A DNA stretch of 64,000 nt from a virus (lineage: Duplodnaviria > Heunggongvirae > Uroviricota > Caudoviricetes). The notes below the pieces were generated by a model. It did not search any database, was not told where the DNA came from, and saw nothing but the letters and a program-made list of their open reading frames with translations. The stretch covers positions 1 through 64,000 of the IMG/VR virus record IMGVR_UViG_3300020050_013619; one strand, written 5' to 3'. The translations under genes were made by a program, and so were the position numbers. Every line of letters begins with the position of its first letter. Within the stretch, counting starts at the first letter, position 1. This document shows positions 1 through 64,000 of the stretch, piece after piece.

Positions 1-29
1 TTGAACTCAACTCTTCGTGGGTCTCGTTC

Positions 30-590
30 ATGGTTTTTGGAAACGGTGAAAAAAAGAACTTTTCATCAAAAAAGAACTTTATCAACTATTCAGCAAGAAC
101 GCCGCATCTTGTTCATTTGTGGCGACAACAGGCAAAAAATGCCGATAAATTGATACCAATGAGCGAAAAAGAAACGGCAGATGCAACGCCCAGTCAAAAG
201 CAAGTACAGGATGAGCAATTTACAAAGTTTTGTGCCGAGCATAACCTTGTCGAAAGCGAATTGACAAATGAGATATTTGTACCCTATCGTATGAAGTGGT
301 TTGATTGGTGTATGAAATACAATTCATCATTTGCAAAAATGAATTGGCAAGAATTCGGAGATAAGTACGGCGAGCATTATCAGAATTCTTGCACACGCCA
401 CGCACTGCGCACGCTTGACCAATTCATAAAAAACCTTTTAACGCCTATTTGGATACGTGATGTACCGTTCAATATTAAGGGTAAAATTGGCGATGGTGAT
501 GCAGTTGAATTTGAAGTGAATTACAAGAACAATATTGAGATTGTATTTGAGCAAGCTAAAAAAGAAGTGATTAAAGATGGGGAACAATAA
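30..590 (+). CDS. hypothetical protein (186 aa)
   Basis: Long ORF in the track; no recognisable motif. Confidence 0.45.
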   Translation: MVFGNGEKKNFSSKKNFINYSARTPHLVHLWRQQAKNADKLIPMSEKETADATPSQKQVQDEQFTKFCAEHNLVESELTNEIFVPYRMKWFDWCMKYNSSFAKMNWQEFGDKYGEHYQNSCTRHALRTLDQFIKNLLTPIWIRDVPFNIKGKIGDGDAVEFEVNYKNNIEIVFEQAKKEVIKDGEQ

Positions 591-643
591 ATCAACAACG
601 GAATATTTTAAATCAATTATCTAACGTTTTAAATTAAATTTTT

Positions 644-1408
644 ATGAATTTTAAAAAAATTAAGTTTGGAAGACTTTTGATTATCATTATCGGATATTTA
701 TCCGCCTTTACTTTTTTGCAAAAAATTGCGTCAGACCCAAGTTTGTCTGGACTTTATGCGTGGCTTCCATATATTGGATACGCTCTACTTATTTCAAGTA
801 TATTTTGGGGGCGCATAACAATGTCTAAATGGATTGGTACAATTCCGATTTTATTGGTATTTTTCTCATCTTGCAATTACATCGCTTCTGACAAAATTGG
901 TGTACGTGCTGAAAATTTTGGAAAGTCTCCAAGTGACTTCCATTTAGTGTACGGTAAATTTCCGCAAGATTGGTCTGCGTCATCGTGGAATATTGAATAT
1001 CCAGGACAATCGTTTGGGATTCCCGTTGATGGGTTTAATGTGTATTGCAAGGACGGTGTGTCACTATGGTGCGACCCCTCAGTATTGTGCGAATTGATAA
1101 GAACCGACGAAGCTTGTCAAAAGTATGCTTTTAAATTTTCGGCGTACCCAAGTCAAGAACAATTTGAAAAAGCTATCCAACAGGTTATTTTAAAGGAGTG
1201 CTTAGATGCTGTTAGAAATACGATAAACGAGTCTATTTCAGATTCAATTATCTTCAATCGTGCCAAGTACGAAACGCTGATGCAAAACCAATTATCAAAA
1301 GTTTTATTGGATAAATACGGCATTAATCTAAGTCAATTTTCTACAATTCTTGTACCACCACAGGAACTACAAAAAGCGATTAATGACCGCTTATTGGCGC
1401 ACTGTTAA
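644..1408 (+). CDS. hypothetical membrane protein (254 aa)
   Basis: N-terminal hydrophobic helices (LLIIIIGYLSAF, WLPYIGYALLISSIFWG, IPILLVFF); no catalytic motif seen. Confidence 0.45.
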   Translation: MNFKKIKFGRLLIIIIGYLSAFTFLQKIASDPSLSGLYAWLPYIGYALLISSIFWGRITMSKWIGTIPILLVFFSSCNYIASDKIGVRAENFGKSPSDFHLVYGKFPQDWSASSWNIEYPGQSFGIPVDGFNVYCKDGVSLWCDPSVLCELIRTDEACQKYAFKFSAYPSQEQFEKAIQQVILKECLDAVRNTINESISDSIIFNRAKYETLMQNQLSKVLLDKYGINLSQFSTILVPPQELQKAINDRLLAHC

Positions 1409-1814
1409 ATCTGTAAAGCAGCTTGTGTATAAAGTATTCAGTCAATACCTTATCGTCTGTTTCATCAGATAATCCTTTATACTCTTCGCAAATCGCACTA
1501 AGTTTTTGCTGTCGATTGTACCAAAATCTTTGTACAAGTTCATCAACTTCTTTATCGTCTGCCCCAAAGAAATCTTTATACTCATCGAGTATTTGAGGGA
1601 GCGTAGTTCCTGAATTAGACGTTGCGATAAACTCACCGATGCTGTACGCTCTAGCAAGTTGGTCTAATCCGAATACGGCACTACCTGTATCAACACCTAC
1701 GTGCGATATTCTCTTATTTTTAACTTTCCCATTAATTGAAAATAAAAAAATAATGTCTAAGTAATCCTTTTTTTCCTTTTTCTTCTTCATGTTGATTGCT
1801 TGTTTTACCCCCAA
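1380..1814 (-). CDS. hypothetical protein (144 aa)
   Basis: ORF directly downstream of the 1881..2666 gene on the same strand. Confidence 0.4.
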   Translation of the reverse strand: MGVKQAINMKKKKEKKDYLDIIFLFSINGKVKNKRISHVGVDTGSAVFGLDQLARAYSIGEFIATSNSGTTLPQILDEYKDFFGADDKEVDELVQRFWYNRQQKLSAICEEYKGLSDETDDKVLTEYFIHKLLYRFNSAPISGH

Positions 1815-1880
1815 ATAATCGCCGCCATCAGCAAGGCGATAAGGAGAATTTTGATTAATTTAGTTCCTATCGTTATTTGA

Positions 1881-2666
1881 TTAATTTTGTTCAATTCTTT
1901 TGAATTCGACGACCCAAACAAAAGGGTTGCTATCGAGCGATTCTTTGCCGTTTAGTTTTTCCCAAAGTGTATAATAACTCTCTTTTGCTTCATACGGAAA
2001 GTGTTCAAAAGAACCGTCTGGCTTACGTGTTGGATAGCCATGTTCCATATCATCAAGGTAGTTTCTGTAACAATTACGATGACCACCACTGTCGGGGTCG
2101 TAGAAAGACGGTCTCCAGTTCATGTCACCTTCTATTTCTTCAACACCTTCCGCAATCGCGTCTGCTTCGCTAATTTCATGCAACCGTTCAATTGAACGTT
2201 CAGTAATTTGCAATTTGATACGGCAAGCGTGTTTGGGCATAAAAAGCGACGGTCTCTTACGCCATCCAGTAATTTCTCTTTTTTTTTCTAATTGCTTTGG
2301 CGGGCAATCGGCATATAAGTACGCTTTTGATGTCGCAAGTGTCCAGTCTTGGAACTTCCATTTTTGAGTACCTTTTTTAGTCGTGCCATTCTTTACCCAA
2401 TGCCCGTAAGCGTAAAACGTTTCACGAACCCAAAGCACATCGCCCACTTGACCGTAAGGGCATTTGCCTATCGAAAAATACTTTTCAGTCGGTTCATTAT
2501 TTTCGAATATCTCAAAGTAGTATTCGTTTTCATGGTAACTATCAAAACGACAATCTTTTGACGTTACTAACTTTTTTGAATTTACCGTCCGTCTCGTTTG
2601 TGTCTTCGTTCCGTTAAGTAAAGCACGAACCATGTCTGTGCTGAATAAAATTGCGTGTTCTTTCAT
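1881..2666 (-). CDS. ASCH (PUA-like) domain-containing protein
   Basis: N-terminal LFSTDMVRALLNGTKTQTRR plus GDVLWVRETF resembles the ASCH/YqfB signature (G-K-T-x-T-R, GDVLRV). Confidence 0.45.
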   Translation of the reverse strand: MKEHAILFSTDMVRALLNGTKTQTRRTVNSKKLVTSKDCRFDSYHENEYYFEIFENNEPTEKYFSIGKCPYGQVGDVLWVRETFYAYGHWVKNGTTKKGTQKWKFQDWTLATSKAYLYADCPPKQLEKKREITGWRKRPSLFMPKHACRIKLQITERSIERLHEISEADAIAEGVEEIEGDMNWRPSFYDPDSGGHRNCYRNYLDDMEHGYPTRKPDGSFEHFPYEAKESYYTLWEKLNGKESLDSNPFVWVVEFKRIEQN

Positions 2667-2920
2667 TGTAAATCAAGTTGAATTTGTTTAGAATAGCCCA
2701 TTTGGGCAGGTGTTACCAATTCATCGGTATTGTAATCGTACTGAAAAAAATTATTGATAAACTTAGTCTCGTATGTTTTTTTATCAATTTCGACCAATAT
2801 CATATTGCAGTCACGGCAATGCGTTTCCTTTTTTGGGCAATTGTGCGCGACTGCTTCACATGTCGGGTCGATGCAAACTTTGAGGACTTTTTTATCCTGT
2901 TTATCCATTACGTTGTCCAT
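2663..2920 (-). CDS. small zinc-ribbon protein (85 aa)
   Basis: Cys/His pattern CIDPTC...HNC...HCRDC; start and stop abut the neighbouring genes. Confidence 0.4.
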   Translation of the reverse strand: MDNVMDKQDKKVLKVCIDPTCEAVAHNCPKKETHCRDCNMILVEIDKKTYETKFINNFFQYDYNTDELVTPAQMGYSKQIQLDLQ

Positions 2921-4701
2921 TACGCTACCCGTTTTTTAGTCAAATAAGATGTTTTAATAACGCCATGCAACGACTCGACAAGAGCTTTAGCAATGGCAGG
3001 GGGAACGGCGTTTCCAATGAATTTCTTCATATCGGCTTGCGTACCACATAGGATATAATCCTTTGGAAAGCCTGTGATGAGTTTGAGCTCCTGCACGTTG
3101 AGCATCCGCATCTTTATTTCATAGATGCCGTAAATGCTCATAAATTCCTTGATTTGTTTGGTTGCTGGACTGTCGTCGTCCTTAATTTCAATAGCCAATT
3201 CGCCCGTCTCTGCTGTTACAAGATAAGGGGGCATCTTGTCCATTCGCGCAATCAAAGTGAAACAAGGGTCATCAACACTCCGACCATTTGACTTGTATTG
3301 CGGATTCAATAACCAAGACTTTTTACCGCTGACTGTTATCATTGATAGCCTATCTTTCGTTGTAACCGTAGGCGATGGCTCATCAATACTTGCTACGTTC
3401 TGACCTGATTTATAATACTTCGCTAAAAACGTGCAATGTATTTTGGATAATGCGTCTTTTGTACGCACTGTCGGCGCAGGATTGTCAATACTCGCCACAT
3501 GACCGTCGCCACTGTAATACTTTGCTAAAAACTGTTGTGCCGAAATGATGTACAATTGACCACCACTTGCTGTTAATGTGCGCGCAGGTGCATTGAGTGA
3601 CGGATTGCGCCCATTTGCACCAAAATTGTTTTGCATTAAGAATTTAGCAGTCGCCAAACCTAAGCGACCTTGACACGTCACCGTTGGGCATGGTCTATTG
3701 ACATCGCAACCAGCGTTGATACCTGTTTTGGCGTTATTGCTCAAAAACTTAGGCATAAAGTGAGCCTTGACAACCGATGCGTGTGGAATGGTTGTAATTG
3801 TACCAATAGGCTGCTCAATACTACTTACTTTATGCTCGGGTTTTCCGCTGTAATAATTGGCGATAAACGAATCTTTACCACCAGCGACATATTTGACCAA
3901 TCCCGCGTAAATACGCTCCAAAGTCTTTTCACTGAGGGGTATCTTACGGTCAAAAATGCAATTGCCTTCATCCTCAAAATTAAGGCACTCTTTGACAGGT
4001 CGCCACGGTTTGAGGTTTGACGAAAAAAGCGTACCCACTTTAGCAACCTTTGAGTGCGTGGGTTGCGGAAAGCGGATTTCGTACCCCTTTTTTGCAAAAA
4101 TGCCAAAGTAACGAACACGTGTTGTCGGTGCGCCGTAGTCGGCACAGTTCAAAATGCGATACTCGTAATTGAATCCATACGAGCACATTTTCTTGACCCA
4201 TTTTATGTAGTCCGTACCCTTGTCTTTACTGATGGGTTTGCCGTTTTCGTCCAATTTGCCCCAACTCATAAACTCCTCTACATTCTCGATGTAGATAAAG
4301 TCGAAGTCAAATACTTCCTCGTATCTGAAAAGGCTATTAGCTAATGTACGGCTGTCCTCATTCCGTGCGCCGCCACCTTTGGCTTTTGAGAAATGGACAC
4401 ACTCCAGCGAAAACCAGCCACATTTCTTAGCGTATGGGTTTTCTTGCAATTCCTTGTCCATCAACTTTTTGATAGGTTCAAGGTGTGCTGTGCGTATGTC
4501 TTCAATAGCGTGATAACAGTCAGGATAATTAGCACTGTGCGACATAATGGCTTTTGGGTCATGGTTGATACACGCAACCACTTTTGCAACACTGTTACCG
4601 TTCGAGTCAACAGCTTCGTGAATGCCGTGCGTTGTACCGCCTGCACCGCAAAAGCCATCAATAAAAAGTTGGGTGATATTATCGTTTACTTGCTTTGTCA
4701 T
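2920..4701 (-). CDS. DNA (cytosine-5)-methyltransferase with six tandem TRD-like repeats
   Basis: Motif I FCGAGG, motif IV-like ECVHFSKAKGG, motif VI ENV, motif VIII TTRVRYFG, motif X GNAV; six ~33-aa repeats of the form FLxxYxxG...PxPTxT between motifs VIII and IX. Confidence 0.8.
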   Translation of the reverse strand: MTKQVNDNITQLFIDGFCGAGGTTHGIHEAVDSNGNSVAKVVACINHDPKAIMSHSANYPDCYHAIEDIRTAHLEPIKKLMDKELQENPYAKKCGWFSLECVHFSKAKGGGARNEDSRTLANSLFRYEEVFDFDFIYIENVEEFMSWGKLDENGKPISKDKGTDYIKWVKKMCSYGFNYEYRILNCADYGAPTTRVRYFGIFAKKGYEIRFPQPTHSKVAKVGTLFSSNLKPWRPVKECLNFEDEGNCIFDRKIPLSEKTLERIYAGLVKYVAGGKDSFIANYYSGKPEHKVSSIEQPIGTITTIPHASVVKAHFMPKFLSNNAKTGINAGCDVNRPCPTVTCQGRLGLATAKFLMQNNFGANGRNPSLNAPARTLTASGGQLYIISAQQFLAKYYSGDGHVASIDNPAPTVRTKDALSKIHCTFLAKYYKSGQNVASIDEPSPTVTTKDRLSMITVSGKKSWLLNPQYKSNGRSVDDPCFTLIARMDKMPPYLVTAETGELAIEIKDDDSPATKQIKEFMSIYGIYEIKMRMLNVQELKLITGFPKDYILCGTQADMKKFIGNAVPPAIAKALVESLHGVIKTSYLTKKRVA

Positions 4702-4837
4702 TATTTGTAGAAGATTTTTGAATATAGTAAGAAAGCGGAGGGGATTTAGGCAAAACGGGCATACTTACACCCAACTCCATAAGTACCGTAAGCCAAAGAC
4801 TTTGATAGATTTGTTTAGCTGTCATTGAATTGATATT

Positions 4838-4912
4838 TAATATTCCGTTGAAAAATAATTTTCACAAAGATATAATTAAATAATCTTAATCACAAATTTA
4901 ACATCTGTATTT
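4838..4912 (-). promoter_or_regulatory. early promoter region for the methyltransferase operon
   Basis: On the minus strand: TAAATTTG and TATCTTTG (TAnnTTTG-type -7 elements), the TGATTnnnATTATTTAAT box and the TTCAACGGAATAT leader motif. Confidence 0.5.
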
Positions 4913-4959
4913 TTAAAAAAATCAGATAATTTGCAGACAAACAAATCTGATTATCAATA

Positions 4960-5550
4960 ATGGCTGAATATATTGAATTACCGAGCAATAATCTTTACTC
5001 AAACGGATACCTAACGACACTTGACGACGGTGCTGTTGTCTTGGAGCGGAAACCCTTACGTATTGCGCCGCAAGAACAAGACCGTTGGCACATCGTTGAG
5101 TATGAGGATATGCTGGATGAATTGGCACATCGATATTACGGACAAATCGTTGACGATTCAGCTAAACTGTGGTGGATGATAGCCGATGCCAATGGACTGA
5201 CAAACCCTTTGGATTTGTCCAATAATATTGGCTCGTTGCTTTTGATTCCAGAGTATTTCAGAGTGCAACGATTGGCTTCAATTGACCAAACTGCCGATGA
5301 TACGGAACTACCCAATTACTTTCAAGTTGTTGGCAATCCACCTACGCCGATTAATCCACCAGACACACCAACCGAGGACGGTTCAGGTGTTGTTGATACA
5401 CCGTCTGAAAATGCGCCGCAATGGTTATTCTTAAAGCAGCCCAATGGAGGCTTTACGCTTGTTTCGGCTGACAATAACGGAATGCCAGAATTTACGCCTG
5501 CTAATCCGAACGATTTTGCTTCTTCGGTTATCTTTGAGGCAAAACCTTAG
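4960..5550 (+). CDS. hypothetical protein with Pro-rich C-terminal part (196 aa)
   Basis: Long ORF; NPPTPINPPDTPTEDGSG low-complexity segment. Confidence 0.45.
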   Translation: MAEYIELPSNNLYSNGYLTTLDDGAVVLERKPLRIAPQEQDRWHIVEYEDMLDELAHRYYGQIVDDSAKLWWMIADANGLTNPLDLSNNIGSLLLIPEYFRVQRLASIDQTADDTELPNYFQVVGNPPTPINPPDTPTEDGSGVVDTPSENAPQWLFLKQPNGGFTLVSADNNGMPEFTPANPNDFASSVIFEAKP

Positions 5551-5562
5551 TTTTTATCAAAA

Positions 5563-5601
5563 ATAAAAAGCCGTTATACCCCCTCAGTATAACGGCTTTG
5601 T
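5563..5601. terminator. bidirectional intrinsic terminator between convergent genes
   Basis: Stem GCCGTTATA/TATAACGGC with the CCCCCTCAG motif in the loop, followed by a T-run. Confidence 0.6.
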
Positions 5602-5615
5602 TTTTTACTCAAATA

Positions 5616-6512
5616 TCAAAACGGTAAATCCTTAGAACGAAAACCAGCCGCATTCTTATGTCCACCGCCTTTGCGACCCTCAAACTCAAATTGTGATGCC
5701 AGCTCTGCACAGTCAACAGGATTTTCCTTGTTTGCACCTTGACGCAGCGACACTTTCCAAGATTTTGTCTCATAAACATAATAAGCGAATGCCAATAAAT
5801 CGGGTTGCTCCTGGGCGTATCGTGGTGTGTTGTACCACATAGCACCATCGCCACCACCGATTGAAAGGAGTGTTTTATGACCCCGCCATTCAATGAGATT
5901 GGCAAACTTAGATTCCTTGTTGACCTGACTTTGTAAGTAGCCCAAAATGCAAACACCTTCGTGATATAGGCGCAAAACAGGAGCTTTTTCAATTGCCGCA
6001 AAATCACTTACTTTAGAGACCGCACCACGTACGGCATATTCAAAAGGCAATATTTCTGTTTCCCAATCATTTGAGCCAAAGCCATCAAACACATCATACC
6101 GACCAACCAATTCGACGAACTTAGGCTCTGTTTGATTGGGGTAGAAATACCGCCAAGTTAAACGGCACGCTGCCATTGTGCCGTACTTGATGATGCACAA
6201 GTCTTTGAGTCTGTCAAATGCTTCGTCATACGTTTTTTTGTGGTGGTCAATCCATGTCAACTGATTGAATATCGCTAATTCAACCATATCCTCCAACGGT
6301 AACGAAATATCCAGCATATAGACCAACGACCTGCGTGGAATGCTTTTGATTTCATCCAATGACCGACCGTAATCATAGCCGATTAGAACAACTTCAAAAT
6401 CAATTTCTAAAAGGGCTTTTTGGGCGATGTAGGCAGACAACAAACCGTCGTTGTCCGCATCGTGGTGAATGATATATACCTTACTCATTGTCAATAAAGT
6501 TTTTAAGTTCAA
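5616..6512 (-). CDS. DHH/DHHA1-family phosphoesterase (NrnA/RecJ-like nanoRNase or phosphodiesterase)
   Basis: Motif I IIHHDADNDG, DHH motif WIDHH, DHHA1 motif GGGHKNAAGF. Confidence 0.8.
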   Translation of the reverse strand: MNLKTLLTMSKVYIIHHDADNDGLLSAYIAQKALLEIDFEVVLIGYDYGRSLDEIKSIPRRSLVYMLDISLPLEDMVELAIFNQLTWIDHHKKTYDEAFDRLKDLCIIKYGTMAACRLTWRYFYPNQTEPKFVELVGRYDVFDGFGSNDWETEILPFEYAVRGAVSKVSDFAAIEKAPVLRLYHEGVCILGYLQSQVNKESKFANLIEWRGHKTLLSIGGGDGAMWYNTPRYAQEQPDLLAFAYYVYETKSWKVSLRQGANKENPVDCAELASQFEFEGRKGGGHKNAAGFRSKDLPF

Positions 6513-6711
6513 TAATCATTTTTACAAACTCATCTTTCATCAGTTTGATGTCGGCTGGCAGTATCCGAGCCGTACCAAACTGATTCATTTTTTGCGTTAA
6601 CTTGATGCGCGCCTCTTTGCCCAATGTGGGATACATGCGCTTTGCCAATTCCGAGCGTTTGATAAAATCGGGAATTTGCGGTTTTTCGTTCTTAGGTTTG
6701 TCCATATCCAT
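6481..6711 (-). CDS. hypothetical small protein (76 aa)
   Basis: ORF overlapping the DHH gene start by 32 nt, in the same operon. Confidence 0.35.
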   Translation of the reverse strand: MDMDKPKNEKPQIPDFIKRSELAKRMYPTLGKEARIKLTQKMNQFGTARILPADIKLMKDEFVKMIIELKNFIDNE

Positions 6712-6776
6712 AATTGAGAATATTATTTTAGCCAGCTTTTTACGGCTGGCTTTGTTGGTGAAAAAATGTATTTTAA

Positions 6777-7676
6777 TTATTGTGCGAAAATAGTCTTAGC
6801 GATTGGCTTACAAAGTTGTTTTGTTGCATACAAAGCGTTATCCGTAATTTTTCTTTGCCATGCCGAGTAAGTAGGCGACCAACGATAACCGTGCGATTTG
6901 AGTTCTTTACGTGTTTTGTCATCGGGTTTTTCATCAAATAAAATCTGAACTCTATCGGCTTCATAATTCACTTGTACCTCACCACCATCAAACTGCCAAC
7001 CTTTGACTTCACCTGATTCTTTTTGTTTTTCACGCAAAGCAATTTTGTTTTCCAATTCCTCTACACGACTTTCAAGCCTTTTGATATTGGCATTGTTATT
7101 CGTTAATTCATAGGACTGAAAACCTTTTGATTGATAGCTGTATGGCGGGTTAAGTAAACTATGTATGGTTTGTGGTTTAATACCCATTTCTGTCAATAAT
7201 TCAACCGCATTACTTTTGCGACAAATAGCGTTGATTTCTTTCATGTACTTCTGCTTGTATGAACGTCTCGCCAAATCAGTACGTGCCTTTTCCAATTCAC
7301 CATCGGGCGTTGTGGGTCTTGCCTCTCTGTTGACACGTTTGAAGAACTTATTACGCCAATCATTAAAGATATTATAGGCGTTTTCCTCCGACCGATTGGC
7401 TTTTTCCGCTTTACGTGTTGGGAACTTAGATGGTCCTGTTATCATAGACGAAAAGCAATTGCACTTACGGTGCATCCAAGCAACAAAAAGGTTTTCAAAC
7501 TTTGTCTCATAGCGAGATATGGTTTCATCATCAGCACCACCGTTACGCAGTTGTTCAATATCAGAGTCAAGCATTTGACTGTATTCGCGGACATACATTT
7601 CACCACGTTGTTCGGGTCTGAAACTTGTCCAGTAGTGCGCTCTTACGCACAATTCTAAGTGTTTTTGTAATTTCAT
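6777..7676 (-). CDS. hypothetical protein (299 aa)
   Basis: Long ORF with a central coiled-coil region; no motif recognised. Confidence 0.5.
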   Translation of the reverse strand: MKLQKHLELCVRAHYWTSFRPEQRGEMYVREYSQMLDSDIEQLRNGGADDETISRYETKFENLFVAWMHRKCNCFSSMITGPSKFPTRKAEKANRSEENAYNIFNDWRNKFFKRVNREARPTTPDGELEKARTDLARRSYKQKYMKEINAICRKSNAVELLTEMGIKPQTIHSLLNPPYSYQSKGFQSYELTNNNANIKRLESRVEELENKIALREKQKESGEVKGWQFDGGEVQVNYEADRVQILFDEKPDDKTRKELKSHGYRWSPTYSAWQRKITDNALYATKQLCKPIAKTIFAQ

Positions 7677-7744
7677 TATTAAGATATTGAAATTAGCTCA
7701 ACCATCTAAAATAGCTAATTGAGCTAAGGATAATTTAAGAATTG

Positions 7745-8602
7745 TTAAAATAAACCAGCAATGATACGATCATCAATAAATGACTTGTCAACTACATCAA
7801 CCTTGCCCAATGCTGTTTTGTAGCAATATTTATTTGCCTCGTCAACAACGGACACTATTGTACAATCACTTTCACCATTGGATTTTAGCAGTCTTTCAAT
7901 ACATAATAAAACCTTGTCGTCATCTGATTTGACCACCGCCTTAACCTTGACATACTGCGCAATCTTATCAAAATAGTAACCCCCAATGCGATTACCACCT
8001 GTATCAAAACACTCGGCATAAAACCGACCTGCCGTAATCGTGCTTTCCTTTGACAGATACGACGTGATGATTTTCTCTTTGCCCAAACGATTGACTAAAA
8101 CATAGCCTGCCGAAAGTGTTTGCCAAAATGCTGCAAACTGCTCGGCTGTTTTGATTTGCGATAAGTCAACAACCGACTCACTCACTTTCTCCGTTTTGTC
8201 GGAAACAGTTGATGGAGTGGTGGGCTTCTGTTTTTGTTTAGGGGCTTGCAAATCAGTAACAACTAACAGGATTGTTTTGAGGTCATCTGCTTTCATCTCA
8301 AAACGACCTTTATCATTTTTGGTGAAAACAGGATTGACCTGTTTAGCGGCTTTCAAAAGTGTTGCTTTGTCGCAACCAACAGGACCAACTGAATCAGCCC
8401 ACAATGAACGGTTCAATGCCGTCAACTCGTTGAAAGTAATTGTTTGCGGATTTTCAGCAACAACTGGCTCAACCGTTTTAGATTCCTCAACCCCCTCAGT
8501 AACGGCTTCTTTCTCAATCCGTTCGCGGTTCATATTGAACAGCCGTTTGGCAATTGCATTGATACCGCATTGCACAATCGGCAGTCTGTTACCCGAAAGC
8601 AA
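7745..8602 (-). CDS. hypothetical protein (285 aa)
   Basis: Long ORF, no motif recognised. Confidence 0.5.
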   Translation of the reverse strand: MLSGNRLPIVQCGINAIAKRLFNMNRERIEKEAVTEGVEESKTVEPVVAENPQTITFNELTALNRSLWADSVGPVGCDKATLLKAAKQVNPVFTKNDKGRFEMKADDLKTILLVVTDLQAPKQKQKPTTPSTVSDKTEKVSESVVDLSQIKTAEQFAAFWQTLSAGYVLVNRLGKEKIITSYLSKESTITAGRFYAECFDTGGNRIGGYYFDKIAQYVKVKAVVKSDDDKVLLCIERLLKSNGESDCTIVSVVDEANKYCYKTALGKVDVVDKSFIDDRIIAGLF

Positions 8603-8614
8603 TTGCGTTACATC

Positions 8615-8761
8615 TTAGCGAACAAAGCGTTTGCCTTCTCCTGCAAGGCGTTGCGATACATAAGCGAGAATCTCGGTTTCGCTTTTTGCGGTTTTGGCAA
8701 ATTTGATTAATGCCGTTGTGGTTTCTTTTACTGAATCCGATACTTGAACTTGTGATTTCAT
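8615..8761 (-). CDS. possible small protein (48 aa), first gene of the minus-strand early operon
   Basis: My own translation gives MKSQVQVSDSVKETTTALIKFAKTAKSETEILAYVSQRLAGEGKRFVR. The ATG sits just downstream of the AACGGAATATC leader motif and promoter; it is below the ORF-track size cutoff. Confidence 0.3.
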   Translation of the reverse strand: MKSQVQVSDSVKETTTALIKFAKTAKSETEILAYVSQRLAGEGKRFVR

Positions 8762-8803
8762 CTCTTAGATATTTTAATTATTAAAAAAATATGATTTAGA
8801 TAT

Positions 8804-8840
8804 TCCGTTTTTTCTTTCACAAAGATATATCTGTTTGTTT
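8804..8840 (-). promoter_or_regulatory. early promoter (minus strand) for the 8761..5616 operon
   Basis: On the minus strand: TATATCTTTGTGAAAG (TAnnTTTG) followed by AAAAACGGAATATC. Confidence 0.45.
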
Positions 8841-8964
8841 AGATTATCAAATATTGAATGATAATTTTTACATAATTTTTAAATATTTTTTCTTGCTCGT
8901 TATTGATGAAATCTTTGATTAAATAAATGAAAGTCCGTTACTTGCCAAAAGACTAAATAGCTTA

Positions 8965-9825
8965 TTGATAATGGAGAAAAAAAACAGGACTGAAAATGCG
9001 ACAAAAAAGGCTTCGCAGACCGCAGAAGCTAAAAAGAGAATAGCTATAACACGGATAAAAGAAATGGCGGTCAATTGCTATACCTTGACAGACGTATGCG
9101 AGAAATCAGGTGTTGAGATGCGAACCTTTGAAAATTGGTGTAAAAAGAACCCTAAACTTAGAGATGAAATAAAAGAGCTACTCAAAAAGAATTTTAAAGT
9201 CCGAAAGCAGGTATTTGAAAACGGTGATAGGGAAATCACTTTTACGTATGCCGACGTGGTAAAAAACAATGCTCGGTACAACGATGAGGAAAAACGTAAA
9301 GTAACAGATATGCTTTGCTACGCTGTCGAAAACGGCATACCAATAGCCCAAATATGTAAGGAAATAGACTTTTCCATGTCTCTGTTTTTTAAGTGGGTCA
9401 ATCCCGAACACGGTAGTCATTACCACTACGCCTCCGAAAAGTACAGCGAAGCCAAAAAAACACGGCGATTGATGATTAATGACATGGACGTGTTTACGGC
9501 ACGTACCAAACTTCAATCACGCCTTGAAAACCGCGAAGTGACCAATACGACATTGCATTACGAAACACGTGGTGCCAATGGCGAGAATGAGATATTAAAA
9601 GGTAAAACCGTCCACAAGCGCACCCTTGAAGCAGACTTACCAGCAATCTCTTTGGTGCTTAACAATCTGGACGGTGACTTCAATAAGAAGATGCTGACGC
9701 AAGAACAAATAGACAGCGAGGAATTTGTCAACATGAACGCCGAACAATTGCGCGAGGAATTGGAAAAAGAACGGGCACGGCGTGTATTGCTGGATTCGGG
9801 AAGTTTCATAAACGAAGAAGAATAA
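8965..9825 (+). CDS. putative terminase small subunit / DNA-binding protein
   Basis: Directly upstream of the terminase large subunit; two HTH-like segments (TLTDVCEKSGVEMRTFENW, IPIAQICKEIDFSMSLFFKW). Confidence 0.4.
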   Translation: MIMEKKNRTENATKKASQTAEAKKRIAITRIKEMAVNCYTLTDVCEKSGVEMRTFENWCKKNPKLRDEIKELLKKNFKVRKQVFENGDREITFTYADVVKNNARYNDEEKRKVTDMLCYAVENGIPIAQICKEIDFSMSLFFKWVNPEHGSHYHYASEKYSEAKKTRRLMINDMDVFTARTKLQSRLENREVTNTTLHYETRGANGENEILKGKTVHKRTLEADLPAISLVLNNLDGDFNKKMLTQEQIDSEEFVNMNAEQLREELEKERARRVLLDSGSFINEEE

Positions 9826-9829
9826 TCAC

Positions 9830-11491
9830 ATGGGCGTACCATTACGCAATATAAAACCCACTGACAGAGAAGCCCGATTGATGTTGCAGCTTCTCAAATT
9901 GGAACGCTATGAAAATTATAGGCGTGACCCGTTGCTGTGGGCAAAAGACGTGCTGGGCGAAAACCCCGAAAACTTTGAGTGGTCACTGCATGGTGGGGCA
10001 TACAAAAACCACGTTTGGGACGGTGACGAAAACCCCCTCAGTACTGCGTGGCGTGCATTGGCTCGAAAACAGTGGGTAGGCGTAGCAGCGGCAACAGGTA
10101 CATCAAAAACCTACTGGTTATCAAGAGTTATGTTGTGGTTTTTGGACTGCTTTGAGGATGCCTTAGTTATTACAACTGCTCCTAAACAGGACCAGTTATC
10201 ATTGAACCTATGGGGCGAGGTTTCCAAGATAGTTGACCAATTTGCTAAAACCCGACCTTATACACGTGTTACATCATTGCGATTACAGCCCGAGGGTTTC
10301 AATAACAACTATAAGTATAAGGACACGCACCATGCAATAGGTTTTGTCGCTGGCGTTGTCGCTGGCGAGGAAGTAGCTACGAAAGCTGCTGGTTTTCACC
10401 GTAAAAATATGCTTATTATTTGCGAGGAAATGCCAGGTATGAGCAGTGCGATTTTTGAAGCCTTTCAAAATACGTCCGTTGGCTCTAATAACTTAATGCT
10501 TGGCGTAGGTAATCCCGACAGCGAGACAGATGAATTGTATAAATTCTGTCAGTTGCCAAATGTACGATCATTACGCATATCTGCTTACGATTACCCCAAT
10601 GTGGTTTTAGGTAAAGAGATTTATCACGGAGCTGTTTCCCAAGCCTCAATTGACAGACGTAAAGCAAAATACCTGTCAGAGTCCCATCCATTATATCTAT
10701 CGCGTGTGCGAGGTATTACGCCGAGTGGCTCGGAGCATAGCCTTATCAAAGGGTCATGGATAGATATGTGCAATAAGCATCACCCCAATTTCAAAGGGTA
10801 TAAAAATTACAATGAAACGGGAGAGCGATTGATGGTGTCTTATAATGCCGTAGGTGTTGACGTAGCAAACTCAGAGGATGGAGACAAAGCTTGTTTAGCA
10901 TGGGGGCAAGGTCAGTTTTTGATAGATGTTCACGAGTTTCAATGTCCTAATGCAATGCACTTGGCATATAATATCATTCAAAGCGATGATATTCTGTTTG
11001 ATAAAAATAGGACAATATACAATACTCGTAAAATCCAAGACCTCAATATCATGCCTCAATGTATTGGCGTTGATACGGTTGGTGTGGGTGTATCAACCCT
11101 AAATACGTTACTTGAGGAAAACTATGAAGCGACTTCGTTAAGCGGTGGACCGTGGACAGAGGACGGTATCATCCCCCACGATGCGCAGGGTAAGCCAATG
11201 TACTCTTTTCAAGGGCTAAGGTCGCAGATGATTTGGGAGTTGGCAGTTGATATACAGAATGGCAATATTGTATTTGATATAGAAGATGCCGAAGTTATGG
11301 CAAGGTTGAAAAAAGAACTTGTTACACCCAAGTTCCTATTGTCTTCAGGTGTTGTGGCGATAGAAAAAAAGGAGCATATCATAAAACGCATTGGCAAGTC
11401 ACCCAATATGCTTGACTCTGTCGCTTATTGGAACTGGGTGCGCAAAGGATACCGTTTGAGCGTCGGCGTTATGCCGATGGTTTACGGCTAA
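9830..11491 (+). CDS. terminase large subunit
   Basis: Walker A-like VGVAAATGTSKT, Walker B-like LIICEEM, 553 aa, located upstream of the morphogenesis block. Confidence 0.75.
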   Translation: MGVPLRNIKPTDREARLMLQLLKLERYENYRRDPLLWAKDVLGENPENFEWSLHGGAYKNHVWDGDENPLSTAWRALARKQWVGVAAATGTSKTYWLSRVMLWFLDCFEDALVITTAPKQDQLSLNLWGEVSKIVDQFAKTRPYTRVTSLRLQPEGFNNNYKYKDTHHAIGFVAGVVAGEEVATKAAGFHRKNMLIICEEMPGMSSAIFEAFQNTSVGSNNLMLGVGNPDSETDELYKFCQLPNVRSLRISAYDYPNVVLGKEIYHGAVSQASIDRRKAKYLSESHPLYLSRVRGITPSGSEHSLIKGSWIDMCNKHHPNFKGYKNYNETGERLMVSYNAVGVDVANSEDGDKACLAWGQGQFLIDVHEFQCPNAMHLAYNIIQSDDILFDKNRTIYNTRKIQDLNIMPQCIGVDTVGVGVSTLNTLLEENYEATSLSGGPWTEDGIIPHDAQGKPMYSFQGLRSQMIWELAVDIQNGNIVFDIEDAEVMARLKKELVTPKFLLSSGVVAIEKKEHIIKRIGKSPNMLDSVAYWNWVRKGYRLSVGVMPMVYG

Positions 11492-11526
11492 AAAGACATT
11501 ATAGCATTTCAATTTGGTGTGAAGGC

Positions 11527-11566
11527 TCGGTCTCGTTTGGGATTGAGCCTTTTTTTACTTTTTCCG
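11527..11566. terminator. bidirectional intrinsic terminator
   Basis: Stem AAGGCTC...GAGCCTT then TTTTTTT, between convergent genes. Confidence 0.55.
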
Positions 11567-11764
11567 TAAATGGGTACCAAGAAGCTGTTGCATAGTTTCT
11601 TGCGTCCAACCTTTTTCTATCCATACCTTATCGGCTAATAAGGCTAATCGTTGTGCCTTAAAAGCGATGATGAGTTTTTTTAAATCCAACATTTCATCAT
11701 CATTCAAATCTTTAGTCATCTCCAAGAGCGACATTTGCGCATCGCTTAAATCAGGTAAATCCAT
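11555..11764 (-). CDS. hypothetical small protein (69 aa)
   Basis: ORF only. Confidence 0.4.
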   Translation of the reverse strand: MDLPDLSDAQMSLLEMTKDLNDDEMLDLKKLIIAFKAQRLALLADKVWIEKGWTQETMQQLLGTHLRKK

Positions 11765-11884
11765 TTGCTGTTTTTATGACAAAGCTAAATGCTTTCGTTT
11801 TACAGAATAAATAAATCTGAAAATAAATAATTATTATTTAAAAAATAATTGAAAAATTATTGTGTATTTCAAAAGTTTGTTTAA

Positions 11885-11896
11885 TTTTGTGGTATT
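11885..11896 (+). promoter_or_regulatory. candidate -7 element for the 11921.. operon
   Basis: TAATTTTG matches the Bacteroidetes -7 consensus TAnnTTTG, ~25 nt upstream of the ATG. Confidence 0.35.
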
Positions 11897-11920
11897 AATT
11901 GACAATCTAAAAAATGAGAG

Positions 11921-12151
11921 ATGGCTTCATATAAAAAAGGCGAAAGGGTAAAAATTACTGCTCCGCTATCTTTAAAATCAATGGATTCTTTTCTCACAAA
12001 AGAAAAGGATGAATTCTACTTGCATATTGGTGAAGTATTCGAGTGTATCGACCACTCGCAACCTGACTTCATGGAATACTTAAATGTTTTTTGTCATAAA
12101 AGGCGAGTTGATTTTGAACTGCCTATGGAATTTGTAAAAAGATTAGAGTAA
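11921..12151 (+). CDS. hypothetical small protein (76 aa)
   Basis: ORF only. Confidence 0.4.
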   Translation: MASYKKGERVKITAPLSLKSMDSFLTKEKDEFYLHIGEVFECIDHSQPDFMEYLNVFCHKRRVDFELPMEFVKRLE

Positions 12152-12166
12152 TTTAAAAAATTCACA

Positions 12167-12526
12167 ATGAAAAAAGACTTCATATTCTCAAACCTCACAG
12201 ATGAAGAAATGGCTCACAGCCTTTCGCCTAGTGAGCACCCAAGATATAGCCAGTTGTCGGATACCCAAAAGCAAATCGTTATTGATGGCTGCAAGTTATT
12301 TGTGCCATTATCCAATACATCTAATGATAAGATGGATGAGGCATTGGAGTCTGTTAATCCACGTGTTTTCCAATCGGACGGCAGATTACTGGTGTGGGAG
12401 CAAGACTTTATAGACATTCCCAATATGGTTATAATTGGTAAACCAGCAAATCGTATGACTGTTATACAAACAAGTATGAAAGCATCAACACAAGTATTTT
12501 TCAATAACTTATTGAATTTTAAATAA
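12167..12526 (+). CDS. hypothetical protein (119 aa)
   Basis: ORF only. Confidence 0.45.
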   Translation: MKKDFIFSNLTDEEMAHSLSPSEHPRYSQLSDTQKQIVIDGCKLFVPLSNTSNDKMDEALESVNPRVFQSDGRLLVWEQDFIDIPNMVIIGKPANRMTVIQTSMKASTQVFFNNLLNFK

Positions 12527-12681
12527 TGAAAGAATATAATTCGATTATAGATATTCACATAGATATTTTAAGTTCAAAAATCAAGGATGGCGATACTGTT
12601 TCAATATACTCTGATATTGATAAAGACGGCAACGCTTTCAAGGGTGACTATAAAGTATCACTAAAAGATGGTAAGGTGTAG
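12526..12681 (+). CDS. possible small protein (51 aa)
   Basis: My own translation gives MKEYNSIIDIHIDILSSKIKDGDTVSIYSDIDKDGNAFKGDYKVSLKDGKV; the ATG overlaps the preceding stop (TAATG). Confidence 0.3.
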   Translation: MKEYNSIIDIHIDILSSKIKDGDTVSIYSDIDKDGNAFKGDYKVSLKDGKV

Positions 12682-12740
12682 CTATGCTTAATTGCTAAAC
12701 CAACACATATTAATATACAAATTGGTTCAATAAAATAAAA

Positions 12741-13040
12741 ATGAGTGTAGTAAAAAAAGGCGGTCAACGTCAAGGTTCTGGGCGCAAGAACAAAGGACTG
12801 AAAAACGAGACATTTTCGCTTAGATTAGACGAGCGAGAATTAATTGGTGATTTTCTTAACCGTAATTTAGCCGTGCGTTATGCCATCCGCAAAACGTTTG
12901 GTCTGTGTCTGCACCCCATTATTTCAATGGATGACAACGGTAAAAAGTGCGAGATTTGTGGACAGGAAAACCCCGATGAATATACGGGTCATTTCTTGAC
13001 GGTGGATGATGTGGATGGATTGAGTAGTTTTGGTGAGTAA
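12741..13040 (+). CDS. hypothetical protein with a CxxC pair (99 aa)
   Basis: ORF; CEICGQE motif. Confidence 0.4.
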   Translation: MSVVKKGGQRQGSGRKNKGLKNETFSLRLDERELIGDFLNRNLAVRYAIRKTFGLCLHPIISMDDNGKKCEICGQENPDEYTGHFLTVDDVDGLSSFGE

Positions 13041-13067
13041 TTTTTTCAACAATAAAAAACTAAGTAC

Positions 13068-13481
13068 ATGATAGATATTAACGAAATCAGAATTGGTAAT
13101 TTCTTAATGCAAAACAAGATTTTTATTCGTGAAGTTAAAATAGAAGATTTTCAAAGCTCATTTTTTTTAGATGCTATTAAAGCAGGGAATTTAAATCCAA
13201 TTCCGCTAACTGACGGATGGCTTGAAAAGGCTGGCTTCTCGCTACATAGTCGTCACCTTTCATGGTATAAAGAAATCAATGTCAATTGGCGCAAAAAGCC
13301 TATTATTCTGCACATTATAGATAAAAGCAGAGTAAGTACGGGATATGAAGAAGAAAAAAAACTTTGTAGATATTCTATTGAATACAGTGGTGGGTACTTA
13401 ACTCACTTCGATTACGTGCACGAGTTTCAGAATTTGTATTTTTGGCTTTTGCGACACGAGGTTACTTTCTCTAATCAATAA
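13068..13481 (+). CDS. member of a phage paralog family (NEIRIGN...IP.T.W...GF...Y.HE.QNL.F)
   Basis: Shares the N-terminal M..NE(L/I)RIGN, a central IP(L/I)T..WL...GF and the C-terminal YVHEFQNLYFWL with three tandem paralogs at 43579..44797. Confidence 0.5.
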   Translation: MIDINEIRIGNFLMQNKIFIREVKIEDFQSSFFLDAIKAGNLNPIPLTDGWLEKAGFSLHSRHLSWYKEINVNWRKKPIILHIIDKSRVSTGYEEEKKLCRYSIEYSGGYLTHFDYVHEFQNLYFWLLRHEVTFSNQ

Positions 13482-13539
13482 ACTTACAATTACCTAGCAT
13501 AAATACTAAATCATAATATCAACAATAAAAAACAATATC

Positions 13540-13824
13540 ATGTACGGTTTTCAAGTAAAAATTATTAAGTCAGAATTATTAGATAAATGGGAGCGCAAAC
13601 AGGTTCGATTTCCAAAATCTAAAAAGAAACGTATCAGACAAAAGTGGGCTAAGAAAGGCTATAACTTTAGAGGTGTCTTTGCTAAAAATTTTGATACGGT
13701 TGTCAATAACGATACCAATGTTGTGCTTATGTCAACGGCGGCTTATGATGCGTATATGGCTAAGATAAACTCACAGAGGACGATATGGGTATTTATGCCA
13801 AATGTTGCGAGAGATGCGGTGTAA
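13540..13824 (+). CDS. hypothetical protein (94 aa)
   Basis: ORF only. Confidence 0.4.
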   Translation: MYGFQVKIIKSELLDKWERKQVRFPKSKKKRIRQKWAKKGYNFRGVFAKNFDTVVNNDTNVVLMSTAAYDAYMAKINSQRTIWVFMPNVARDAV

Positions 13825-13979
13825 AGTATATGGGGTATAATCTCATTCGATTCAAATGGGTGCGTCAATGCCCACCTCCTTTTACAAGCCAAACGGAATG
13901 GCTGGCATTTTGCGACGAAAAGGAAGCGGAGTTTAGAAATGCAAATACAATTGATTTTTTGAAAACTAATAAAAATTAG
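13785..13979 (+). CDS. hypothetical small protein (64 aa)
   Basis: ORF that overlaps the previous one by 40 nt; Cys-rich CCERCGVKY. Confidence 0.3.
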   Translation: MGIYAKCCERCGVKYMGYNLIRFKWVRQCPPPFTSQTEWLAFCDEKEAEFRNANTIDFLKTNKN

Positions 13980-14082
13980 TTGTACTTTTGCATCTCAATA
14001 AAAATAATTGGATCGTGGTGTCCACGTTCGGCAAGAGGCTAAGCCATAGGCTTGACTTTTTGTTTTAACCACTGCCAATTTA

Positions 14083-14117
14083 AAGCTTTACTCACCACCG
14101 AGTAAGGCTTTTTTTAT
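14083..14117 (+). terminator. intrinsic terminator ahead of the portal gene
   Basis: AAAGCTTTACTC...GAGTAAGGCTTT stem then TTTTTTT. Confidence 0.55.
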
Positions 14118-14179
14118 TAATAGTTGTTTTTTCGGTTCATAGCACTATATTTATTCAAATAGAAAAACAACTATCAATA

Positions 14180-16573
14180 ATGGCTTTCATTGATTATTTT
14201 AGGAGACTGAATCCGTTTAGACCATCGGAGCAAGTGAATAAGGCGGCTAATGTTGAGCAACCGAGCCAAGAAACAGGCACATTACCTGTTTTGGGCGGGC
14301 GGTCGTCTGTGTCCGACTCTCAAACAATGTTCACAGGTATCAATGGGAAAATACAGGTCAAGCCATTGTTTCCAAAGGAGTTCATTATGACTCTTGAGGG
14401 CTTATCTATTCATCATCCCGACATTTCGCACGCCGTAGCCAACATTGTTGAATTGGGTTGTACGGAACACAATATCACATTTGAGGACACAGTATCCAAT
14501 ACAGTTGCAAGAAAAGCACGTGCGCACATTGAAAGCATCAAGAAAACAATATACAACAGCGAGGGTGTAAAGGGTTTGATAACCGATTTACTGCGTCAAG
14601 CGGCTGTGTCAGGTGCTGTGAGTGCTGAAATTGTGCCGAGATTGGATTTAAAAGGCGTTGACAGTGTTGTATTGGTTGCGCCATGGCAAATCGAGTTTTT
14701 GTATAATTCAGAAACAAAGAAAAATGAAGTCTATCAACGCCCTGTTGGATTAGCCAGTTATTCGGATGGTGAAACCGATTTTGTTGGATTGATACGTTTG
14801 AATCCGATAACATTTAAGTTTTTGGTTACACAGCGCATCAATGACAATCCTTACCCAATACCACCATTCATTGCGGCTCTCGAAAATACAGGCATCGGCA
14901 AACACCTGCTTTCAGCAATTAAGCACATTGCGGAAAATTTAGGCATTTTGGGTGTTATGACTTTCTTATCAGAAGCTCCGTTGCCATTACCAGGAGAATT
15001 GCCCACGTCGCTTTCATACCAAGATAGATGTATCGCTTATCTGTCAACATGGCGAGGAGAGATAGAGAAAGGTATGAAGAACGGTATTGTCGTCGGCTTC
15101 AAAAAAGCGCACGAAATTGATGTGCATCCAACGCACACGGACGCAAAGGGGGCAAAGGAGATATTTGACATCAACGACCAACAGTTAATGTCTGCGCTCA
15201 AACAAGAACCGTCGCTGTTGGGTCGTGACATGAAGACGAGTGAGGCGTTTGCAAAAATCGCTTTCAAAATATTGGCTTCGCGGATTGGCTCTTTTCAAGA
15301 TGTGGTGGCTATTTTCCTTTCTGAACTGTATCGAATCGAGTTACAACTGAGGGGGTTTGCAATCAAGACGGTCAATGTGCAGTTTGAAAAAGTGGACGTA
15401 GCAGACAAGTTGCTGGATGAGCAAGCAGAAACGGCACGCATCAACAATGTCAAATCAAAATATGATTTTGGTATCATCAATATGCAACAGGCAGCAAATG
15501 AACTCGGCTATGAAAAACCCGACCAATTGGTGCCACGAACTGCCGCACAGAGTCCGAATACTGAGGGGGATAAAACCGCTGAAAAAAAAAAGTTAAGTCA
15601 TAACTGTTTGCATGATCCACTGAACCGCTTTGATTATGAAAGTGAGGACATCGCCAATGCGACACGTGAAGAGAGTTTATCTTTTGAGGGCGACGACTTA
15701 TTTGACGACGAAGAAATGCAAAGCCTTTATGACGAATACGTCAAGAAAGTAAAAAAGGCTTATAAGGCATCTATCACAGAGGCTTTATCGGCATTTGAAA
15801 CATCTCTTTTAGCTATTGGAGTAGCGTTGGGGGTTGATGAGTTGATTGATAAGGTTTTGTATCACTTAGCGGACAGTTTTCAGTCATCCTATTCAGAAAG
15901 GCTTAAAAACATCGTACCCAAATACATTGACAAAGGCTATAAGAAATTCAGATTAGACAGTTCGATTTTTGGTACAAAGGCAGTTGGTGAGGCGGTTTTA
16001 GAAATGCCTGATTTTAGGGCATTGGCTTATTTCAAAACGAGTGACGAATTGTATCTTGGTAAATTCATAACGGATGCCGATACACGACAACGGTTGACGG
16101 ACTTCATCAAAGAAACTTATCTAAGAGACGGTGAAGCGATAAGCCACAATCCGCAAGCCATCGCCCGATTCAGAGCGTCATTGAAAACGCAATTGTTGGC
16201 AGAAGATTGGAAAGTCAATCGCGTCATTGCAACAACGGTCAATAAGATGCGCAACTATGCCGCAGTCAATTACATGGCGCAGGCAGAAGTCAAGTGGTTT
16301 GAAATACGTGGTGTGAACGATAGAAAGCAGTGCGATTATTGTAAAAATATGCAAGGTCGGCGGTTTTCAGTCACAGAGGTAGCAGCTAAGATTGATAAAA
16401 TAGTGGGCGACTCACCCGAGTTTGTAGCGGATGATTCACCATTTGTCACATCGGTTTTTAAAACGCCAAACGATATGAAAGGCTTGACGGACAGCGAGAT
16501 GTTTGATAGAGGGATTCACGCCCCACCTTTCCATCCCAATTGCCGTGACTTAGTTGTACCTATAATTGAATAA
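14180..16573 (+). CDS. portal protein fused to a MuF/SPP1-gp7-like minor head protein domain
   Basis: 797-aa ORF immediately after the terminase region; the C-terminal EIRGVNDRKQCDYCKNMQGRRF resembles the MuF-like D-x-R...C..C...G motif. Confidence 0.55.
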   Translation: MAFIDYFRRLNPFRPSEQVNKAANVEQPSQETGTLPVLGGRSSVSDSQTMFTGINGKIQVKPLFPKEFIMTLEGLSIHHPDISHAVANIVELGCTEHNITFEDTVSNTVARKARAHIESIKKTIYNSEGVKGLITDLLRQAAVSGAVSAEIVPRLDLKGVDSVVLVAPWQIEFLYNSETKKNEVYQRPVGLASYSDGETDFVGLIRLNPITFKFLVTQRINDNPYPIPPFIAALENTGIGKHLLSAIKHIAENLGILGVMTFLSEAPLPLPGELPTSLSYQDRCIAYLSTWRGEIEKGMKNGIVVGFKKAHEIDVHPTHTDAKGAKEIFDINDQQLMSALKQEPSLLGRDMKTSEAFAKIAFKILASRIGSFQDVVAIFLSELYRIELQLRGFAIKTVNVQFEKVDVADKLLDEQAETARINNVKSKYDFGIINMQQAANELGYEKPDQLVPRTAAQSPNTEGDKTAEKKKLSHNCLHDPLNRFDYESEDIANATREESLSFEGDDLFDDEEMQSLYDEYVKKVKKAYKASITEALSAFETSLLAIGVALGVDELIDKVLYHLADSFQSSYSERLKNIVPKYIDKGYKKFRLDSSIFGTKAVGEAVLEMPDFRALAYFKTSDELYLGKFITDADTRQRLTDFIKETYLRDGEAISHNPQAIARFRASLKTQLLAEDWKVNRVIATTVNKMRNYAAVNYMAQAEVKWFEIRGVNDRKQCDYCKNMQGRRFSVTEVAAKIDKIVGDSPEFVADDSPFVTSVFKTPNDMKGLTDSEMFDRGIHAPPFHPNCRDLVVPIIE

Positions 16574-16791
16574 TGGAAAGGTGTATCATAAAAAAGGAAA
16601 ATTGGTCTATTGCCAGTGGTTTTAGACTACCTTTTATTGAGTGTCCAAACTGTGGTCAATCTTTATTAGGTAACTCAACACATAGCATTAGTACCAATGG
16701 AGATGTAAATGCAAGCGTCATTTGTCCATGTGGTTTTCACAAGTTTGTAAGTCTTGAAAAATGGACTGGAATTGAAATAAAAAGTAAATAG
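16573..16791 (+). CDS. small zinc-ribbon protein (72 aa)
   Basis: CPNCGQ...CPCGFH. Confidence 0.35.
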   Translation: MERCIIKKENWSIASGFRLPFIECPNCGQSLLGNSTHSISTNGDVNASVICPCGFHKFVSLEKWTGIEIKSK

Positions 16792-16818
16792 TTTTAATAA
16801 TCAACGGAATATCAAATC

Positions 16819-18381
16819 ATGCCAAAAAATAAGTTGCAATTGCAGTTGCGTGGCTCGGGTGTCATCATCAAAGGCGATACACCGCCGCAAATCGCCAAAG
16901 AAATCAAATATGGGTTTTGGTCCACCGCCGAAAACAGTAATTTCTATGGTGATGATGTTAAAACGGCTGCCGATGTCATTCCTCGACCAGAACAGTACAT
17001 GCTTGTACCTTTCCGCTTTATTTCGGCAACCATCGTCGGCAAGGAGTCATGGAAAGCGACAAAGTTTACAGCCGATGCGCTCAAAGCAAGCATGGACAAA
17101 CTTTTGGGCGCACCTGTTTATACCGACCACGACACGTCAACGGTTGGTAACTGTATCGGACATATCGAATCAGTTGAATGGCAAGAGGAATACACCGATG
17201 AATCAGGCAATGTCATTCCTGCGGGTATCAATGGTAATTACGCGATTGACTGCACAATTGCGCCAAACATCGCCCGTAACCTTTATACAGGTTCGATTGG
17301 CTCAAACTCCGTAACGGTTGAGTTCTATTGGGAACCATCACACCAGTTCCCCGATAATGATTTCTATTACAAAATTGGTAGCTACGATGATAAGGGCAAT
17401 CCGATTTGTCGTGTCGTGACAGAGATTTTGCAATACTTGGAAACATCGCCTGTTTTCCGTGGCGCAGACCCATTTGCAAAGAAATTGGACAGTGATGGAA
17501 AGGTGATTAAGCCCGACATGACAATGGCGCAATACTCAAAGGAAGAAGCAGACGAAAAGTTCAATGCAACTTCTTTTGAAATAAGTTGCAAAAATGAAAT
17601 AAACGTTTTACGTTTAAGTAAATCACAGATGTCCTATCAGCAGCAAGAAAAAGCGGCAAAAACGGACGGTAACGACAATAATTCAAAATCAGTTATAAAA
17701 ATGAATAAAGAATTTTTGCTTTTTGTCATGGCAACACTCGGTTTGACGGAAGAGATTACAGAAATGACCGAGGATATGCAAGTCAAATTTACGGCAGCAA
17801 TCAAAGAGCAAACGGAGCTTGCCAAAAAAATGAAATGCTCAAAATGCGAAGGTGATATGGAGTGTGGCAAATGTGGCAACAAAACCGTCACAGAAAATGC
17901 ACTTGAAGTTGCCGACCTTTTGACACGTTCGGGTATAGAGGTGACATCTAAGGATTTGGCATCTCTTACAGTCGTTAAAACGGCTGACCTTGAAAGCGGC
18001 CAAGTAACAGCGCAAAACCTTCAGTTAGAAGTGGACCGCCTCAAGCCATTGGCTCAACAAGGTGAGGCATACATCACAGAATTGCGTGCTGAAGCTGAAC
18101 GCCTGCACAACGTTGCGGCAAACGGCAAAACCATTGAAGCGACATTGAACCTCATCAAAACGGCACCCATTGACGTTGTGAAAGGTTTGATTGAATCTTT
18201 CGGTGGTCAAATCACATCGCACCAATACAAGGCAACTTGTACCAAATGTGGCACAGGTGATAACGTCTCTTTCCAACTTTCTCAAAACAGCAATGCAGGT
18301 ACGGGCAATACCATCGTCGAAGATGGCACACCAACGTATGAGCGTGTTGTGAGCAAGTTTGAAAAAGACAATGCAATCTAA
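16819..18381 (+). CDS. putative scaffolding / prohead-processing protein
   Basis: Sits between portal and capsid genes; C-terminal half is helical and coiled-coil-like with Cys clusters (KCSKCEGDMECGKCGNK); leader motif upstream. Confidence 0.4.
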   Translation: MPKNKLQLQLRGSGVIIKGDTPPQIAKEIKYGFWSTAENSNFYGDDVKTAADVIPRPEQYMLVPFRFISATIVGKESWKATKFTADALKASMDKLLGAPVYTDHDTSTVGNCIGHIESVEWQEEYTDESGNVIPAGINGNYAIDCTIAPNIARNLYTGSIGSNSVTVEFYWEPSHQFPDNDFYYKIGSYDDKGNPICRVVTEILQYLETSPVFRGADPFAKKLDSDGKVIKPDMTMAQYSKEEADEKFNATSFEISCKNEINVLRLSKSQMSYQQQEKAAKTDGNDNNSKSVIKMNKEFLLFVMATLGLTEEITEMTEDMQVKFTAAIKEQTELAKKMKCSKCEGDMECGKCGNKTVTENALEVADLLTRSGIEVTSKDLASLTVVKTADLESGQVTAQNLQLEVDRLKPLAQQGEAYITELRAEAERLHNVAANGKTIEATLNLIKTAPIDVVKGLIESFGGQITSHQYKATCTKCGTGDNVSFQLSQNSNAGTGNTIVEDGTPTYERVVSKFEKDNAI

Positions 18382-18448
18382 GGTATCAGGTCTCCCGAAA
18401 GGGTTTTGATAAATCATTTTTTTATAACAAGATAAAAAATCAAGAAAG

Positions 18449-18910
18449 ATGGCATATACAAATGCTCCACTGACGGGTCTTGACACAACAGAAGCCGCAC
18501 GGCTGACCCGAATTAATGAGAGTGCCGTTTGCATCTCATTTCCAACTGAAACGGCTTTGCCAGTTGGTACGCCTGTTAAATTCACCAGCGATTTGATTGT
18601 TGCTGCCGAAAATGCTATGGCAATCGGTATCGTTACCGTTCCATACTCTGCGGCAAACGCACAGTCTGTCCGCAAAGGCTATTGCACGGTCATGGTGTAC
18701 GGCTTTGCAGAGGTGAAAGGTATCACAACAGGTTCAACATCTGCTGGTGCGGAGTTGAAGTATGTTGGTATCGACAGCACAACAGGTCACCTCAAGTTTA
18801 CGGCAGCGGCTCAAAATGACATTGTTGTGGCACTTGCAGGTGTGGCAAGCAGCGCAGGCGCAGTCAACAGTAAAATCGTGATGCTTCACGGTAGCTACAA
18901 GAAACCGTGA
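18449..18910 (+). CDS. hypothetical head-associated protein (153 aa)
   Basis: Between the scaffold and capsid genes; Ala/Gly/Thr-rich. Confidence 0.4.
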   Translation: MAYTNAPLTGLDTTEAARLTRINESAVCISFPTETALPVGTPVKFTSDLIVAAENAMAIGIVTVPYSAANAQSVRKGYCTVMVYGFAEVKGITTGSTSAGAELKYVGIDSTTGHLKFTAAAQNDIVVALAGVASSAGAVNSKIVMLHGSYKKP

Positions 18911-19002
18911 GTCTTTATGACTTAGTAAAGGCTTAGACCTTTCGGAAAGAATCGGAAAGAAGTTGTAAAAATTATTAATTAATCAACGGAATATCATCAA
19001 TC

Positions 19003-20217
19003 ATGTCAAATACGACTGAAAAAACAATATCGCAAGAAATCTCCCTTGCGGTTAAAAATAAGCCAAAGGAGATGACTTTTCGTAAGTTCGGCAAACAAAC
19101 ACAAGTCAAAGGCAAGCCGTTGGCTTATTCGTTGATGTCGGACATTAAGGAGGCGGTTAGCGAGATGAACATCTTGCGCCAAGGCTCAAGCGAGGCAGCA
19201 GCCATTGACCTTTCTTTTGGTGAATATGCCATCGAGCGTTGGGGTATTGGTTCATTGAGTGACTTTATGAATTTGTGTGGCATTGACCCTGCCAAAATCA
19301 CGGTTCAATCGCTTTACTCTTTGCCTGACCTCCCTGCGGACTCGCGCTGGATTTTGCCCGAAATTTTCCTTGACCCAATTCGCACAGGCTTCCGTCGCCC
19401 TGCAATGTTCACGGACTTGATTCGTGATACAGTGCCTGTGTCTCAATTGGAAGTAACCGTTCCGCAAATCAAAATGGCTGATGCAAACATGCAGAAGCTC
19501 AATGAGGGTGAAACAATCCCGATGGGTACGGTCTCTTATGGTGGCAAAACGGGTCGCTCGTTCAAAATTGGTCGCGGCTTCCGCTTTACGGATGAGGTCG
19601 TTATGTTCTCAACCATTCAAATGCTTGCTCCATTCCTTGAGGACTTGGGTGTTCGTATGAATATGAGTCAGAACGCCTTGGCGGTCAAGATGCTCATCGA
19701 GGGCGAAACAACGGCAAATGCGGCGGCAACAATCGGTGTCAAAGACACAGGTGTGGGCTTCCAATACCGTGACTTCTTGTACGCACACGCACAGTTCGAG
19801 CGTATCGGTCGCAGTGCAGACGTGTCGTTGGTGGACGTAAACACTTACGTTGACATCAAAGATATGCCTGAGGTCAAAGGTTTGATTGGTACGAATCAGT
19901 TGCTTCGCGTGGATGCAGACGTAAAAACGTTGGCAAGTCAATCAATGCGTATCCACGGTTTGATGCCTGCTGGTAAAATCATGTTTGTGGACAAAATGAA
20001 CGCTTTGCGCCGTTTGATGGTCAAACCATTGATGGTTGAGAGTGACCGCATTGTGTCAAAACAAAGCACAGAGGTTGTGGCAACCGCAATCTTGGGCTTT
20101 ATGACAATCTTGCGTGATGGTCGCTTCTTGATGGATGCGGCGTTAGACGTTGCCGACAACGATTTCCCAACTTGGATGAATCCTTCGGCTTACGAGTCTG
20201 CGACTTTCGAGGAGTAA
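19003..20217 (+). CDS. putative major capsid protein
   Basis: 404 aa, after the scaffold gene; leader motif upstream; strong terminator downstream; codon usage typical of a highly expressed gene. Confidence 0.5.
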   Translation: MSNTTEKTISQEISLAVKNKPKEMTFRKFGKQTQVKGKPLAYSLMSDIKEAVSEMNILRQGSSEAAAIDLSFGEYAIERWGIGSLSDFMNLCGIDPAKITVQSLYSLPDLPADSRWILPEIFLDPIRTGFRRPAMFTDLIRDTVPVSQLEVTVPQIKMADANMQKLNEGETIPMGTVSYGGKTGRSFKIGRGFRFTDEVVMFSTIQMLAPFLEDLGVRMNMSQNALAVKMLIEGETTANAAATIGVKDTGVGFQYRDFLYAHAQFERIGRSADVSLVDVNTYVDIKDMPEVKGLIGTNQLLRVDADVKTLASQSMRIHGLMPAGKIMFVDKMNALRRLMVKPLMVESDRIVSKQSTEVVATAILGFMTILRDGRFLMDAALDVADNDFPTWMNPSAYESATFEE

Positions 20218-20242
20218 TCATTTTTGAAATAGAATATAGTAA

Positions 20243-20290
20243 AAAAGGGGTGGTTAAGTTTTTAACTTTTCTACCCCTTTTTCAAAAAGA
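20243..20290 (+). terminator. intrinsic terminator after the capsid gene
   Basis: AAAAGGGGTGG...CTACCCCTTTTTT hairpin. Confidence 0.6.
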
Positions 20291-20325
20291 CATTATTTTT
20301 TCAAAAACAATAATCTATTTCTGAC

Positions 20326-20670
20326 ATGAAAAAGAATTCTAAAAAAGTTGACAAAACAAAAACGTTGCCGTTGGAGACCGCTGAAACAGTATTGCCTGAA
20401 CCAACAGAGGTGGCACCGCTTGGCGACAAAGAAGTACCTGTTATCGTCATTGATGAAATTGCAGATGCACTCAAAGCCGAACCAACAGAGGAAAAGATTT
20501 GGATAAAATTACTCGATACGGGTTCATGCTGGGGTGTCGGTAAGTACCACCTTGCCAATCGCCAGGTTAAGCAAGTACCTTTTGATAATATTGTCAGATT
20601 GGGTATTCGCGACAAAGCCATCGTTCAGATAACTGAACAAGAGGCAAATGATATTTTAGCCAAAAAATAA
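20326..20670 (+). CDS. hypothetical protein (114 aa)
   Basis: ORF in the late block. Confidence 0.4.
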   Translation: MKKNSKKVDKTKTLPLETAETVLPEPTEVAPLGDKEVPVIVIDEIADALKAEPTEEKIWIKLLDTGSCWGVGKYHLANRQVKQVPFDNIVRLGIRDKAIVQITEQEANDILAKK

Positions 20671-20714
20671 GTTGCAAAGTCAAATTTCTCTCATTTATAT
20701 CGAATTAAAGGTGA

Positions 20715-21368
20715 TTGCTGTTTCGGCAGTTACCTTTTTTTAATGATTCTTTCAAATTCTTTCAATCACCACTCAGTATGCCAAATCACAATACCAGCCG
20801 AACTGTTTTGCAATTGATTGCGGTAAGACTGCCGCAAGTTGACACAACGGACACGGATATTATAGCGACAATGTCCACCATCACTTTTGATGTCATGTCC
20901 GAATTAGAGAAATGCTTTAAGGTGCGCTATCGGTCTTTTACTGAGGGGGTCATTGTGTATAATGAGCAAGTGATAGAAAATGAGGAAATAGGCAATATAG
21001 GGAATGAGGATTTTTACACCAATGCTGAAAAGTCCATCATTGCCGATATGGTGTGTATGCAGTGGATTTTCTCGGATGCTGTCAATCGCTCATCTACCAT
21101 TACAAGTACAACAGCACCCACTTTTGTAAAAAAGGCTAAAGCAGGCAGCGCAGAGGTCGAATACGATAAGGCAGACAGTAAGACTTTGCCTTTCTTGATT
21201 GATGCAGGCAAAATGATGGACAAATTCAAGGCAGATGCACAACGAAAGGCTTTATCGCTTGGCTGTGTGATTGATATTTGTGATGACTGTACTTACAAAG
21301 CGTACCTGTCAAATCCTGCGGCTTTCATACCAATCAATTTCTTAGTTGTCCGTTCTGGATGCTCATAA
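20715..21368 (+). CDS. hypothetical head/neck protein (217 aa)
   Basis: ORF in the morphogenesis block. Confidence 0.4.
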   Translation: MLFRQLPFFNDSFKFFQSPLSMPNHNTSRTVLQLIAVRLPQVDTTDTDIIATMSTITFDVMSELEKCFKVRYRSFTEGVIVYNEQVIENEEIGNIGNEDFYTNAEKSIIADMVCMQWIFSDAVNRSSTITSTTAPTFVKKAKAGSAEVEYDKADSKTLPFLIDAGKMMDKFKADAQRKALSLGCVIDICDDCTYKAYLSNPAAFIPINFLVVRSGCS

Positions 21369-21380
21369 ATATAATAACAA

Positions 21381-21827
21381 ATGCCATCACTGATTTCACC
21401 ACAGCAGTTTGAGAATATATACGACTCAATAAGAGATGTTACAGATACATTCTTTACAACGTCTGTCACTTACCGCCTTGCAAAGCCTAAGATTGACCGC
21501 TACGGCGAAGGTCAGAATACAGGCTCAACGGCTTCGTTCGATGATAAGACAATGCTGTGTATGGTAGAATACGGCTTAGAAGATATTGACGGACAAGTCA
21601 TTGGGTCGGCAAACTTTCAAAATGCCAGACTGACATTCAACAGTGAGGTATGGGCAAGTAATGGGCTTTACACAAACGGTGTGCTGTCCACCAACGGCAC
21701 AAAAGACTATGTCATTGCCAACGGACGGACTTATAAGGTGTTGCAAATAACACCCGACGGACCATTTGAAACGCAGAATGTATTAATTGTCGTCACGGCT
21801 GTCTTACAGCCACAAACAACGATGTAA
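21381..21827 (+). CDS. hypothetical neck/connector protein (148 aa)
   Basis: Position in the block; contiguous with neighbouring ORFs. Confidence 0.4.
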   Translation: MPSLISPQQFENIYDSIRDVTDTFFTTSVTYRLAKPKIDRYGEGQNTGSTASFDDKTMLCMVEYGLEDIDGQVIGSANFQNARLTFNSEVWASNGLYTNGVLSTNGTKDYVIANGRTYKVLQITPDGPFETQNVLIVVTAVLQPQTTM

Positions 21828-22315
21828 TGAGTGTACGCAGAACAGGTAATTGGAGGGGTATATCGCGCTTCATGGGCGAATTACCTAAGACCTTACAGGA
21901 ATCTCGGCAACTGTCCTTGCGCCGTTGGTCACTCAAAGCAGAGGGATTGGCAAAAGGTCACATGAGTGCGCAGGACTTAGGCTGGACACCTTTAGCGGCA
22001 AAAACCGTTGCAGCGAAACTAAGGAAAGGGCAATCCGAATTAATACTCATTGCGACATCGTCTTATTTTCAGTCCATTACATCGTGGGCGACCAATGACA
22101 AGGCTTTGGTTGGTGTTCGGCGAGGCATTCGCGGCAAAGATGGGCAATTGATTGAAGTCGTTGCACGCACGCACGAGTTTGGCGCACCTGCTAAAAACAT
22201 TGTGGCACGTCCACTTTGGAAGCCTGTTTTAGACGAGACCATGAAGTGGCACAATAACAACAACCGACCTGAATATCTATTCAGATTGGCAGCTAAAAAA
22301 ATACTCAACGCATGA
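21827..22315 (+). CDS. hypothetical neck/tail-completion protein (162 aa)
   Basis: ATGA overlap with the upstream gene; position in the block. Confidence 0.4.
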   Translation: MSVRRTGNWRGISRFMGELPKTLQESRQLSLRRWSLKAEGLAKGHMSAQDLGWTPLAAKTVAAKLRKGQSELILIATSSYFQSITSWATNDKALVGVRRGIRGKDGQLIEVVARTHEFGAPAKNIVARPLWKPVLDETMKWHNNNNRPEYLFRLAAKKILNA

Positions 22316-22998
22316 CAACTTATTCGCTGGAGCAATTGGATCGTACGATTTTCGAACACCTACGCCTTGAGGTTGTGCGCGCGGGCTACCTGCCCGATAT
22401 TACGCAATACACAACAGGCACGGCTTGGCAGGCGGCACGCAATACACTGAGGGGTACAATCGGCGGTCAATTGATTGACGTATTTGGCGTAGGCAGTGGC
22501 GATGAGAGAGAGGAATTGACAGGTGCAAAAATCATTGTCAACCGCACAGATGAACGCAATGGAGACATTGGCGCAGGCGGTACAATTATGACACCTATTG
22601 TAGGTGGTTTTACGAAGTCCACCTTACCACAAACGTGTTCAAGCATCACTTATGAGATTGTTATCAATGCGGACAGCGTCAAGTATGAAAGGCTGATGTC
22701 AAACATTGTAAGTCGGGCATTTGGTAAGATGAAGCACATAGCGGTTGCCAATTCAAACGGCTCATTGAGTAGCACCCACAGGCTTTTTATTCGGTTGGTT
22801 CAAAAATTCGACCAATCTAATTTGAATTTTCTACAAAAACTATGCACTTTCATAGTGGACGATATATTCCTATCAACAGACGTGACGGTTAACGATGTGG
22901 ATATAGTGCCAATCAATTCGATTGAATTTGTGATTTACGCACGCAGCGTATCGGGTAAAATTCCCGAATCGCTTGTAACAACGGAATATCAAAATTAA
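22312..22998 (+). CDS. hypothetical structural protein (228 aa)
   Basis: ATGA overlap with the upstream gene; its 3' end encodes the CAACGGAATATCA motif. Confidence 0.4.
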   Translation: MTTYSLEQLDRTIFEHLRLEVVRAGYLPDITQYTTGTAWQAARNTLRGTIGGQLIDVFGVGSGDEREELTGAKIIVNRTDERNGDIGAGGTIMTPIVGGFTKSTLPQTCSSITYEIVINADSVKYERLMSNIVSRAFGKMKHIAVANSNGSLSSTHRLFIRLVQKFDQSNLNFLQKLCTFIVDDIFLSTDVTVNDVDIVPINSIEFVIYARSVSGKIPESLVTTEYQN

Positions 22999-23006
22999 TA
23001 TTCAGT

Positions 23007-24185
23007 ATGGCTTTAGACACACGACACGGTGTTACATACATTAAAAAAACGAGGGCGCAAATTGAAGCGTTGCGATTGGCTGGCGAGCTTATCGCTGGTT
23101 GTCTGTATGAAACAACGGATGAACCAAATGGTGAACCTCGGCGTGGTCGTGCCGTAAAGGTGGATAAAATACTGTGGGACGCAAGGATATACGATGAGGA
23201 ATACGACAGTGACCAAGATGCAATGGATAGAGGCAATTTAAGTGTTGGCGATTCTTATATTTTAAGCGCGAACAATGAAGTCGGTATTCCTGGCATACAC
23301 AAGAAGATATTGGCAGCGATTGTTTTTATTATTATGTCCATCGCATCGTCAAATGCTCAAATCGTACAGCGTTCGGGATTGCCCAATGTAAACCCAACAA
23401 CCAACGGTGCATACATTTGGCACGATACGCTGAATAAGCAGTTGTTTCAGTATAAGCGTCCGAAATGGTACTTGTTGAGCACTATTATCAATGAGACAGA
23501 ACCCGCATTTGAGTCAACGACAAGCGGCGTGACCGTTAGCAATACTGAGGCAGAGTGGTATAAGCCTTCATTGGGTCGGTACAAATACCAAAACAGCAAG
23601 TGGACAGCTTACGGACAAATAAGTAGTGAATCTGCACCAACTATCAGCACCTCAACTGTAAATAATGCACAGGCGACGTGGTATAAACCCTCAACGGGCA
23701 AATATTACAGGGTGTCGGGTTCAGCATGGGTCAATAACGACAATGTAAATCTTGATAGCCTTGTAACTATCCACTATGAGCAAACGATACTTGGTAAAAA
23801 GCGATTTGCCGATACAGTAAAAGCGGATAAAGGCTTGATTTCAAGCGGATTAATTGACAGCAAAGGTGTAAAAAGCGATGGGAGTTCAACCGTTGCGGCG
23901 ATAAATGCAAACGGTGTTCAAAAATCTGCAACGGTTACAATTACAGGCAATGCAACGCTCGACGGTACTTACAATACCATCTATGCAAACACGGCAAGCG
24001 GAAATATTACCGTTACGCTCCCCTCAGTAACAAGCAATAATACAGGATGGTCATACAGTATCATGAAAACATCGTCGTCAAATACGCTTTTCATCGCTCG
24101 ACCGTCATCATCTGCAATAACAATAGTAAGTAACAATTATTCAATCACAGTAAAAAATAACGGTACATCATGGGAAGTACAGTAA
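23007..24185 (+). CDS. putative fibre/structural protein with WYKPSxG repeats
   Basis: Internal repeats AEWYKPSLGRYKY and ATWYKPSTGKYYR; Ser/Thr/Asn-rich. Confidence 0.45.
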   Translation: MALDTRHGVTYIKKTRAQIEALRLAGELIAGCLYETTDEPNGEPRRGRAVKVDKILWDARIYDEEYDSDQDAMDRGNLSVGDSYILSANNEVGIPGIHKKILAAIVFIIMSIASSNAQIVQRSGLPNVNPTTNGAYIWHDTLNKQLFQYKRPKWYLLSTIINETEPAFESTTSGVTVSNTEAEWYKPSLGRYKYQNSKWTAYGQISSESAPTISTSTVNNAQATWYKPSTGKYYRVSGSAWVNNDNVNLDSLVTIHYEQTILGKKRFADTVKADKGLISSGLIDSKGVKSDGSSTVAAINANGVQKSATVTITGNATLDGTYNTIYANTASGNITVTLPSVTSNNTGWSYSIMKTSSSNTLFIARPSSSAITIVSNNYSITVKNNGTSWEVQ

Positions 24186-25264
24186 GAATTTATAGTCTCA
24201 TTGCAGCGTGTATGCTGCTTTTTTCAGTAACAGCTTCGGCACAGTTAATGCCAACTTCAACGATTTGGGGGAATAGTAAAATACCTATGCGTACAACGGG
24301 CGATGATACGCTCGGTTACGCAAAACTCGCAGACTTGAAAAGCTACTTTGCGGCTGGCTTGGCTGGGGGTACGGTTACGAGTGTGGCGGTTAGTGTTCCG
24401 ACAGGATTGAGTGTTTCAGGTTCGCCTATAACATCGTCTGGCACAATCGCAATTACAAGCAATATGTCGGCTGGTTATGTATCAAGTTCGGGTGTTGGTG
24501 GTTCGCTTACTTCATCTGCAACCATACCAACTACGGCGTTAAGTGGTACGATTACAAACGCTCAACTTGCTGGGAGTATTGACCTCACAACAAAAGTGAC
24601 AGGTGTTCTACCTGTTGCGAATGGTGGTTCGGGTGCTTCGACGTTGACGGGATATTTGAAAGGTAACGGCACGTCTGCGTTTACGGCAGCTTCGACTGTT
24701 CCTACTTCGGACTTGTCGGGTACGGTTTCAAACGCTCAGCTCGCAAATAGTACCGTTGCTGTTTCGGCTGGAACAAGTGGCTCGGACGTAGGTATTTCGG
24801 GTTCGCCTGTTGCGCTTGGTGGAACGGTTACGATTAACATTCCTGATGCTGGGGCAAGTGCACGAGGGTTGGTGACAACTGGCACACAAACAATCGCTGG
24901 GGCAAAAACGCTAACAGGTAATACAACTATAAGCGGCACACTAACAAGCTCATCTAAGACAACGCTTTCGGGTGCACTTGTGGACGGTACGGCGGCGATT
25001 AGTAGCACAACAACACTATCAAGTACAAGCAATGTCGTTTTTGCTGATGCAACTTCGGCGGCGTTTACAGTCACTTTACCTGCCGCGAATGAGGCTGGGC
25101 GAACAATTAAGGTAATTCGTACCAACACAAACGGCAATAATCTGACAATTACAAGGGCGGGAACTGACACGATACAGGGGGCAACATCAGTAGTTGTGTC
25201 ATCCCCTACAACTATTACGCTTCGTTCGGATGGCACGTCGAAATGGTATTATGAGTTTAACTAA
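24170..25264 (+). CDS. Ser/Thr/Gly-rich repeat protein with N-terminal signal peptide (fibre-like)
   Basis: MGSTVRIYSLIAACMLLFSVTASAQ signal-like N-terminus; repeats SGTITNAQLAGS and SGTVSNAQLANS. Confidence 0.45.
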   Translation: MGSTVRIYSLIAACMLLFSVTASAQLMPTSTIWGNSKIPMRTTGDDTLGYAKLADLKSYFAAGLAGGTVTSVAVSVPTGLSVSGSPITSSGTIAITSNMSAGYVSSSGVGGSLTSSATIPTTALSGTITNAQLAGSIDLTTKVTGVLPVANGGSGASTLTGYLKGNGTSAFTAASTVPTSDLSGTVSNAQLANSTVAVSAGTSGSDVGISGSPVALGGTVTINIPDAGASARGLVTTGTQTIAGAKTLTGNTTISGTLTSSSKTTLSGALVDGTAAISSTTTLSSTSNVVFADATSAAFTVTLPAANEAGRTIKVIRTNTNGNNLTITRAGTDTIQGATSVVVSSPTTITLRSDGTSKWYYEFN

Positions 25265-25274
25265 AAAATAGTCT

Positions 25275-27554
25275 ATGAAATTACGTTTTCTCATATTGGC
25301 ACTTTGCTTTTTCTCGATTGGTTCGCTTTTCGGGCAAAAGCAATACCCTTTCAGAACGGTTGATAATGATAGTGTTGGATACTCGGATGAATCAGCACTT
25401 GCGCCCGATTGGTTGATATGGAAAGTCGGAGGTAACACGGTGTCGGCGAACAGCGTGTTTGGTACAAATGCGGCGTATGATTTGATTTTTAGAACCAATT
25501 CGACGGAAAGAATGCGGATTCTTTCGGGTGGAAGTGTGGGAATAGGCACAACAGGAAACAGCTTAATTAGATTAGCCGTATCCGCGGCTGATAATACGTC
25601 GTCGGGGTATTCGCTTACAGCAGAAAACAGTGACGGGAATGCAGGATTGGCGGTACGTAACGACAGTCGAGTTGGGATTAATACGTACAATCCAAGAGGG
25701 GCTTTGGAGGTTAGAGGGAATATGTACTTAACAACAATGTTAACAGGCAGTAGTTCTGATAGCATTGTTACGACATTGTCGGGGTTAATCAACAAGCGTA
25801 GCATAGAAGATGTGGTAGGATGGAAATACAACGGCGCGGGGACAAATATATATAATGCTAATTCGGGGGGCATAACAATCGGAAGCACATCCGCACCTCT
25901 GTCGGGCTACAAACTCGATATTCACGGCGGGGCGATAACAAGGAGTACTACGCCAAATTCGGCTACAGTGTACGGTTATAACACAGCGACGTCTGGACAA
26001 AATTACGGGGTTTTTGGTCAATTGACAGAGACAAATGCGAGCGGTTGGGGTATTGGCGTTTATGGTTCTGCGACAGGCGTAACAAGTAAGAACGTAGGTG
26101 TTATTGGCGTTGCAACAAATGCTACAAGTAATATACAATTATTACTTGGTACAAGTGCTGTCCCAACTGGGAATTTCGCTATCTACTCGGCATCGGCGCA
26201 TCTATCAAGACTGGCGGGCGAATTACAATTAACTGTACTGAATAGCGGTGCAATTACTGACAGCACCGTGACAGTAGATGCAACAGGGGTTTTGAAAAAG
26301 CGTACAGTTGCATCACTTGTTGCAACATACCTTTCCGCAAACGGTATAATCACACCGACTATACGCCTAACCACAGGCGCAACAAATGGCTACATCGCAA
26401 CAAGTGATGCAAGCGGAAACCTTAGCTGGACAAATCCGACAAGCATCACAACCGCTACACCCACACTTGCCGCAGTCGTCGCAGTCAATAACAATGCAAA
26501 TAATCCTATCAATTTTCCTTACGGAAGTGGCATCGGTGCAGGAATTGCAACCGAAACTTATAGCCGCTGGGGGCAAAATCGTCACAGATTCGGATTGAAC
26601 GTGGGAAGCGCAGCAGACCAGTACAGTAATGGTAACGCCACAACATCGTTAAGCGGTTACGGCGGCGTAAATCTTGTTACAACGGATTCGACACGGCTAA
26701 GAATTAATGATGCTGGTTTTGTAGGCATTAACACTATTAATCCATCTGCATTGCTGGACGTTAACGGATTGGCAAAAACTTCAACTCTGCAAGTCACAAC
26801 ACTCAACATCGCCGCAAGCGGAGATGCGTTTGTAATGCACGCATCTGGCTTGATGAAATCATTATCGAGACAATCTGTTATGCTCACAGGGGGGAATATA
26901 CCCGCAGGTGAAATAACCTTTGGAACTGCCAATAATCAAGATGTTACATTAATACGGAACAATGCGTACAGGCTTAATTTATTGGCAAATACAGCGTCTT
27001 TTTTGAATAATGAGTATATGGAAATACTCACCAACACGGCAAATAAGCCAAGTTTGCGCTTTTCGAGCAATGGCGTTACAGGCGATTGGCATACAGCGAA
27101 TAGTATAGCAACGTCGGTATCTGTTGCCAATAACGGCGACATTTTATATTCTCCAAACGCTTCTACGCTATCCCTAAAGGTTAACGACAAACGAAAAGAC
27201 ATTGCGTTTGGTGTTAATACAAAACAGCTATTCAACTCATCATTCACGGACGGTTCTGATAGTTCTTTTGTGACCATATCGGACACAACAAGAACGCTTA
27301 GGGTTACAAATTCGGGTGTAACATCGCACGCTCGAATCAATATGCCGCAAAACCCTCAAAACGATGTCAAAATAACGGTTTTAATTCAGTCTGCACCAAC
27401 AGACCTAAATTTCAAAATCGTAAGTGGTGTCACAGGGCAGTCTTTTGTAACGACGACCATCTTTACGCCTGCAGCTGGCGATGTGTATGAGATTTGGTTC
27501 GATTCAGATACCGAGGGGGCAGTTGGTGGGAAATGGTATATTAAGAAATTATAA
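25275..27554 (+). CDS. large beta-rich fibre-like protein with N-terminal signal peptide (759 aa)
   Basis: MKLRFLILALCFFSIGSLFGQ signal-like N-terminus; Gly/Thr/Asn/Ser-rich. Confidence 0.5.
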   Translation: MKLRFLILALCFFSIGSLFGQKQYPFRTVDNDSVGYSDESALAPDWLIWKVGGNTVSANSVFGTNAAYDLIFRTNSTERMRILSGGSVGIGTTGNSLIRLAVSAADNTSSGYSLTAENSDGNAGLAVRNDSRVGINTYNPRGALEVRGNMYLTTMLTGSSSDSIVTTLSGLINKRSIEDVVGWKYNGAGTNIYNANSGGITIGSTSAPLSGYKLDIHGGAITRSTTPNSATVYGYNTATSGQNYGVFGQLTETNASGWGIGVYGSATGVTSKNVGVIGVATNATSNIQLLLGTSAVPTGNFAIYSASAHLSRLAGELQLTVLNSGAITDSTVTVDATGVLKKRTVASLVATYLSANGIITPTIRLTTGATNGYIATSDASGNLSWTNPTSITTATPTLAAVVAVNNNANNPINFPYGSGIGAGIATETYSRWGQNRHRFGLNVGSAADQYSNGNATTSLSGYGGVNLVTTDSTRLRINDAGFVGINTINPSALLDVNGLAKTSTLQVTTLNIAASGDAFVMHASGLMKSLSRQSVMLTGGNIPAGEITFGTANNQDVTLIRNNAYRLNLLANTASFLNNEYMEILTNTANKPSLRFSSNGVTGDWHTANSIATSVSVANNGDILYSPNASTLSLKVNDKRKDIAFGVNTKQLFNSSFTDGSDSSFVTISDTTRTLRVTNSGVTSHARINMPQNPQNDVKITVLIQSAPTDLNFKIVSGVTGQSFVTTTIFTPAAGDVYEIWFDSDTEGAVGGKWYIKKL

Positions 27555-27565
27555 AAATATAAGTT

Positions 27566-28099
27566 ATGAAAAAAGTATTCATTTTATTCTTAGCCTTATT
27601 TGCGCTTCAATTGCAAGCGCAAAAATTTGAGTTCCCACAAGGAATCGTTTTGCGCATTGAACTTGATTCAATCACCGAAAACGCTGCCTTTGTTCGGTCT
27701 TTTAAAATCACAAATAAGAAAGATACATTGTTGACACAATTACGTGTTACAGCAAAAGTCAACGGTAATTTTAACACCAACCAAGACAGTTCTGAGTTCA
27801 ACTTCAATATGACATTTGAAGGTGTGCTCGATAGCGCAAAAGGTATTAAAAGATTTGAAAAGGACTTATTTGAGCAAAAACAGGCTCAGATAAGACGTGA
27901 AGAAGCTAAATTGTTGAAGTTGTATGAAAAGAACAAAGACGTATCGCCTTTGCTTAGGGAGAAAAACGCCCAGCCTAAACAACAGCAAAACATTGTACCA
28001 AAGTCATACGGCAGCACGTCATTAGCTAAACCAAACCCAACACATACATTGCTTATTCAGTCTAAAAAAGACGATTATCCACCTCAAAAACGAAATTAA
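27566..28099 (+). CDS. secreted protein (177 aa)
   Basis: MKKVFILFLALFALQLQAQ signal peptide. Confidence 0.45.
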   Translation: MKKVFILFLALFALQLQAQKFEFPQGIVLRIELDSITENAAFVRSFKITNKKDTLLTQLRVTAKVNGNFNTNQDSSEFNFNMTFEGVLDSAKGIKRFEKDLFEQKQAQIRREEAKLLKLYEKNKDVSPLLREKNAQPKQQQNIVPKSYGSTSLAKPNPTHTLLIQSKKDDYPPQKRN

Positions 28100-28100
28100 A

Positions 28101-28319
28101 ATGATGCTGCGTGTAACGACAAATGACCTACTGCAACTGATTGAGCAATCAGAAAACTCTATTTCTGAAAAGTCAGAAATGGAAAAAATGATTAAAGACA
28201 ACGGCGACGAGTTTGTCGCTGAACAAGTTGAAGGTGGTGTATTGTGCATATTCAAAGACGAATCAGAATTTATCATCAAGGGCATAACAATGTCTCAAAT
28301 TTTCAATAACAAGCGATGA
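28101..28319 (+). CDS. hypothetical small protein (72 aa)
   Basis: ORF only. Confidence 0.3.
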   Translation: MMLRVTTNDLLQLIEQSENSISEKSEMEKMIKDNGDEFVAEQVEGGVLCIFKDESEFIIKGITMSQIFNNKR

Positions 28320-28876
28320 AAAAAATACTTTTAATCTTATTAACGCTATCCGTTTTCGTTGCTAAAGCGCAAGAAGTAGATAGCGCATACTCAAAAACAG
28401 TATCCACTGTAACGGCGGTGCATGACGGCGACAGCTACAAAGTGCAAACCATTTTTGCCAACTATGACAGCACAAGCGAAAGTATTGTACTTGATACTTT
28501 GTCAGAGTGGGTACGCATTATGGGTGTTGATTGCCCCGAAGTTATCAGTAACCACATCACAGCTAATCAACCCAAAGGCGTTGAAATTGGTGATTCGTTA
28601 CGGCTTTTACTAAAGGGTAAAAAGGTAGTTGTAACGACTTTCGGCAAGGATATTTACCGCCGAACGCTTGCAACGATACAATTGGACAGTATAGATATTT
28701 CGGCGTTAATCCTTTCTAAGGGCTGGGGTTGGTATATAAGTAGTAGTTTACCTAATGACACACGAAAGCATTATCAAAAGTTACGTGATACGGCAAAAAA
28801 GAAAAAATTAGGTGTTTGGTCTGACAAAAGCCCGACAGAACCTAAAAAATGGCGGCGTTCATATTGGAGAGAGTAA
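28316..28876 (+). CDS. secreted thermonuclease (staphylococcal nuclease / SNase-like)
   Basis: Signal peptide MKKILLILLTLSVFVAKAQ; SNase motifs DGDSYKV, RIMGVDCPE and YGKDIYRRTLA. Confidence 0.75.
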   Translation: MKKILLILLTLSVFVAKAQEVDSAYSKTVSTVTAVHDGDSYKVQTIFANYDSTSESIVLDTLSEWVRIMGVDCPEVISNHITANQPKGVEIGDSLRLLLKGKKVVVTTFGKDIYRRTLATIQLDSIDISALILSKGWGWYISSSLPNDTRKHYQKLRDTAKKKKLGVWSDKSPTEPKKWRRSYWRE

Positions 28877-29042
28877 AAATCATTATTCACCTGTTAAATT
28901 AAAAGAAAATAAATACAGCTATCATCATCGGTATTTTGTTTGTCGTCTGTATTATTGGCGGCGCAACTTTTTGGTATTTTTCGGTAGCTAAAGACGGTGC
29001 GGAAAATATACCCGATACAAAGGAAAGTGAAAACGGTTTACT

Positions 29043-29552
29043 ATGACCTACACAATCCAAAAGGGCGAACATTACAGTTCGCCTCGTACCAACTTACTAC
29101 CCCTCAGTACACACACGGTTGAAGCGACTTGGGTTTTTGACGAAAGCGTAAAATACCAAGCCGATGAGGAAAACGACCAAAATAAATTGTTTGGCATTTG
29201 GTTCATGCCACCGATTTCTTGGATTTTCAAGAATCCGACGAAAATGACACGGTATAACTGCGCAATGGTGACATTCAGATGGAAAGATGGTCGGTTGGAA
29301 TTATCGCCCTACCTACATAGGAATGGTAGTTTAGAATATGCCGAAAAATTAGGCGGCGCGATTATTCCTTGTGAAATTGGACAACCAATCGCAACACGTA
29401 TTCAAGTGCTTTCAAACTTAGTTCTTTTTCAAATTAACGATAAGAATTTTGTTTATGAGTTCCCAAAACACAATAGCCTGGCGTTTACCGTTCAACCGTA
29501 TTTTGGCGGTCAAGCAGTTGCGCCACACGATATTTTAATTCAAAAAACGTAA
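29043..29552 (+). CDS. hypothetical protein (169 aa)
   Basis: ORF only. Confidence 0.4.
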   Translation: MTYTIQKGEHYSSPRTNLLPLSTHTVEATWVFDESVKYQADEENDQNKLFGIWFMPPISWIFKNPTKMTRYNCAMVTFRWKDGRLELSPYLHRNGSLEYAEKLGGAIIPCEIGQPIATRIQVLSNLVLFQINDKNFVYEFPKHNSLAFTVQPYFGGQAVAPHDILIQKT

Positions 29553-29578
29553 TTTAATCATCATTAAAAAACTCGATA

Positions 29579-30118
29579 ATGAAAAAGTGTATTTTTCGCT
29601 CAATGCTCGCAATGCTTACAATGATGTTGTTCTCATCACTCACAGCACAAATTCCGAAAGAAACGTCTTGGAAAGTCAAGGCGGTTAAAGTGGTCAACCA
29701 CGACAGACAGTCAAACGTCTTGGACACGCTGACGGCGTTTCCGTTAAGCACGGCATTTCCCAATGTAGAGCTTGTCTCAAAGGCTGCATCCGACAGTGTC
29801 AATGTCTGCTTGCAAACCTTTACGCTGCCCAATTTGAGCAAATCGGCTGATTTCAATATCTTATGCTCCACCTTCAGCTACCAAAGTTCGGACAGTATTT
29901 TTACTGCTGCCATTGGTCGGGTGTTGTTTAAGTCCAGCAGTTCGGCACGTAAAATATTTACAACGGCTGTCACGGGCGCAAATAAGACTTACGCCGTGTA
30001 TTCCGCAACCAAAGCCATTACGACGCTGTACGCAGGTTATATTGTTCGACTGCATTACATCGCCACCACGCCCACGACAGGAACATGGTACATCAGTGAG
30101 CCAATTGCGATTCGATAA
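29579..30118 (+). CDS. secreted protein (179 aa)
   Basis: MKKCIFRSMLAMLTMMLFSSLTAQ signal peptide. Confidence 0.45.
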   Translation: MKKCIFRSMLAMLTMMLFSSLTAQIPKETSWKVKAVKVVNHDRQSNVLDTLTAFPLSTAFPNVELVSKAASDSVNVCLQTFTLPNLSKSADFNILCSTFSYQSSDSIFTAAIGRVLFKSSSSARKIFTTAVTGANKTYAVYSATKAITTLYAGYIVRLHYIATTPTTGTWYISEPIAIR

Positions 30119-30236
30119 AGCTTTAATAAAAAAGCCTTGTTATTTGCAAATGCAGCGCAAAATATCTTAATTGCTATTGTTAAAATAGTATTATCAACAG
30201 AGGCTTCACTAAGCCTTTAATCAACGGAATATCAAA

Positions 30237-31742
30237 ATGAGCGGTTTAGCGAAAGCAAAAATAACAATAACAGATAGTTCTGTCGTAAACACCAATGGTG
30301 CAAAAGGTATTTGCGCTGTATTGGGCATCACCGAACGTGGTCGGGTCAATCAACCTGTCTTGGTGTCGAGCTGGTTTGAGTACCAACGTGAATTTGGTGG
30401 ACTCATCAGTTCATCAGACTTTCCTTTGCTCTGTAAACGTGCTTTGGACGGTGGCGCAAAACTCTATGTCAGTCGAGTGGCGCACTACACAGACATCGCC
30501 GATGCCAGCACACTGACAGGCGTGAGAGCGACAAGCTCAACCTTGTTTCGCGCCAAAAATCTTGGCACGTGGGGCAATGGCTTGACCGTCACAACCACCA
30601 CCAATGCGCTTGATTCGGCAAAATTGGACATTAAAATTGCCCTTGCTGGCTACGCATCATTCACGCAGACCATTACAGGCATCACAGCCGTTTTGACGGC
30701 TGATGATATTGCGCGATTCAACGCATCGTCTTATTTTGTTGATATTATCGCTGCGGCTGCAACGGAGCTTGATACGGATACCTCATACACCTTTTCATCA
30801 GGTACGGCAACGGGTAGTTTTGCCAATTCGGATTTTATTGGCAATGCCTCAACAGGTACAGGCTTGTACGCCTTTGACCAAATTACGGACGCTTGGTACA
30901 TCGCTGTACCCGAAAAAGCTGTCAACGCTATTGATTTGGCAACTGTTGCTTATGCCGATGCACGTGGCGACATGCGTCCAATCCTTCGTACACCTGTTGG
31001 TTTGACGAAATCGGGCGTTTTGGCTTACCGCAATGCCACAGGCTCGTATTCAGGTACGGCGGTCAACTCATGGCGAGCGATGATGTTTACAGGTGGTTTG
31101 AAGGTCCAGCATCCAACGACCAACGCAACGATTGACATCACTGAAATTGCAGACGTGATTGCCCGTATTTCGGTCAAAGACAATGTCGGTAACCCATGGG
31201 ATGCTTTCAGCGGATCAACCAATGGTAAGATACCAAACACCATCGGCGTTGTTGTCAACTACGGCAGTCCAGCCTTAGAAAGTGATGCGGCGGTTATCAT
31301 TGCATCGGGTGTCAATCCTGTTATCAATCATCCGACATTCCGCACCGTTATTTGGGGTAATCGCTCAATGTCGCTCGATACGGCAAAGATGCTTTTTTAT
31401 GCGCACGTCGGTGATATTGTCATGCACCTGCAACGTTTTATCAAACCCATCGCTGGTGCGGCTTTGTTTTCGCCAAACGATGTTGAGACGTGGAAAGGCT
31501 TGTACAATGCCATTATGCCCGAATTGGAAAACTTGATTTCGCAACGGGCTATCCGCAAATACGAATACTACGGCGACCAATTCGTTGACAAATACGAGGA
31601 CGTGTCAGTGAACAATATTGCTGATTTGGATGAGGGTAAATATGTTGCCATCATTCGCATCTATCCAACGTCAAAATTGGAATACCTTGATGTGAAACTC
31701 GACATCATCAACGGTGCCGTGTCGCTTGAAGTTCAAAACTAA
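30237..31742 (+). CDS. putative contractile tail sheath protein
   Basis: 501 aa, immediately upstream of the tube gene; leader motif upstream. Confidence 0.5.
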   Translation: MSGLAKAKITITDSSVVNTNGAKGICAVLGITERGRVNQPVLVSSWFEYQREFGGLISSSDFPLLCKRALDGGAKLYVSRVAHYTDIADASTLTGVRATSSTLFRAKNLGTWGNGLTVTTTTNALDSAKLDIKIALAGYASFTQTITGITAVLTADDIARFNASSYFVDIIAAAATELDTDTSYTFSSGTATGSFANSDFIGNASTGTGLYAFDQITDAWYIAVPEKAVNAIDLATVAYADARGDMRPILRTPVGLTKSGVLAYRNATGSYSGTAVNSWRAMMFTGGLKVQHPTTNATIDITEIADVIARISVKDNVGNPWDAFSGSTNGKIPNTIGVVVNYGSPALESDAAVIIASGVNPVINHPTFRTVIWGNRSMSLDTAKMLFYAHVGDIVMHLQRFIKPIAGAALFSPNDVETWKGLYNAIMPELENLISQRAIRKYEYYGDQFVDKYEDVSVNNIADLDEGKYVAIIRIYPTSKLEYLDVKLDIINGAVSLEVQN

Positions 31743-31773
31743 TCATTCACCTTTTTAAATTCAGTTCTACAAA

Positions 31774-32211
31774 ATGTCACAATTAGGAGATACTAAAAAA
31801 AGTTTCCGATTCGCCATTGATTTGAACGGCGTTCAACAAATGTCGGTACAAAAGGTGAGTGGATTAGAGGCAGAAATTGAACCTGTTGCTCACGGCGAGG
31901 GCGATTCAGATGTGTTTACGCCAGGTCGTACCAAGTTTGGTAAAGTTACATTGGAGCGTGTGCAGACTGTATTTGGCACAGATAACAGCATGTGGCTTTG
32001 GTTGCAATCCGCAAGAGTTATTGGCTCACGTGCAAAAAAAACATTTACAGTTCGTCAGCTTAGTGCGGATGGCATTACATCGGTTGCCATTTGGCAGATA
32101 TTGGATGCGTTTCCGACGAAAGTATCGCAAGGCGAAAATGTGCGTACATCATCAGACAACGTCATGGAAACGGTCGAATTGTCGGTTGATAAAATTGTTA
32201 GGTTGTTGTAA
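31774..32211 (+). CDS. tail tube protein
   Basis: 145 aa; FRFAIDLNG...VSGLEAEIEPV...PGRTKFGKVTLERV...WLW resembles the conserved contractile-tail tube family. Confidence 0.6.
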   Translation: MSQLGDTKKSFRFAIDLNGVQQMSVQKVSGLEAEIEPVAHGEGDSDVFTPGRTKFGKVTLERVQTVFGTDNSMWLWLQSARVIGSRAKKTFTVRQLSADGITSVAIWQILDAFPTKVSQGENVRTSSDNVMETVELSVDKIVRLL

Positions 32212-32242
32212 AAATGTATAATAGTTGGTGACGAAAAAATCT

Positions 32243-32300
32243 CGTCAGAGGGATTTTTTCGATATTTAGAAAGGCTGCCGTCGTGCGGTCTTTCTTTTTT
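32243..32300 (+). terminator. terminator region after the tail tube gene
   Basis: Two hairpins (GACGAAAAAATCTCGTC; GAAAGGCTGCCG...CGGTCTTTC) followed by TTTTTTT. Confidence 0.45.
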
Positions 32301-32345
32301 TGTGATTAAAATTAAATAATTTCAATCACAAAACATAAATTTAAG
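32296..32345 (+). promoter_or_regulatory. candidate promoter for the GroES-like gene
   Basis: TGTGATTAAAATTAAATAA box resembling the early-promoter box; no exact TAnnTTTG match. Confidence 0.3.
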
Positions 32346-32386
32346 CCTATCGAAATTTCTCTATCAATAACAAAAAAAACGTTCTT

Positions 32387-32746
32387 ATGACGGATTCAAC
32401 AATTCCATTCCTTGACCCCTCAGTAGTTGGGGCATTCCAAGACCGCATCATTGTTTTCCCTGACCCAGCAGAAGCAGTTACCAAAGGCGGTATTATCATT
32501 CCCGATACAGCTAAAGAAAAGCCTAAAAAAGGCACAGTCGTATTGATTGGTGACGACGTAACCGAACCGATTAATGTGGGCGATAAAGTTCACTACGGTA
32601 AATATTCGGGGCAAGCCTTTGAAATTAATGGTGTTGAGTACGACGCAATTCGCCCAACCGATGGTGTTATTTATTTGCGCAAAGGCAAAAGTGAGGAGGT
32701 GGCTGTTATCAAGCCCAAAACACAAAAAGCCACTATGACAACGTAG
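32387..32746 (+). CDS. GroES-like co-chaperonin (phage Gp31/CocO-type)
   Basis: FQDRIIVFPD...TKGGIIIPDTAKEKPKKGTVVLIGDDV...VGDKVHYGKYSGQAFEINGVEY matches GroES architecture. Confidence 0.7.
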   Translation: MTDSTIPFLDPSVVGAFQDRIIVFPDPAEAVTKGGIIIPDTAKEKPKKGTVVLIGDDVTEPINVGDKVHYGKYSGQAFEINGVEYDAIRPTDGVIYLRKGKSEEVAVIKPKTQKATMTT

Positions 32747-32802
32747 TGACTTATCCCCCTCAGTATTTACACCATTTTTCACATTTTCAACGGAATATCA
32801 AT

Positions 32803-33651
32803 ATGACCAGAGTTTTTAAATTGCCAAGTGGCGTTGAGGCAGAGGTTGACGAAATGATAACCAAACACCAACGCCTTATGACCGAACAAAAAGGTGGCAC
32901 AGGCATAGACCGTCTCAATGCCTTGGTTGAAAGCCTGCTTGTTCGTGTCGGTTCATTGCATCTCAATACTTTGTCAAAAGAAGAAAAAACACAGATTGTT
33001 CTCGACCTTGCTTCGCGCGACAAACGAGAAATCCTTGTTCAGATTCGACAGTACACGCTGGATGACGACAAAACGATGTCCATGCAGTACAAATACAAAT
33101 CGAGGAAAGCAGGCGATGAATACGGCATGGAGAAAACGGCAGACGTTAGTGGTACGCTTTATTTTGAATACGGACGCTACCAAGTGCCGACAGATAAGAC
33201 AGACGCATTGGGCTATCCTATTTATAAGGACATGGAAGCCAATGAGTATAAAGATGTCCAAAAAGATTTTATTGTCACATTGCCAAAATCGCAAATGAAG
33301 GTGCGCTTTTCCATCCTTGATGGTCATGGCGAAAAGAGAGCTTCGCTTTTAAAGCGTGATGATATTTCCTCCAATTCAGTTATCGAAATTCGCAATCCTG
33401 TTTATTTGGTCACGACAAACAAACAAGGCGAAAAACTCAAAGAGCCTGTTTGGATTAAGCTGGACATTGACAAACTCAAAATCAAAGACACGGAATTTTT
33501 GCGCAAAGTGATAAAAAGTGTCGAGGGTGTGTCCGTAACGAACTTCACTTTTCAGCATCCCGAAGCAAGTATTTTGGACGAGGATAGCCAATATGTCACC
33601 ATTGATGCGCTCGGTGAACACGCTTTTTTCTTCCCGTCGGGAGTGATTTAA
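32803..33651 (+). CDS. hypothetical protein (282 aa; start adjusted to the ATG after the leader motif)
   Basis: TTCAACGGAATATCAAT immediately precedes ATG 32803, in frame with track ORF 32746..33651. Confidence 0.45.
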   Translation: MTRVFKLPSGVEAEVDEMITKHQRLMTEQKGGTGIDRLNALVESLLVRVGSLHLNTLSKEEKTQIVLDLASRDKREILVQIRQYTLDDDKTMSMQYKYKSRKAGDEYGMEKTADVSGTLYFEYGRYQVPTDKTDALGYPIYKDMEANEYKDVQKDFIVTLPKSQMKVRFSILDGHGEKRASLLKRDDISSNSVIEIRNPVYLVTTNKQGEKLKEPVWIKLDIDKLKIKDTEFLRKVIKSVEGVSVTNFTFQHPEASILDEDSQYVTIDALGEHAFFFPSGVI

Positions 33652-33912
33652 ACATTCTGGACGCTCCACTTGATGCCCAATGGGTGTATCTGGTCACAGG
33701 CGGGTTATCATCACTTTCATTGACAGAGTTTGAGCATTTATCTATTCAGAGGCGCATCAATTTATTGACTTGGATTGATGCGATGGAGAAGAAAAACGCC
33801 AAATATGTCGAAGACATCAAGGCAGGCAATAAACCTTGAGTGCATTGTGTGTCTTGATTTTTTGTTTTATATTGAAAATATTTTCTGTAACTTATCAACA
33901 CAAAAATCAGAA

Positions 33913-34470
33913 ATGATCCTTACGGCAAATCAGATTTTTCACAGATTGAGCAAAGGCGAAATCGTTATCAAGCCTTATCACGCTAAGAAATTACAGCCCA
34001 ATGGCTACGACCTACACCTGCACCCAACGGTTTTAGTACCACGTGTCAAAGGTGAGTGGGACGTAAAGAAGCCAATGGAATACGATAAATTCGAGATTGG
34101 TGAAGATGGATTTTTGCTTTTACCTGGCATACTTTACATCATGTCCACCTTAGAATACACCGAATCGCATACGTGCATTCCAGTCATCGAGGGAAAATCA
34201 AGCTTGGCGCGCAACGGCATATCTGTACACCAAACAGCGGGCTTTGGCGAGATTGGTTTTTGTGGCAATTGGACATTGGAGGTCAGTGTAATTTATCCGA
34301 CGCGTATTTATGCACGGATGCCCATTGCGCAAATCATCTACCATGAACCATGTGGTACGTATGATACAGTTTATGGTCAACACGGCAATCATTACCAAGG
34401 GCAAATTGAGCCAACACCAACCGCTTTGTGGAAAGGTTTTGAGAATAAGATTTTACCTTTAGAAGAATAA
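33913..34470 (+). CDS. dcd: dCTP deaminase (Dcd/dUTPase superfamily)
   Basis: MILTANQIFHRLSKGEIVIKPY...NGYDLHL and GKSSLARNGISVHQTAGFGEIGFCGNWTLEV match Dcd; start adjusted to the internal ATG that matches the Dcd N-terminus. Confidence 0.65.
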   Translation: MILTANQIFHRLSKGEIVIKPYHAKKLQPNGYDLHLHPTVLVPRVKGEWDVKKPMEYDKFEIGEDGFLLLPGILYIMSTLEYTESHTCIPVIEGKSSLARNGISVHQTAGFGEIGFCGNWTLEVSVIYPTRIYARMPIAQIIYHEPCGTYDTVYGQHGNHYQGQIEPTPTALWKGFENKILPLEE

Positions 34471-34477
34471 AACAGTC

Positions 34478-34957
34478 ATGGCAACATTCAGCACAACCGA
34501 AGAGCTTTTGTATCTCGTCAATGTCCAAACGCCAAGTGAGCGGGTCAAGATTCAGTTCTTTCCCAACGAGCTTCCCTTTGAGCGTATGCCAAAGGTGAAC
34601 GATATTGACATCATTGGGCGTAACAATCCATTGAACCACTATACAGGCGGTGCAACATCTTTTAATTTGACGCTCGATTTTTACGGTGAGAGCGACGATT
34701 TAAAAGATGTGATGCAGCGCATTAATATGGTGTTATCGTGGACGTACAATGAGAAAGGCAAAGGCATTCCAACGATAAAAGTTATTTGGGGTGATTTGTT
34801 CAAAGACGAAGTATGGGTCATTAAAAAGTGTAGTTATCGCCTATTGCAATTTGATAAACGCAATGCGGCAATGCCACGACAAGCCTACATGGATTTGACC
34901 TTTTCGCTGGATACCAATAATGATAAAAAAGCGGGGGATATTCGGGAACGGTACTGA
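34478..34957 (+). CDS. hypothetical protein (159 aa), possibly tail-associated
   Basis: ORF only. Confidence 0.4.
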   Translation: MATFSTTEELLYLVNVQTPSERVKIQFFPNELPFERMPKVNDIDIIGRNNPLNHYTGGATSFNLTLDFYGESDDLKDVMQRINMVLSWTYNEKGKGIPTIKVIWGDLFKDEVWVIKKCSYRLLQFDKRNAAMPRQAYMDLTFSLDTNNDKKAGDIRERY

Positions 34958-34985
34958 GGGGTGTTTTTTGGGGATGAAAAAAGCC

Positions 34986-35023
34986 GTGTCATTGAGTTGG
35001 CACGGCTTTTTTATTGCAGACAG
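34986..35023. terminator. bidirectional terminator
   Basis: AAAAAGCCGTGTC...GGCACGGCTTTTTT between convergent genes. Confidence 0.6.
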
Positions 35024-35040
35024 AAGCATAATTGTTCGCC

Positions 35041-35265
35041 TCAATCAACCATTTTAATAACAAACATTCTCAAATAAGAACGGAGTTTTTTAAATAATTC
35101 ATTCAAGGCTTCGGCTTCTTGCTCGGTAAAATGTATAGCATCCGTTTTTTCACGACAAAAGCTATATTCTAAAGAATCATTCCAACCCAAATAATCTAAA
35201 TACTCGAATTGACCAGAATCATGGTTATCGTACATGATAACGTATTTATTTTCGCTATTTTCCAT
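35041..35265 (-). CDS. hypothetical small protein (74 aa)
   Basis: ORF in the minus-strand early island. Confidence 0.35.
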   Translation of the reverse strand: MENSENKYVIMYDNHDSGQFEYLDYLGWNDSLEYSFCREKTDAIHFTEQEAEALNELFKKLRSYLRMFVIKMVD

Positions 35266-35313
35266 TTATCTATTTTTTAGGTGTGATTAAAGGTGAATAA
35301 TACCCCAATTTGT

Positions 35314-35553
35314 CTAATAAATAATAGTTTTAAACTTACCACATTTTTCACAGCAAAAGACTTCTGTAACTTTTGTTATTTCATAAAACTCAACAGGAAC
35401 GTTTTTAGCAAATAAAAATGTTTGATTGTATTCTGCTTTAGGCATTGCTACACGCTTGATTTTATCTTCAACTTTTCGGATTGAGTTGAACTTGTGTCGG
35501 CAAAATAATTGTGCTATTCCCATTTTATACTGAGTGGTTTTTAGATGATTCAT
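35314..35553 (-). CDS. hypothetical small protein with CxxC motif (79 aa)
   Basis: CCEKCGK. Confidence 0.35.
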   Translation of the reverse strand: MNHLKTTQYKMGIAQLFCRHKFNSIRKVEDKIKRVAMPKAEYNQTFLFAKNVPVEFYEITKVTEVFCCEKCGKFKTIIY

Positions 35554-35881
35554 AAACTTCGGTGACTTCTAATCCCCCAAAAATCTGATTGACAAATTGC
35601 TCAAAAGTCAAATTAACCAAATAGGTTTTCGTGGATTTGTCTTTAAAAAATTTGACCAAACAAACCTCAATAGCATTTTGAGTGAATCTTTCGATAGACA
35701 GTTCGTAGCGCAAAACCATGTCCTTTTCGTCGTTCGGATATGGCAAACTACCGCGTGACATCGCCGACAATTCGGCTATGATATTGGTTTTAAATCGCTG
35801 CATAGACACACCTTGGTAGGCATATCGTTGAACGCCTATCGGAATCATTTTGACTATCTTTTCTTGCTCTACTGTCATCAT
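35525..35881 (-). CDS. hypothetical protein (118 aa)
   Basis: ORF only. Confidence 0.4.
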   Translation of the reverse strand: MMTVEQEKIVKMIPIGVQRYAYQGVSMQRFKTNIIAELSAMSRGSLPYPNDEKDMVLRYELSIERFTQNAIEVCLVKFFKDKSTKTYLVNLTFEQFVNQIFGGLEVTEVYESSKNHSV

Positions 35882-35922
35882 GTCGCTATTAGGTTTGAAA
35901 TACGGTTTTGTACTAAGTGCTA

Positions 35923-36177
35923 TTATTCAAAATAGAAAACACGGACATCGCCAGTTTCATTTCTGCCATCAACAATACTTTGTAATTCCTGCTTTATTTC
36001 TGATATAATCTTCACTTTGGTTTCAATAAATTCAGCTTCTTTATTGAAATTATGCTCTCTTAAAAAGCGTAATTTACTAAGCATTTCATTTTCTTTTTTT
36101 GATAAACAGGCTAAAAACTTAGTTATTTTTTCCATCGTTGATTTTATTTTAAGACTTAAACTTCGGCAAAATACCAA
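35923..36177 (-). CDS. hypothetical small protein (84 aa)
   Basis: ORF only. Confidence 0.35.
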   Translation of the reverse strand: MVFCRSLSLKIKSTMEKITKFLACLSKKENEMLSKLRFLREHNFNKEAEFIETKVKIISEIKQELQSIVDGRNETGDVRVFYFE

Positions 36178-36553
36178 GATAAAAATACCGATTTTCTATT
36201 TGATTGAATGTCATGTAAAAGTCCACTTTTTTGAAGTTACCTTTCATTGAATCTTCTTGATATTCACAATCACCGCCTTGCAAAAGTCCTTTGTTTAAGT
36301 ACGCTGGAACTCTGCAATCCCGAACATAGTCAATTAGGTGCTCATCAACTTCGCAGGGATATTTAAGGTATTTATCTAAATCCAATCCCGAATCTTCCCA
36401 ACCTTGACGGGTTTTAATCGTATTTTTCACCGTTTGGGCAAAGTCGCAAAGCGAGCCAAAATCGACAACAATCTTGTCATTTTCTTTGATTTCAGCAGGC
36501 AAGCCAAAATACTTTTCAGTCACCAATTCGTATTCGCATCTTTCAAGTGCCAT
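36149..36553 (-). CDS. hypothetical protein (134 aa)
   Basis: ORF only. Confidence 0.45.
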   Translation of the reverse strand: MALERCEYELVTEKYFGLPAEIKENDKIVVDFGSLCDFAQTVKNTIKTRQGWEDSGLDLDKYLKYPCEVDEHLIDYVRDCRVPAYLNKGLLQGGDCEYQEDSMKGNFKKVDFYMTFNQIENRYFYLGILPKFKS

Positions 36554-36612
36554 AATAGTTGATTTTAGAAATTATAAAATATTTTATTGATTGCGATAAC
36601 TGCTAAGCTAAA

Positions 36613-36861
36613 TCACGCAAACCACAACAGAATCATTGCGATGATAATTCCCGCTATTGCACGTTTGATTTTGACTTGTTTTTCTACGTGCTTTTTGTGG
36701 CGTGGCGAATAGTCGTAAAATTCGCCGCTAATTTTGATGTTATTTCTCATTTTTATAAAGTTTTTTATACTGTTCAATGCCAAATACAAGTGCAAAAAGT
36801 GGTGTAAATGCCGTACCAAATGCCTGTTTATTGATGTAGCAGTGGTACGAATAATCCTCAC
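36613..36861 (-). CDS. small membrane protein (probably starts at the internal Met near 36750)
   Basis: C-terminal TM segment AIAGIIIAMILLWFA; the track ORF overlaps 36740..37006, so the shorter start is more plausible. Confidence 0.3.
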   Translation of the reverse strand: MRIIRTTATSINRHLVRHLHHFLHLYLALNSIKNFIKMRNNIKISGEFYDYSPRHKKHVEKQVKIKRAIAGIIIAMILLWFA

Positions 36862-37006
36862 CTCTGATTATTTGAATGTCCTTGTCTTTTTGGAAATCCA
36901 TGATGTCAGAAAGATTGAAGTTCTTTTTGACATATTTATTCTCGGATTCAATCGCTTTGTCCATCTGATTGTTTTTCATAATCAATATCTTTAATCCTTT
37001 GCTCAA
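36740..37006 (-). CDS. hypothetical small protein (probably starts at the internal Met MKNNQMDK)
   Basis: ORF; its 5' overlap with 36948..37235 argues for the internal start. Confidence 0.3.
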   Translation of the reverse strand: MSKGLKILIMKNNQMDKAIESENKYVKKNFNLSDIMDFQKDKDIQIIRGEDYSYHCYINKQAFGTAFTPLFALVFGIEQYKKLYKNEK

Positions 37007-37235
37007 AATCTCTCAAAATTGCAACCAAGTCATCCGATGAACCAACCGCAAACCGATTCGTTTCAATGACGATGTAATAATCTTTTTCATCGTCCTTGTC
37101 GTTTTTGTCGTACAAATGAAGGAGCGCGGGCTGCGCCGTAACTGTTAATGTCTGCATTATTTGCCTTTCATCGCTGTCATCGGGCTCTATGAGGTATTCT
37201 ATCGTCACCTTTCCAATTTTTATGCTTTTATCCAT
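36948..37235 (-). CDS. hypothetical small acidic protein (95 aa)
   Basis: ORF only. Confidence 0.35.
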   Translation of the reverse strand: MDKSIKIGKVTIEYLIEPDDSDERQIMQTLTVTAQPALLHLYDKNDKDDEKDYYIVIETNRFAVGSSDDLVAILRDFEQRIKDIDYEKQSDGQSD

Positions 37236-37236
37236 C

Positions 37237-37614
37237 TTAGTTATCTAAATCCGTTTGTGAAATAATAGACGTATCACCGTGTTCTGTACCTGTAATCTCA
37301 TCAATCATTTCAGAACCATTGATGAGATTCATAGCCAATTGTGCATTTACTTCGGATAGCAGTCGAAACATATTTGACGTGGCAGTAAGTTTGTGTTCTA
37401 ACAACCGCTTATTGCCGTTGAAATCTTTTTGTAGATTTGCTTTGAATCTTATGTTCTCATTTTCAATCTTCGCAATTGAATACGATGGATTGATTTTGAG
37501 TAGGAATTCAGCGAACCCCTCAGTATGAAGTACAACCGTTCCAGCGACATCTTCTCTATCGAGTATGGCTTTGATTTCGGCTAAAATGCGTTTTAGTTTT
37601 GGACTGTATTGCAT
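37237..37614 (-). CDS. hypothetical protein (125 aa)
   Basis: ORF only. Confidence 0.4.
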   Translation of the reverse strand: MQYSPKLKRILAEIKAILDREDVAGTVVLHTEGFAEFLLKINPSYSIAKIENENIRFKANLQKDFNGNKRLLEHKLTATSNMFRLLSEVNAQLAMNLINGSEMIDEITGTEHGDTSIISQTDLDN

Positions 37615-37630
37615 GGTTTTTTATTATTTT

Positions 37631-38482
37631 TCAAATTATACAAGCACAGGGCTTCGGTACTTCACCAACTTTTAACCCATACTTCTTTTTTAATATTGTC
37701 ACAAATTTTTGTGCGCTTTGGTGTTCCGTTGCCTCTATTCCGTCTTGCTGCATTTGCTCAAAATAATGAGCGAGTTCAAAAAGGAATAAATTACTTGTTT
37801 CTTTATCGGTTGTTACTCGATTGACTGAATAATCCAAGTCTATTTCTAATTGTGAGGCTTCATTAAATCCTTCTCTATCATGTACAAAAGTCACGTACCA
37901 ATGGAGAATACCTCCTTTTAAACAACCTGTACAATTTGCGTGTTTCCACACTGAATATGTTAGAGGGGGTTCTATACCTATCTCACGAGTGCTGTAAATT
38001 GTTCTTTCTTTCCAAAATGCAAGCGGATAATCCGATTTATAGCCCATTCCAGATAAAATACCTACACGCCTTTTTATACGAGCTTTCTCAACTAAATCAA
38101 ACCCATAATAGACTGTCACCTGCTCACCAAACAGAGTATTAAAGTTATTGATTCTCAAATACTTGTCAAATGGTTCAGTTTTTAGTTTTGCCGTACAAAT
38201 AGCGTTACCATCTTGTGATGTAATAGCCCCCGCCTCACGACAAACATCAAATTGATTGGGTATATCATCGCCTATTAATCCTTTATGATTCTGAAATGTT
38301 ATGTCAATTCCTAAATATCTTGCCACCTCTTTTTTAAATCTCTTAATGTCGGCGTTTTCTTTTTTAGGATTTATGTCATGGTTCAGAAGAATAACATTTT
38401 CCTTTCCAAACCTGCGCGTTACCTCTATTGCAACCAACGCGGATGAGTGCCCCCCCCCCGAATAACAAACTAAATGTTTCAT
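37631..38482 (-). CDS. PP-loop ATP-pyrophosphatase family protein (PAPS-reductase/QueC-like)
   Basis: N-terminal VCYSGGGHSS resembles the PP-loop SGGxDS (His replaces Asp); C-terminal Cys pairs CTGC and CAC; first gene after a minus-strand early promoter. Confidence 0.5.
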   Translation of the reverse strand: MKHLVCYSGGGHSSALVAIEVTRRFGKENVILLNHDINPKKENADIKRFKKEVARYLGIDITFQNHKGLIGDDIPNQFDVCREAGAITSQDGNAICTAKLKTEPFDKYLRINNFNTLFGEQVTVYYGFDLVEKARIKRRVGILSGMGYKSDYPLAFWKERTIYSTREIGIEPPLTYSVWKHANCTGCLKGGILHWYVTFVHDREGFNEASQLEIDLDYSVNRVTTDKETSNLFLFELAHYFEQMQQDGIEATEHQSAQKFVTILKKKYGLKVGEVPKPCACII

Positions 38483-38496
38483 GTTTTTAACTTATG

Positions 38497-38575
38497 TTAC
38501 TTGATACTCCGTTGAATTATTTTCACAAAGGTAATTTTAAATAAATACAATCACAAATTTAACACACAGAAAAAT
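38497..38575 (-). promoter_or_regulatory. early promoter (minus strand) for the 38482..35041 island
   Basis: On the minus strand: GTTAAATTTGTGATTGTATTTATTTAAAA ... TTCAACGGAGTATCA ... ATG. Confidence 0.5.
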
Positions 38576-38623
38576 TAAAAAATCTGTAAATTGGCTTAAA
38601 TTAAATTTTACTGTCAATAGGGG

Positions 38624-39304
38624 ATGGAAGTAGTCAATCAATTAAGAGAAGCTGTACGGCAAGATGGTTTAGAGAATGCACTTGACCGTTATTACTCGGT
38701 GTATCGCGGCACGGTCGTGGACAACGAAGACCCCGAATTTCGAGGACGGCTAAAAGTCAGTTGTGTTGATGCTTACGGCAGCGAATATTTAGACGATTGG
38801 GCTTTACCGATGGGCATACCGTCGGGTGGCACAACGCTTTGGCAAATTCCATCTGTTGGCAATACGGTTTGGATTCAATTTGAATACGGTGATGTCCGCT
38901 TTCCTGTTTGGTCGTGGGGCTGGTTCAAAGACGGTAGCGCACCACAAAGCGCAAAGGTGGACGGCAATAAAATAGCGGCAACCATTTGGCAATCGGCTTC
39001 TGGTCATCGCATCGTGATGGATGATAAAAATGGTATTGTGAGCATACGCAACGTATCAGGTGATGAGATTGAAATGAGTAAAACAGGTATTGCCGTAAAA
39101 TCAAACAATATTGCTGTCGGTGGCACAGTAGAAAAAGCCGTAAAAGGTAATACCTTAACATCGCTGCTTTCTCGCTTACTGACAACAATCAGCACAGCGA
39201 CAACGGTGGACGGTAAACCTTTGAATCCTGCAACGATACAGCAATTGACACAAATTTCAACTGAATTACAAACAGTTTTGTCACAAAAAGTAACTTTAGA
39301 ATAA
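38624..39304 (+). CDS. baseplate central spike protein (P2 gpV / Mu gp45-like)
   Basis: YRGTVVDNEDPEFRGRLKVSC...WALPMGIPSGG...PSVGNTVWIQFEYGDVRFPVW is the classic gpV/gp5 OB-fold signature. Confidence 0.75.
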   Translation: MEVVNQLREAVRQDGLENALDRYYSVYRGTVVDNEDPEFRGRLKVSCVDAYGSEYLDDWALPMGIPSGGTTLWQIPSVGNTVWIQFEYGDVRFPVWSWGWFKDGSAPQSAKVDGNKIAATIWQSASGHRIVMDDKNGIVSIRNVSGDEIEMSKTGIAVKSNNIAVGGTVEKAVKGNTLTSLLSRLLTTISTATTVDGKPLNPATIQQLTQISTELQTVLSQKVTLE

Positions 39305-39690
39305 TGAATTACGCATATCTCGGAACGGCAATAAAGACCCCCCTCAGTATCTTGTCAAATGGGCGTGCTGAAACAATCGGATCAACAGAAACGGTTCGGC
39401 AAGCCATTGAACGGCTTTTGTCAACACCCAAAGGTTCTGTCTTTTTCAATCGGCAGTACGGCTGTCGTTTGGAAGAACTACTGTTTGAGACAAACGACAC
39501 GGTTCTTGCTGCTATGATTCGACAATTCATTCTTGAAGCCATCCGCGATTGGGAACCACGTGTCAAATTCTTGGACGCTCAAATCACGATTGACGACAAC
39601 ACCTGCAATTGTTATATCCGTTATCGGATATTGGCATCCAATGAGATTGATGCACTTATCTATCCATTTTACCGTACAACAAAATATTAA
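39304..39690 (+). CDS. baseplate protein gpW/gp25-like
   Basis: PLSILSNGRAETIGSTETVRQAIERLLSTPKGSVFFNRQYGCRLEELLFE matches the GPW/gp25 family pattern. Confidence 0.65.
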   Translation: MNYAYLGTAIKTPLSILSNGRAETIGSTETVRQAIERLLSTPKGSVFFNRQYGCRLEELLFETNDTVLAAMIRQFILEAIRDWEPRVKFLDAQITIDDNTCNCYIRYRILASNEIDALIYPFYRTTKY

Positions 39691-39692
39691 AA

Positions 39693-41366
39693 ATGGCAAA
39701 CGTTAATATACCCTACGTCAATCGTAGCTATCAGCAAATCAAAGAGTTTATCTTGACACGGCTTTTTGGCGTGCGCGATGACAACGGACAGTTTGTGCCA
39801 GGTGCTGGGCTTGTGCCTGAAGTAACCGACCATACGGAAAACAGTCTTTTGGTGCGCATTATTTCAGTTTGGGCAGGACTCATTGAAATGCTCAATTACT
39901 ATATTGACAATGCCAGTACCGAAACTTTCTTGGCAACGTGTCGGCGTTATCGGTCGGGTGTTTTGATTGCACGATTCTATGACTATCGCATCAAATGCCG
40001 CACGGCTGCAACTGTCAATATCACTTTTTATCTGTCGGCTGCGCACACGTCAACCGTTACGATTCCAGCCAATACCATCGTTCTGACCGCCGACGGTATC
40101 AATTTCTACACAACGCAGGATTTGGTTATTGCCATTGGCGATACGCGCGGCACGGTCGGCGCACGGCAAGCGAGTAATATTGGGTTCACGACACTTGGCA
40201 CCAGCAACGGCAAAGCCAATCAGGTATTTGAATTGGCGACGACAACGGCTTTCAATTCTGTATCTATCCGTATTGGCGGCGTATCATACGCTTCAAAAGA
40301 TACGTTTGCCTTTTCGACACCTACGGACAAGCATTTTGTCGAGACGGTGAATGAATCGGGCGTGCCAATTGTCAAATTTGGAGACGGTTACTTTGGTATC
40401 ATTCCAGCAAGTGGCGCAACGATTGAAGTATCGTATAAAACGACATTTGGGGTATTTGGTAATGTTGCGCCGTATCTCATCAATACGATTGTCTCATCGC
40501 TCACGTTACCATCGGGCATAACGGCAACTTGTTCAAATCTCAATGCCGCTTCAGGTGGTGGCGAGATTGAAAGTTTGGCAGAATTAAAACGCCGTGTACC
40601 CCTCAGTAACAGAACCCGAATGGCAGCAGTGCCAAAACAAGATTATATTGATTTGACAGAAACGTATCCATCGGTTCAAAAAGCAGGTGTTGAATACTCG
40701 TGCGGTGCGGACATCAAATTGTACATCGTGCCCACAGGTGGGGGTATTGCTTCAACGGAGTTGTTGGCAGACGTAACGACGTACATGGATGATAAGAAAA
40801 TCATGGGTCGGCGGTTATCGGTCTTACCAACTGGACAGGTGCGTATAAAGTTGGGTATTCGTTTACGGATTCGACCAGACTACAACCAAACGGCGGTGTA
40901 TGCGGCGGTCAAGGCAAAACTCACAACGTTTGGCAGTTATCTGAATCAACAGATTGGCGGCGCAATAGAATTAAATGATGTGATTGCGGAAATTGAATCT
41001 ACTGAGGGGGTGATTGTTTCGAAAGTAGATACGATGACAACGATACCCTTTGCGCGACCTTTGGGCGATTGGCAAACACTCGATTGGACAGTCGCAACGG
41101 GCGTAAACTCCAGCGAAACAGTACAGTGGAAAATCAGTTTTACAGCCGTTGACCGTTTTCAATTGTTGCGCAATGGTTCATACATTGGCACGTATGATGT
41201 CGGCGATACGGTGACACGCAATGAAATGGTTTTTACCATCAATGACGAGTACGCCATCGGTGATGAGTGGGTGTTTACGACCTATCCGTATTTTGGTTCG
41301 GTTATTTTATCGGAAATGTCGCTGCCTGTAATTTTGGAGGGGGATATTGCTTTGTCGGGTTACTGA
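39693..41366 (+). CDS. baseplate J-like (gp6/gpJ) protein
   Basis: 557 aa, immediately after the gpW-like gene; gpV-W-J order. Confidence 0.55.
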   Translation: MANVNIPYVNRSYQQIKEFILTRLFGVRDDNGQFVPGAGLVPEVTDHTENSLLVRIISVWAGLIEMLNYYIDNASTETFLATCRRYRSGVLIARFYDYRIKCRTAATVNITFYLSAAHTSTVTIPANTIVLTADGINFYTTQDLVIAIGDTRGTVGARQASNIGFTTLGTSNGKANQVFELATTTAFNSVSIRIGGVSYASKDTFAFSTPTDKHFVETVNESGVPIVKFGDGYFGIIPASGATIEVSYKTTFGVFGNVAPYLINTIVSSLTLPSGITATCSNLNAASGGGEIESLAELKRRVPLSNRTRMAAVPKQDYIDLTETYPSVQKAGVEYSCGADIKLYIVPTGGGIASTELLADVTTYMDDKKIMGRRLSVLPTGQVRIKLGIRLRIRPDYNQTAVYAAVKAKLTTFGSYLNQQIGGAIELNDVIAEIESTEGVIVSKVDTMTTIPFARPLGDWQTLDWTVATGVNSSETVQWKISFTAVDRFQLLRNGSYIGTYDVGDTVTRNEMVFTINDEYAIGDEWVFTTYPYFGSVILSEMSLPVILEGDIALSGY

Positions 41367-41382
41367 TTTATATGAGGTGTAA

Positions 41383-41421
41383 AAAAGCCGTTTGGGTGTT
41401 AAGTCCAAACGGCTTTTTCAT
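41383..41421. terminator. bidirectional terminator
   Basis: AAAAGCCGTTTGG...CCAAACGGCTTTTT. Confidence 0.6.
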
Positions 41422-41502
41422 AAATAAGAGTGTCCACGTCCCCCAATTCTGGTCACGACCTTACTGAAATTATCTGTCGGGAGTCGTGGACTATCGTGAT
41501 TT

Positions 41503-42066
41503 TTACTCTTTATTTTTAGGAAATGCTCTACTAAACGGCTTCACAAAATTATTTTCAGTCTTAACACTGCTTAACCAGCCATCGGTTCTAATCTGTGCAG
41601 TAAGTCCCGAATATTCTCTGATTTCTTGAATCATCTCAATGGCACTGATTTTACCTGCCATATTCTTATCAAGTATCGGTAACAAACCTTTGGTTGTTTC
41701 ATCGTTTCCTTCGAAATTAAAGCCAATATTATTTATACTAATACTTGAGCCATCTTCGAACACAAATGAAGCCAATAAGCCATTGACATAAACAATACGC
41801 CCATTATCGGAGTTGACATCGCTCATAATACCAATAAGCGTTTTATGCGCGACTTGATAAAGAAAGCGCAGCTTTGGCGGGTTAAGTTCATCACCACCGT
41901 ATTCTATTTTGGTGCGCTCAATAACGCCAAACTGATAAGGGTTTTGGTCAATTCGATTCAATTCTTCGAATTCATGTTCGATGAGGTAATTGATAGCTTC
42001 CTGTGCTGTATCAAATTCCTCAATCGCTGTAACGTGTCTTTTTTCCATTGTGATTTTTTTACTCAA
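41503..42066 (-). CDS. hypothetical protein (187 aa)
   Basis: Last gene of the minus-strand early island. Confidence 0.45.
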   Translation of the reverse strand: MSKKITMEKRHVTAIEEFDTAQEAINYLIEHEFEELNRIDQNPYQFGVIERTKIEYGGDELNPPKLRFLYQVAHKTLIGIMSDVNSDNGRIVYVNGLLASFVFEDGSSISINNIGFNFEGNDETTKGLLPILDKNMAGKISAIEMIQEIREYSGLTAQIRTDGWLSSVKTENNFVKPFSRAFPKNKE

Positions 42067-42475
42067 AGATAGATAAAGTATGTTCAGTCTTGATAGTGAC
42101 CGTCGGCAATATTGGATTGATAAAAATTGTCATTCCGCTCGGTACGTCTTCGCCATCCATTTTGACAACACGATAAACAAAGTGTCTGTGCGTGGGCGAA
42201 TAGCCGTTGTACTCGATTTTGTATTCCGTTACATCGCCTGTATTTGTTGGGTTTACGGCTTTGATAACATTCGCTGTTTTCTCAAAACTGCGGAGCATTT
42301 TTGCGCTCAATGTGTCCGATTTACCCTCATAGTTCTTTGTCGCTGTCAAGTGATTTGTGAAGACCTTGAAATCAAAGTCTTTTTGAGCTTGCATACTGAG
42401 GGGTAGTACAAGTAGGAGAAATACGAGTTTTTTCATTGTTTTATTCTGTCTATAAGTGAGATAATATTTTGACAA
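42059..42475 (-). CDS. secreted protein (mature start probably Met at 42436: MKKLVFLLLVLPLSMQAQ)
   Basis: Signal peptide at the internal Met. Confidence 0.45.
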   Translation of the reverse strand: MSKYYLTYRQNKTMKKLVFLLLVLPLSMQAQKDFDFKVFTNHLTATKNYEGKSDTLSAKMLRSFEKTANVIKAVNPTNTGDVTEYKIEYNGYSPTHRHFVYRVVKMDGEDVPSGMTIFINPILPTVTIKTEHTLSIFE

Positions 42476-42786
42476 GCTTCTTTTGGCTGGTCAATTTGCA
42501 AAGCATATTTTTTAGCGATGTGTTCATAATAGTAAAATGAATTCATATCGCGCACATCTATGTCGTAGTGCAGTTTTTTGGTTGCAAATTCAATGCACAG
42601 GCGTAATCTTTCAGATAGAGAAAGTTTGGGCCTAATGACGTTGTAATCAAGCATCATAAGTCTAAAAGTGTCTGTCGTCATAAAACAAACCCTGCGGTCA
42701 CGCCTTTGTTCCGATACGGTTTGACAAGGGACAATAGTTGAGACAGACCAAAAGTCACTTGGTAAAAGCATATTTATGAGAGCCAT
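42433..42786 (-). CDS. hypothetical protein (117 aa)
   Basis: ORF only. Confidence 0.4.
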   Translation of the reverse strand: MALINMLLPSDFWSVSTIVPCQTVSEQRRDRRVCFMTTDTFRLMMLDYNVIRPKLSLSERLRLCIEFATKKLHYDIDVRDMNSFYYYEHIAKKYALQIDQPKEACQNIISLIDRIKQ

Positions 42787-42946
42787 ATTGTTTAATTATT
42801 CAGTTTTAATGATACGTTTTACAGTTGCGATAATGATTAAGACCAGCAATTGAGCTGATAAAAAGGTAAACACAAACTTACCAAGCGTATCTCCTCTAAA
42901 AACAGAGAAAACTATACTTACTAAGCCTGTAATTAAATGCGTTGTT

Positions 42947-43183
42947 TTATATCTGTTTATATTCATTTTCCAATTTTTGACATTCTTTTACTATTGTTAA
43001 TTGAAATTTACACTCATTAATATATTCAGTCTCCTTAGTACCAATTAAGTCCTTTTGACTTTCCATAACAAAAACACGCAACCCTTGACAATCATGCACT
43101 ACTGACACGCTATTGTAGGGCAGACCTAAACCCATTAAATAACTGTGCATTTGCCTCATGGCTGTATAATTGTATTCTTGCAT
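42947..43183 (-). CDS. hypothetical small protein (78 aa)
   Basis: ORF only. Confidence 0.35.
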   Translation of the reverse strand: MQEYNYTAMRQMHSYLMGLGLPYNSVSVVHDCQGLRVFVMESQKDLIGTKETEYINECKFQLTIVKECQKLENEYKQI

Positions 43184-43191
43184 AACTGCTT

Positions 43192-43542
43192 TTATAAAAC
43201 TTGGTAATTAAATGATGATTTAAAGCACCCTTTGACATAAGCAAAGTCAGGATTGCCGAGGGTTGTGTAACCAGCTTTTACAGGCTTATTCATGCCCATT
43301 AGCATGATGAACATTTTTAGGTCGTTCAACTCACCTTTTCCGACTTGGTAAAACCCTTGTCTTTCGCCTGCCATAAAAGGTCTCAACCCTAATAATGTGT
43401 TTTCAGCAATAAGATATTTACCCGATACGTCATGGTAATACAGCACTTTCTCATCAGACTTTATAAGTTCTGATTTCATGGGCGTTGTATTGGTGGCGGT
43501 TGTTTCATTTTCTAATCCGTCGAAAATATTTGCTTTGCTCAT
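43192..43542 (-). CDS. hypothetical protein (116 aa)
   Basis: ORF only. Confidence 0.4.
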   Translation of the reverse strand: MSKANIFDGLENETTATNTTPMKSELIKSDEKVLYYHDVSGKYLIAENTLLGLRPFMAGERQGFYQVGKGELNDLKMFIMLMGMNKPVKAGYTTLGNPDFAYVKGCFKSSFNYQVL

Positions 43543-43578
43543 TTATTATAGTTTTAAAAAAGCTCCTATGTTATTAAT

Positions 43579-43932
43579 TTATTGTTGATTTATTTCCAAT
43601 ACTTCGCCTCTCAAGACAAATATTAAGTTTTGCAATTGGTGTATATATTGCACATTGAATATTATCTTGCTGTTGAACCAAAACGAATAAACTGGCTCAC
43701 TACCGTCGTTGTGGTCAAAGCTATAAAGTTGGACATTAGAAATCTTTTTCTGCCACTCCTCGGTTACAGGTATAGGCTCAATAATAACACCCGAAGCATC
43801 AATAAAACCTTTTACAGCATCGCTACCAGTTAATTCGAGTGCTTCAATACCATTTACTGACATAGCAGCAATTTTATAAATACCATTGCCACTTTTAACC
43901 AAATTGCCAATCATTAACTCATTTACATTCAT
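43579..43932 (-). CDS. paralog family member 1 of the tandem triplet
   Basis: MNVNELMIGNL...IPVTEEWQKKI...QYIHQLQNLIFVLRGEVLEI. Confidence 0.5.
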   Translation of the reverse strand: MNVNELMIGNLVKSGNGIYKIAAMSVNGIEALELTGSDAVKGFIDASGVIIEPIPVTEEWQKKISNVQLYSFDHNDGSEPVYSFWFNSKIIFNVQYIHQLQNLIFVLRGEVLEINQQ

Positions 43933-44366
43933 TCTTTAATAAATTTTAGTTCCTGCCTATCATTCACATAAAAGCAGATGTTTTGCAATTCATGTACATA
44001 ATCGCACCGAATAAGTGCCGCAAAGCCGTTTGGTTGAACGCCAAAATGTTCTTTATTGTGCTCATGGAAGCTGAACACAACTTTTGGATTAGTTGACAAT
44101 ACATAGATGTTACCATATTCATGCTTTAACTCGAATCCAAGATTTAACAGCAGTTCTTTTGTGATAGGTATGGGCTTGCAATTATCTAAATCAACGATAT
44201 AGCCTCGCTCAATTTTGTCGCCTCTATACGCATCAATTAACAGTTGACAGCCTTCATTTGTATCGCACCGCGTGAGGTGCTCATGGGGTTTAAATCCGTT
44301 AATTTTGGCAATCAGTCCTTCATCATCAATGATTAGGTTTCCAATTCTTAGTTCGTTTGCTTTCAT
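43929..44366 (-). CDS. paralog family member 2
   Basis: MKANELRIGNL...IPITKELLLNLGF...DYVHELQNICFYV; ATGA overlap with its neighbours. Confidence 0.5.
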   Translation of the reverse strand: MKANELRIGNLIIDDEGLIAKINGFKPHEHLTRCDTNEGCQLLIDAYRGDKIERGYIVDLDNCKPIPITKELLLNLGFELKHEYGNIYVLSTNPKVVFSFHEHNKEHFGVQPNGFAALIRCDYVHELQNICFYVNDRQELKFIKE

Positions 44367-44797
44367 GCTTTAATTAATATTAGTTCTTCACCTGCCAAGG
44401 CAAAGAACAAGTTTTGAATTTGATGGATAAATTGAACCTCTATGTATGAGTCTGCATCGTGAATATGAAAAATATTAAAGAGGTAACAACCATCTGTTTT
44501 GGACTTATAGATACCGTGATTTTCATTTACCCATGCAAATAGCTCGGGCGTGTATATAAACCCGAATCTTTTAAGCCACTCCTCAGTAATTGGAATAGCT
44601 TCAATGTACTTAATAAACTGATGAAAATCCTCGTAATATTGATTTGGCTTTCTTTCTAATTCAACCAAACTAATAGAGTATTCATCGTGCATTTCTGAAA
44701 TACCCCTTACGACAACAGGAATATCTTTCATGCCTGGATGATACTCTTTGTTGTTTATTGTCACTATGTTGCCTATCCTTAATTCTTCAGGTTTCAT
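44363..44797 (-). CDS. paralog family member 3
   Basis: MKPEELRIGNI...IPITEEWLKRFGF...QFIHQIQNLFFALAGEEL. Confidence 0.5.
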   Translation of the reverse strand: MKPEELRIGNIVTINNKEYHPGMKDIPVVVRGISEMHDEYSISLVELERKPNQYYEDFHQFIKYIEAIPITEEWLKRFGFIYTPELFAWVNENHGIYKSKTDGCYLFNIFHIHDADSYIEVQFIHQIQNLFFALAGEELILIKA

Positions 44798-44803
44798 AAC
44801 TTC

Positions 44804-45292
44804 TCATTTATCCAGCACAAAAAAATCATCATTGATTCTTTTGCACCACGTTCTATAATGCGATTTCCTAATTAGGCGTAAATCAACGCCCAGTTTCAAG
44901 ACTGAAAAAATATTATACTCGACCTTGATTGAACCATCACTCAGTTGATAGGCTTTAGTATAATCAAGTGTCTTTCCTATTCTCATTTCAGCAAATCGAG
45001 ATGCTTCAATCACGATAATGTTTGCAAAACGACTTGTCTTTTCAGTTGCGTTATTGTGGTAATGTTCGTTACCACCGACGTATGTTTTGATTTCGACAAT
45101 TTTAGTGATGCCGTTAAAGTTGCAAATAGCATCAAACTCGAACTTAACCTTGTCAATCACTACCTCTCGATTAGGCAATACATCACATTGATACGACAGC
45201 CAGCCACGAATAATATTTTCGATGTGCGTTGACAGGATATTGCGAATGAAGGATTTCTGACTGTTTGATTTGTTTAGATTTACTTTTCGCAT
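44804..45292 (-). CDS. hypothetical protein, possibly PD-(D/E)xK-like
   Basis: FDAIC...ITKIVEIKTY is weakly D...E-x-K-like; otherwise unassigned. Confidence 0.35.
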   Translation of the reverse strand: MRKVNLNKSNSQKSFIRNILSTHIENIIRGWLSYQCDVLPNREVVIDKVKFEFDAICNFNGITKIVEIKTYVGGNEHYHNNATEKTSRFANIIVIEASRFAEMRIGKTLDYTKAYQLSDGSIKVEYNIFSVLKLGVDLRLIRKSHYRTWCKRINDDFFVLDK

Positions 45293-45306
45293 GGGATTAA
45301 GACTTT

Positions 45307-45546
45307 TTAATCATTGATTTTTTGGTAATATTCAATGATGGTCGCCAACTCTTTTGCGTTGCATTGGCGTATCTCAATATCTTGTTTTTGTTGCGCCAAG
45401 GCATCTTTCCAAAAACTGACTAAATCTTTAGTCAGTTGCTCAAGAATGGCTTTTTGCTGTTTGAAGTCAAAGTTGTTGCAGATGTATGCAACTGTTTGTG
45501 TGGCATATTGAAGATGCGGCTCTTGTGGTACTGGGTCTCCTATCAT
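45307..45546 (-). CDS. hypothetical small protein (79 aa)
   Basis: On the minus strand, AATCAACGGAATAAATC directly precedes the ATG. Confidence 0.45.
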   Translation of the reverse strand: MIGDPVPQEPHLQYATQTVAYICNNFDFKQQKAILEQLTKDLVSFWKDALAQQKQDIEIRQCNAKELATIIEYYQKIND

Positions 45547-45569
45547 GATTTATTCCGTTGATTTTAAAT

Positions 45570-45833
45570 TTATTTTAAAAAATTGATTCCTTTTTCCGTT
45601 AACCCAACTTTCAAACGTTTGGCGTTTACGTGCGCACAAACGATATATTTATTGTCCTTCAGCCACTGATAGTGTTTAACTTGTAGCGTTCGGACATTGA
45701 GATAATGCGCCAAATCAACAAATACAAGCTGCGTACTGAGGCTTGATTTCTCGGCAATGTCATCCAAATATTTCCGTGCTGTTTTTTCCATTGACAACGA
45801 ATTTACAGAGTTCCAAAAATGACTCAAACACAA
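45570..45833 (-). CDS. hypothetical small protein (start uncertain)
   Basis: ORF; overlaps 45760..46104 in another frame. Confidence 0.3.
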   Translation of the reverse strand: MCLSHFWNSVNSLSMEKTARKYLDDIAEKSSLSTQLVFVDLAHYLNVRTLQVKHYQWLKDNKYIVCAHVNAKRLKVGLTEKGINFLK

Positions 45834-46104
45834 ACACGTCCCATCCTTCTGTCAACATGTGCATAATCAACTCAAAGTCTCTTTCTGTTTGCACAAAGCC
45901 TTTTAATTCAATTTTATGCGAATGAAAACCTTCGTTTAGGTCATATATATAGTAGTACGTTTTTGCGTAATTCGATACCTTATGTATGCCAATGCCTGCA
46001 AAAACACCATCCTTTACAAAAAGCAAAGGTTTTTTGTCATACTTCGCTTCACTTAATGCTTCATTCACGATTTTACGAAGGTTTGGCAGTTCAATTTTTT
46101 CCAT
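45760..46104 (-). CDS. hypothetical protein (114 aa)
   Basis: ORF only. Confidence 0.4.
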   Translation of the reverse strand: MEKIELPNLRKIVNEALSEAKYDKKPLLFVKDGVFAGIGIHKVSNYAKTYYYIYDLNEGFHSHKIELKGFVQTERDFELIMHMLTEGWDVFVFESFLELCKFVVNGKNSTEIFG

Positions 46105-46279
46105 GCGCTTTTTTACTATTTAAAAGATAATACAAAAAATAGATAATAAAAATATCATCAATTAGCCTTGCAACAACATAATCAAATAAGGTAAACTTGT
46201 GCGGTATAGGCAGTGTCCACGACCAAATTGTTATAACAAAGCCTATCAATGAAAAATGATAGTTCAAGTTGTTTTTCAT
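46091..46279 (-). CDS. small membrane protein (62 aa)
   Basis: Hydrophobic FSLIGFVITIWSW segment. Confidence 0.3.
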   Translation of the reverse strand: MKNNLNYHFSLIGFVITIWSWTLPIPHKFTLFDYVVARLIDDIFIIYFLYYLLNSKKAHGKN

Positions 46280-46746
46280 TTTGATTCCTCTAAAGCCAAA
46301 CCTTTTGAAATAAGACCCAACACATCAAATCGGCAGGATAAAAGGTATAAATGCACGCTCGTTGGTACTTTGATATTGCTTGGCGTTATTATCCAAATAG
46401 AACCCATATAGCCAATGCGAAGTGCTTCATTAAACCAATCATTTTCTATTGTAATCAATATAGAATTTGAGTAAACATCAAAACTGTAATCCGTTTCGGG
46501 ATAGGTTACTTCTGGGTGAATGATTCTTTTCAATACTTCAATCGCTTCATTTTTCTTCATATCTCTAATTAAACGTAAAATAGGCTTGACTACCGAGGGG
46601 TCAAAATTAGCCCGCTCACAAATCACTTTATTGGCGACAATGTCAACACCTTCAATGGTTGCAGGTGTGCCAACAGCCTTATCAGTAGAATCAAAAATCA
46701 TACATGGAAAGCCTATGTATAGAGCGAATTCAGATATTGAAATCAT
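46276..46746 (-). CDS. hypothetical protein (156 aa), first gene of the island
   Basis: ORF directly downstream of a minus-strand early promoter. Confidence 0.45.
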   Translation of the reverse strand: MISISEFALYIGFPCMIFDSTDKAVGTPATIEGVDIVANKVICERANFDPSVVKPILRLIRDMKKNEAIEVLKRIIHPEVTYPETDYSFDVYSNSILITIENDWFNEALRIGYMGSIWIITPSNIKVPTSVHLYLLSCRFDVLGLISKGLALEESK

Positions 46747-46774
46747 TAGCTTTTAATTTTCAACAAAGATAAAT

Positions 46775-46815
46775 TAAATAATTACAATCACAAAATTAAC
46801 ATCTTGAAAATCTAA
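46775..46815 (-). promoter_or_regulatory. early promoter (minus strand) for the 46746..41503 island
   Basis: On the minus strand: GTTAATTTTGTGATTGTAATTATTTAATTTA (TAATTTTG -7 element plus the box). Confidence 0.5.
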
Positions 46816-46860
46816 AAAAATCTATAAATTGACACATCTCATAATAATCTATCAATAGTC

Positions 46861-47496
46861 ATGCTTTTCAAAGATAAAATATTCAGCCTACTCGGTCCAA
46901 ACGAAAAAAGGACGGATAGTAATAAGAATTCAAGCGGCAAAGGCACGCTTGAACGCTACATGTCGGCTTTTGGCGATGATATTGATACGAATATTGTACC
47001 GCTCATCGAAAACTTGGTTCAAAACACCACCGATATAGAACTGATGTTTACACGGTTCTTAGATGTTCAAGAGGAAACGAGGGGTGTTTTACCGCTCTCT
47101 TTTTCGCGCGGCTCATCGGACGAGGAGGAACGTATCAAAGACGAGTGGATGCGTCGGCGACTGTTGCTACACATCGAAAAGATACTGGCTGTCAGAGGTA
47201 CAAAAAAAGGTTTTCAATTGCTTTTCAGATTGATTGACAGTACCATCACCGTTATCACCATCAACGAGGCTTTTTCGGAAAATTTCTACGACGAATCGGA
47301 GTTTGACGATGGATTGAAATTCGACGTATCTATTTGCTCTGAATGCCCTGTTTACTCGATTGTCATTGTATCGGATGGCACAACCGAACCAACGGACTAT
47401 ATCATCAAGTGCGCCAAATCAATCATCGCATTCAACCAGCCGATTGACGTAAAACTGGGTACAATCACATACAACGGGTTCGCCATTTCTCTATAA
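46861..47496 (+). CDS. putative baseplate wedge / tail-fibre-associated protein (211 aa)
   Basis: Resumes the late block after the island, immediately upstream of the fibre gene. Confidence 0.4.
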   Translation: MLFKDKIFSLLGPNEKRTDSNKNSSGKGTLERYMSAFGDDIDTNIVPLIENLVQNTTDIELMFTRFLDVQEETRGVLPLSFSRGSSDEEERIKDEWMRRRLLLHIEKILAVRGTKKGFQLLFRLIDSTITVITINEAFSENFYDESEFDDGLKFDVSICSECPVYSIVIVSDGTTEPTDYIIKCAKSIIAFNQPIDVKLGTITYNGFAISL

Positions 47497-47526
47497 TTCT
47501 CTATCATAATAATTCAACGGAATATC

Positions 47527-49266
47527 ATGCAAAAGCGTTTTTTCAATTATAAGGACATTATCAAATCGTTTGATGCCAATCAAAGGGATTTTGCCATTGC
47601 GCCGAGTGGCGTATATGCTGGCTTTGATGAAATACAAGATGCGTCGGTGGGCGAAATACCCCTTTCAAGTGGCGATGTCGGTATTCGGTTTTTGCACACC
47701 ACAACAGCGATGCGATATATTGATGATAACGGCGACGATGCTATGCTGTCATGCGTCAAGTCAGAGCAAGGCGCAATCATCACCGAAACTACACGCATCA
47801 CACTACCCATTACGTCAGACCCTACATTGGATCGTATTGATGCCATCGTGTTGCGGCACGCCTATACTGAAGTATCTGGCGGCGCAGCGGCAACGTATGA
47901 AGTTATACAAGGCACTGAGGGTGAAACCGTAGAACCAACAATTTCTATTGATACGGAGCGGACGGTTATTGGTTGGCTTTTGGTCAAAGCAGGTGCCGCA
48001 GATGCAAGCGACATGGTTTGGCTGCGGAAAGAAACACCACAGTTTGGCAACAAAGATTTTCGGCAGCATCAATTGTCACTCAAAGCCATGTTGTCCGTTG
48101 CGGAACATGATGCTGTTTTAACTTTCACCAGCAATGACTTAAATCTGCCATTTACGGGCAATATCTACAAGGTGAAAGCACGTGCAACAACAGGTCAAAA
48201 CATCGTTCATCAAATGCCAGCGCGCACACGCAAGGTTTTTGGTACGGATGAAGTTGGGGCGATTGTTTGGCTGCATGTAACGGATGATTCGGTGCCGTTT
48301 ATTCTCTATGATAAGGAGAACCTACTTGAAATGGGCGCAACAGAACCCGATAGCGGCTATAAGTGGATAAAGACAGGTGCAGGTAAAGAAATATCAGTAG
48401 CAGCGGGAGGTATCGTGCAACTGATTGAACGTACCGAGTTTTGGGAGGTAACGGGTGTTATAGATTCGGCAATACACCCTAATACTCTTGCTGATAAAAT
48501 CAATAACAAAGGCACATGGTGGCTTGAAGATGATTTTATTAGTGCTGTTCGTGCCTCACTTGGTCACACTTTAGTCATTCATGGGCGTAAGGCGGTCAAT
48601 GTCAATAGTTCAGGATTTATTGAAATTGGTTTAGCAGCAACACAACGCAATGTGTTTGAAATTACCGTACCAACGGGCGTGACAGATATTTTTGGGTTAG
48701 ATGAAACATTGAAATTTACAGACCTTATAACGGGTTATGGCGCAGAGGTCATATTGAGATTCGTAACGGTTACACCTGGACGAGCCTTTCTTCGCTTAGG
48801 CTCACAACCTAATCACTTCAAAGCACAAAACGGTTTTGATTACATTGTCAAGGCGGGGTCAATCGTTAAGTGTTTACAAACAGATACAGGGCTATTCATT
48901 ATTTCGGGTGATGCCTATGAGAAATGGATAACCCCCTCAGTACCTGGCACCGTATCAACGCTGATTCGCAACGGCGCATTCCGTTACAAGATTGGTGTGG
49001 ATGGTAAAATACAATTTGAAGGTTCTGTTGAGGTAGCCATTGGTGAGACAGCGGATATTTTGGTTTTACCAACGTCGCTTTTTGCATCGGAGAATCTTTT
49101 AGGCGTGCAGGAAATCAACGTTTTCCCACTTTCGCCAGCCGTTCCAAATGCTTACAGCCGTATGACTTACGCCAATGATGGCACAAATGTAACCTTTACG
49201 ATTGAAGCGGGTAGTGGCGCATCACAAACGTTCAATTTTAAGGGAACGTACATCAATTATCGGTAG
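47527..49266 (+). CDS. putative tail fibre protein (579 aa)
   Basis: Large beta-rich ORF; TTCAACGGAATATC directly precedes the ATG; terminator downstream. Confidence 0.5.
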   Translation: MQKRFFNYKDIIKSFDANQRDFAIAPSGVYAGFDEIQDASVGEIPLSSGDVGIRFLHTTTAMRYIDDNGDDAMLSCVKSEQGAIITETTRITLPITSDPTLDRIDAIVLRHAYTEVSGGAAATYEVIQGTEGETVEPTISIDTERTVIGWLLVKAGAADASDMVWLRKETPQFGNKDFRQHQLSLKAMLSVAEHDAVLTFTSNDLNLPFTGNIYKVKARATTGQNIVHQMPARTRKVFGTDEVGAIVWLHVTDDSVPFILYDKENLLEMGATEPDSGYKWIKTGAGKEISVAAGGIVQLIERTEFWEVTGVIDSAIHPNTLADKINNKGTWWLEDDFISAVRASLGHTLVIHGRKAVNVNSSGFIEIGLAATQRNVFEITVPTGVTDIFGLDETLKFTDLITGYGAEVILRFVTVTPGRAFLRLGSQPNHFKAQNGFDYIVKAGSIVKCLQTDTGLFIISGDAYEKWITPSVPGTVSTLIRNGAFRYKIGVDGKIQFEGSVEVAIGETADILVLPTSLFASENLLGVQEINVFPLSPAVPNAYSRMTYANDGTNVTFTIEAGSGASQTFNFKGTYINYR

Positions 49267-49295
49267 GTTTGAACGAGTTTAAAGTTTAAATATTT

Positions 49296-49342
49296 TCATG
49301 CTAGACGAACGCTTGTTGGATAATACCAGCAAGCGTTTTTTG
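49296..49342 (+). terminator. intrinsic terminator after the tail fibre gene
   Basis: AACGCTTGTTGG...CCAGCAAGCGTTTTTTG. Confidence 0.6.
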
Positions 49343-49379
49343 TTTCCCTAAAAAACGCATTGTTTGACTTTTTGCAGAG

Positions 49380-50147
49380 ATGCACTATATTGTATCAGTT
49401 CATAAATACCTATCAACAATGGATGCGTCATCAAAAGGACTTATCACGGAAGCGATAAAAACAAAAATCGAAAGAATCATCAATGTTTTTGAAAACGATG
49501 ATTTTGATAAGCCCAATTACGGCTTACTGAAGGTCTATCAAGATGGGCGCAAGGTGAGAGGTATGAAAACTTTTCAAATCACCTACGGTGTGAAGCAAAC
49601 CACCGAGCAGGGCAGTTTAGCAGATTTGATTGAACTGTACTGCGCGACAACGGGCGCAAAGTTTGGAAGCGAGCTGCGTAAGTATTTGCCGCAAATTGGT
49701 ATCAAACCTTTGTACAACAACGGCTCATTCAAAAGGCTACTCATTGCGGCAGGTGATGATCCAATCATGAAGCAATGCCAAGACCAATTTTTTGATGATG
49801 TGTATTGGAAACCTGCGAAGAATTGGTTTGATGCTTTCGGGTTTAAGCTACCCCTCAGTATGTTGGTGATTTACGATAGTCAGATTCATTCAGGCGGCGT
49901 GTTACAGTTTTTGCGCAACCGATTCACCGAAAAGCCGCCAAGTTTTGGGGGCGATGAAAAACGCTGGGTTGGTGATTATGTCAAGGAGCGCGATAAATGG
50001 CTTGAATTCAATGAAGATTCCTTGCTCCGTAAAACAGATTATCGAACAGACTGCTTTTTAGAGCAAATGAGAAATGACAATTGGCTACTTGACAAAACGG
50101 TACGCATACTTGACGGTAATGGTCATTTGAAAGCCAATGTCTTGTAA
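49380..50147 (+). CDS. putative endolysin, lysozyme-like superfamily (GH46/chitosanase-like fold)
   Basis: ENDDFD...YQDGRKVRGMKTFQITYG resembles the GH46 N-terminal catalytic region; precedes a spanin-like gene pair. Confidence 0.45.
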   Translation: MHYIVSVHKYLSTMDASSKGLITEAIKTKIERIINVFENDDFDKPNYGLLKVYQDGRKVRGMKTFQITYGVKQTTEQGSLADLIELYCATTGAKFGSELRKYLPQIGIKPLYNNGSFKRLLIAAGDDPIMKQCQDQFFDDVYWKPAKNWFDAFGFKLPLSMLVIYDSQIHSGGVLQFLRNRFTEKPPSFGGDEKRWVGDYVKERDKWLEFNEDSLLRKTDYRTDCFLEQMRNDNWLLDKTVRILDGNGHLKANVL

Positions 50148-50232
50148 AAAGGTGTAGATTGAAGAGTATTGAAAAGAACTGCTGACAATGATATGAACAT
50201 ATCTCGTAATAATCCAAACAACTCAACAAAAA

Positions 50233-50604
50233 ATGAATAATCAGTTTACGCCTGATAAAACGGGCTATAAGGTCATTGACGCAGTTCTTTATTGTTTTTC
50301 GTATTTATTCTCAACGTCACGAAAGGACATAAGAGCTTTTTCGTTGGTTGCCTTTATTCTCATCGCGGTCGTTGGTTGGGGGCTTTTTGTGAGAGAGGTT
50401 ATCGCAACGCCAAAGAAAATAGACAATGCACGAAAAGAGGAAAGAGAACTGTGTCGTGTTGAAATATCACTTTTGAGAAGGGATATTGACACATTGAAAA
50501 AACAATTTCTTGAATTAGAAATCGAATACAAAAAGTCGGAAAAGGAGGCAAATGAATCTATTACCCGACTATATGAAAGAATCATTAAAAATAAGGAACA
50601 ATGA
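50233..50604 (+). CDS. i-spanin-like protein (N-terminal TM plus coiled coil)
   Basis: TM segment FSLVAFILIAVVGWGLFV followed by a charged coiled-coil region; stop overlaps the next gene's start. Confidence 0.35.
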   Translation: MNNQFTPDKTGYKVIDAVLYCFSYLFSTSRKDIRAFSLVAFILIAVVGWGLFVREVIATPKKIDNARKEERELCRVEISLLRRDIDTLKKQFLELEIEYKKSEKEANESITRLYERIIKNKEQ

Positions 50605-50861
50605 AATCAGCTTTCTTTTTAGCCATATTTTTCGCATCGTGCATTGCACTGCCTTTTCAGTCACAGAAGATAACGGATCAATTCAACAATGACTGCTGCC
50701 CAAAAGAGGGACACAAATCCGCGATAACGCCCTCTTTTGCAGACACGACAAAACAGCTCAAACAAGAGCGAGATAGTTTGAAAAAGGACCGACTGAAAAA
50801 GCAAAGGGCGATTGAGCGCATGTTGAATGAGGAGGCTAAAACGAAAGCCAAAAAACCTTAA
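50601..50861 (+). CDS. o-spanin-like lipoprotein
   Basis: Signal peptide with a lipobox-like FASC, Cys pair, basic C-terminus; ATGA overlap with the upstream gene. Confidence 0.35.
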   Translation: MKSAFFLAIFFASCIALPFQSQKITDQFNNDCCPKEGHKSAITPSFADTTKQLKQERDSLKKDRLKKQRAIERMLNEEAKTKAKKP

Positions 50862-50872
50862 AAACCTAAATA

Positions 50873-51610
50873 ATGGAAAAGAAAAATCGGATAGCTGTTA
50901 ATCTTATATGGTGTATCATTGGTATCATCATCGGTGCGGTTGGTATGACTGCTTACAAAAAAGGCGATGTAAAGCCGACGGATAACACGTCTATCATCGT
51001 TGCTGCTCAACCTACACTGGGGCATATACTTGACTCATTAGAGTACGCCAAAAATGCCACAGCATTATTGGTTGCGAGAGATTCAGTGACGGTGCTTGAA
51101 AAAAAGTATCGTCAATTATTGGGCAAGTTCGTAATTGGCGACACGGTTAGAACTAAAGTTCAGGCATCAACGCCCATTCCGCAGACAGTCATCATTCGTA
51201 TTCGCGACACAGTTTGTCCTGATGATATACTTGTGAAAGCTAAAATAGACACCCCTCAGTATAAGTCGCAGTATGGATTGAAATTGCCTTACGAACTCAA
51301 TATTGAAAATGCGTTTGTGGGTATTTCAATTGGCATCAATAAGGATTCTGCCATACTTCGGCAGTTGAATATTTACAGTCAGGTTGAGGTTGAAAAATCA
51401 GAAAAGAATTTGCCTGGTTATAAGATTCAGCGCACGGTCATGTTCAAACGAAGTAATCCTTACATAACCGCTTTTTCAGACGGTTATATCGAAGAACCAA
51501 GATTGACAAATAAGGGACTCATACTCAAACAGGCTAAAGTAGCTGCGTGGACCATTCCGATAACCTTTGCAGCCACTTATTTTTCAGTTAAACAGGGTTG
51601 GATTAAATAG
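50873..51610 (+). CDS. membrane-anchored protein (245 aa)
   Basis: N-terminal TM segment IWCIIGIIIGAVGMTAY. Confidence 0.4.
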   Translation: MEKKNRIAVNLIWCIIGIIIGAVGMTAYKKGDVKPTDNTSIIVAAQPTLGHILDSLEYAKNATALLVARDSVTVLEKKYRQLLGKFVIGDTVRTKVQASTPIPQTVIIRIRDTVCPDDILVKAKIDTPQYKSQYGLKLPYELNIENAFVGISIGINKDSAILRQLNIYSQVEVEKSEKNLPGYKIQRTVMFKRSNPYITAFSDGYIEEPRLTNKGLILKQAKVAAWTIPITFAATYFSVKQGWIK

Positions 51611-51682
51611 TAAACATTAGGCAATCAGACTGCCAACAACGGAATATCAAGTAATTACTCATATTTTTAAAACGTTTTAGAG

Positions 51683-52228
51683 ATGAAATTTAAAAAGTTC
51701 TTGTTCTTATCATTTGCATTTTTGCTTTCATTTGCGCCGATGGATAACATTGCTGCGCAGGCAGCAAGCCCCACAGTCGCCGACACCCCAGCAGTGGCAC
51801 AGTCAACGGCTGTCAAAACAACACAACCGTCCGAGACAGCAGCATTGCCTGCGGCAACTAATACCGATACCAATCTGATTGGTACGGTTGAGTTGCGGAA
51901 GTTGGACTTCAGTACGCCGCAAAATGCAAAAGACACCATTATTTGGTTACTCACAACGCTTCTTGCCATATTGTTTGGCTACTCAAAAACGGTTAAGGAG
52001 TGGGCGGCAAAAGACGCTAATCTAAAGGGGCTAAGAATTGGTGTTGCAATTGTGCCAGTTATTGTCGTTGGATTATTATTTGGTTTCAAAGGCGATTGGT
52101 TGCAATTGTTGTGGGATACCATCTCGACTTTGTTTTTTGCTGGGGGTGCTGTTGGTATATTTATTAACCCTCTTGTAAAATCAACTAAACAATACGATGT
52201 CAATAAATTTGACGGGTCATTGAATTAA
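51683..52228 (+). CDS. membrane protein, possible holin-like (181 aa)
   Basis: Signal-like N-terminus plus three hydrophobic segments in the C-terminal half. Confidence 0.35.
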   Translation: MKFKKFLFLSFAFLLSFAPMDNIAAQAASPTVADTPAVAQSTAVKTTQPSETAALPAATNTDTNLIGTVELRKLDFSTPQNAKDTIIWLLTTLLAILFGYSKTVKEWAAKDANLKGLRIGVAIVPVIVVGLLFGFKGDWLQLLWDTISTLFFAGGAVGIFINPLVKSTKQYDVNKFDGSLN

Positions 52229-52320
52229 AGTTATATTCTTTTTTTTATTTTGAGAGAGAGATATTAAATTGACTATATTTGCAAGATGATTAATAATCAA
52301 CGGAATATCTTTTTAACATT

Positions 52321-52364
52321 AAAACGCTTTATTATACATTTTGTATAATAAGGCGTTTTTTCAT
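52321..52364 (+). terminator. strong hairpin with T-run upstream of the HU-like gene
   Basis: 16-bp stem AACGCTTTATTATACA/TGTATAATAAGGCGTT, loop TTT, then TTTTTT. Confidence 0.55.
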
Positions 52365-52381
52365 TAACCTATGACACATAT

Positions 52382-52693
52382 ATGATTACTCAAAAACATT
52401 TATTGGATATTGTAGCCAAAAAAAAAGGATTTGGTCGATATACGCTCGAATATTATACCAATTGCTTATTGATGGAAATTGCCGAACAACTAAAAAAAGG
52501 TGAAACGGTTGATTTAGGTGAATTTGGGCAGTTCAAGCCATCGGCAGTCAAAGAGCATGTACTTTCCTTCAATAGTAAAGTCACCGTTCCAGCCCATACC
52601 AAAATCACTTTTTCAAATAGTGATATTCTGAAAGGATACATCAACGATGATATTAAGCTGTTTAAGATGGAAACAAAAAAACCCCCTCAGTAA
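52382..52693 (+). CDS. HU/IHF-like DNA-binding protein
   Basis: VDLGEFGQFKP...VTVPAHTKITFSNSDILK matches the HU-family core (L.GFG.F...IP....V.F...LK). Confidence 0.55.
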   Translation: MITQKHLLDIVAKKKGFGRYTLEYYTNCLLMEIAEQLKKGETVDLGEFGQFKPSAVKEHVLSFNSKVTVPAHTKITFSNSDILKGYINDDIKLFKMETKKPPQ

Positions 52694-52705
52694 CTGAGAG
52701 GGTTC
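52676..52705. terminator. hairpin after the HU-like gene, carrying the CCCTCAGT motif as an inverted pair
   Basis: ACCCCCTCAGTAACTGAGAGGGTT. Confidence 0.45.
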
Positions 52706-52740
52706 ACTAATCAACGGAATATCAAATCAACTACTAGGAG

Positions 52741-53158
52741 AGAGATGATATTACTATCTTTATACCCAGTGCACAAAACGCAGTGGGTTATTTTTTTTTG
52801 CCTTAGGGATACGTATTATTGTAAGTTATGTGCTGCTGTTTTGGTTGGATTTTTTCTCAAAGATGTTCAATTAGATGGTTGCGTATGGCAAAAGTAGTTA
52901 TAAGCTGCTGAAAAATCAAAATTTTTTATTTACAATATAAATGATTTTTAATCAAAAAAATCGTTTTTAAGTACAATTTGATACATTTTTAACCATTTTA
53001 GATTACAAACAATCATATTTTTAACAAAAAATAAATAATTAACAAGTCTATTTTGAATGTTACTTTTTCGTTAAATCAGTCTGCCTGCTATTTTTTGAAC
53101 GGTGTGAATTATTTTTTGTTAAATTTGTGATTTTATTACAAAACTAACTGAGTTAAAA
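52741..53158. other. 418-bp AT-rich non-coding region at the late/early boundary (candidate origin or regulatory region)
   Basis: No ORF; repeated ATTTTTAA-type words; ends in an early promoter (TAAATTTG at 53120..53127). Confidence 0.4.
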
Positions 53159-53548
53159 GTGAGAGAGTTCAAACGATTTAAAGCCGAACCAAACTCGGTT
53201 CGGGCAAGGGTAAAAGTACCTTTTGTGTTAAAAAACAGGGTTGAGGTCTTTTTTCATAAATGGATTAGATATGAAAAAGGCATAAGACTTACTGATGCTT
53301 ACATCTATTGCCTACAAGAATGTATTAATTGCCACCTAAACGATGCTGATTTTTTTAACGACATTATTGGAAAGGAGCTGTATAAGGAAGATGTAACGGG
53401 CGAAGAGTCAATGATAATTCTCCCTCGTGATGTTTCAAACGGTATTGATATGCTGAAAGATGTGATGCGTTACAACAACAAGCAAAAGACAATTATCTCA
53501 TGTATTGGCGTTGGCATCACTTTGTTCGAGAAGCAAATGGCGGTCTAG
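53159..53548 (+). CDS. hypothetical protein, paralogous to 53649..54029 (GTG start in the track; start uncertain)
   Basis: Shared pattern RA.VP..L.NR....F...I.Y..I...D.Y with the downstream paralog; early promoter upstream. Confidence 0.4.
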   Translation: MREFKRFKAEPNSVRARVKVPFVLKNRVEVFFHKWIRYEKGIRLTDAYIYCLQECINCHLNDADFFNDIIGKELYKEDVTGEESMIILPRDVSNGIDMLKDVMRYNNKQKTIISCIGVGITLFEKQMAV

Positions 53549-53603
53549 TACTTGTTTTTTTTCTATTACGAGAAAAAAAATTTTGTGGTTCAGATTAAAC
53601 TGT

Positions 53604-53632
53604 TAATTTTGTGACTGAAATTAAATAAAAAA
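53604..53632 (+). promoter_or_regulatory. early promoter
   Basis: TAATTTTGTGACTGAAATTAAATAA. Confidence 0.5.
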
Positions 53633-53648
53633 AATTAAAGTCAAAATC

Positions 53649-54029
53649 ATGGTAGATACTTTTGAGGATAAAGCAACCGATAATATAGTCATAGAAAGAT
53701 TACCCGAAGAGGGTATTACAATTCGTGCGTCAGTGCCAATTCGCCTACAAAACAGGATACGGGAAAGATTTGAAGGTACAATCAAGTACGCCGAGATAAG
53801 CATACGTGATGTGTACGGCGCATTGATTCGTCGGGCATTAAATTTGCCACAAGAAGAATTTGACAACTTCGCCAATTGCGAGGATGGTGAATACAAGCTA
53901 TCCGTTGGTACGCATTTTCACATGCCGACCGATATATCGAAAGGGCTGGATAGAGTTCGTGAGGAAAGACGTATCTTGAAAAAAGAGGCGTTTTTGTTGG
54001 CTCTTAGAGTTGGATTCGCATCGCTGTAA
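53649..54029 (+). CDS. hypothetical protein, paralogous to 53159..53548
   Basis: IRASVPIRLQNRIRERFEGTIKYAEISIRDVYGALI aligns with the upstream paralog. Confidence 0.45.
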   Translation: MVDTFEDKATDNIVIERLPEEGITIRASVPIRLQNRIRERFEGTIKYAEISIRDVYGALIRRALNLPQEEFDNFANCEDGEYKLSVGTHFHMPTDISKGLDRVREERRILKKEAFLLALRVGFASL

Positions 54030-54065
54030 AAATTTGAAGATACTCTCTTAGATATTGAATTGATG

Positions 54066-54101
54066 AAAGCCGCACGTAAGATGCGGCTTTTTTTATGCCC
54101 A
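54066..54101 (+). terminator. intrinsic terminator
   Basis: AAAGCCGCACGTAAGATGCGGCTTTTTTT. Confidence 0.6.
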
Positions 54102-54178
54102 AAATAAGGTTTTCACAAAGTCACAAAAATTTATTTCATTTTTTTTCATATAACTATTGCATTGTCAAAAATAGATGT

Positions 54179-54227
54179 TAAATTTGTGACTGAAAATAAA
54201 TAATAAAATTCAACGGAATATTTAAAC
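54179..54227 (+). promoter_or_regulatory. early promoter plus leader motif
   Basis: TAAATTTGTGACTGAAAATAAATAATAAAATTCAACGGAATATTT. Confidence 0.5.
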
Positions 54228-54237
54228 AACTTTTCCC

Positions 54238-54912
54238 ATGTATAAAAATGTGTCTGAAAAATACATCAACGCCTGCGGTTCTTCAATCGCATTGGTTACG
54301 ACCAGAATAAAACAGGGTTCTGTTTTTAACCGTCATTACAGTCATGTATCAAAATCGGTAATTGAGCCAGTTGCAAACGCCATTACAGTTATCGGCTATG
54401 AATCACATGATGTGGTTTATTTCGGCGAACATGATAAAATGCCCACTATTGAGCGTCGGTACAATCTTATTTATGAGGATAATACTGAGGGGGGATTGGG
54501 TCGCACAACGGATTATACAGAATTGGTTAATTGCCCATCTTGGGTTGTGGGTATGAATTTTTCTAGTTTTTCTGATTTCCTACGCTTTTACGGTAAAATG
54601 GAATCAAACAAAGACTACGTGCGCTACGCCGATAAAATCGCTGCCTACTACACAGAAAAATTATCTGAACGCGATTGTATTGATGTTCAGTTGACAAGCC
54701 TGCAAACATGGGCTTTCAACGATAATTTTGTAAAGGGTCGTTACATCAAAAACATTATTATGGCGACTATGAACAGTGGTGATGCCGTTATTTCAGAGTG
54801 TGGCAATATCGTTCGCCGATTGGATAAATTGGGGCGATTGGATAAAATACCGCAGTTTATGGAACTGCTTGCAACCAAAATTAATATCAAATTATTCAAT
54901 GAGAATATTTGA
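54238..54912 (+). CDS. hypothetical protein (224 aa)
   Basis: ORF after a promoter. Confidence 0.45.
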   Translation: MYKNVSEKYINACGSSIALVTTRIKQGSVFNRHYSHVSKSVIEPVANAITVIGYESHDVVYFGEHDKMPTIERRYNLIYEDNTEGGLGRTTDYTELVNCPSWVVGMNFSSFSDFLRFYGKMESNKDYVRYADKIAAYYTEKLSERDCIDVQLTSLQTWAFNDNFVKGRYIKNIIMATMNSGDAVISECGNIVRRLDKLGRLDKIPQFMELLATKINIKLFNENI

Positions 54913-54931
54913 TTTTGTGGTGTAAATGTGT

Positions 54932-54978
54932 TAAATTTGTGATTATATTTATTTAATAATTTCAACGGAATATCAAAA
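54932..54978 (+). promoter_or_regulatory. early promoter plus leader motif
   Basis: TAAATTTGTGATTATATTTATTTAATAATTTCAACGGAATATCAAAA. Confidence 0.45.
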
Positions 54979-55119
54979 ATGACTATCGAAGAACTTAACG
55001 CCGACGGCTGGCATGAATTGCAGCCCATCGAGCCACAAACCACAGACATTCGTCCATCTCGCCAAATGCGTGATGAGCTTTTAGAGGCTCAACACTATGA
55101 GTATCTGGACGAGCAGTAA
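54979..55119 (+). CDS. possible small acidic protein (46 aa)
   Basis: The ATG follows the leader motif directly; MTIEELNADGWHELQPIEPQTTDIRPSRQMRDELLEAQHYEYLDEQ; below the ORF-track cutoff. Confidence 0.3.
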   Translation: MTIEELNADGWHELQPIEPQTTDIRPSRQMRDELLEAQHYEYLDEQ

Positions 55120-55156
55120 ATAATATTTTTTTAACAATTCAATCAACGGAGTATTT

Positions 55157-56314
55157 ATGAAAATCGTAAGACCGACAGATGCGATTCCACCTCGCACTAC
55201 AATCGTTATTATCTATGGCGATTCAGGAACTGGGAAAACCTCCTTAGCATTTACAGCTAAAAGACCATTATTGTTAGCCTTTGAAGAAGGCGTTGAGCGT
55301 TCGTTCGCAGATGGACGCGGTATTTTTGTGCCTGTTGCAACATGGCAAGAATTATTAGTCGAAATGGATTCAGATAATGGTGAATTGGTTACGCTAATCC
55401 GTGAAGAAAACATTCAGACACTTATTGCGGACACTGCTGGAACGGCTATTCAGTCACAAATTACTGACTACGTAAAGTCGTTGGGAGGTAAACTGACGAC
55501 TAAGGGCGGTTCTGCTTTGTCAATGGATGGATGGCAGCACGCAAGCAATGAGTTTGGTAAACTTATCAAGTTCGCTAAAAAATTCAATTTAGACCTTATC
55601 TGTTTGGCTCACTCAAAAGGTGATGGTAAAGAGCAAAAGATGGATATTGATGTGCAAGGTTCGGCACGTGGTATCTTGACCAAACACAGCGACATCATCG
55701 CTTACATTTCAACAGATGGTCGTGGTCAACGCTGGATTGAATTAGACGGTACAGAAGACAAAGTCGGCAAAAATCCTGCTCGTATTGGCAGACAAATGAT
55801 TCCCGCTTGCTCAACCAAAGATAAATACCCAACATTCTTAGAAAATGAAATCATATCTAAGACTAAGGCGGCTATGTTTGGGCAAACAGAGCAACAGCGT
55901 AAAGTTGCGGACCTTTACAAGTCGCTCAACGAGCAATTGAATAAGGCAGAAGAATTCAGTGAAGTTGCTGAATTGTTTGGTAAAGCCACTACACTACCTA
56001 CTTCACTGCAATTTGCATTTATTGACGGTTGCAAAAAGGCGATGAAAACCTTATACACTACCAAGATTCTTGCAACAGTTAAAAAAGCCACGGAGTTAAC
56101 TACATTAGTAAAGGGTTTCCGCAATGATACAGAAATCCCTAAAATACTACAAGATGCCGTTGGTGCAGCAATTATGAGCCGTTCTAAAGAGTTGGGATTT
56201 ACATTTTCAACAGAAAAAGGCAAGTTTATTAAAGCCGACGGTACAGAGGAAGAAACACCAGCAGCGGAAGACAAGGTAAACGAAACAGCAAATGAGGAAG
56301 CTACTCAAAATTAG
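55157..56314 (+). CDS. P-loop ATPase (RecA-like/Sak4-type recombination or replication ATPase)
   Basis: Walker A IYGDSGTGKTS; Walker-B-like DLICLAHSKG; leader motif upstream. Confidence 0.55.
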   Translation: MKIVRPTDAIPPRTTIVIIYGDSGTGKTSLAFTAKRPLLLAFEEGVERSFADGRGIFVPVATWQELLVEMDSDNGELVTLIREENIQTLIADTAGTAIQSQITDYVKSLGGKLTTKGGSALSMDGWQHASNEFGKLIKFAKKFNLDLICLAHSKGDGKEQKMDIDVQGSARGILTKHSDIIAYISTDGRGQRWIELDGTEDKVGKNPARIGRQMIPACSTKDKYPTFLENEIISKTKAAMFGQTEQQRKVADLYKSLNEQLNKAEEFSEVAELFGKATTLPTSLQFAFIDGCKKAMKTLYTTKILATVKKATELTTLVKGFRNDTEIPKILQDAVGAAIMSRSKELGFTFSTEKGKFIKADGTEEETPAAEDKVNETANEEATQN

Positions 56315-56993
56315 TCCATCTACACTTAGCCAATTCTGTGCCTATCAGACTGAAAAGTTTGAGGGCACAGATTGGCAGGTGACAAAAGAAGGCTTGATTG
56401 CTTTCTTAAAAGGTCAAAAACTGTGGTCGCCTGCTTTGACCAAAGGACATATCTTTCACAAACTTTTGGAGTTGGGTACTGAGGGGTATGTGCAAACAGA
56501 TGGCAGTTTGCGTGTGGCTTCAAAATCTAAAAACGAAACAATCTATTTTGACGACTACACACGGCGACTGATTGACCGTTTTCGGGAATTGCATCCCGAA
56601 ATGATTCACGAAGTACCGTGTCAACTCAAAATGTCGGTGTTGGGATATGAAATCATATCTAATATGCGAATGGATGCCATTAATCCATTTCCACTACGGA
56701 TTCACGATTTCAAAACCTCATCAAAGCAATACGGACGTGTTTTTGAGGATGAGTATTATGACTCGATGCAGTGGCGCATGTATTTGCTTGCGTGCGATGA
56801 TGTCGATAATTTTCAGTACGACATCTTTCATTTTCAAGATAACGTACCTGGCGCAACACGTTCAATCGAGTATTACAATTTTCAGTTTTGGCGCGAATCG
56901 GACATGGAAAGCCTTGTCGGTGAGTACATGATGGGGTTGATTCAATTTTGCGAAAGGAATGGATTAATTGATTTTTTAACAGTTAAAAGCTAA
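56292..56993 (+). CDS. PD-(D/E)xK nuclease (RecB/Cas4/lambda-Exo-like)
   Basis: MRMDAINPFPLRIHDFKTSSK resembles the ID...D-x-K(T) motif; overlaps the ATPase gene end. Confidence 0.45.
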   Translation: MRKLLKISPSTLSQFCAYQTEKFEGTDWQVTKEGLIAFLKGQKLWSPALTKGHIFHKLLELGTEGYVQTDGSLRVASKSKNETIYFDDYTRRLIDRFRELHPEMIHEVPCQLKMSVLGYEIISNMRMDAINPFPLRIHDFKTSSKQYGRVFEDEYYDSMQWRMYLLACDDVDNFQYDIFHFQDNVPGATRSIEYYNFQFWRESDMESLVGEYMMGLIQFCERNGLIDFLTVKS

Positions 56994-56997
56994 TAAA

Positions 56998-57249
56998 ATG
57001 GATGAATTTGAATACTTTGGTTTAGAAGCAGCAGCCATGCAAGCAGAAGCCGAGGCATACGCTGAGGCAGAATATGCACAACAACAAGCTGAGGCAGAAT
57101 ACAATTATGAACAAGAGCAACGAGAATTCGAAATTACTCAAGCTAATTTAATGCTTGATAAAATCAATGATGAAATCGAAAACTTACGAGAAAGAATTTT
57201 AGAATTACAGGAAAAAAAGCAAGAAATTTTATCATCTATAAAAAGCTAA
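56998..57249 (+). CDS. small acidic coiled-coil protein with an AEAEAY low-complexity run (83 aa)
   Basis: EAAAMQAEAEAYAEAEYAQQQAEAEY. Confidence 0.4.
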   Translation: MDEFEYFGLEAAAMQAEAEAYAEAEYAQQQAEAEYNYEQEQREFEITQANLMLDKINDEIENLRERILELQEKKQEILSSIKS

Positions 57250-57256
57250 AATAACA

Positions 57257-57670
57257 ATGTCATCGTATCAAGCGCAAGGCACACTTATTAAAACTTTCCC
57301 AACGGAGCAAGTCTCCGACAAATTTCAAAAACGGTCGTTGTGGCTGCGTACTGAGGGGCAGTATGCACAGACGATTGAATTCCAATTGACCCAAACACGG
57401 TGCGATTTACTTGACCAATATGCCGAGGGGATGGAAGTTATCGTACACTTTGATTTGCAAGGTCGTATTTGGAGTGATCCACAGAAAGGCGAACGGGTAT
57501 TCAATACGCTCAATTGCTGGAAACTTGAACGTGTCGGCGCAGCGCATACAGCACAACCAATGCCATCAGCACCGATGCCGCAACCAACGTACCAACAGCC
57601 AACAATGCCCGAGCCGCAAAGCGATTTAGGACTTACAAATACCGACGGAGGTAATGACTTACCGTTTTGA
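57257..57670 (+). CDS. putative single-stranded DNA-binding protein (SSB-like, C-terminal DLPF tail)
   Basis: N-terminal ~100-aa globular part, Pro/Gln-rich linker, terminal GGNDLPF resembling the SSB acidic D-(I/L)-P-F tip. Confidence 0.45.
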   Translation: MSSYQAQGTLIKTFPTEQVSDKFQKRSLWLRTEGQYAQTIEFQLTQTRCDLLDQYAEGMEVIVHFDLQGRIWSDPQKGERVFNTLNCWKLERVGAAHTAQPMPSAPMPQPTYQQPTMPEPQSDLGLTNTDGGNDLPF

Positions 57671-57952
57671 CGTTTTTGTTAAAATTTGACAAAAATATAT
57701 AATCATTATATTTGCACACTTGAAAAAATTATGTATTTTTGCTCACAATTTTAACACAAAATAAAAACATTGATGCTCCGCTTGAAGCTCCGCATTGATA
57801 TGTTCATGGGATTATAATTTGTTGTTGGCGGGCTTTTACGCTTTTATGTAAAAGCCCATCTTTTGAAAAGTAGCCGAACGGCTTTTAAGATAGTTTTTGT
57901 GTTTATTTGTTTTTGATTAGTCGGCGATTGCCTTTGTGTAGTCGCAAACTTT

Positions 57953-58027
57953 AGGAAAGTAGCTTAAAGGTAGAGCATGAGGTAATATATAAACCAAAGA
58001 GCGTTGGTTCGAATCCAGCCTTTCCTA
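57953..58027 (+). tRNA. tRNA-like element with a non-canonical anticodon arm (possible pseudo-tRNA)
   Basis: 7-bp acceptor stem AGGAAAG/CTTTCCT, D-arm GCTT-AAAGGTA-GAGC, T-arm GTTGG-TTCGAAT-CCAGC; 26 nt between the D and T arms do not fold into a canonical anticodon stem. Confidence 0.4.
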
Positions 58028-58189
58028 CATGAGTGTTCGTCCATAGTAAGTTTGTAATAAGTTGTAAGGTAACGGTGGTTATTTGCTGCCGTTACTTTTT
58101 GAAAAGATGTAGATTGTTTTCATTTGGTTTTTTGGGGTTATACGAGCCGTTTTTTCGGAATTGTTAAAGCGGTTCGTTTTTTTAAAAAT

Positions 58190-58263
58190 GGCGGTGTGGA
58201 GTAATGGTAGCTTGCCGAGGCTCATAATCTCGGAGTGTGTAGGTTCGATGCCTGCTGCCGCCA
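58190..58263 (+). tRNA. tRNA-Met/Ile2-type (anticodon CAT)
   Basis: Acceptor GGCGGTG/TGCCGCC, anticodon arm CGAGG-CTCATAA-TCTCG, T-arm GTAGG-TTCGATG-CCTGC; strong similarity to bacterial tRNA-Met. Confidence 0.7.
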
Positions 58264-58386
58264 CAAGACAACTTGATGAAAGGGGCGTACGGTTTTTTGA
58301 ATGTTGGAATGGTTTGAATTCGCTGTTTCAATTTCTTAACGAACGTGGTTAGGATAAAAAAGACTAAACGCCCCGCTTTTTAAAAT

Positions 58387-58468
58387 TGCATAGATGCAGA
58401 TATTGGTTAGCCGCGCAGAGTACATTTCTCTGTCCGAGAGGTTGTAGGTTTGATTCCTGCCTATGCAA
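58387..58468 (+). tRNA. tRNA (isotype uncertain; loop TACATTT, long variable region)
   Basis: Acceptor TGCATAG/CTATGCA, T-arm GTAGG-TTTGATT-CCTGC, anticodon stem CAGAG/CTCTG; the D-stem has an A-C mismatch and the variable region is ~11 nt. Confidence 0.45.
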
Positions 58469-58686
58469 CAACGCATAACAACAAAGGGGCTGCACGTCAG
58501 AAGTGACTGCGACAAATTGAATTGAGCGAATAGGGTTGATTGCCGCATTTAAAAGCGGATATAGTACCATCGTTGGTCTTTGGCTTTTTCTGTTTATGCC
58601 ATTGAAGCACACCAAAACAGAGGATTCAAGGCGTTTAAGGCAGCCACATAATTTTTACTATTCACCAACTATAAATTAATTGAGAG

Positions 58687-59457
58687 ATGCAACAAAAAGA
58701 CATTATCGCCTTTGACTTAGAAACAACAGGCACAGAGATTTCCAAAAGTTATATCATCCAAATAGCTTTAAAAAAGTTGAGACCAACCGAATGCGGTTTT
58801 GACATTATTTCGCAGTGGCAAACGTACATTGAACCACCTATTGATATTCCACCAATCATCACTGAAATCACAGGCATCAGCAATGAGACCGTCAAAGGCG
58901 CACCGACGTTTGCCAGCATTGCGCAAGCTTTCGTCAATAAACTGAGGGGTTGCGATCTGATGACGTACAACGCAATGTCGTTGGACCTTCCGCTTTTAGC
59001 TGAAGAGTGTGACCGTGCAGGTGTGCAGTTTTTGAAACTCAACGAATTCAGATTGGTTGATCCGTATCAAATCTTCGTAAAGAATGAACCAAGGACTTTG
59101 GCAGGTGCGGTTAAATTTTATTGCCACGATACGTTGAGCGATGCGCACGATGCCATGAACGACGTGAATGCAATGATAAAAGTATTCAGCGAACAGCGTA
59201 GTCTTTACGGACTATCTGACGATGTGGCGTATTGGGCGGCAGAATCTAAGCCAGCAACCGATAAGGATTATGCGGATTTTTCGCGTAACCTGTATTGGGA
59301 AAATGACGAGCTGTATTACGGCTTTGGTAAGAATAAGGGGTCTAAAGTGGATGACAATTTGGGCTATGCCCAATGGGTATTGAACAATGAGTTTTCCGCT
59401 TCAACAAAAACCGTGCTTCGCGCCTGGATGAAACGTAAGACACCCGAACTTTTGTAG
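58687..59457 (+). CDS. DnaQ-like 3'-5' exonuclease (DEDDh family)
   Basis: Exo I AFDLETTG, Exo II YNAMSLDLPLL, Exo III HDAMNDVNAM. Confidence 0.7.
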   Translation: MQQKDIIAFDLETTGTEISKSYIIQIALKKLRPTECGFDIISQWQTYIEPPIDIPPIITEITGISNETVKGAPTFASIAQAFVNKLRGCDLMTYNAMSLDLPLLAEECDRAGVQFLKLNEFRLVDPYQIFVKNEPRTLAGAVKFYCHDTLSDAHDAMNDVNAMIKVFSEQRSLYGLSDDVAYWAAESKPATDKDYADFSRNLYWENDELYYGFGKNKGSKVDDNLGYAQWVLNNEFSASTKTVLRAWMKRKTPELL

Positions 59458-59505
59458 TTTTTGTAGTTTAAAAATCCTATTTTATAATTTCTCAACGGAA
59501 TATCA

Positions 59506-60228
59506 ATGGCAGTTCAATTATTTGTCACCGAGGTGACGCAGCAAACCAGCGGCGGCGATGTTTTCATCACCATCCAGCACGGTACGGACAATGCCGTATC
59601 AAAATCAAAAATAAAAGCAGATATTTTCCCTTCTGAATTTTTCGGATTTATCGGCAGTATGAACGACAATTTTAAAACCATTTGCGAATTGGGCGGTGAC
59701 ACCAATTATGCCATCACAGGTTTTAAAATTCGTGATGCAAAGTCAGGCAATCAAGAGATTCAGTTCGTCGTCAATATTCGCACCGATTATATTTTCTTTG
59801 AAAATGCCAAAACGGATTGGTTGGAAATCAGAGAAATTGACACGTCGCAATTGCAAGGCGGCAACTCATCGTATCGAGAAAAAGCCCGCGCCATCAACGC
59901 ATTGATTGACAATTTCAACAATTTACAACTTCTTATCAGAGACAATATCGCTGCATGGCTTGAAATGGAAAGTGAAGAACCACAATTAAGCCTTTTCGAC
60001 ACATCTAAAACCGAGAAACGGACACGTGAACTTTTGGCGGCACATGACGAGTATATGAAAGCAAAGGATTTACCCAATCCAATTGAGCAGTTTCACAAAG
60101 AGATGCAAGAAATGTCCGACAAGAACGGCACAACAATGACCATTTCATCTAATAAAAGCACAAAGTCAGTAACGTTCAAGCCAAAAAATGATGCGGAAAC
60201 GCTTGCTGCGCAATTAAACGAGATTTAG
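59506..60228 (+). CDS. hypothetical protein (240 aa)
   Basis: Leader motif TCAACGGAATATCA precedes the ATG directly. Confidence 0.45.
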   Translation: MAVQLFVTEVTQQTSGGDVFITIQHGTDNAVSKSKIKADIFPSEFFGFIGSMNDNFKTICELGGDTNYAITGFKIRDAKSGNQEIQFVVNIRTDYIFFENAKTDWLEIREIDTSQLQGGNSSYREKARAINALIDNFNNLQLLIRDNIAAWLEMESEEPQLSLFDTSKTEKRTRELLAAHDEYMKAKDLPNPIEQFHKEMQEMSDKNGTTMTISSNKSTKSVTFKPKNDAETLAAQLNEI

Positions 60229-60259
60229 AATCACTCTCTCTCAATAACTTTTGATTTTA

Positions 60260-60296
60260 AGGCTATCCCATCAAAGGATAGCCTTTTTTATTATTT
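60260..60296 (+). terminator. intrinsic terminator
   Basis: AAGGCTATCC...GGATAGCCTTTTTT. Confidence 0.6.
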
Positions 60297-60342
60297 TTTT
60301 TAAATATCTCAAAAAAACAGTTGCGAATTAAAAAAGTTCTGT

Positions 60343-60385
60343 TAAATTTGTGATTGAAATTAAATAATTCAACGGACTATCAATA
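60343..60385 (+). promoter_or_regulatory. early promoter plus leader motif
   Basis: TAAATTTGTGATTGAAATTAAATAATTCAACGGACTATCA. Confidence 0.5.
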
Positions 60386-60401
60386 TTACATCAATCGGAA
60401 A

Positions 60402-61232
60402 ATGGAAAAGAGGAAGAACGGCACGCTGTTAAAGTATCCCATTACGGACGAATTCCTTGAATTCATGCGTCAGAATTACTTAATCAAAACCAACAAGCAG
60501 TTATTGGAAATGATAAGTCAAAAGCCTGAATGGTCATGGTGTAATTTTGGCGCATTGACAGCGATTAAGCACCGTTACAGATTTATCAAGCAGGAGCAGG
60601 TGAATTACACGCCCGAAGAAATACAGTTTGTCAAGGACAACTATTTGACAATGGGCGATGTAGAAATGGCGCAAATTTTAGGACGCAAGTTCAAAAGCCT
60701 GCACAAATTACGGCGTGTCACTCTGAACTTGCACAGAGATAAAGAAAGTTTAGCAGTGCTTATGAAGCAAGTTGCCCAAAAAGGACACGAAGGCAGAGCG
60801 AGAAAGATGTCAGAAGGAACATTTTACAACCCACGTTACAGGCTTTTAGGCGAAATTTATAGAAATAAGTGCAGCCGTAATTATTGGCTCATAAAGCCCA
60901 GCAGCGATAAGCTGTCAAGACCGATTTATCTACATCGCTTCCTTTGGGAGCGTGAATTCGGTCCTGTTCCGAAAGGTTACGTGATTCGTTTTAAAAACGG
61001 CATCATCCCCGATGACCCCCTCAGTATCACAACCGATATTTTAGAGTGCGTTACAAATGGCGAACACGCTCAAAAAGTCACTCAATTGATGAGTGATAGA
61101 TACTTGGCTGGTCGCTTTCACTACAAAGTCAGAGGTATTGATTTGGCAGCATTGAAAGCATCGGGCTTACTGGATGCCAAACGCCAGCAAATAGAAATAA
61201 GTCGAAAAATTCATTCATTCAATAACAAATAA
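60402..61232 (+). CDS. HNH-like (possibly degenerate) endonuclease-domain protein (start adjusted to the ATG after the leader)
   Basis: IYLHRFLWEREFGPVPKGYVIRFKNG resembles the HNH_3 HR..we...G..p.g core, but the second His is not evident. Confidence 0.4.
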   Translation: MEKRKNGTLLKYPITDEFLEFMRQNYLIKTNKQLLEMISQKPEWSWCNFGALTAIKHRYRFIKQEQVNYTPEEIQFVKDNYLTMGDVEMAQILGRKFKSLHKLRRVTLNLHRDKESLAVLMKQVAQKGHEGRARKMSEGTFYNPRYRLLGEIYRNKCSRNYWLIKPSSDKLSRPIYLHRFLWEREFGPVPKGYVIRFKNGIIPDDPLSITTDILECVTNGEHAQKVTQLMSDRYLAGRFHYKVRGIDLAALKASGLLDAKRQQIEISRKIHSFNNK

Positions 61233-61243
61233 ATTTAGTCCTA

Positions 61244-61747
61244 ATGGCAAGTAAATTTGAGCTGACATCACAGCAAGAAAAGCGTATCAACGCATTATTA
61301 GAAAAAAGGGTACAATATAACGCAATGGAGATTGTACCAAAATCCTTTAAAATGATCCGCGACAGCAATCGCGAAACCGAAATGGCGAAACTCATTGTCG
61401 TTTCATCAGATTACCAAATCTTCGCCATCAACTTCGATGACATCAATATCTTCCTTGGTCAATGCCAGGTTCTTGGTGATGCAAAAAATATGGTCTCTTA
61501 TATTGCTCCATTAGCGGCGCAATTGCCACAAGTGCCACAAGTGCAGCAAGAGCTTCAATCGGTTAAGAAGTCGGACCTTGAAAAAATGCGCGATGGCTTG
61601 ATGGGTGTTTTTGAAGGCATTGAAAAAGAGGAAGATGATGAGAGATTGAACCGCAAACTAAAAAAAGCCAATGCTATGCAAAAAGCATCAGCGCAGGTTT
61701 TGCGTGTTGCAGGTATGGAGTTGACGATTAGGAAGTCTTTACAGTAG
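61244..61747 (+). CDS. hypothetical protein (167 aa)
   Basis: ORF only. Confidence 0.4.
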   Translation: MASKFELTSQQEKRINALLEKRVQYNAMEIVPKSFKMIRDSNRETEMAKLIVVSSDYQIFAINFDDINIFLGQCQVLGDAKNMVSYIAPLAAQLPQVPQVQQELQSVKKSDLEKMRDGLMGVFEGIEKEEDDERLNRKLKKANAMQKASAQVLRVAGMELTIRKSLQ

Positions 61748-61806
61748 CTTTTTTCCCCCCCTCAGTATTTTTTTTTCAATATCAACGGAGTATCAATATC
61801 TAACAA

Positions 61807-62859
61807 ATGTCAAAATTAAAAAAAGAAGTAGGGGTATTACACCCCGAACAAAAAGAACTTATAAGTCTCTTTGAACAAGCTGCTTATCGGCATTCCTATT
61901 GGGATACGTTCAATACGCTTCTCGACTACGGTATCAGTCAATACATCTTTACAGGCTTTACAAAATCCGATGATTTTCAATTCGACAGCAATTGGAATGA
62001 TAAGGAAATAGGGCTATTTCCTAAAATGCTGGATGAAGTCATCCGCTTAAACCGTGAACGGTGTCGTCTGTGGACAGGTCAAAGCGGTTGGTATGATGCC
62101 TTTGGGTGTTTATTTGAATCACTCGTTGGTAATTTTGGCAAATCCGCCATGGGTCAATTCTTCACACCTGAAGTTATGTGTGATTTAATGGCTCAAATAG
62201 TCATTGGTAGCAGTGATGGCGAGAACAGTATTGGTGAATTGGGCGACATCTTAACAGCTGTTGACGGTAATATCGGACGGCAAAAAACACAGTACAAACC
62301 CGAGACAATAGCCGAACCTGCCTGTGGTTCTGGTCGCTTAATACTTGCTGCCAACAATATCAACCCTGCGTTGTACATCGTCGCCAACGACCTTGATAAG
62401 GTGTGCGCCAAAATGTGCGCGCTCAATATGTGCCTAAACGGTGCTATTGGTGAGGTGAGTTGCAACGATGGTCTTTTTGCGACAGAAAACAATTTTAGAT
62501 TCGCTTACCGTGTTGTGCCACTTACTTCAATCATCACAGACAGTTTTTCTTCACTGCATTTTCTGAAAATGGTCATGCCAAGTGTGGTCAAGCAATACTG
62601 CTTAATACCTATGCAATTTAAGGATTGCCGCTACAACGATGAAAAAGTCTATGCCGAACAAAACAGGAAACATAAGGAGCAGCAAGAAAGTTTGGCGGCA
62701 ATGCGAGAGCAACACGACGCACATAGAAAAGCCATTCATCCAGATACTTTTCAAGGTGTTTTGTTTGAAGCGGAAAAAGTCGCCAAGGCAGCAAAACCCA
62801 AAGCGGCAAATAAGCAAGTTCAAAAAATATCTTTTGAACCATTACCAACACTGTTTTAA
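61807..62859 (+). CDS. N6-adenine DNA methyltransferase-like protein (HsdM/gamma-class N-terminal half, lacking a canonical NPPF/DPPY motif)
   Basis: FFTPEV motif, SAM motif I EPACGSG, CAKMCALNMCLNG (a.mN..l.G) as in HsdM-type MTases; no (N/D/S)PP(Y/F) found downstream. Confidence 0.55.
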   Translation: MSKLKKEVGVLHPEQKELISLFEQAAYRHSYWDTFNTLLDYGISQYIFTGFTKSDDFQFDSNWNDKEIGLFPKMLDEVIRLNRERCRLWTGQSGWYDAFGCLFESLVGNFGKSAMGQFFTPEVMCDLMAQIVIGSSDGENSIGELGDILTAVDGNIGRQKTQYKPETIAEPACGSGRLILAANNINPALYIVANDLDKVCAKMCALNMCLNGAIGEVSCNDGLFATENNFRFAYRVVPLTSIITDSFSSLHFLKMVMPSVVKQYCLIPMQFKDCRYNDEKVYAEQNRKHKEQQESLAAMREQHDAHRKAIHPDTFQGVLFEAEKVAKAAKPKAANKQVQKISFEPLPTLF

Positions 62860-62869
62860 CAGGCTTATA

Positions 62870-63112
62870 ATGACAAACAATAATCTCGTTATTTATCCTT
62901 TTGCGCCACGTGAAACGATTTTTTATTTTGAAGTCAAGTTACCGTATCAGAAGGGTGTGAATCAGTATTACAGAAAGATGGGTATTGTAGAAATTAAAAT
63001 CAATCCACGATATGGCGATAATGAGAAAACGGCATGGAATAAAATAAAAATGCTTTATCCACAGAGTAACGCTATTCATAAGTTTGTGAAAATGAAAGAA
63101 AGCGATACGTAA
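62870..63112 (+). CDS. hypothetical small protein (80 aa; start adjusted to ATG at 62870)
   Basis: The upstream in-frame portion of the track ORF overlaps the MTase-like gene; an ATG sits 10 nt after its stop. Confidence 0.35.
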   Translation: MTNNNLVIYPFAPRETIFYFEVKLPYQKGVNQYYRKMGIVEIKINPRYGDNEKTAWNKIKMLYPQSNAIHKFVKMKESDT

Positions 63113-63124
63113 AAAAATATAAAT

Positions 63125-63646
63125 ATGAAACTTGATGATTATTTAAGTATCGAAAATATTGCTAAAATCAATACAATAGAGCAATCATTTTTTAGCCAAA
63201 ATACAGGCGAATCTGCCAATAATTGCAACTGTAATGAGTGTCAAAATATGTGTCGTCGGTGCGCCTGTTTGGGTACACCTATTGATATTTTAAAACTGTG
63301 TGAAGCTGGTTATGCTGACAGATTATCTATGACTAAGTGGATGGTTGGTTATAACTGGGGCGCAGTTGTCAACGGTGCGCCAGTTGGACCAATAGACATG
63401 ATGCAAGCAACCATTAGACCCGATGGTTCATGTAATTTCTTTGACAAAGCAACAGGCAAATGTGAACTACATGATTTAGGCTTAAAGCCTACTGAGGGGG
63501 TGTGGTCTTCGTGTAAAAAAGATGTAGGCAACGGGAAGCCTACATTGCCATTGACATTGGCGGTTGCATTAACATGGCAGAGTAGTCACAACTTACCCGT
63601 GTGGTTAAAGATAATGCGATACACTAAAAGTTATGACAAAAAATAA
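63125..63646 (+). CDS. Cys-rich hypothetical protein (173 aa)
   Basis: NCNCNECQNMCRRCAC plus further Cys residues. Confidence 0.4.
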   Translation: MKLDDYLSIENIAKINTIEQSFFSQNTGESANNCNCNECQNMCRRCACLGTPIDILKLCEAGYADRLSMTKWMVGYNWGAVVNGAPVGPIDMMQATIRPDGSCNFFDKATGKCELHDLGLKPTEGVWSSCKKDVGNGKPTLPLTLAVALTWQSSHNLPVWLKIMRYTKSYDKK

Positions 63647-63758
63647 ATAATTTGCATAATTTGCAGCGTCAAAATTACTTATTTAATTTTGGCAAATATA
63701 AGCCTTTGGGCTTTCAACGGAATATCAATTATTTTCTCATCAACGGAATATCAATCAA

Positions 63759-64000
63759 TGAGCGTATTGACAAAACTCCTATCGTCAAAGGCTTTTATAG
63801 CCACGAATAAAGTAATTGCTCGCGGTTGCGGCTTGTATGAGGCTATTCTATTAGCCGAGCTGTGCCATTTGCAAGATTTTTTCAATGAATCAAATGGGCT
63901 GGATAATGAAGGTTATTTTTATCGGACAGCAATTGATTTAGAATTAGAAACAACCCTTTCTGAAAAGGTCCAAAAACAACCTTTGGAGAGATTAAAATCA
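63759..64000 (+). CDS. hypothetical protein, 5' portion (runs past the window end)
   Basis: Two tandem TCAACGGAATATCA copies precede the ATG at 63759; the ORF is open at the window end. Confidence 0.4.

Follow-up and report, generated by a model that had tools for sequence, protein, structure and literature searches.

A DNA-uptake-sequence-like word in a myovirus genome as a probable signature of its likely Saprospiraceae hosts

The 10-mer CCCCTCAGTA occurs 26 times as an exact copy in the 64 kb window, the whole stretch of phage DNA analysed here, where ~0.1 copies are expected. The same word is abundant in chromosomes of a Saprospiraceae clade, which is likely to provide the hosts of this phage, and the phage copies also follow the extended rule of the host copies. 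The word, MCCCCTCAGTA with its 5' base included, is probably a signature, resembling a DNA uptake sequence, that marks whole genomes of the host lineage and builds up in co-evolving phages, rather than a phage-encoded element.

The preliminary description had reported a very large enrichment of the 9-mer CCCTCAGTA, and the counts bear this out: 26 exact copies were found against 0.10 expected, and the maximum in 100 dinucleotide-preserving shuffles of the window was 1. An extra C precedes the 9-mer on its 5' side in 26 of 26 copies; therefore, the unit is the 10-mer CCCCTCAGTA. With up to one mismatch allowed, 36 matches are obtained versus 1.03 expected. The ten one-mismatch copies (at 3930, 4227, 15345, 20769, 22445, 27509, 35528, 44579, 46591 and 58940, spanning 3930..58949) represent ~10 times expectation, and strain L231 has an exact copy in place of the one at 4227. 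A or C precedes 24 of the 26 exact copies (position −1), and the flanks of these copies show no further conservation beyond −1. The density of 0.41 per kb in the window is matched by the 75.9 kb JGI version of the genome (~32 copies, 0.42 per kb). The earlier inventory required revision in several respects. Exact copies at 1075, 8492 and 32416 had been missed, the first of them in the initial 5 kb that was described as empty; 22448 and 58951, listed as core copies, are one-mismatch copies (22445, CCCCTCAGTG; 58940, CCCCTCAGTT); the near-copies at 45728 and 47909 carry two mismatches each; coordinates were up to 13 bases off; and the orientation, thought to be balanced at 14/13, was counted as 17 plus and 9 minus.

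Relative to genes, ~14 copies lie in the sense and 9 in the antisense direction, and 3 are intergenic or located where a gene ends. Sense copies read as PLS at 29100..29109 (+; ORF 29043-29552), 39340..39349 (+; ORF 39304-39690), 40599..40608 (+; baseplate J gene 39693-41366), 42394..42403 (−; ORF 42059-42475(−)), 49851..49860 (+; GH46-like gene 49380-50147) and 61017..61026 (+; HNH gene 60354-61232), as well as at 10034..10043 (+) in the large terminase gene 9830-11491, in which CCC CTC AGT encodes P-L-S of DPLSTAW. The PSV frame is used at 1075..1084 (+; Band_7-like ORF 644-1408), 24020..24029 (+; ORF 23007-24185) and 48933..48942 (+; ORF 47527-49266), and PQY at 51252..51261 (+; ORF 50873-51610). 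We also note that the segment holding ORF 644-1408 is inverted relative to other strains. Two further sense copies lie at 32416..32425 (+; ORF 32387-32746) and 32756..32765 (+; ORF 32746-33651). Antisense copies, with TEG as the encoded tripeptide, are located at 8492..8501 (+; ORF 7745-8602(−)), 15559..15568 (−; portal gene 14180-16573), 37516..37525 (+; ORF 37237-37614(−)) and 41000..41009 (−; baseplate J gene 39693-41366), and other antisense copies at 20939..20948 (−; ORF 20715-21368), 54483..54492 (−; ORF 54238-54912), 56477..56486 (−; ORF 56292-56993), 57349..57358 (−; DUF3127 gene 57257-57670) and 63490..63499 (−; ORF 63125-63646). ORF 34478-34957 terminates at the TGA within the copy at 34952..34961 (−). 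Four reading frames are thus used, and therefore the constraint on CCCCTCAGTA acts on DNA and not on a peptide, as had been proposed.

The remaining copies lie between genes or where a gene ends, and the two assigned to terminator hairpins in the preliminary description are indeed found there. The copy at 5580..5589 (+) lies within the loop of a hairpin resembling a bidirectional terminator (stem 5569-5597, outer stem 5559-5605; dG −18.4, z −5.6) between the convergent genes 4960-5550(+) and 5616-6512(−); in strains L002, L004 and L232 the loop is flipped and the motif retained. The end of ORF 52382-52693 carries the copy at 52683..52692 (+), which forms hairpin 52680-52704 (dG −13.1) by pairing with ACTGAGAGGG, an imperfect inverted version of the word. 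A third copy, 61758..61767 (+), is intergenic (61748-61806) with a T-run on one side and a C-run on the other, and no hairpin was found at this site.

The terminase site permits a comparison between lineages. The TerL codons CCC CTC AGT are identical in the window phage and its relatives L234 and L237, in which synonymous sites are saturated, while elsewhere in TerL 29-38% of codons are identical at conserved amino acids having four or more codons. This pattern indicates long-term maintenance of the site at the DNA level. The copy encodes the conserved P-L of the family-wide DPL motif and therefore arose by substitution, not by insertion. This bears on the notion that the copies are relics of a miniature mobile element, or of a terminator module, dispersed by transposition, for which the copies forming intergenic hairpins could be cited. 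Conservation is restricted to 11 bases with unrelated flanks, and in the host ~70% of single copies are found in-frame within genes, and we regard such an origin as scarcely credible.

The host distribution was obtained by scanning the inverted-pair pattern CCCCTCAGTA-N0-30-TACTGAGGGG over 185,579 species genomes, which yielded at least 120 loci. Among the 120 matches listed, 107 come from Saprospiraceae/Bacteroidota MAGs and one Flavobacterium MAG contig that appears misbinned; the 13 listed loci from other taxa contain no extra CCCCTCAGTA copies. The Saprospiraceae carriers comprise at least 20 species, known only as MAGs. Single copies, with pairs excluded, reach 0.59 per kb in the listed host loci (~650 times composition expectation) and 0.92 per kb with pairs counted, that is, 0.6-0.9 per kb overall or ~650-1000 times expectation, versus 0.41 per kb in the phage; these loci were picked for a hairpin pair, and a residual bias is possible even with pairs excluded. 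The loci are ordinary chromosome encoding DnaJ, Kup, two-component systems and an aminotransferase, some of them on contigs of 65-236 kb. Host copies are 130 sense, 136 antisense and 113 intergenic, and every stop-free frame is used. As in the phage, the word is used in hairpins, and the host hairpin pairs are bordered by A-rich and T-rich runs. Positions are conserved as well: at orthologous loci of different host species 116 of 134 copies are exactly conserved, compared with 22.7 expected from local identity. Inside genes, host copies show T at +10 (0.68), AT tracts at +10..12, +19..22, −7..−5 and −19..−16, and a GC block at +14..17; the AT tracts are helically phased, as in the Hin-USS of Pasteurellaceae. 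The phage copies share this extended consensus, with A or C at −1 in 35 of 37 copies and the GC block at +14..17 (z = −4.0); the +10..12 AT tract is weak beside the myovirus copies (W = 0.59).

These observations weigh on the roles first suggested for the word, which were a target of phage-encoded modification, a Chi-like hotspot, a nicking or packaging site, and an uptake-signal-like element; only the last fits. Sites for the phage's own modification, T5/tf-like nicking, packaging or repressor "stoperator" binding would be in keeping with the high density in the phage and, for modification, with its gene content (C5 and N6 methyltransferases, a dCTP deaminase and a PAPS-reductase-like PP-loop protein). 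A modification target, packaging or nick site would be phage-specific, and the host is at least as dense, the finding named in advance as counting against such a role; therefore, these roles are unsupported. The stoperator reading is likewise unsupported, since chromosomal genes of the host contain the motif at an equal or higher frequency. To judge from their gene content and sizes, the host MAG contigs are unlikely to be phage DNA; an unrelated Mu-like phage is at least as motif-rich as the window, and most relatives of the window phage are without the motif. A phage-specific site of any kind is thus very improbable. The truly phage-specific motif of this genome is AACGGAATAT, which is gene-oriented, precedes start codons and is 30-fold less frequent in host DNA, whereas CCCCTCAGTA occurs in both orientations regardless of transcription.

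Across phages, CCCCTCAGTA content tracks the host independently of phage lineage. L238 (Terminase_6C, Mu Gp36), a Mu-like phage that is probably temperate, holds 22 copies in 21.6 kb (1.0 per kb), and its relatives at 63-65% TerL identity hold none in 21.6 kb each; no DNA or protein similarity was found between L238 and the window. Among relatives of the window phage, 4 copies were counted in 7.1 kb of L234 (TerL 78%) and 2 in 3 kb of L237 (TerL 64%), those at 53% TerL identity have ~0.1 per kb, and in ~70 more distant relatives the word is absent.

A word that, in the manner of Chi, protects host DNA from a nuclease or defence system, with phages selected for mimicry, would be under direct selection in a lytic phage, which agrees with conservation of the TerL site at the level of DNA. 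The spacing along the phage, slightly more even than random (CV 0.69, equalled in 3% of 20,000 random placements), is also compatible with such a self-marker. Known Chi sites are 5-8 nt long, have one copy in roughly every 4-5 kb and show a strong bias towards the orientation of replication. The present motif, with 10-11 contiguous nucleotides at 0.6-0.9 per kb, is unlike them; no significant local strand polarity was detected in 70 host loci (chi2 86, 70 df), nor any pattern of orientation along the phage genome, and a Chi-like hotspot was rejected as a poor fit. AT-tract flanks and terminator pairs would also be left without explanation, and a self-marker appears improbable.

Other causes of hyper-abundant words exist, as exemplified by HIP1 (GCGATCGC) of cyanobacteria, which was long without explanation. 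HIP1 resembles the present word in the extreme, clade-wide intragenic over-representation of a short word at evolutionarily conserved positions. A similar methylation- or repair-linked host process, such as a methyltransferase acting together with biased short-patch repair, could keep CCCCTCAGTA abundant, or the word could be a methylated "self" tag, with the phage biased likewise or mimicking it. Were such a process to act on all replicating DNA of the cell, the half-host density of a phage that does not integrate would be accounted for, and the two phage methyltransferases are consistent with the process. HIP1 is a palindrome and known methylase target; in contrast, CCCCTCAGTA is asymmetric with 10-11 contiguous specified bases, and the methyltransferase sites known to us are palindromic or have at most seven specified bases. 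Helically phased AT tracts are also foreign to methylase sites. We therefore consider this explanation unlikely, albeit the most serious of the alternatives. The enrichment of ~650-1000 times and the ratio of exact to one-mismatch host copies (593:89, 6.7:1) are as sharp as those of HIP1, with 5648 copies observed versus 5 expected and 1830 one-mismatch copies (PMC1939737). HIP1 has been argued to enhance transformation (bioRxiv 10.64898/2026.06.24.733823), a possible link that the two words would share, and the HIP1-like explanation may therefore merge into that of an uptake sequence.

The uptake-sequence-like reading draws on close parallels with the Pasteurellaceae USS (Hin-USS AAGTGCGGT, Apl-USS ACAAGCGGT). 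In both cases the core is short and asymmetric, reaches ~0.5-1 per kb and occurs in either orientation and in several frames within genes; inverted pairs act as terminators, positions are stable across species, helically phased AT tracts follow the core, and the word accumulates in phages of the host, as in HP1 with 17 USS cores in 32.4 kb (0.53 per kb). The present word differs in its unrelated sequence, in its Bacteroidota rather than gammaproteobacterial host, and in that its recognition during DNA uptake is what we infer here. Like the DUS of Neisseriaceae (AT-GCCGTCTGAA and dialects; receptor ComP), it has a 10-mer core with one or two semi-conserved 5' bases (M at −1 here), several hundred-fold enrichment, frequent inverted pairs at gene ends and occurrence in many species of one family. 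Sequence and phylum are different, and DUS are without the phased AT tracts. DUS are reported to be depleted in neisserial prophages and islands, in contrast to the motif-rich phages described here. The excess of exact over one-mismatch copies is also greater than for Apl-USS, with 438:947 (PMC1939737). USS accumulate in temperate Pasteurellaceae phages, up to ~750 per Mb (Szafranski et al. 2019, ISME J, PMC6776037), and, as in those phages, the genomes studied here reflect the putative uptake word of their host clade, with a density that tracks host association and lifestyle and not phage phylogeny.

Natural competence with a preference for self-DNA is on record in Bacteroidota for Riemerella columbina (PMC7965970). 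Motif searches for competence and pilus genes in 647 kb of host loci returned ABC transporters only. In the proposed mechanism, the competence machinery of the host would preferentially take up word-bearing DNA and homologous recombination would then fix it, a "molecular drive" that would spread the word through all DNA recombining in that gene pool. Such uptake and recombination are the most likely cause of the upkeep of the word at about one copy per kb. Phages co-evolving with Saprospiraceae would acquire the word by the same process, the Mu-like phage attaining host density and the 76 kb myovirus lineage about half of it. Likely lytic Pasteurellaceae phages are USS-poor (PMC6776037), and therefore the textbook route does not fully explain the half-host density of the myovirus, a difference from the Pasteurellaceae case; its 76 kb genome revealed no recognisable lysogeny module, whether integrase, recombinase or repressor. 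Its replicating genomes may have recombined with motif-bearing phage or prophage DNA imported by competent cells, or an undetected lysogenic or carrier state may have provided the route. If the word is an uptake-sequence-like element, both the motif and the phylum, Bacteroidota, would be new for such elements; to our knowledge, DNA uptake sequences have so far been defined only in two proteobacterial families.

The 64 kb window contains 26 copies of the 9-mer CCCTCAGTA, compared with a mean of 0.10 and a maximum of 1 in 100 dinucleotide-preserving shuffles. A further 5' C is present in all 26 copies, and the conserved unit is therefore the 10-mer CCCCTCAGTA (reverse complement TACTGAGGGG), for which 36 matches with at most one mismatch are found against 1.03 expected. 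Position -1 is A or C (M) in 24 of the 26 aligned copies, and the remaining flanks show no strong conservation. The list of copies in the preliminary description is essentially correct, although those at 1075, 8492 and 32416 were overlooked; since the copy at 1075 is exact, the statement that the first 5 kb contains none was mistaken. The copies placed at 22448 and 58951 carry one mismatch, and the near-copies at 45728 and 47909 carry two. The balanced orientation reported there (14 forward, 13 reverse) is replaced by 17 exact copies on the plus and 9 on the minus strand.

Relative to the genes, ~14 copies are sense and 9 antisense, and the orientation is independent of gene direction. Four reading frames are used (sense PLS, PSV and PQY; antisense TEG), one copy provides a stop codon, and three are intergenic. 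This shows that the constraint acts on DNA, and the use of four frames supports the DNA-level constraint proposed earlier. The copy at 5580 is located within the loop of a strong hairpin (dG -18.4 kcal/mol, z -5.6) with convergent genes on either side, and the copy at 52683 pairs with its own imperfect inverted copy in a hairpin at 52680-52704. The longest motif-free stretch of the window spans 42404-48932. We also note that three neighbouring paralogous small genes (43579-44797, minus strand; 117, 145 and 144 aa), all assigned to phrog_10066, lie in this stretch.

Pfam and PHROG assignments identify structural and packaging genes (small-terminase-like protein, portal, prohead protease, capsid, tail sheath, baseplate J), replication and recombination genes (primase, O-like initiator, AAA_24 ATPase, RNase_T-family exonuclease, DUF3127 protein), and genes of nucleotide and DNA metabolism (dCTP deaminase, PAPS-reductase-like protein, C5 and N6 methyltransferases, HNH protein). 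No integrase, recombinase or repressor was recognised among the ORFs of at least 250 aa and the small leftward genes scanned. A megablast search with 20 kb of the window found no counterpart among 50,697 phage records; in its DNA sequence the phage is new. The large terminase is recorded on the 75,918 bp JGI contig 3300020036 Ga0206648_1000027, as well as on a number of Logan and NCBI contigs with 99-99.9% identity to the window. Across the whole JGI contig the motif is present in ~32 copies, or 0.42 per kb. A single-protein scan of IMG/VR found nothing, and a search by alignment of the large terminase (TerL) returned 80 loci.

Several differences are observed among the versions and strains of this phage. 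Positions 1-1401 of the window (junction near 1395-1401) are inverted with respect to the JGI and Logan versions L001, L002 and L232, and the breakpoint cuts a Band_7 gene, which encodes 254 aa here versus 328 aa elsewhere; the inversion reflects either a rearrangement among strains in a variable region or a chimeric assembly. The motif hairpin at 5569-5597 is flipped in L002, L004 and L232, with the loop CTGAGGGGG versus CCCCCTCAG in the window. This is a hairpin inversion, in which the motif is retained in the opposite orientation. Within the C5 methyltransferase gene, the copy at 4227-4236 is the one-mismatch form TACTGATGGG in the window and the exact TACTGAGGGG in strain L231, a segregating gain or loss of one motif copy. 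The polymorphism at motif sites thus comprises one exact/one-mismatch difference (4227) plus one hairpin flip, which is not enough to tell gains from losses. L231 (JGI 3300020049 Ga0206652_1000465) additionally carries at 11766-13106 an IS605 OrfB/TnpB gene (446 aa, Cas12f1-like_TNB) that is missing at the corresponding place of the 75.9 kb contig. Inteins or homing-endonuclease domains are present in L006 (14313-15080), where the Hom_end_hint gene is interrupted by the end of the JGI contig, and in the TerL relatives P0022, P0038, P0088, P0096 and P0112; several TerL relatives are 700-915 aa long and contain PF05203/PF05204.

One genome from each of 185,579 bacterial and archaeal species was scanned for the inverted pair CCCCTCAGTA-N(0-30)-TACTGAGGGG, and at least 120 loci were found. 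Among those listed, 107 come from MAGs labelled as Saprospiraceae or Bacteroidota (one of them a Flavobacterium MAG), representing at least 20 species-level genomes, and 13 come from scattered taxa, each without copies beyond the pair. An 8 kb Saprospiraceae locus typically contains 3-9 extra copies. Over the 647 kb of the 107 listed loci, the density of single copies is 0.59 per kb with the selecting pairs left out and rises to 0.92 per kb with them, where composition predicts ~0.0009 per kb. The genes of these loci are ordinary chromosomal ones (DnaJ, Kup, histidine kinases, response regulators, an aminotransferase), and contigs of 65-236 kb carry some of the loci. Exact copies are more frequent than the 30 one-mismatch variants combined (593 versus 89). 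The locus labelled Flavobacterium sp. GFS_2297 (JAYTGH010000187.1) has 7 copies in 8 kb and in this resembles the Saprospiraceae loci; misbinning of the contig is the probable reason, the alternative being that the motif extends beyond Saprospiraceae. A search of the 647 kb of scattered host loci for competence-gene motifs gave two matches, both ABC transporters.

A Chi-like marker of self DNA was rejected on the length, density and orientation of the motif. Chi, KOPS and SRS are 5-8 nt long, co-oriented with replication, and present about once per 4-12 kb. In contrast, the motif is 10-11 nt long and occurs at 0.6-0.9 per kb. Host copies are 130 sense, 136 antisense and 113 intergenic, with all stop-free frames in use, and their local orientation within the 8 kb pieces is not significantly over-dispersed (chi2 86 on 70 df), which counts against polar motifs of the Chi or KOPS type. 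More than 100 exact inverted pairs in the Saprospiraceae MAGs are bordered by A-rich sequence on the 5' side and T-rich sequence on the 3' side, and by sequence they have the look of bidirectional intrinsic terminators.

The positions of the copies are stable. When orthologous loci of different species are compared (70-90% identity), an exact counterpart is present for 116 of 134 copies versus 22.7 expected from local identity, a count that takes in hairpin pairs and therefore carries some ascertainment bias. Alignment of 272 single host copies in long open frames further reveals an extended consensus, with M at -1 (0.97) and T at +10 (0.68), AT-rich tracts at +10..12 and +19..22 (0.68-0.75), a GC-rich block at +14..17 (AT fraction 0.37-0.43 versus a background of 0.62), and lesser AT peaks at -7..-5 and -19..-16. 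The phage copies partly mirror this consensus: of 37 pooled copies from the phage lineage, 35 have A or C at -1; the copies are also GC-rich at +14..17 (z -4.0), and their AT tract at +10..12 is weak. A miniature mobile element is contradicted by flanks that are unconserved and by in-frame copies that encode conserved residues, and this reading was rejected.

The preliminary description had proposed roles specific to the phage, among them a modification target and a nicking or packaging site, and had named an equal frequency in the host genome as the observation that would speak against them. The host density is equal or higher, and orientation is unrelated to gene direction; a methylase target, nick, pac site or stoperator of the phage is contradicted by these counts, and the stoperator, nick-site and methylase-target readings were rejected. 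The enrichment is real and very large, and it is a host signature rather than a phage device.

The window does contain a word of the phage-specific type. The second enriched word, tCAACGGAATAtcaa, has a core, ACGGAATA, present 20 times, and most of these copies lie 4-15 nt upstream of an ATG in the same orientation as the gene (e.g., at 598, 16804, 18986, 22981, 30224, 32790, 47517, 52300, 52714, 54213, 54965, 59495, 63717 and 63743). Likewise AACGGAATAT, the second most frequent word of the window, is found 4-15 nt upstream of start codons and co-oriented with genes. The density of the second word is 0.27 per kb in the phage versus 0.009 per kb in host DNA, i.e., 30 times rarer in the host. 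Unlike CCCCTCAGTA, AACGGAATAT is therefore a phage-specific motif, gene-oriented and rare in the host, and tCAACGGAATAtcaa is probably a promoter or translation-start element of the phage. Relatives have their own versions, TTAAAGTAACTTTAATATG in L012 and GTAAAGATAcggaaaatttt in L035; the frequent 9-mers of these two loci were rejected as dispersed words because they are start-codon-proximal elements, and those of L037, L057 and L060 because they are tandem repeats.

The distribution of CCCCTCAGTA among phages was examined through the TerL relatives and an IMG/VR scan for motif pairs. The relative with 78% TerL identity (L234) has 4 exact copies in 7.1 kb and that with 64% (L237) has 2 in 3 kb, whereas two with 66% (L235 and L236) have none in 3.8 kb; L009 and L010 (53%) have 2 exact copies in 17-19 kb, and ~70 more distant loci have none, except for a single copy in one. 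The copy in the terminase gene encodes P-L-S within a conserved DPLSTAW segment, and the codons CCC CTC AGT are the same in the window, L234 and L237, while only 29-38% of codons are identical in the rest of the gene (conserved amino acids with at least four codons). This indicates that the word has been kept or regenerated at the DNA level over a long divergence. The pair scan gave 20 loci, in 18 of which the pair stands alone. L238, the IMG/VR contig 3300037309_000133 of a Mu-like phage (Terminase_6C, Mu Gp36), has 22 copies in 21.6 kb, or 1.02 per kb, while its relatives with 63-65% terminase identity have zero copies in 21.6 kb each. L238 has no DNA or protein similarity to the window. Blastn found no match between the window and either the host loci or L238, and the phage is therefore unlikely to have received host DNA recently. 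The motif content is set by the host clade, not by the phage lineage, and the motif is almost certainly a clade-wide host signature common to unrelated phages. Locus L016 (like L017, TerL ~49% identical) has a shorter core, CCTCAGTA, 5 times in 21.5 kb versus ~0.45 expected, and L068 has CCAGGATAA 7 times in 21 kb, dispersed and in both orientations; these words may be dialects, or different host-specific words of other host clades.

The properties established for CCCCTCAGTA correspond to those of the uptake sequences of Pasteurellaceae (USS) and Neisseriaceae (DUS). It is a short asymmetric word, hundreds-fold over-represented at about one per kb in the host loci, and it occurs in both orientations, without polarity, in several frames and between genes, in the 8 kb host pieces as in the phage. 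Inverted terminator-like pairs are present in hosts and phage (hairpins 5569-5597 and 52680-52704), the word is shared across the clade at stable positions (at least 20 species-level MAGs; 116 of 134 copies), and phages accumulate it independently of lineage (0.42 per kb in the myovirus, 1.02 in L238, with relatives of both lacking it). An extended consensus (M at -1, T at +10, AT tracts, GC block) accompanies the core, as helically phased AT tracts do in the Haemophilus influenzae USS and a semi-conserved 5' dinucleotide does in DUS. In the Haemophilus USS, as reportedly described by Smith et al. in 1995, AT tracts spaced by roughly a helical turn come after the core, and the host motif has the same arrangement; this is a mechanistic resemblance, with no membership claimed. 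By inspection CCCCTCAGTA is unlike AAGTGCGGT, ACAAGCGGT, and GCCGTCTGAA with its dialects, and its hosts are Saprospiraceae rather than Pasteurellaceae or Neisseriaceae. It therefore lies outside both known families and is at most a new family of the same kind.

To our knowledge, motif-level sequence-specific uptake has been defined only in Pasteurellaceae and Neisseriaceae, and we know of no defined uptake word in Bacteroidota. The only source known to us as established for an asymmetric 10-12-mer that is spread through an entire bacterial family at about one per kb, in both orientations, within genes and as terminator pairs, is biased uptake by competent cells followed by recombination, and CCCCTCAGTA is therefore read as a candidate uptake sequence. 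Competent Saprospiraceae would preferentially take up DNA bearing the word, and recombination would then spread it, in the manner of the USS/DUS molecular drive (Mell and Redfield 2014, cited in PMC6776037). Self-DNA preference is reported in competent Riemerella columbina, a member of Bacteroidota (PMC7965970). The motif did not turn up in a microbial context in our literature search, which likewise gave no paper connecting uptake sequences and Saprospiraceae. On balance, CCCCTCAGTA is slightly more likely than not to function as an uptake sequence. As a rival, a methylation- or repair-linked process like that of the cyanobacterial word HIP1 might keep the word abundant and would easily account for a lytic phage; it fits poorly with an asymmetric contiguous word of 10-11 bp with phased AT tracts, the motif being non-palindromic in contrast to a palindromic methyltransferase site, and HIP1 itself has recently been proposed as a transformation enhancer, a third case of an uptake sequence (bioRxiv 10.64898/2026.06.24.733823).

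The phages of the clade would then mirror the uptake word of their host, as documented for Pasteurellaceae phages. Phage HP1 has 17 USS cores in 32.4 kb, or 0.53 per kb; USS are present in essentially all temperate Pasteurellaceae phages at up to ~750 per Mb, and likely lytic ones are USS-poor (Szafranski et al., PMC6776037). The textbook route, a prophage within a transformable chromosome, is uncertain for the myovirus because lysogeny genes were not found. Both the recognition of the word during uptake and its route into the myovirus are inferred. Apart from the textbook route, replicating phage genomes may recombine with motif-bearing phage DNA imported by competent cells, for which the AAA_24 ATPase, exonuclease and DUF3127 genes could be the phage's own resources; alternatively, the myovirus may have an undetected carrier state, or there may be direct selection on the phage for bearing the host's word. 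The full combination, a true uptake-specificity sequence of the Saprospiraceae clade with a non-integrating, probably lytic 76 kb myovirus lineage under the same drive, we regard as unlikely.

Mirroring of a host uptake sequence by phages is an established phenomenon. New here are the word, the phylum in which it occurs, and the density that it reaches in a phage with no lysogeny module. If CCCCTCAGTA had a function other than uptake, it would still be a new hyper-abundant genomic word needing explanation. It offers a concrete word for uptake assays and a host-assignment marker for uncultured phages of the clade, analogous to USS profiling. As an uptake sequence, a ~1000-fold enriched 11-mer in at least 20 Saprospiraceae species would extend sequence-specific uptake to Bacteroidota and would be the first sharply defined uptake sequence there, making this only the third or fourth lineage with such a sequence. 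Combined with a probably lytic myovirus lineage under the same drive, it would further imply that phage DNA is carried between cells by natural transformation, feeding phage-phage recombination, or that the host's 'self' word benefits the phage, and the half-host density reached without a lysogeny module raises the testable question of whether transformation drives the sequence evolution of lytic phages.

What the first reader, a model, noticed from the sequence alone, without database searches (positions are those of the whole stretch)
41503..46746. A 5.2-kb minus-strand early-gene island inserted between baseplate genes, containing a tandemly triplicated paralog family with a fourth copy 30 kb away
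The late plus-strand module is interrupted between the gpJ-like gene (ends 41366) and the next baseplate/fibre genes (from 46861). The interruption holds 14 opposite-strand ORFs driven by an early-type promoter at ~46780 and bounded by a bidirectional terminator at ~41400. Three adjacent genes (43579..43932, 43929..44366, 44363..44797) encode paralogs sharing M..NELRIGN at the N-terminus, a central IP(I/V)T(E/K)EW...GF and a C-terminal Y(V/I)H(E/Q)(L/F)QN(L/I).F. A fourth paralog sits at 13068..13481 in another early block. The island also encodes a secreted protein (42059..42436), a possible PD-(D/E)xK-like protein (44804..45292) and many unassigned small proteins. Diversifying tandem paralogs in early islands are typical of host-takeover or anti-defence loci. 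None of these proteins matches a family I can name.
Basis: partly seen in the sequence, partly recalled or inferred. Interest (0 to 1): 0.7.

Follow-up and report, generated by a model that had tools for sequence, protein, structure and literature searches.

The report
Accessory gene island splitting phage baseplate genes
A phage of Bacteroidota carries a compact 15-gene operon, read backwards from its own host-type promoter, wedged between two baseplate genes; three of its genes belong to a very large family of small phage proteins of unknown function, so it looks like an ordinary accessory-gene island that contains one good target for study.

Summary
Window 41503-46746 is one tightly packed minus-strand operon of 15 genes (not 14). 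A Bacteroidota sigma-A-type promoter (46764-46794) drives it, and a strong bidirectional terminator (41381-41418) ends it. It splits a gpJ | next-baseplate-gene junction that is contiguous in three distant relatives.

The three adjacent genes and the copy at 13068-13481 are true homologues: phrog_10066, no Pfam model, about 33,000 clusters (50% identity) in public data, nearly all from Bacteroidota phages and prophages. They are not a recent triplication. Each copy is closer to 70-200 outside members than to its siblings.

The AlphaFold model is confident (pLDDT 92). It shows an N-terminal SH3/Tudor/KOW-like barrel plus an alpha/beta domain with no significant PDB match. ATGA start/stop overlaps and natural two-unit fusion proteins suggest the units act together.

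Function is not established. Host-interaction or counter-defence is my preferred guess, held with low confidence. The fourth copy lies between terminase and portal on the late strand, not in a shown early block. The PD-(D/E)xK idea for 44804-45292 rests on a motif only.

A twin island (35041-38482) has the same architecture and differs in gene content between near-identical strains. Verdict: a real, fairly ordinary plastic accessory island. Interest 0.38.

The parts
39693..41366 (+). Upstream flank: baseplate wedge protein, gpJ-like (557 aa)
   Evidence: phrog_6 E 4e-37. Its homologues in three relatives are followed directly by the homologue of 46861-47496.
41381..41418 (.). Bidirectional intrinsic terminator shared by the late gpJ transcript and the island operon
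   Evidence: AAAAAAGCCGTTTGG...CCAAACGGCTTTTT. dG -20 / -21.6 kcal/mol, z -5.5 / -8.1.
41503..42066 (-). Last island gene, 187 aa (181 aa in the JGI call), no family match
42059..42436 (-). 125-aa protein with an N-terminal Sec-type signal peptide (MKKLVFLLLVLPLSMQA|QK); probably exported
   Evidence: Sequence. The signal peptide is read by eye, not by a predictor. No family match.
42433..42786 (-). 117-aa protein, no family match
42796..42966 (-). 56-aa hydrophobic protein (GRAVY 0.85); probably a small membrane protein
42947..43183 (-). 78-aa protein, no match
43192..43542 (-). 116-aa protein, no match
43579..43932 (-). phrog_10066 family member 1 (117 aa). Its start overlaps the stop of member 2 (ATGA).
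43929..44366 (-). phrog_10066 family member 2 (145 aa). Its start overlaps the stop of member 3 (ATGA).
44363..44797 (-). phrog_10066 family member 3 (144 aa). This is the copy modelled: SH3/Tudor-like barrel (about residues 1-61) plus an alpha-beta5-alpha domain (residues 68-144).
44804..45292 (-). 162-aa basic ORFan (pI 9.4) with an E25...D54...E67-x-K69 motif; candidate minimal PD-(D/E)xK nuclease
   Evidence: The only database match is itself. Non-significant PDB hit 4ic1_A aligning the three motifs. pI.
45307..45546 (-). 79-aa protein, preceded by a copy of the CAACGGAATA leader motif (45550-45560)
45570..45791 (-). 73-aa basic protein (ATG start as in the JGI call), with only weak, non-significant PHROG hits
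45760..46104 (-). 114-aa protein, no match
46091..46279 (-). 62-aa hydrophobic protein; probably a small membrane protein
46276..46746 (-). First island gene, 156 aa, phrog_10841 (unknown function). Homologues at 49-58% identity occur in unrelated contexts.
46764..46794 (-). Island promoter, Bacteroidota sigma-A type: TTTGTGATTGTAATTATTTAATTTATCTTTG
   Evidence: 16 matches against 4.4 expected. Near-identical copies at 38526-38557(-) and 4865-4896(-).
46747..46860 (.). Divergent intergenic cassette. About 80-110 nt are conserved with 38483-38623 and 4702-4959. It carries the island promoter and, by inference, a restart promoter for the + strand late genes.
   Evidence: alignment. family D3 (three copies of 78 nt, 71% identity).
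46861..47496 (+). Downstream flank: 211-aa protein in the position of the gene that follows gpJ in relatives (gpI-like position)
   Evidence: tblastn against L001, L016 and L017, 25-29% identity, starting within about 25 nt of the end of the gpJ match or in an ORF that overlaps the gpJ ORF.
13068..13481 (+). Fourth phrog_10066 member (137 aa), in a low-GC block between the large terminase (9830-11491) and the portal (14180-16573)
35041..38482 (-). Twin island with the same architecture: terminator at 34977-35012, promoter at 38526-38557, between a tube-like gene and gpV. It includes a PAPS-reductase-like gene. Its distal 1.1 kb is swapped in a 99.8%-identical strain.

Best explanation
Island B (41503-46746) is a plastic accessory operon of a contractile-tailed Bacteroidota phage.

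Shown:
- 15 tightly packed genes run from a host sigma-A-type promoter to a bidirectional terminator, convergent with the late baseplate operon.
- The block sits at a gpJ | next-baseplate-gene junction that is uninterrupted in distant relatives.
- A second island (35041-38482) and the methyltransferase block (ending at 4701) are headed by near-identical copies of the same roughly 80-110-nt divergent intergenic cassette.

Inferred:
- Host RNA polymerase reads the island before or independently of the late genes. Its promoter is of the class that precedes the replication/recombination genes.
- The bidirectional terminator stops late transcription after gpJ, so the cassette must also restart late transcription at 46861.

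Contents: ORFans; one exported and two small membrane proteins; a candidate minimal PD-(D/E)xK nuclease; one phrog_10841 protein; and three translationally coupled, deeply divergent members of phrog_10066.

That family is a two-domain, acidic, roughly 110-150-aa protein: an SH3/Tudor-like barrel packed against an alpha/beta domain with no known relative. It has an invariant N-terminal ELRIGN, a central IPLTEEW..GF and a C-terminal YVHQLQNLYF.

My preferred mechanism, held with low confidence, is this. The units work as dimers or hetero-oligomers that bind protein partners. Each divergent copy has its own specificity. They serve host interaction (counter-defence or takeover) during the early phase. 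They are not virion components.
For: Architecture:
- ORF map and packing; promoter; terminator.
- Contiguity of gpJ and the next gene in three relatives.
- Low GC of all three small-gene blocks.
- The twin island has an identical layout and a strain-level cassette swap.

Family:
- Full-length alignment and invariant motifs; phrog_10066; exactly four copies in the window.
- 33,276 cluster representatives; no Pfam or NCBIfam model.
- 250 loci in GTDB species genomes, almost all Bacteroidota.
- Neighbours there are prophage TerL, NinG, C5 methylases, portal and capsid, that is, a nin-like accessory region, with no fixed partner.

Fold:
- pLDDT 91.8.
- Full-length matches only to uncharacterised phage proteins.

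Oligomer inference: ATGA overlaps between the three genes; natural fusions of two complete units, P0150 and P0202; two copies within 6 kb in 6 of 80 loci, mostly adjacent or within about 0.5 kb.

Protein binding rather than DNA binding: median pI 5.1 and net charge -7.

Non-structural: Cellulophaga phage records list the homologues only as hypothetical proteins.
Against: - No experiment or expression data. 'Early' rests on promoter type alone.
- No island protein resembles any known anti-defence, defence or takeover protein.
- The family has no conserved neighbour that would point to a target.
- The fourth copy is on the late strand, next to packaging genes, and many prophage copies sit beside the terminase. 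The family is therefore not tied to early islands.
- Acidic pI is weak evidence.
- Island B is invariant across all strains found, so arms-race turnover is not seen here.
- The relatives that lack the island are very distant (25-31% protein identity). The time and direction of the insertion are therefore inferred by parsimony.
Confidence: 0.5

Rival explanations
1. The phrog_10066 proteins are nucleic-acid-binding regulators of transcription, translation or RNA fate. They would use the SH3/KOW/Tudor-like barrel as NusG/Spt5 KOW domains or T4 MotB-type proteins do. The divergent copies would recognise different sites.
Against: The family is acidic (median pI 5.1). No KOW or other Pfam model is matched even at E<=1. 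The TM-scores to the regulators are low and reflect the barrel only. SH3-like barrels bind proteins as often as they bind nucleic acids.
Confidence: 0.18
2. The island genes, including the family, are 'moron'-type genes that benefit the host or prophage. They would give superinfection exclusion or defence against competing phages rather than counter-defence.
For: The family is abundant in prophage regions of Bacteroidota genomes. The island encodes an exported protein and two small membrane proteins, the usual classes for exclusion functions. It has its own promoter and terminator, as classical morons do.
Against: No integrase or repressor has been identified in the 64-kb window, although I did not search for them systematically. 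No PADLOC defence model matches. The promoter class is shared with the lytic replication genes.
Confidence: 0.15
3. The family proteins are morphogenesis helpers, such as assembly chaperones or minor virion decorations, for tail, baseplate or packaging. This would explain their positions beside baseplate, terminase and portal genes.
For: Locations: inside the baseplate/fibre module here; between terminase and portal here and in Cellulophaga phage Nekkels_1. TerL, portal and capsid genes are among the commonest neighbours.
Against: The three island copies are on the opposite strand under a replication-class promoter. The distant relatives examined have no family member within the stretches searched around gpJ (about 10-12 kb each side). 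Context is otherwise variable, including methylase-rich early regions. Homologues are listed only as hypothetical proteins in the Cellulophaga phage records.
Confidence: 0.1
4. The island is a selfish, nuclease-driven mobile cassette (homing-endonuclease-like) that inserted itself into the baseplate operon. The other genes would be passengers.
For: A candidate PD-(D/E)xK nuclease at 44804-45292. Insertion between conserved genes. A repeated boundary cassette at three sites. A cassette swap in the twin island with one breakpoint at the terminator.
Against: The nuclease assignment is not significant (E 0.46) and the protein is an ORFan. No HNH, GIY-YIG or LAGLIDADG domains were found. A 5.2-kb, 15-gene unit is far larger than known homing cassettes. 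Island B shows no presence/absence polymorphism.
Confidence: 0.07

Closest known systems
Phage 'morons' and plastic or hyperplastic accessory regions (lambdoid morons; the plastic periphery of T4-type genomes). This comparison rests on established knowledge, not on a test here.
   Same: An autonomous transcription unit (own promoter and terminator) lies between conserved structural genes. It has a lower GC than its surroundings, is filled with small ORFans, and is absent from relatives. The twin island varies between near-identical strains.
   Different: It is larger than a classical one-gene moron (15 genes). It is antisense to the late operon. It is paired with a repeated roughly 80-110-nt divergent promoter cassette present three times in the genome. 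Island B itself is invariant in the strains available.
PHROG family phrog_10066 (unknown function)
   Same: All four window proteins match over nearly the full profile length (E 2e-13 to 6e-23). Homologues occur in Cellulophaga and Flavobacterium phages.
   Different: Three adjacent copies plus a fourth in one genome is unusual. Only 6 of 80 genomic loci had two copies within 6 kb, and none had three.
SH3-like small beta-barrels (PsaE, 53BP1/TDRD3 Tudor, Spt5/NusG KOW)
Cas4/RecB-type PD-(D/E)xK nucleases (PDB 4ic1; from memory this entry is the Sulfolobus Cas4 SSO0001)
   Same: The 162-aa island protein aligns its E25, D54 and E67-x-K69 with the helix glutamate, the 'ADAI' aspartate and the 'IEIKT' motif of 4ic1_A. 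The protein is basic.
   Different: E-value 0.46, not significant. There is no Cys cluster and no QxxxY-type motif in the alignment. It has no homologues from which to build a profile.
The lambda nin region (delayed-early accessory genes between replication and packaging/late genes)
   Same: In Bacteroidota prophages the family commonly lies near NinG, C5 methylases and the terminase. In Cellulophaga phages phi19:3 and Nekkels_1 a YopX gene lies 2-3 genes upstream.
   Different: No sequence relation to YopX (hhalign probability 0.2%) or to any Nin protein. In this phage three copies sit inside the tail module instead.
Anti-defence gene sets found through shared early regulatory sequences (for example archaeal viruses, PMC11065993; abstract only)
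   Same: Several blocks of small unknown genes share one conserved promoter cassette.
   Different: No known anti-defence gene is present as an anchor, and nothing has been tested. The analogy is only a search strategy.

Membership tests
phrog_10066 | Significant full-length match to the family HMM | tested here: met
   E 2.3e-13, 3.5e-12, 6.5e-23 and 3.7e-12, covering profile positions 1-126/136 or more. An HMM built here finds exactly these four ORFs.
SH3-like / Tudor / KOW small barrels | Five-stranded small beta-barrel fold | tested here: met
SH3-like / Tudor / KOW small barrels | Sequence membership in a named family (KOW, Tudor, SH3 and similar Pfam models) | tested here: not met
   No Pfam hit for any of the 4 paralogues at E<=1, or for any of the 60 aligned members at E<=0.01.
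PD-(D/E)xK nuclease (for 44804-45292) | E ... D ... (D/E)xK motif in the right order and spacing | tested here: met
   E25, D54 (FDAI) and E67-I-K69 (VEIKT), aligned with the corresponding motifs of 4ic1_A.
PD-(D/E)xK nuclease (for 44804-45292) | Statistically significant homology or an alpha-beta-beta-beta-alpha-beta core fold | tested here: inconclusive
   phmmer E 0.46. No homologues for a profile. No Pfam, PHROG or NCBIfam hit.
Moron / plastic accessory island | Own promoter and own terminator | tested here: met
   Consensus promoter at 46764-46794. Terminator at 41381-41418. These are sequence predictions only; there is no transcript data.
Moron / plastic accessory island | Interrupts gene order that is conserved in relatives | tested here: met
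   gpJ is followed immediately by the homologue of 46861-47496 in L001, L016 and L017.
Moron / plastic accessory island | Composition differs from neighbours; content varies between close strains | tested here: inconclusive
   GC 0.359 against 0.42-0.46, but other regions of small non-structural genes are also below the structural genes (0.387 for 52000-64000; 0.32-0.35 at 52-55 kb). Island B is identical in all strains at 95.6% identity or more. The twin island A does vary.
Known defence / anti-defence proteins | Match to a model of a known system | tested here: not met
   PADLOC: 0 hits for 10 island proteins. No dedicated anti-defence library was available.
YopX (PF09643) | Profile similarity | tested here: not met
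   hhalign probability 0.2% against the Nekkels_1 YopX. No Pfam hit.
Free-standing homing endonuclease cassette | HNH, GIY-YIG, LAGLIDADG or another endonuclease domain | tested here: not met
   No such Pfam or PHROG hit in any island protein.

The most novel reading that the evidence does not exclude
phrog_10066 is a very large (more than 30,000 clusters), uncharacterised family of Bacteroidota-phage effectors. Each is a dimerising SH3-like adaptor fused to a new alpha/beta domain. Divergent copies, arrayed in tandem or fused, would each neutralise a different variant of a host target such as a defence system. On this reading the conserved promoter cassette marks the phage's whole set of host-interaction genes.
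Probability: 0.15. Interest if true: 0.75.

Novelty: new member of a known kind. Interest (0 to 1): 0.38.

Why it matters
As an island, this is a clean but unsurprising example of how tailed phages carry accessory genes inside otherwise conserved structural modules. It comes complete with a reusable promoter/terminator 'socket'.

The part worth following up is the protein family.
- It has tens of thousands of sequence clusters across Bacteroidota phages and prophages.
- It has no Pfam model and no annotation.
- Its two-domain model is confident, and half of it has no structural relative.
- Natural fusions hint at oligomeric action.

Counter-defence and takeover factors of Bacteroidota phages remain little characterised, to my knowledge. 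A family this common is a sensible first target. The shared promoter cassette gives a simple way to list the other candidate genes in this genome.

Tried and rejected
- Megablast of the island against 50,697 phage records: no match.
- Pfam, NCBIfam and PADLOC on the island proteins: nothing significant.
- Profile search of PDB sequences with the family alignment: only a non-significant local match to an intein strand (E 0.8).
- AFDB50 was not available.
- YopX relationship, suggested by repeated neighbourhood: rejected by hhalign.
- Searches for moderately close relatives, to test island presence/absence: IMG/VR found nothing. The JGI metagenome scan found only the same phage. An exact-protein look-up with gpJ found nothing.
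- L007, which seemed to show a different gene after paralogue 3, is a fold-back assembly chimera of the same phage.
- The apparent 'C-terminal-only' tblastn hits in phi19:3 and filifjonk9-1 are full-length members by HMM.
- Literature searches for the family or for Bacteroidota-phage early or anti-defence genes returned nothing specific.
- The generic sigma-70 promoter scan was uninformative for this host type. The terminator scan missed the real hairpins, probably because their loops are longer than its limit.

Full report
**What is there**

Between the stop of a baseplate-J-like gene (39693-41366; phrog_6, E 4e-37) and the next + strand gene (46861-47496) lie 15 minus-strand ORFs from 46746 down to 41503. 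Independent gene calls on a 99.8%-identical metagenomic contig give the same 15 genes. They are packed as one operon: no gap exceeds 36 nt and eight junctions overlap.

GC is 0.359 in the island and 0.42-0.46 in the neighbouring structural genes. The same low GC is seen in two other blocks of small genes (35041-38482 and 11555-13979). The replication region is also lower than the structural genes (0.387 for 52000-64000; 0.32-0.35 at 52-55 kb). Low GC therefore marks small non-structural genes in this phage and does not prove foreign origin.

**Transcription signals**

The host is evidently a member of the Bacteroidota.
- All phage homologues of the paralogue family in the isolate-phage collection come from Cellulophaga or Flavobacterium phages.
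- Almost all genomic homologues are from Bacteroidota.
- One island protein has a typical signal peptide ending '...SMQAQ'.

I therefore searched for the Bacteroidota sigma-A consensus TTTG-N17-22-TAnnTTTG. This consensus comes from established knowledge and appears in, for example, PMC9723704 and PMC6847099, which one search listed but I did not read. It occurs 16 times in the window against 4.4 expected. One copy lies at 46764-46794 on the minus strand, 18 nt upstream of the first island gene.

Near-identical copies head the other two minus-strand blocks (38526-38557 and 4865-4896). Alignment shows that about 80-110 nt of these three divergent intergenic regions are conserved. The extended core, TGTTAAATTTGTGAyTG, also precedes + strand genes of the replication/recombination region at 53117, 53601, 54176, 54929 and 60340. 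That region includes an HU-like gene and a Sak4-like gene. The island promoter therefore belongs to the same class as the replication genes. This is the basis, and the only basis, for calling it 'early'.

At the other end, 41381-41418 forms a 15-16-bp hairpin flanked by A- and T-runs. It folds at -20 and -21.6 kcal/mol on the two strands, z -5.5 and -8.1. The generic scan missed it, probably because its loop is longer than that scan allows.

**It is an interruption**

Three distant relatives from human-gut viromes have the order gpV-gpW-gpJ-[homologue of window 46861-47496] with no gene in between. They are MT121964.1, KX501134.1 and MT121960.1, with about 25-34% protein identity over the baseplate genes. 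In each, the match to the 46861-47496 protein begins within about 25 nt of the end of the gpJ match, or in an ORF that overlaps the gpJ ORF.

No moderately close relative could be found. The time of insertion is therefore unknown. All strains recovered (95.6-100% nucleotide identity) carry the same island.

**A twin island**

Window 35041-38482 has the same layout:
- an upstream late gene (tube-like, 34478-34957);
- a bidirectional terminator at 34977-35012;
- a minus-strand operon that includes a PAPS-reductase-like gene;
- the conserved promoter cassette;
- then gpV at 38624.

In the 99.8%-identical strain L010, the terminator-proximal 1.1 kb of this island (window 35019-36127, four small genes) is replaced by an unrelated 813-nt segment. 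That segment encodes 67-aa and 168-aa proteins. These 'sockets' do exchange cargo.

**The paralogues**

The four proteins align end to end at 27-37% identity to the first of them. All four match phrog_10066, annotated 'unknown function'. An HMM of the family finds exactly four copies in the window.

The family is very large. A profile search of 1.84 billion cluster representatives gives 33,276 hits at E<=1e-3 and 22,536 at E<=1e-10. Yet none of 60 diverse members matches any Pfam model.

In GTDB species genomes, 250 loci were confirmed, almost all in Bacteroidota: Chryseobacterium, Pedobacter, Flavobacterium, Bacteroidales, Chitinophagales and others. Their neighbours are prophage genes: TerL in 9+4 loci, NinG in 6, C5 methylases in 5+4, portal in 5 and capsid in 5 of 80. 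There is no constant partner.

In Cellulophaga phage Nekkels_1 the homologue lies between terminase and portal. The window's fourth copy lies in the same position.

**Not a recent triplication**

By BLASTP, each window copy is more similar to 70-200 family members from other genomes than to any sibling. Siblings rank 73rd to 202nd. The best outside match of copy 3, apart from the same phage, is 43% identical, against about 23-35% identity to its siblings. The array is therefore ancient or assembled from separate acquisitions.

Two copies within 6 kb occur in 6 of 80 genomic loci, and three never occur. The array here is unusual in degree only.

The three genes are joined by ATGA stop/start overlaps. 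Two database proteins, P0150 (259 aa) and P0202 (293 aa), are natural fusions of two complete units. Together these suggest that the units act together.

**Fold**

BFVD gives full-length matches only to uncharacterised phage proteins. The family is acidic, with median pI 5.1.

**Other island genes**

- 44804-45292 is a basic ORFan. Its E25...D54...E67-x-K69 aligns with the catalytic motifs of PDB 4ic1_A, but at E 0.46. It is a plausible minimal PD-(D/E)xK nuclease, not a demonstrated one.
- 42059-42436 has a clear Sec-type signal peptide by inspection.
- 42796-42966 and 46091-46279 are small hydrophobic proteins.
- 46276-46746 matches phrog_10841. It has a few homologues in unrelated contexts.
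- The rest match nothing.

**Interpretation**

The architecture is well supported. It is an autonomous operon, probably early or middle, inserted in a conserved baseplate junction. It is one of at least two such sockets in this genome.

The function of its cargo is open. I favour a host-interaction role for the phrog_10066 proteins, acting as oligomeric, protein-binding adaptors. The reasons are:
- their promoter class;
- their nin-like context in prophages;
- their acidity;
- the tandem and fused arrangement;
- the absence of any structural-protein signal.

This is inference, and I put it at about one in four. The rivals are nucleic-acid-binding regulators, prophage-benefit or exclusion genes, assembly helpers, and a selfish nuclease cassette. 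They are listed with the tests that would separate them.

**Novelty and score**

The island is a new member of a well-known kind. The family is already catalogued in PHROGs as unknown. Nothing here would astonish a phage biologist. Still, the family's size, its unmatched C-terminal domain and the reusable promoter cassette make it a reasonable experimental target. Interest 0.38.

Noticed in passing
window, 25 sites, e.g. 16802-16812, 18984-18994, 30222-30232, 47515-47525, 59493-59503 (+); 4840-4850, 38504-38514, 45550-45560 (-): The motif CAACGGAATAT(CA) occurs 25 times (up to 1 mismatch) against 1.7 expected. It is on the + strand at + strand sites and on the minus strand within the minus-strand blocks. 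Where I checked, it lies about 1-40 nt upstream of a start codon (protease/scaffold, major capsid, sheath, fibre-like and others). It also lies in the leaders downstream of three sigma-A-type promoters. It could be a leader or translation element, a processing site or a late-promoter element; its role is unexplained.
   Followed up: partly
window 4702-4959, 38483-38623, 46747-46860: Three divergent intergenic regions share about 80-110 nt. Each lies between a minus-strand block and a + strand gene. The shared sequence carries the minus-strand promoter and a conserved + strand stretch (AAAAATCTGTAAATTG ... TATCAATAG just before the ATG) that may be a late restart promoter.
   Followed up: partly
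window 35019-36127 vs L010 19164-19976: In a 99.8%-identical strain (JGI 3300020036 contig), four small genes at the terminator end of the twin island are replaced by an unrelated 813-nt segment encoding 67-aa and 168-aa proteins. The breakpoints are at the bidirectional terminator and at 36128.
   Followed up: yes
L011 147-2645, inserted between window 49348 and 49382: A strain from SRR20000428 carries a 2.5-kb insertion between the fibre-like gene and the GH46 gene. It holds a 517-aa TnpB-like protein (Pfam Cas12f1-like_TNB) and a 72-aa ORF, which looks like an IS200/IS605-type element in a phage genome.
   Followed up: partly
window 47527-49266 vs L098: In a 95.6%-identical variant, the 579-aa fibre-like protein is 93% identical overall. 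Some reading-frame segments over its middle part are only about 76% identical. The adjacent island genes are 96-100% identical. The receptor-binding candidate evolves faster than the island.
   Followed up: partly
window 57953-58027 and 58190-58264: Two tRNA genes by Rfam (48.6 and 41.9 bits). ARAGORN calls only the second (tRNA-Met, CAT).
   Followed up: no
window 37631-38482 (-): The first gene of the twin island is PAPS-reductase-like (phrog_424, E 1e-20). Phage members of this family are often implicated in DNA modification rather than sulfur metabolism (from memory).
   Followed up: no
window 2920-4701 (-): A 593-aa DNA methyltransferase (phrog_116, E 3e-60) heads the third block driven by the same promoter cassette. 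This is consistent with that promoter class serving genes needed early against restriction.
   Followed up: no
L007 (JGI 3300020046 contig, 2417 nt): The contig is a fold-back chimera. Positions 1-1783 match window 46238-44456, and positions 1775-2416 match 46063-46704 in the opposite orientation. The 91%-identical 'variant' of paralogue 3 (P0001) is an artefact of this junction.
   Followed up: yes
L099 787-1257 and 1332-1808: Next to the 49%-identical homologue of the island's first gene (phrog_10841) lies another gene of almost the same size (156 and 158 aa), so this may be another tandem pair. I did not check this.
   Followed up: no
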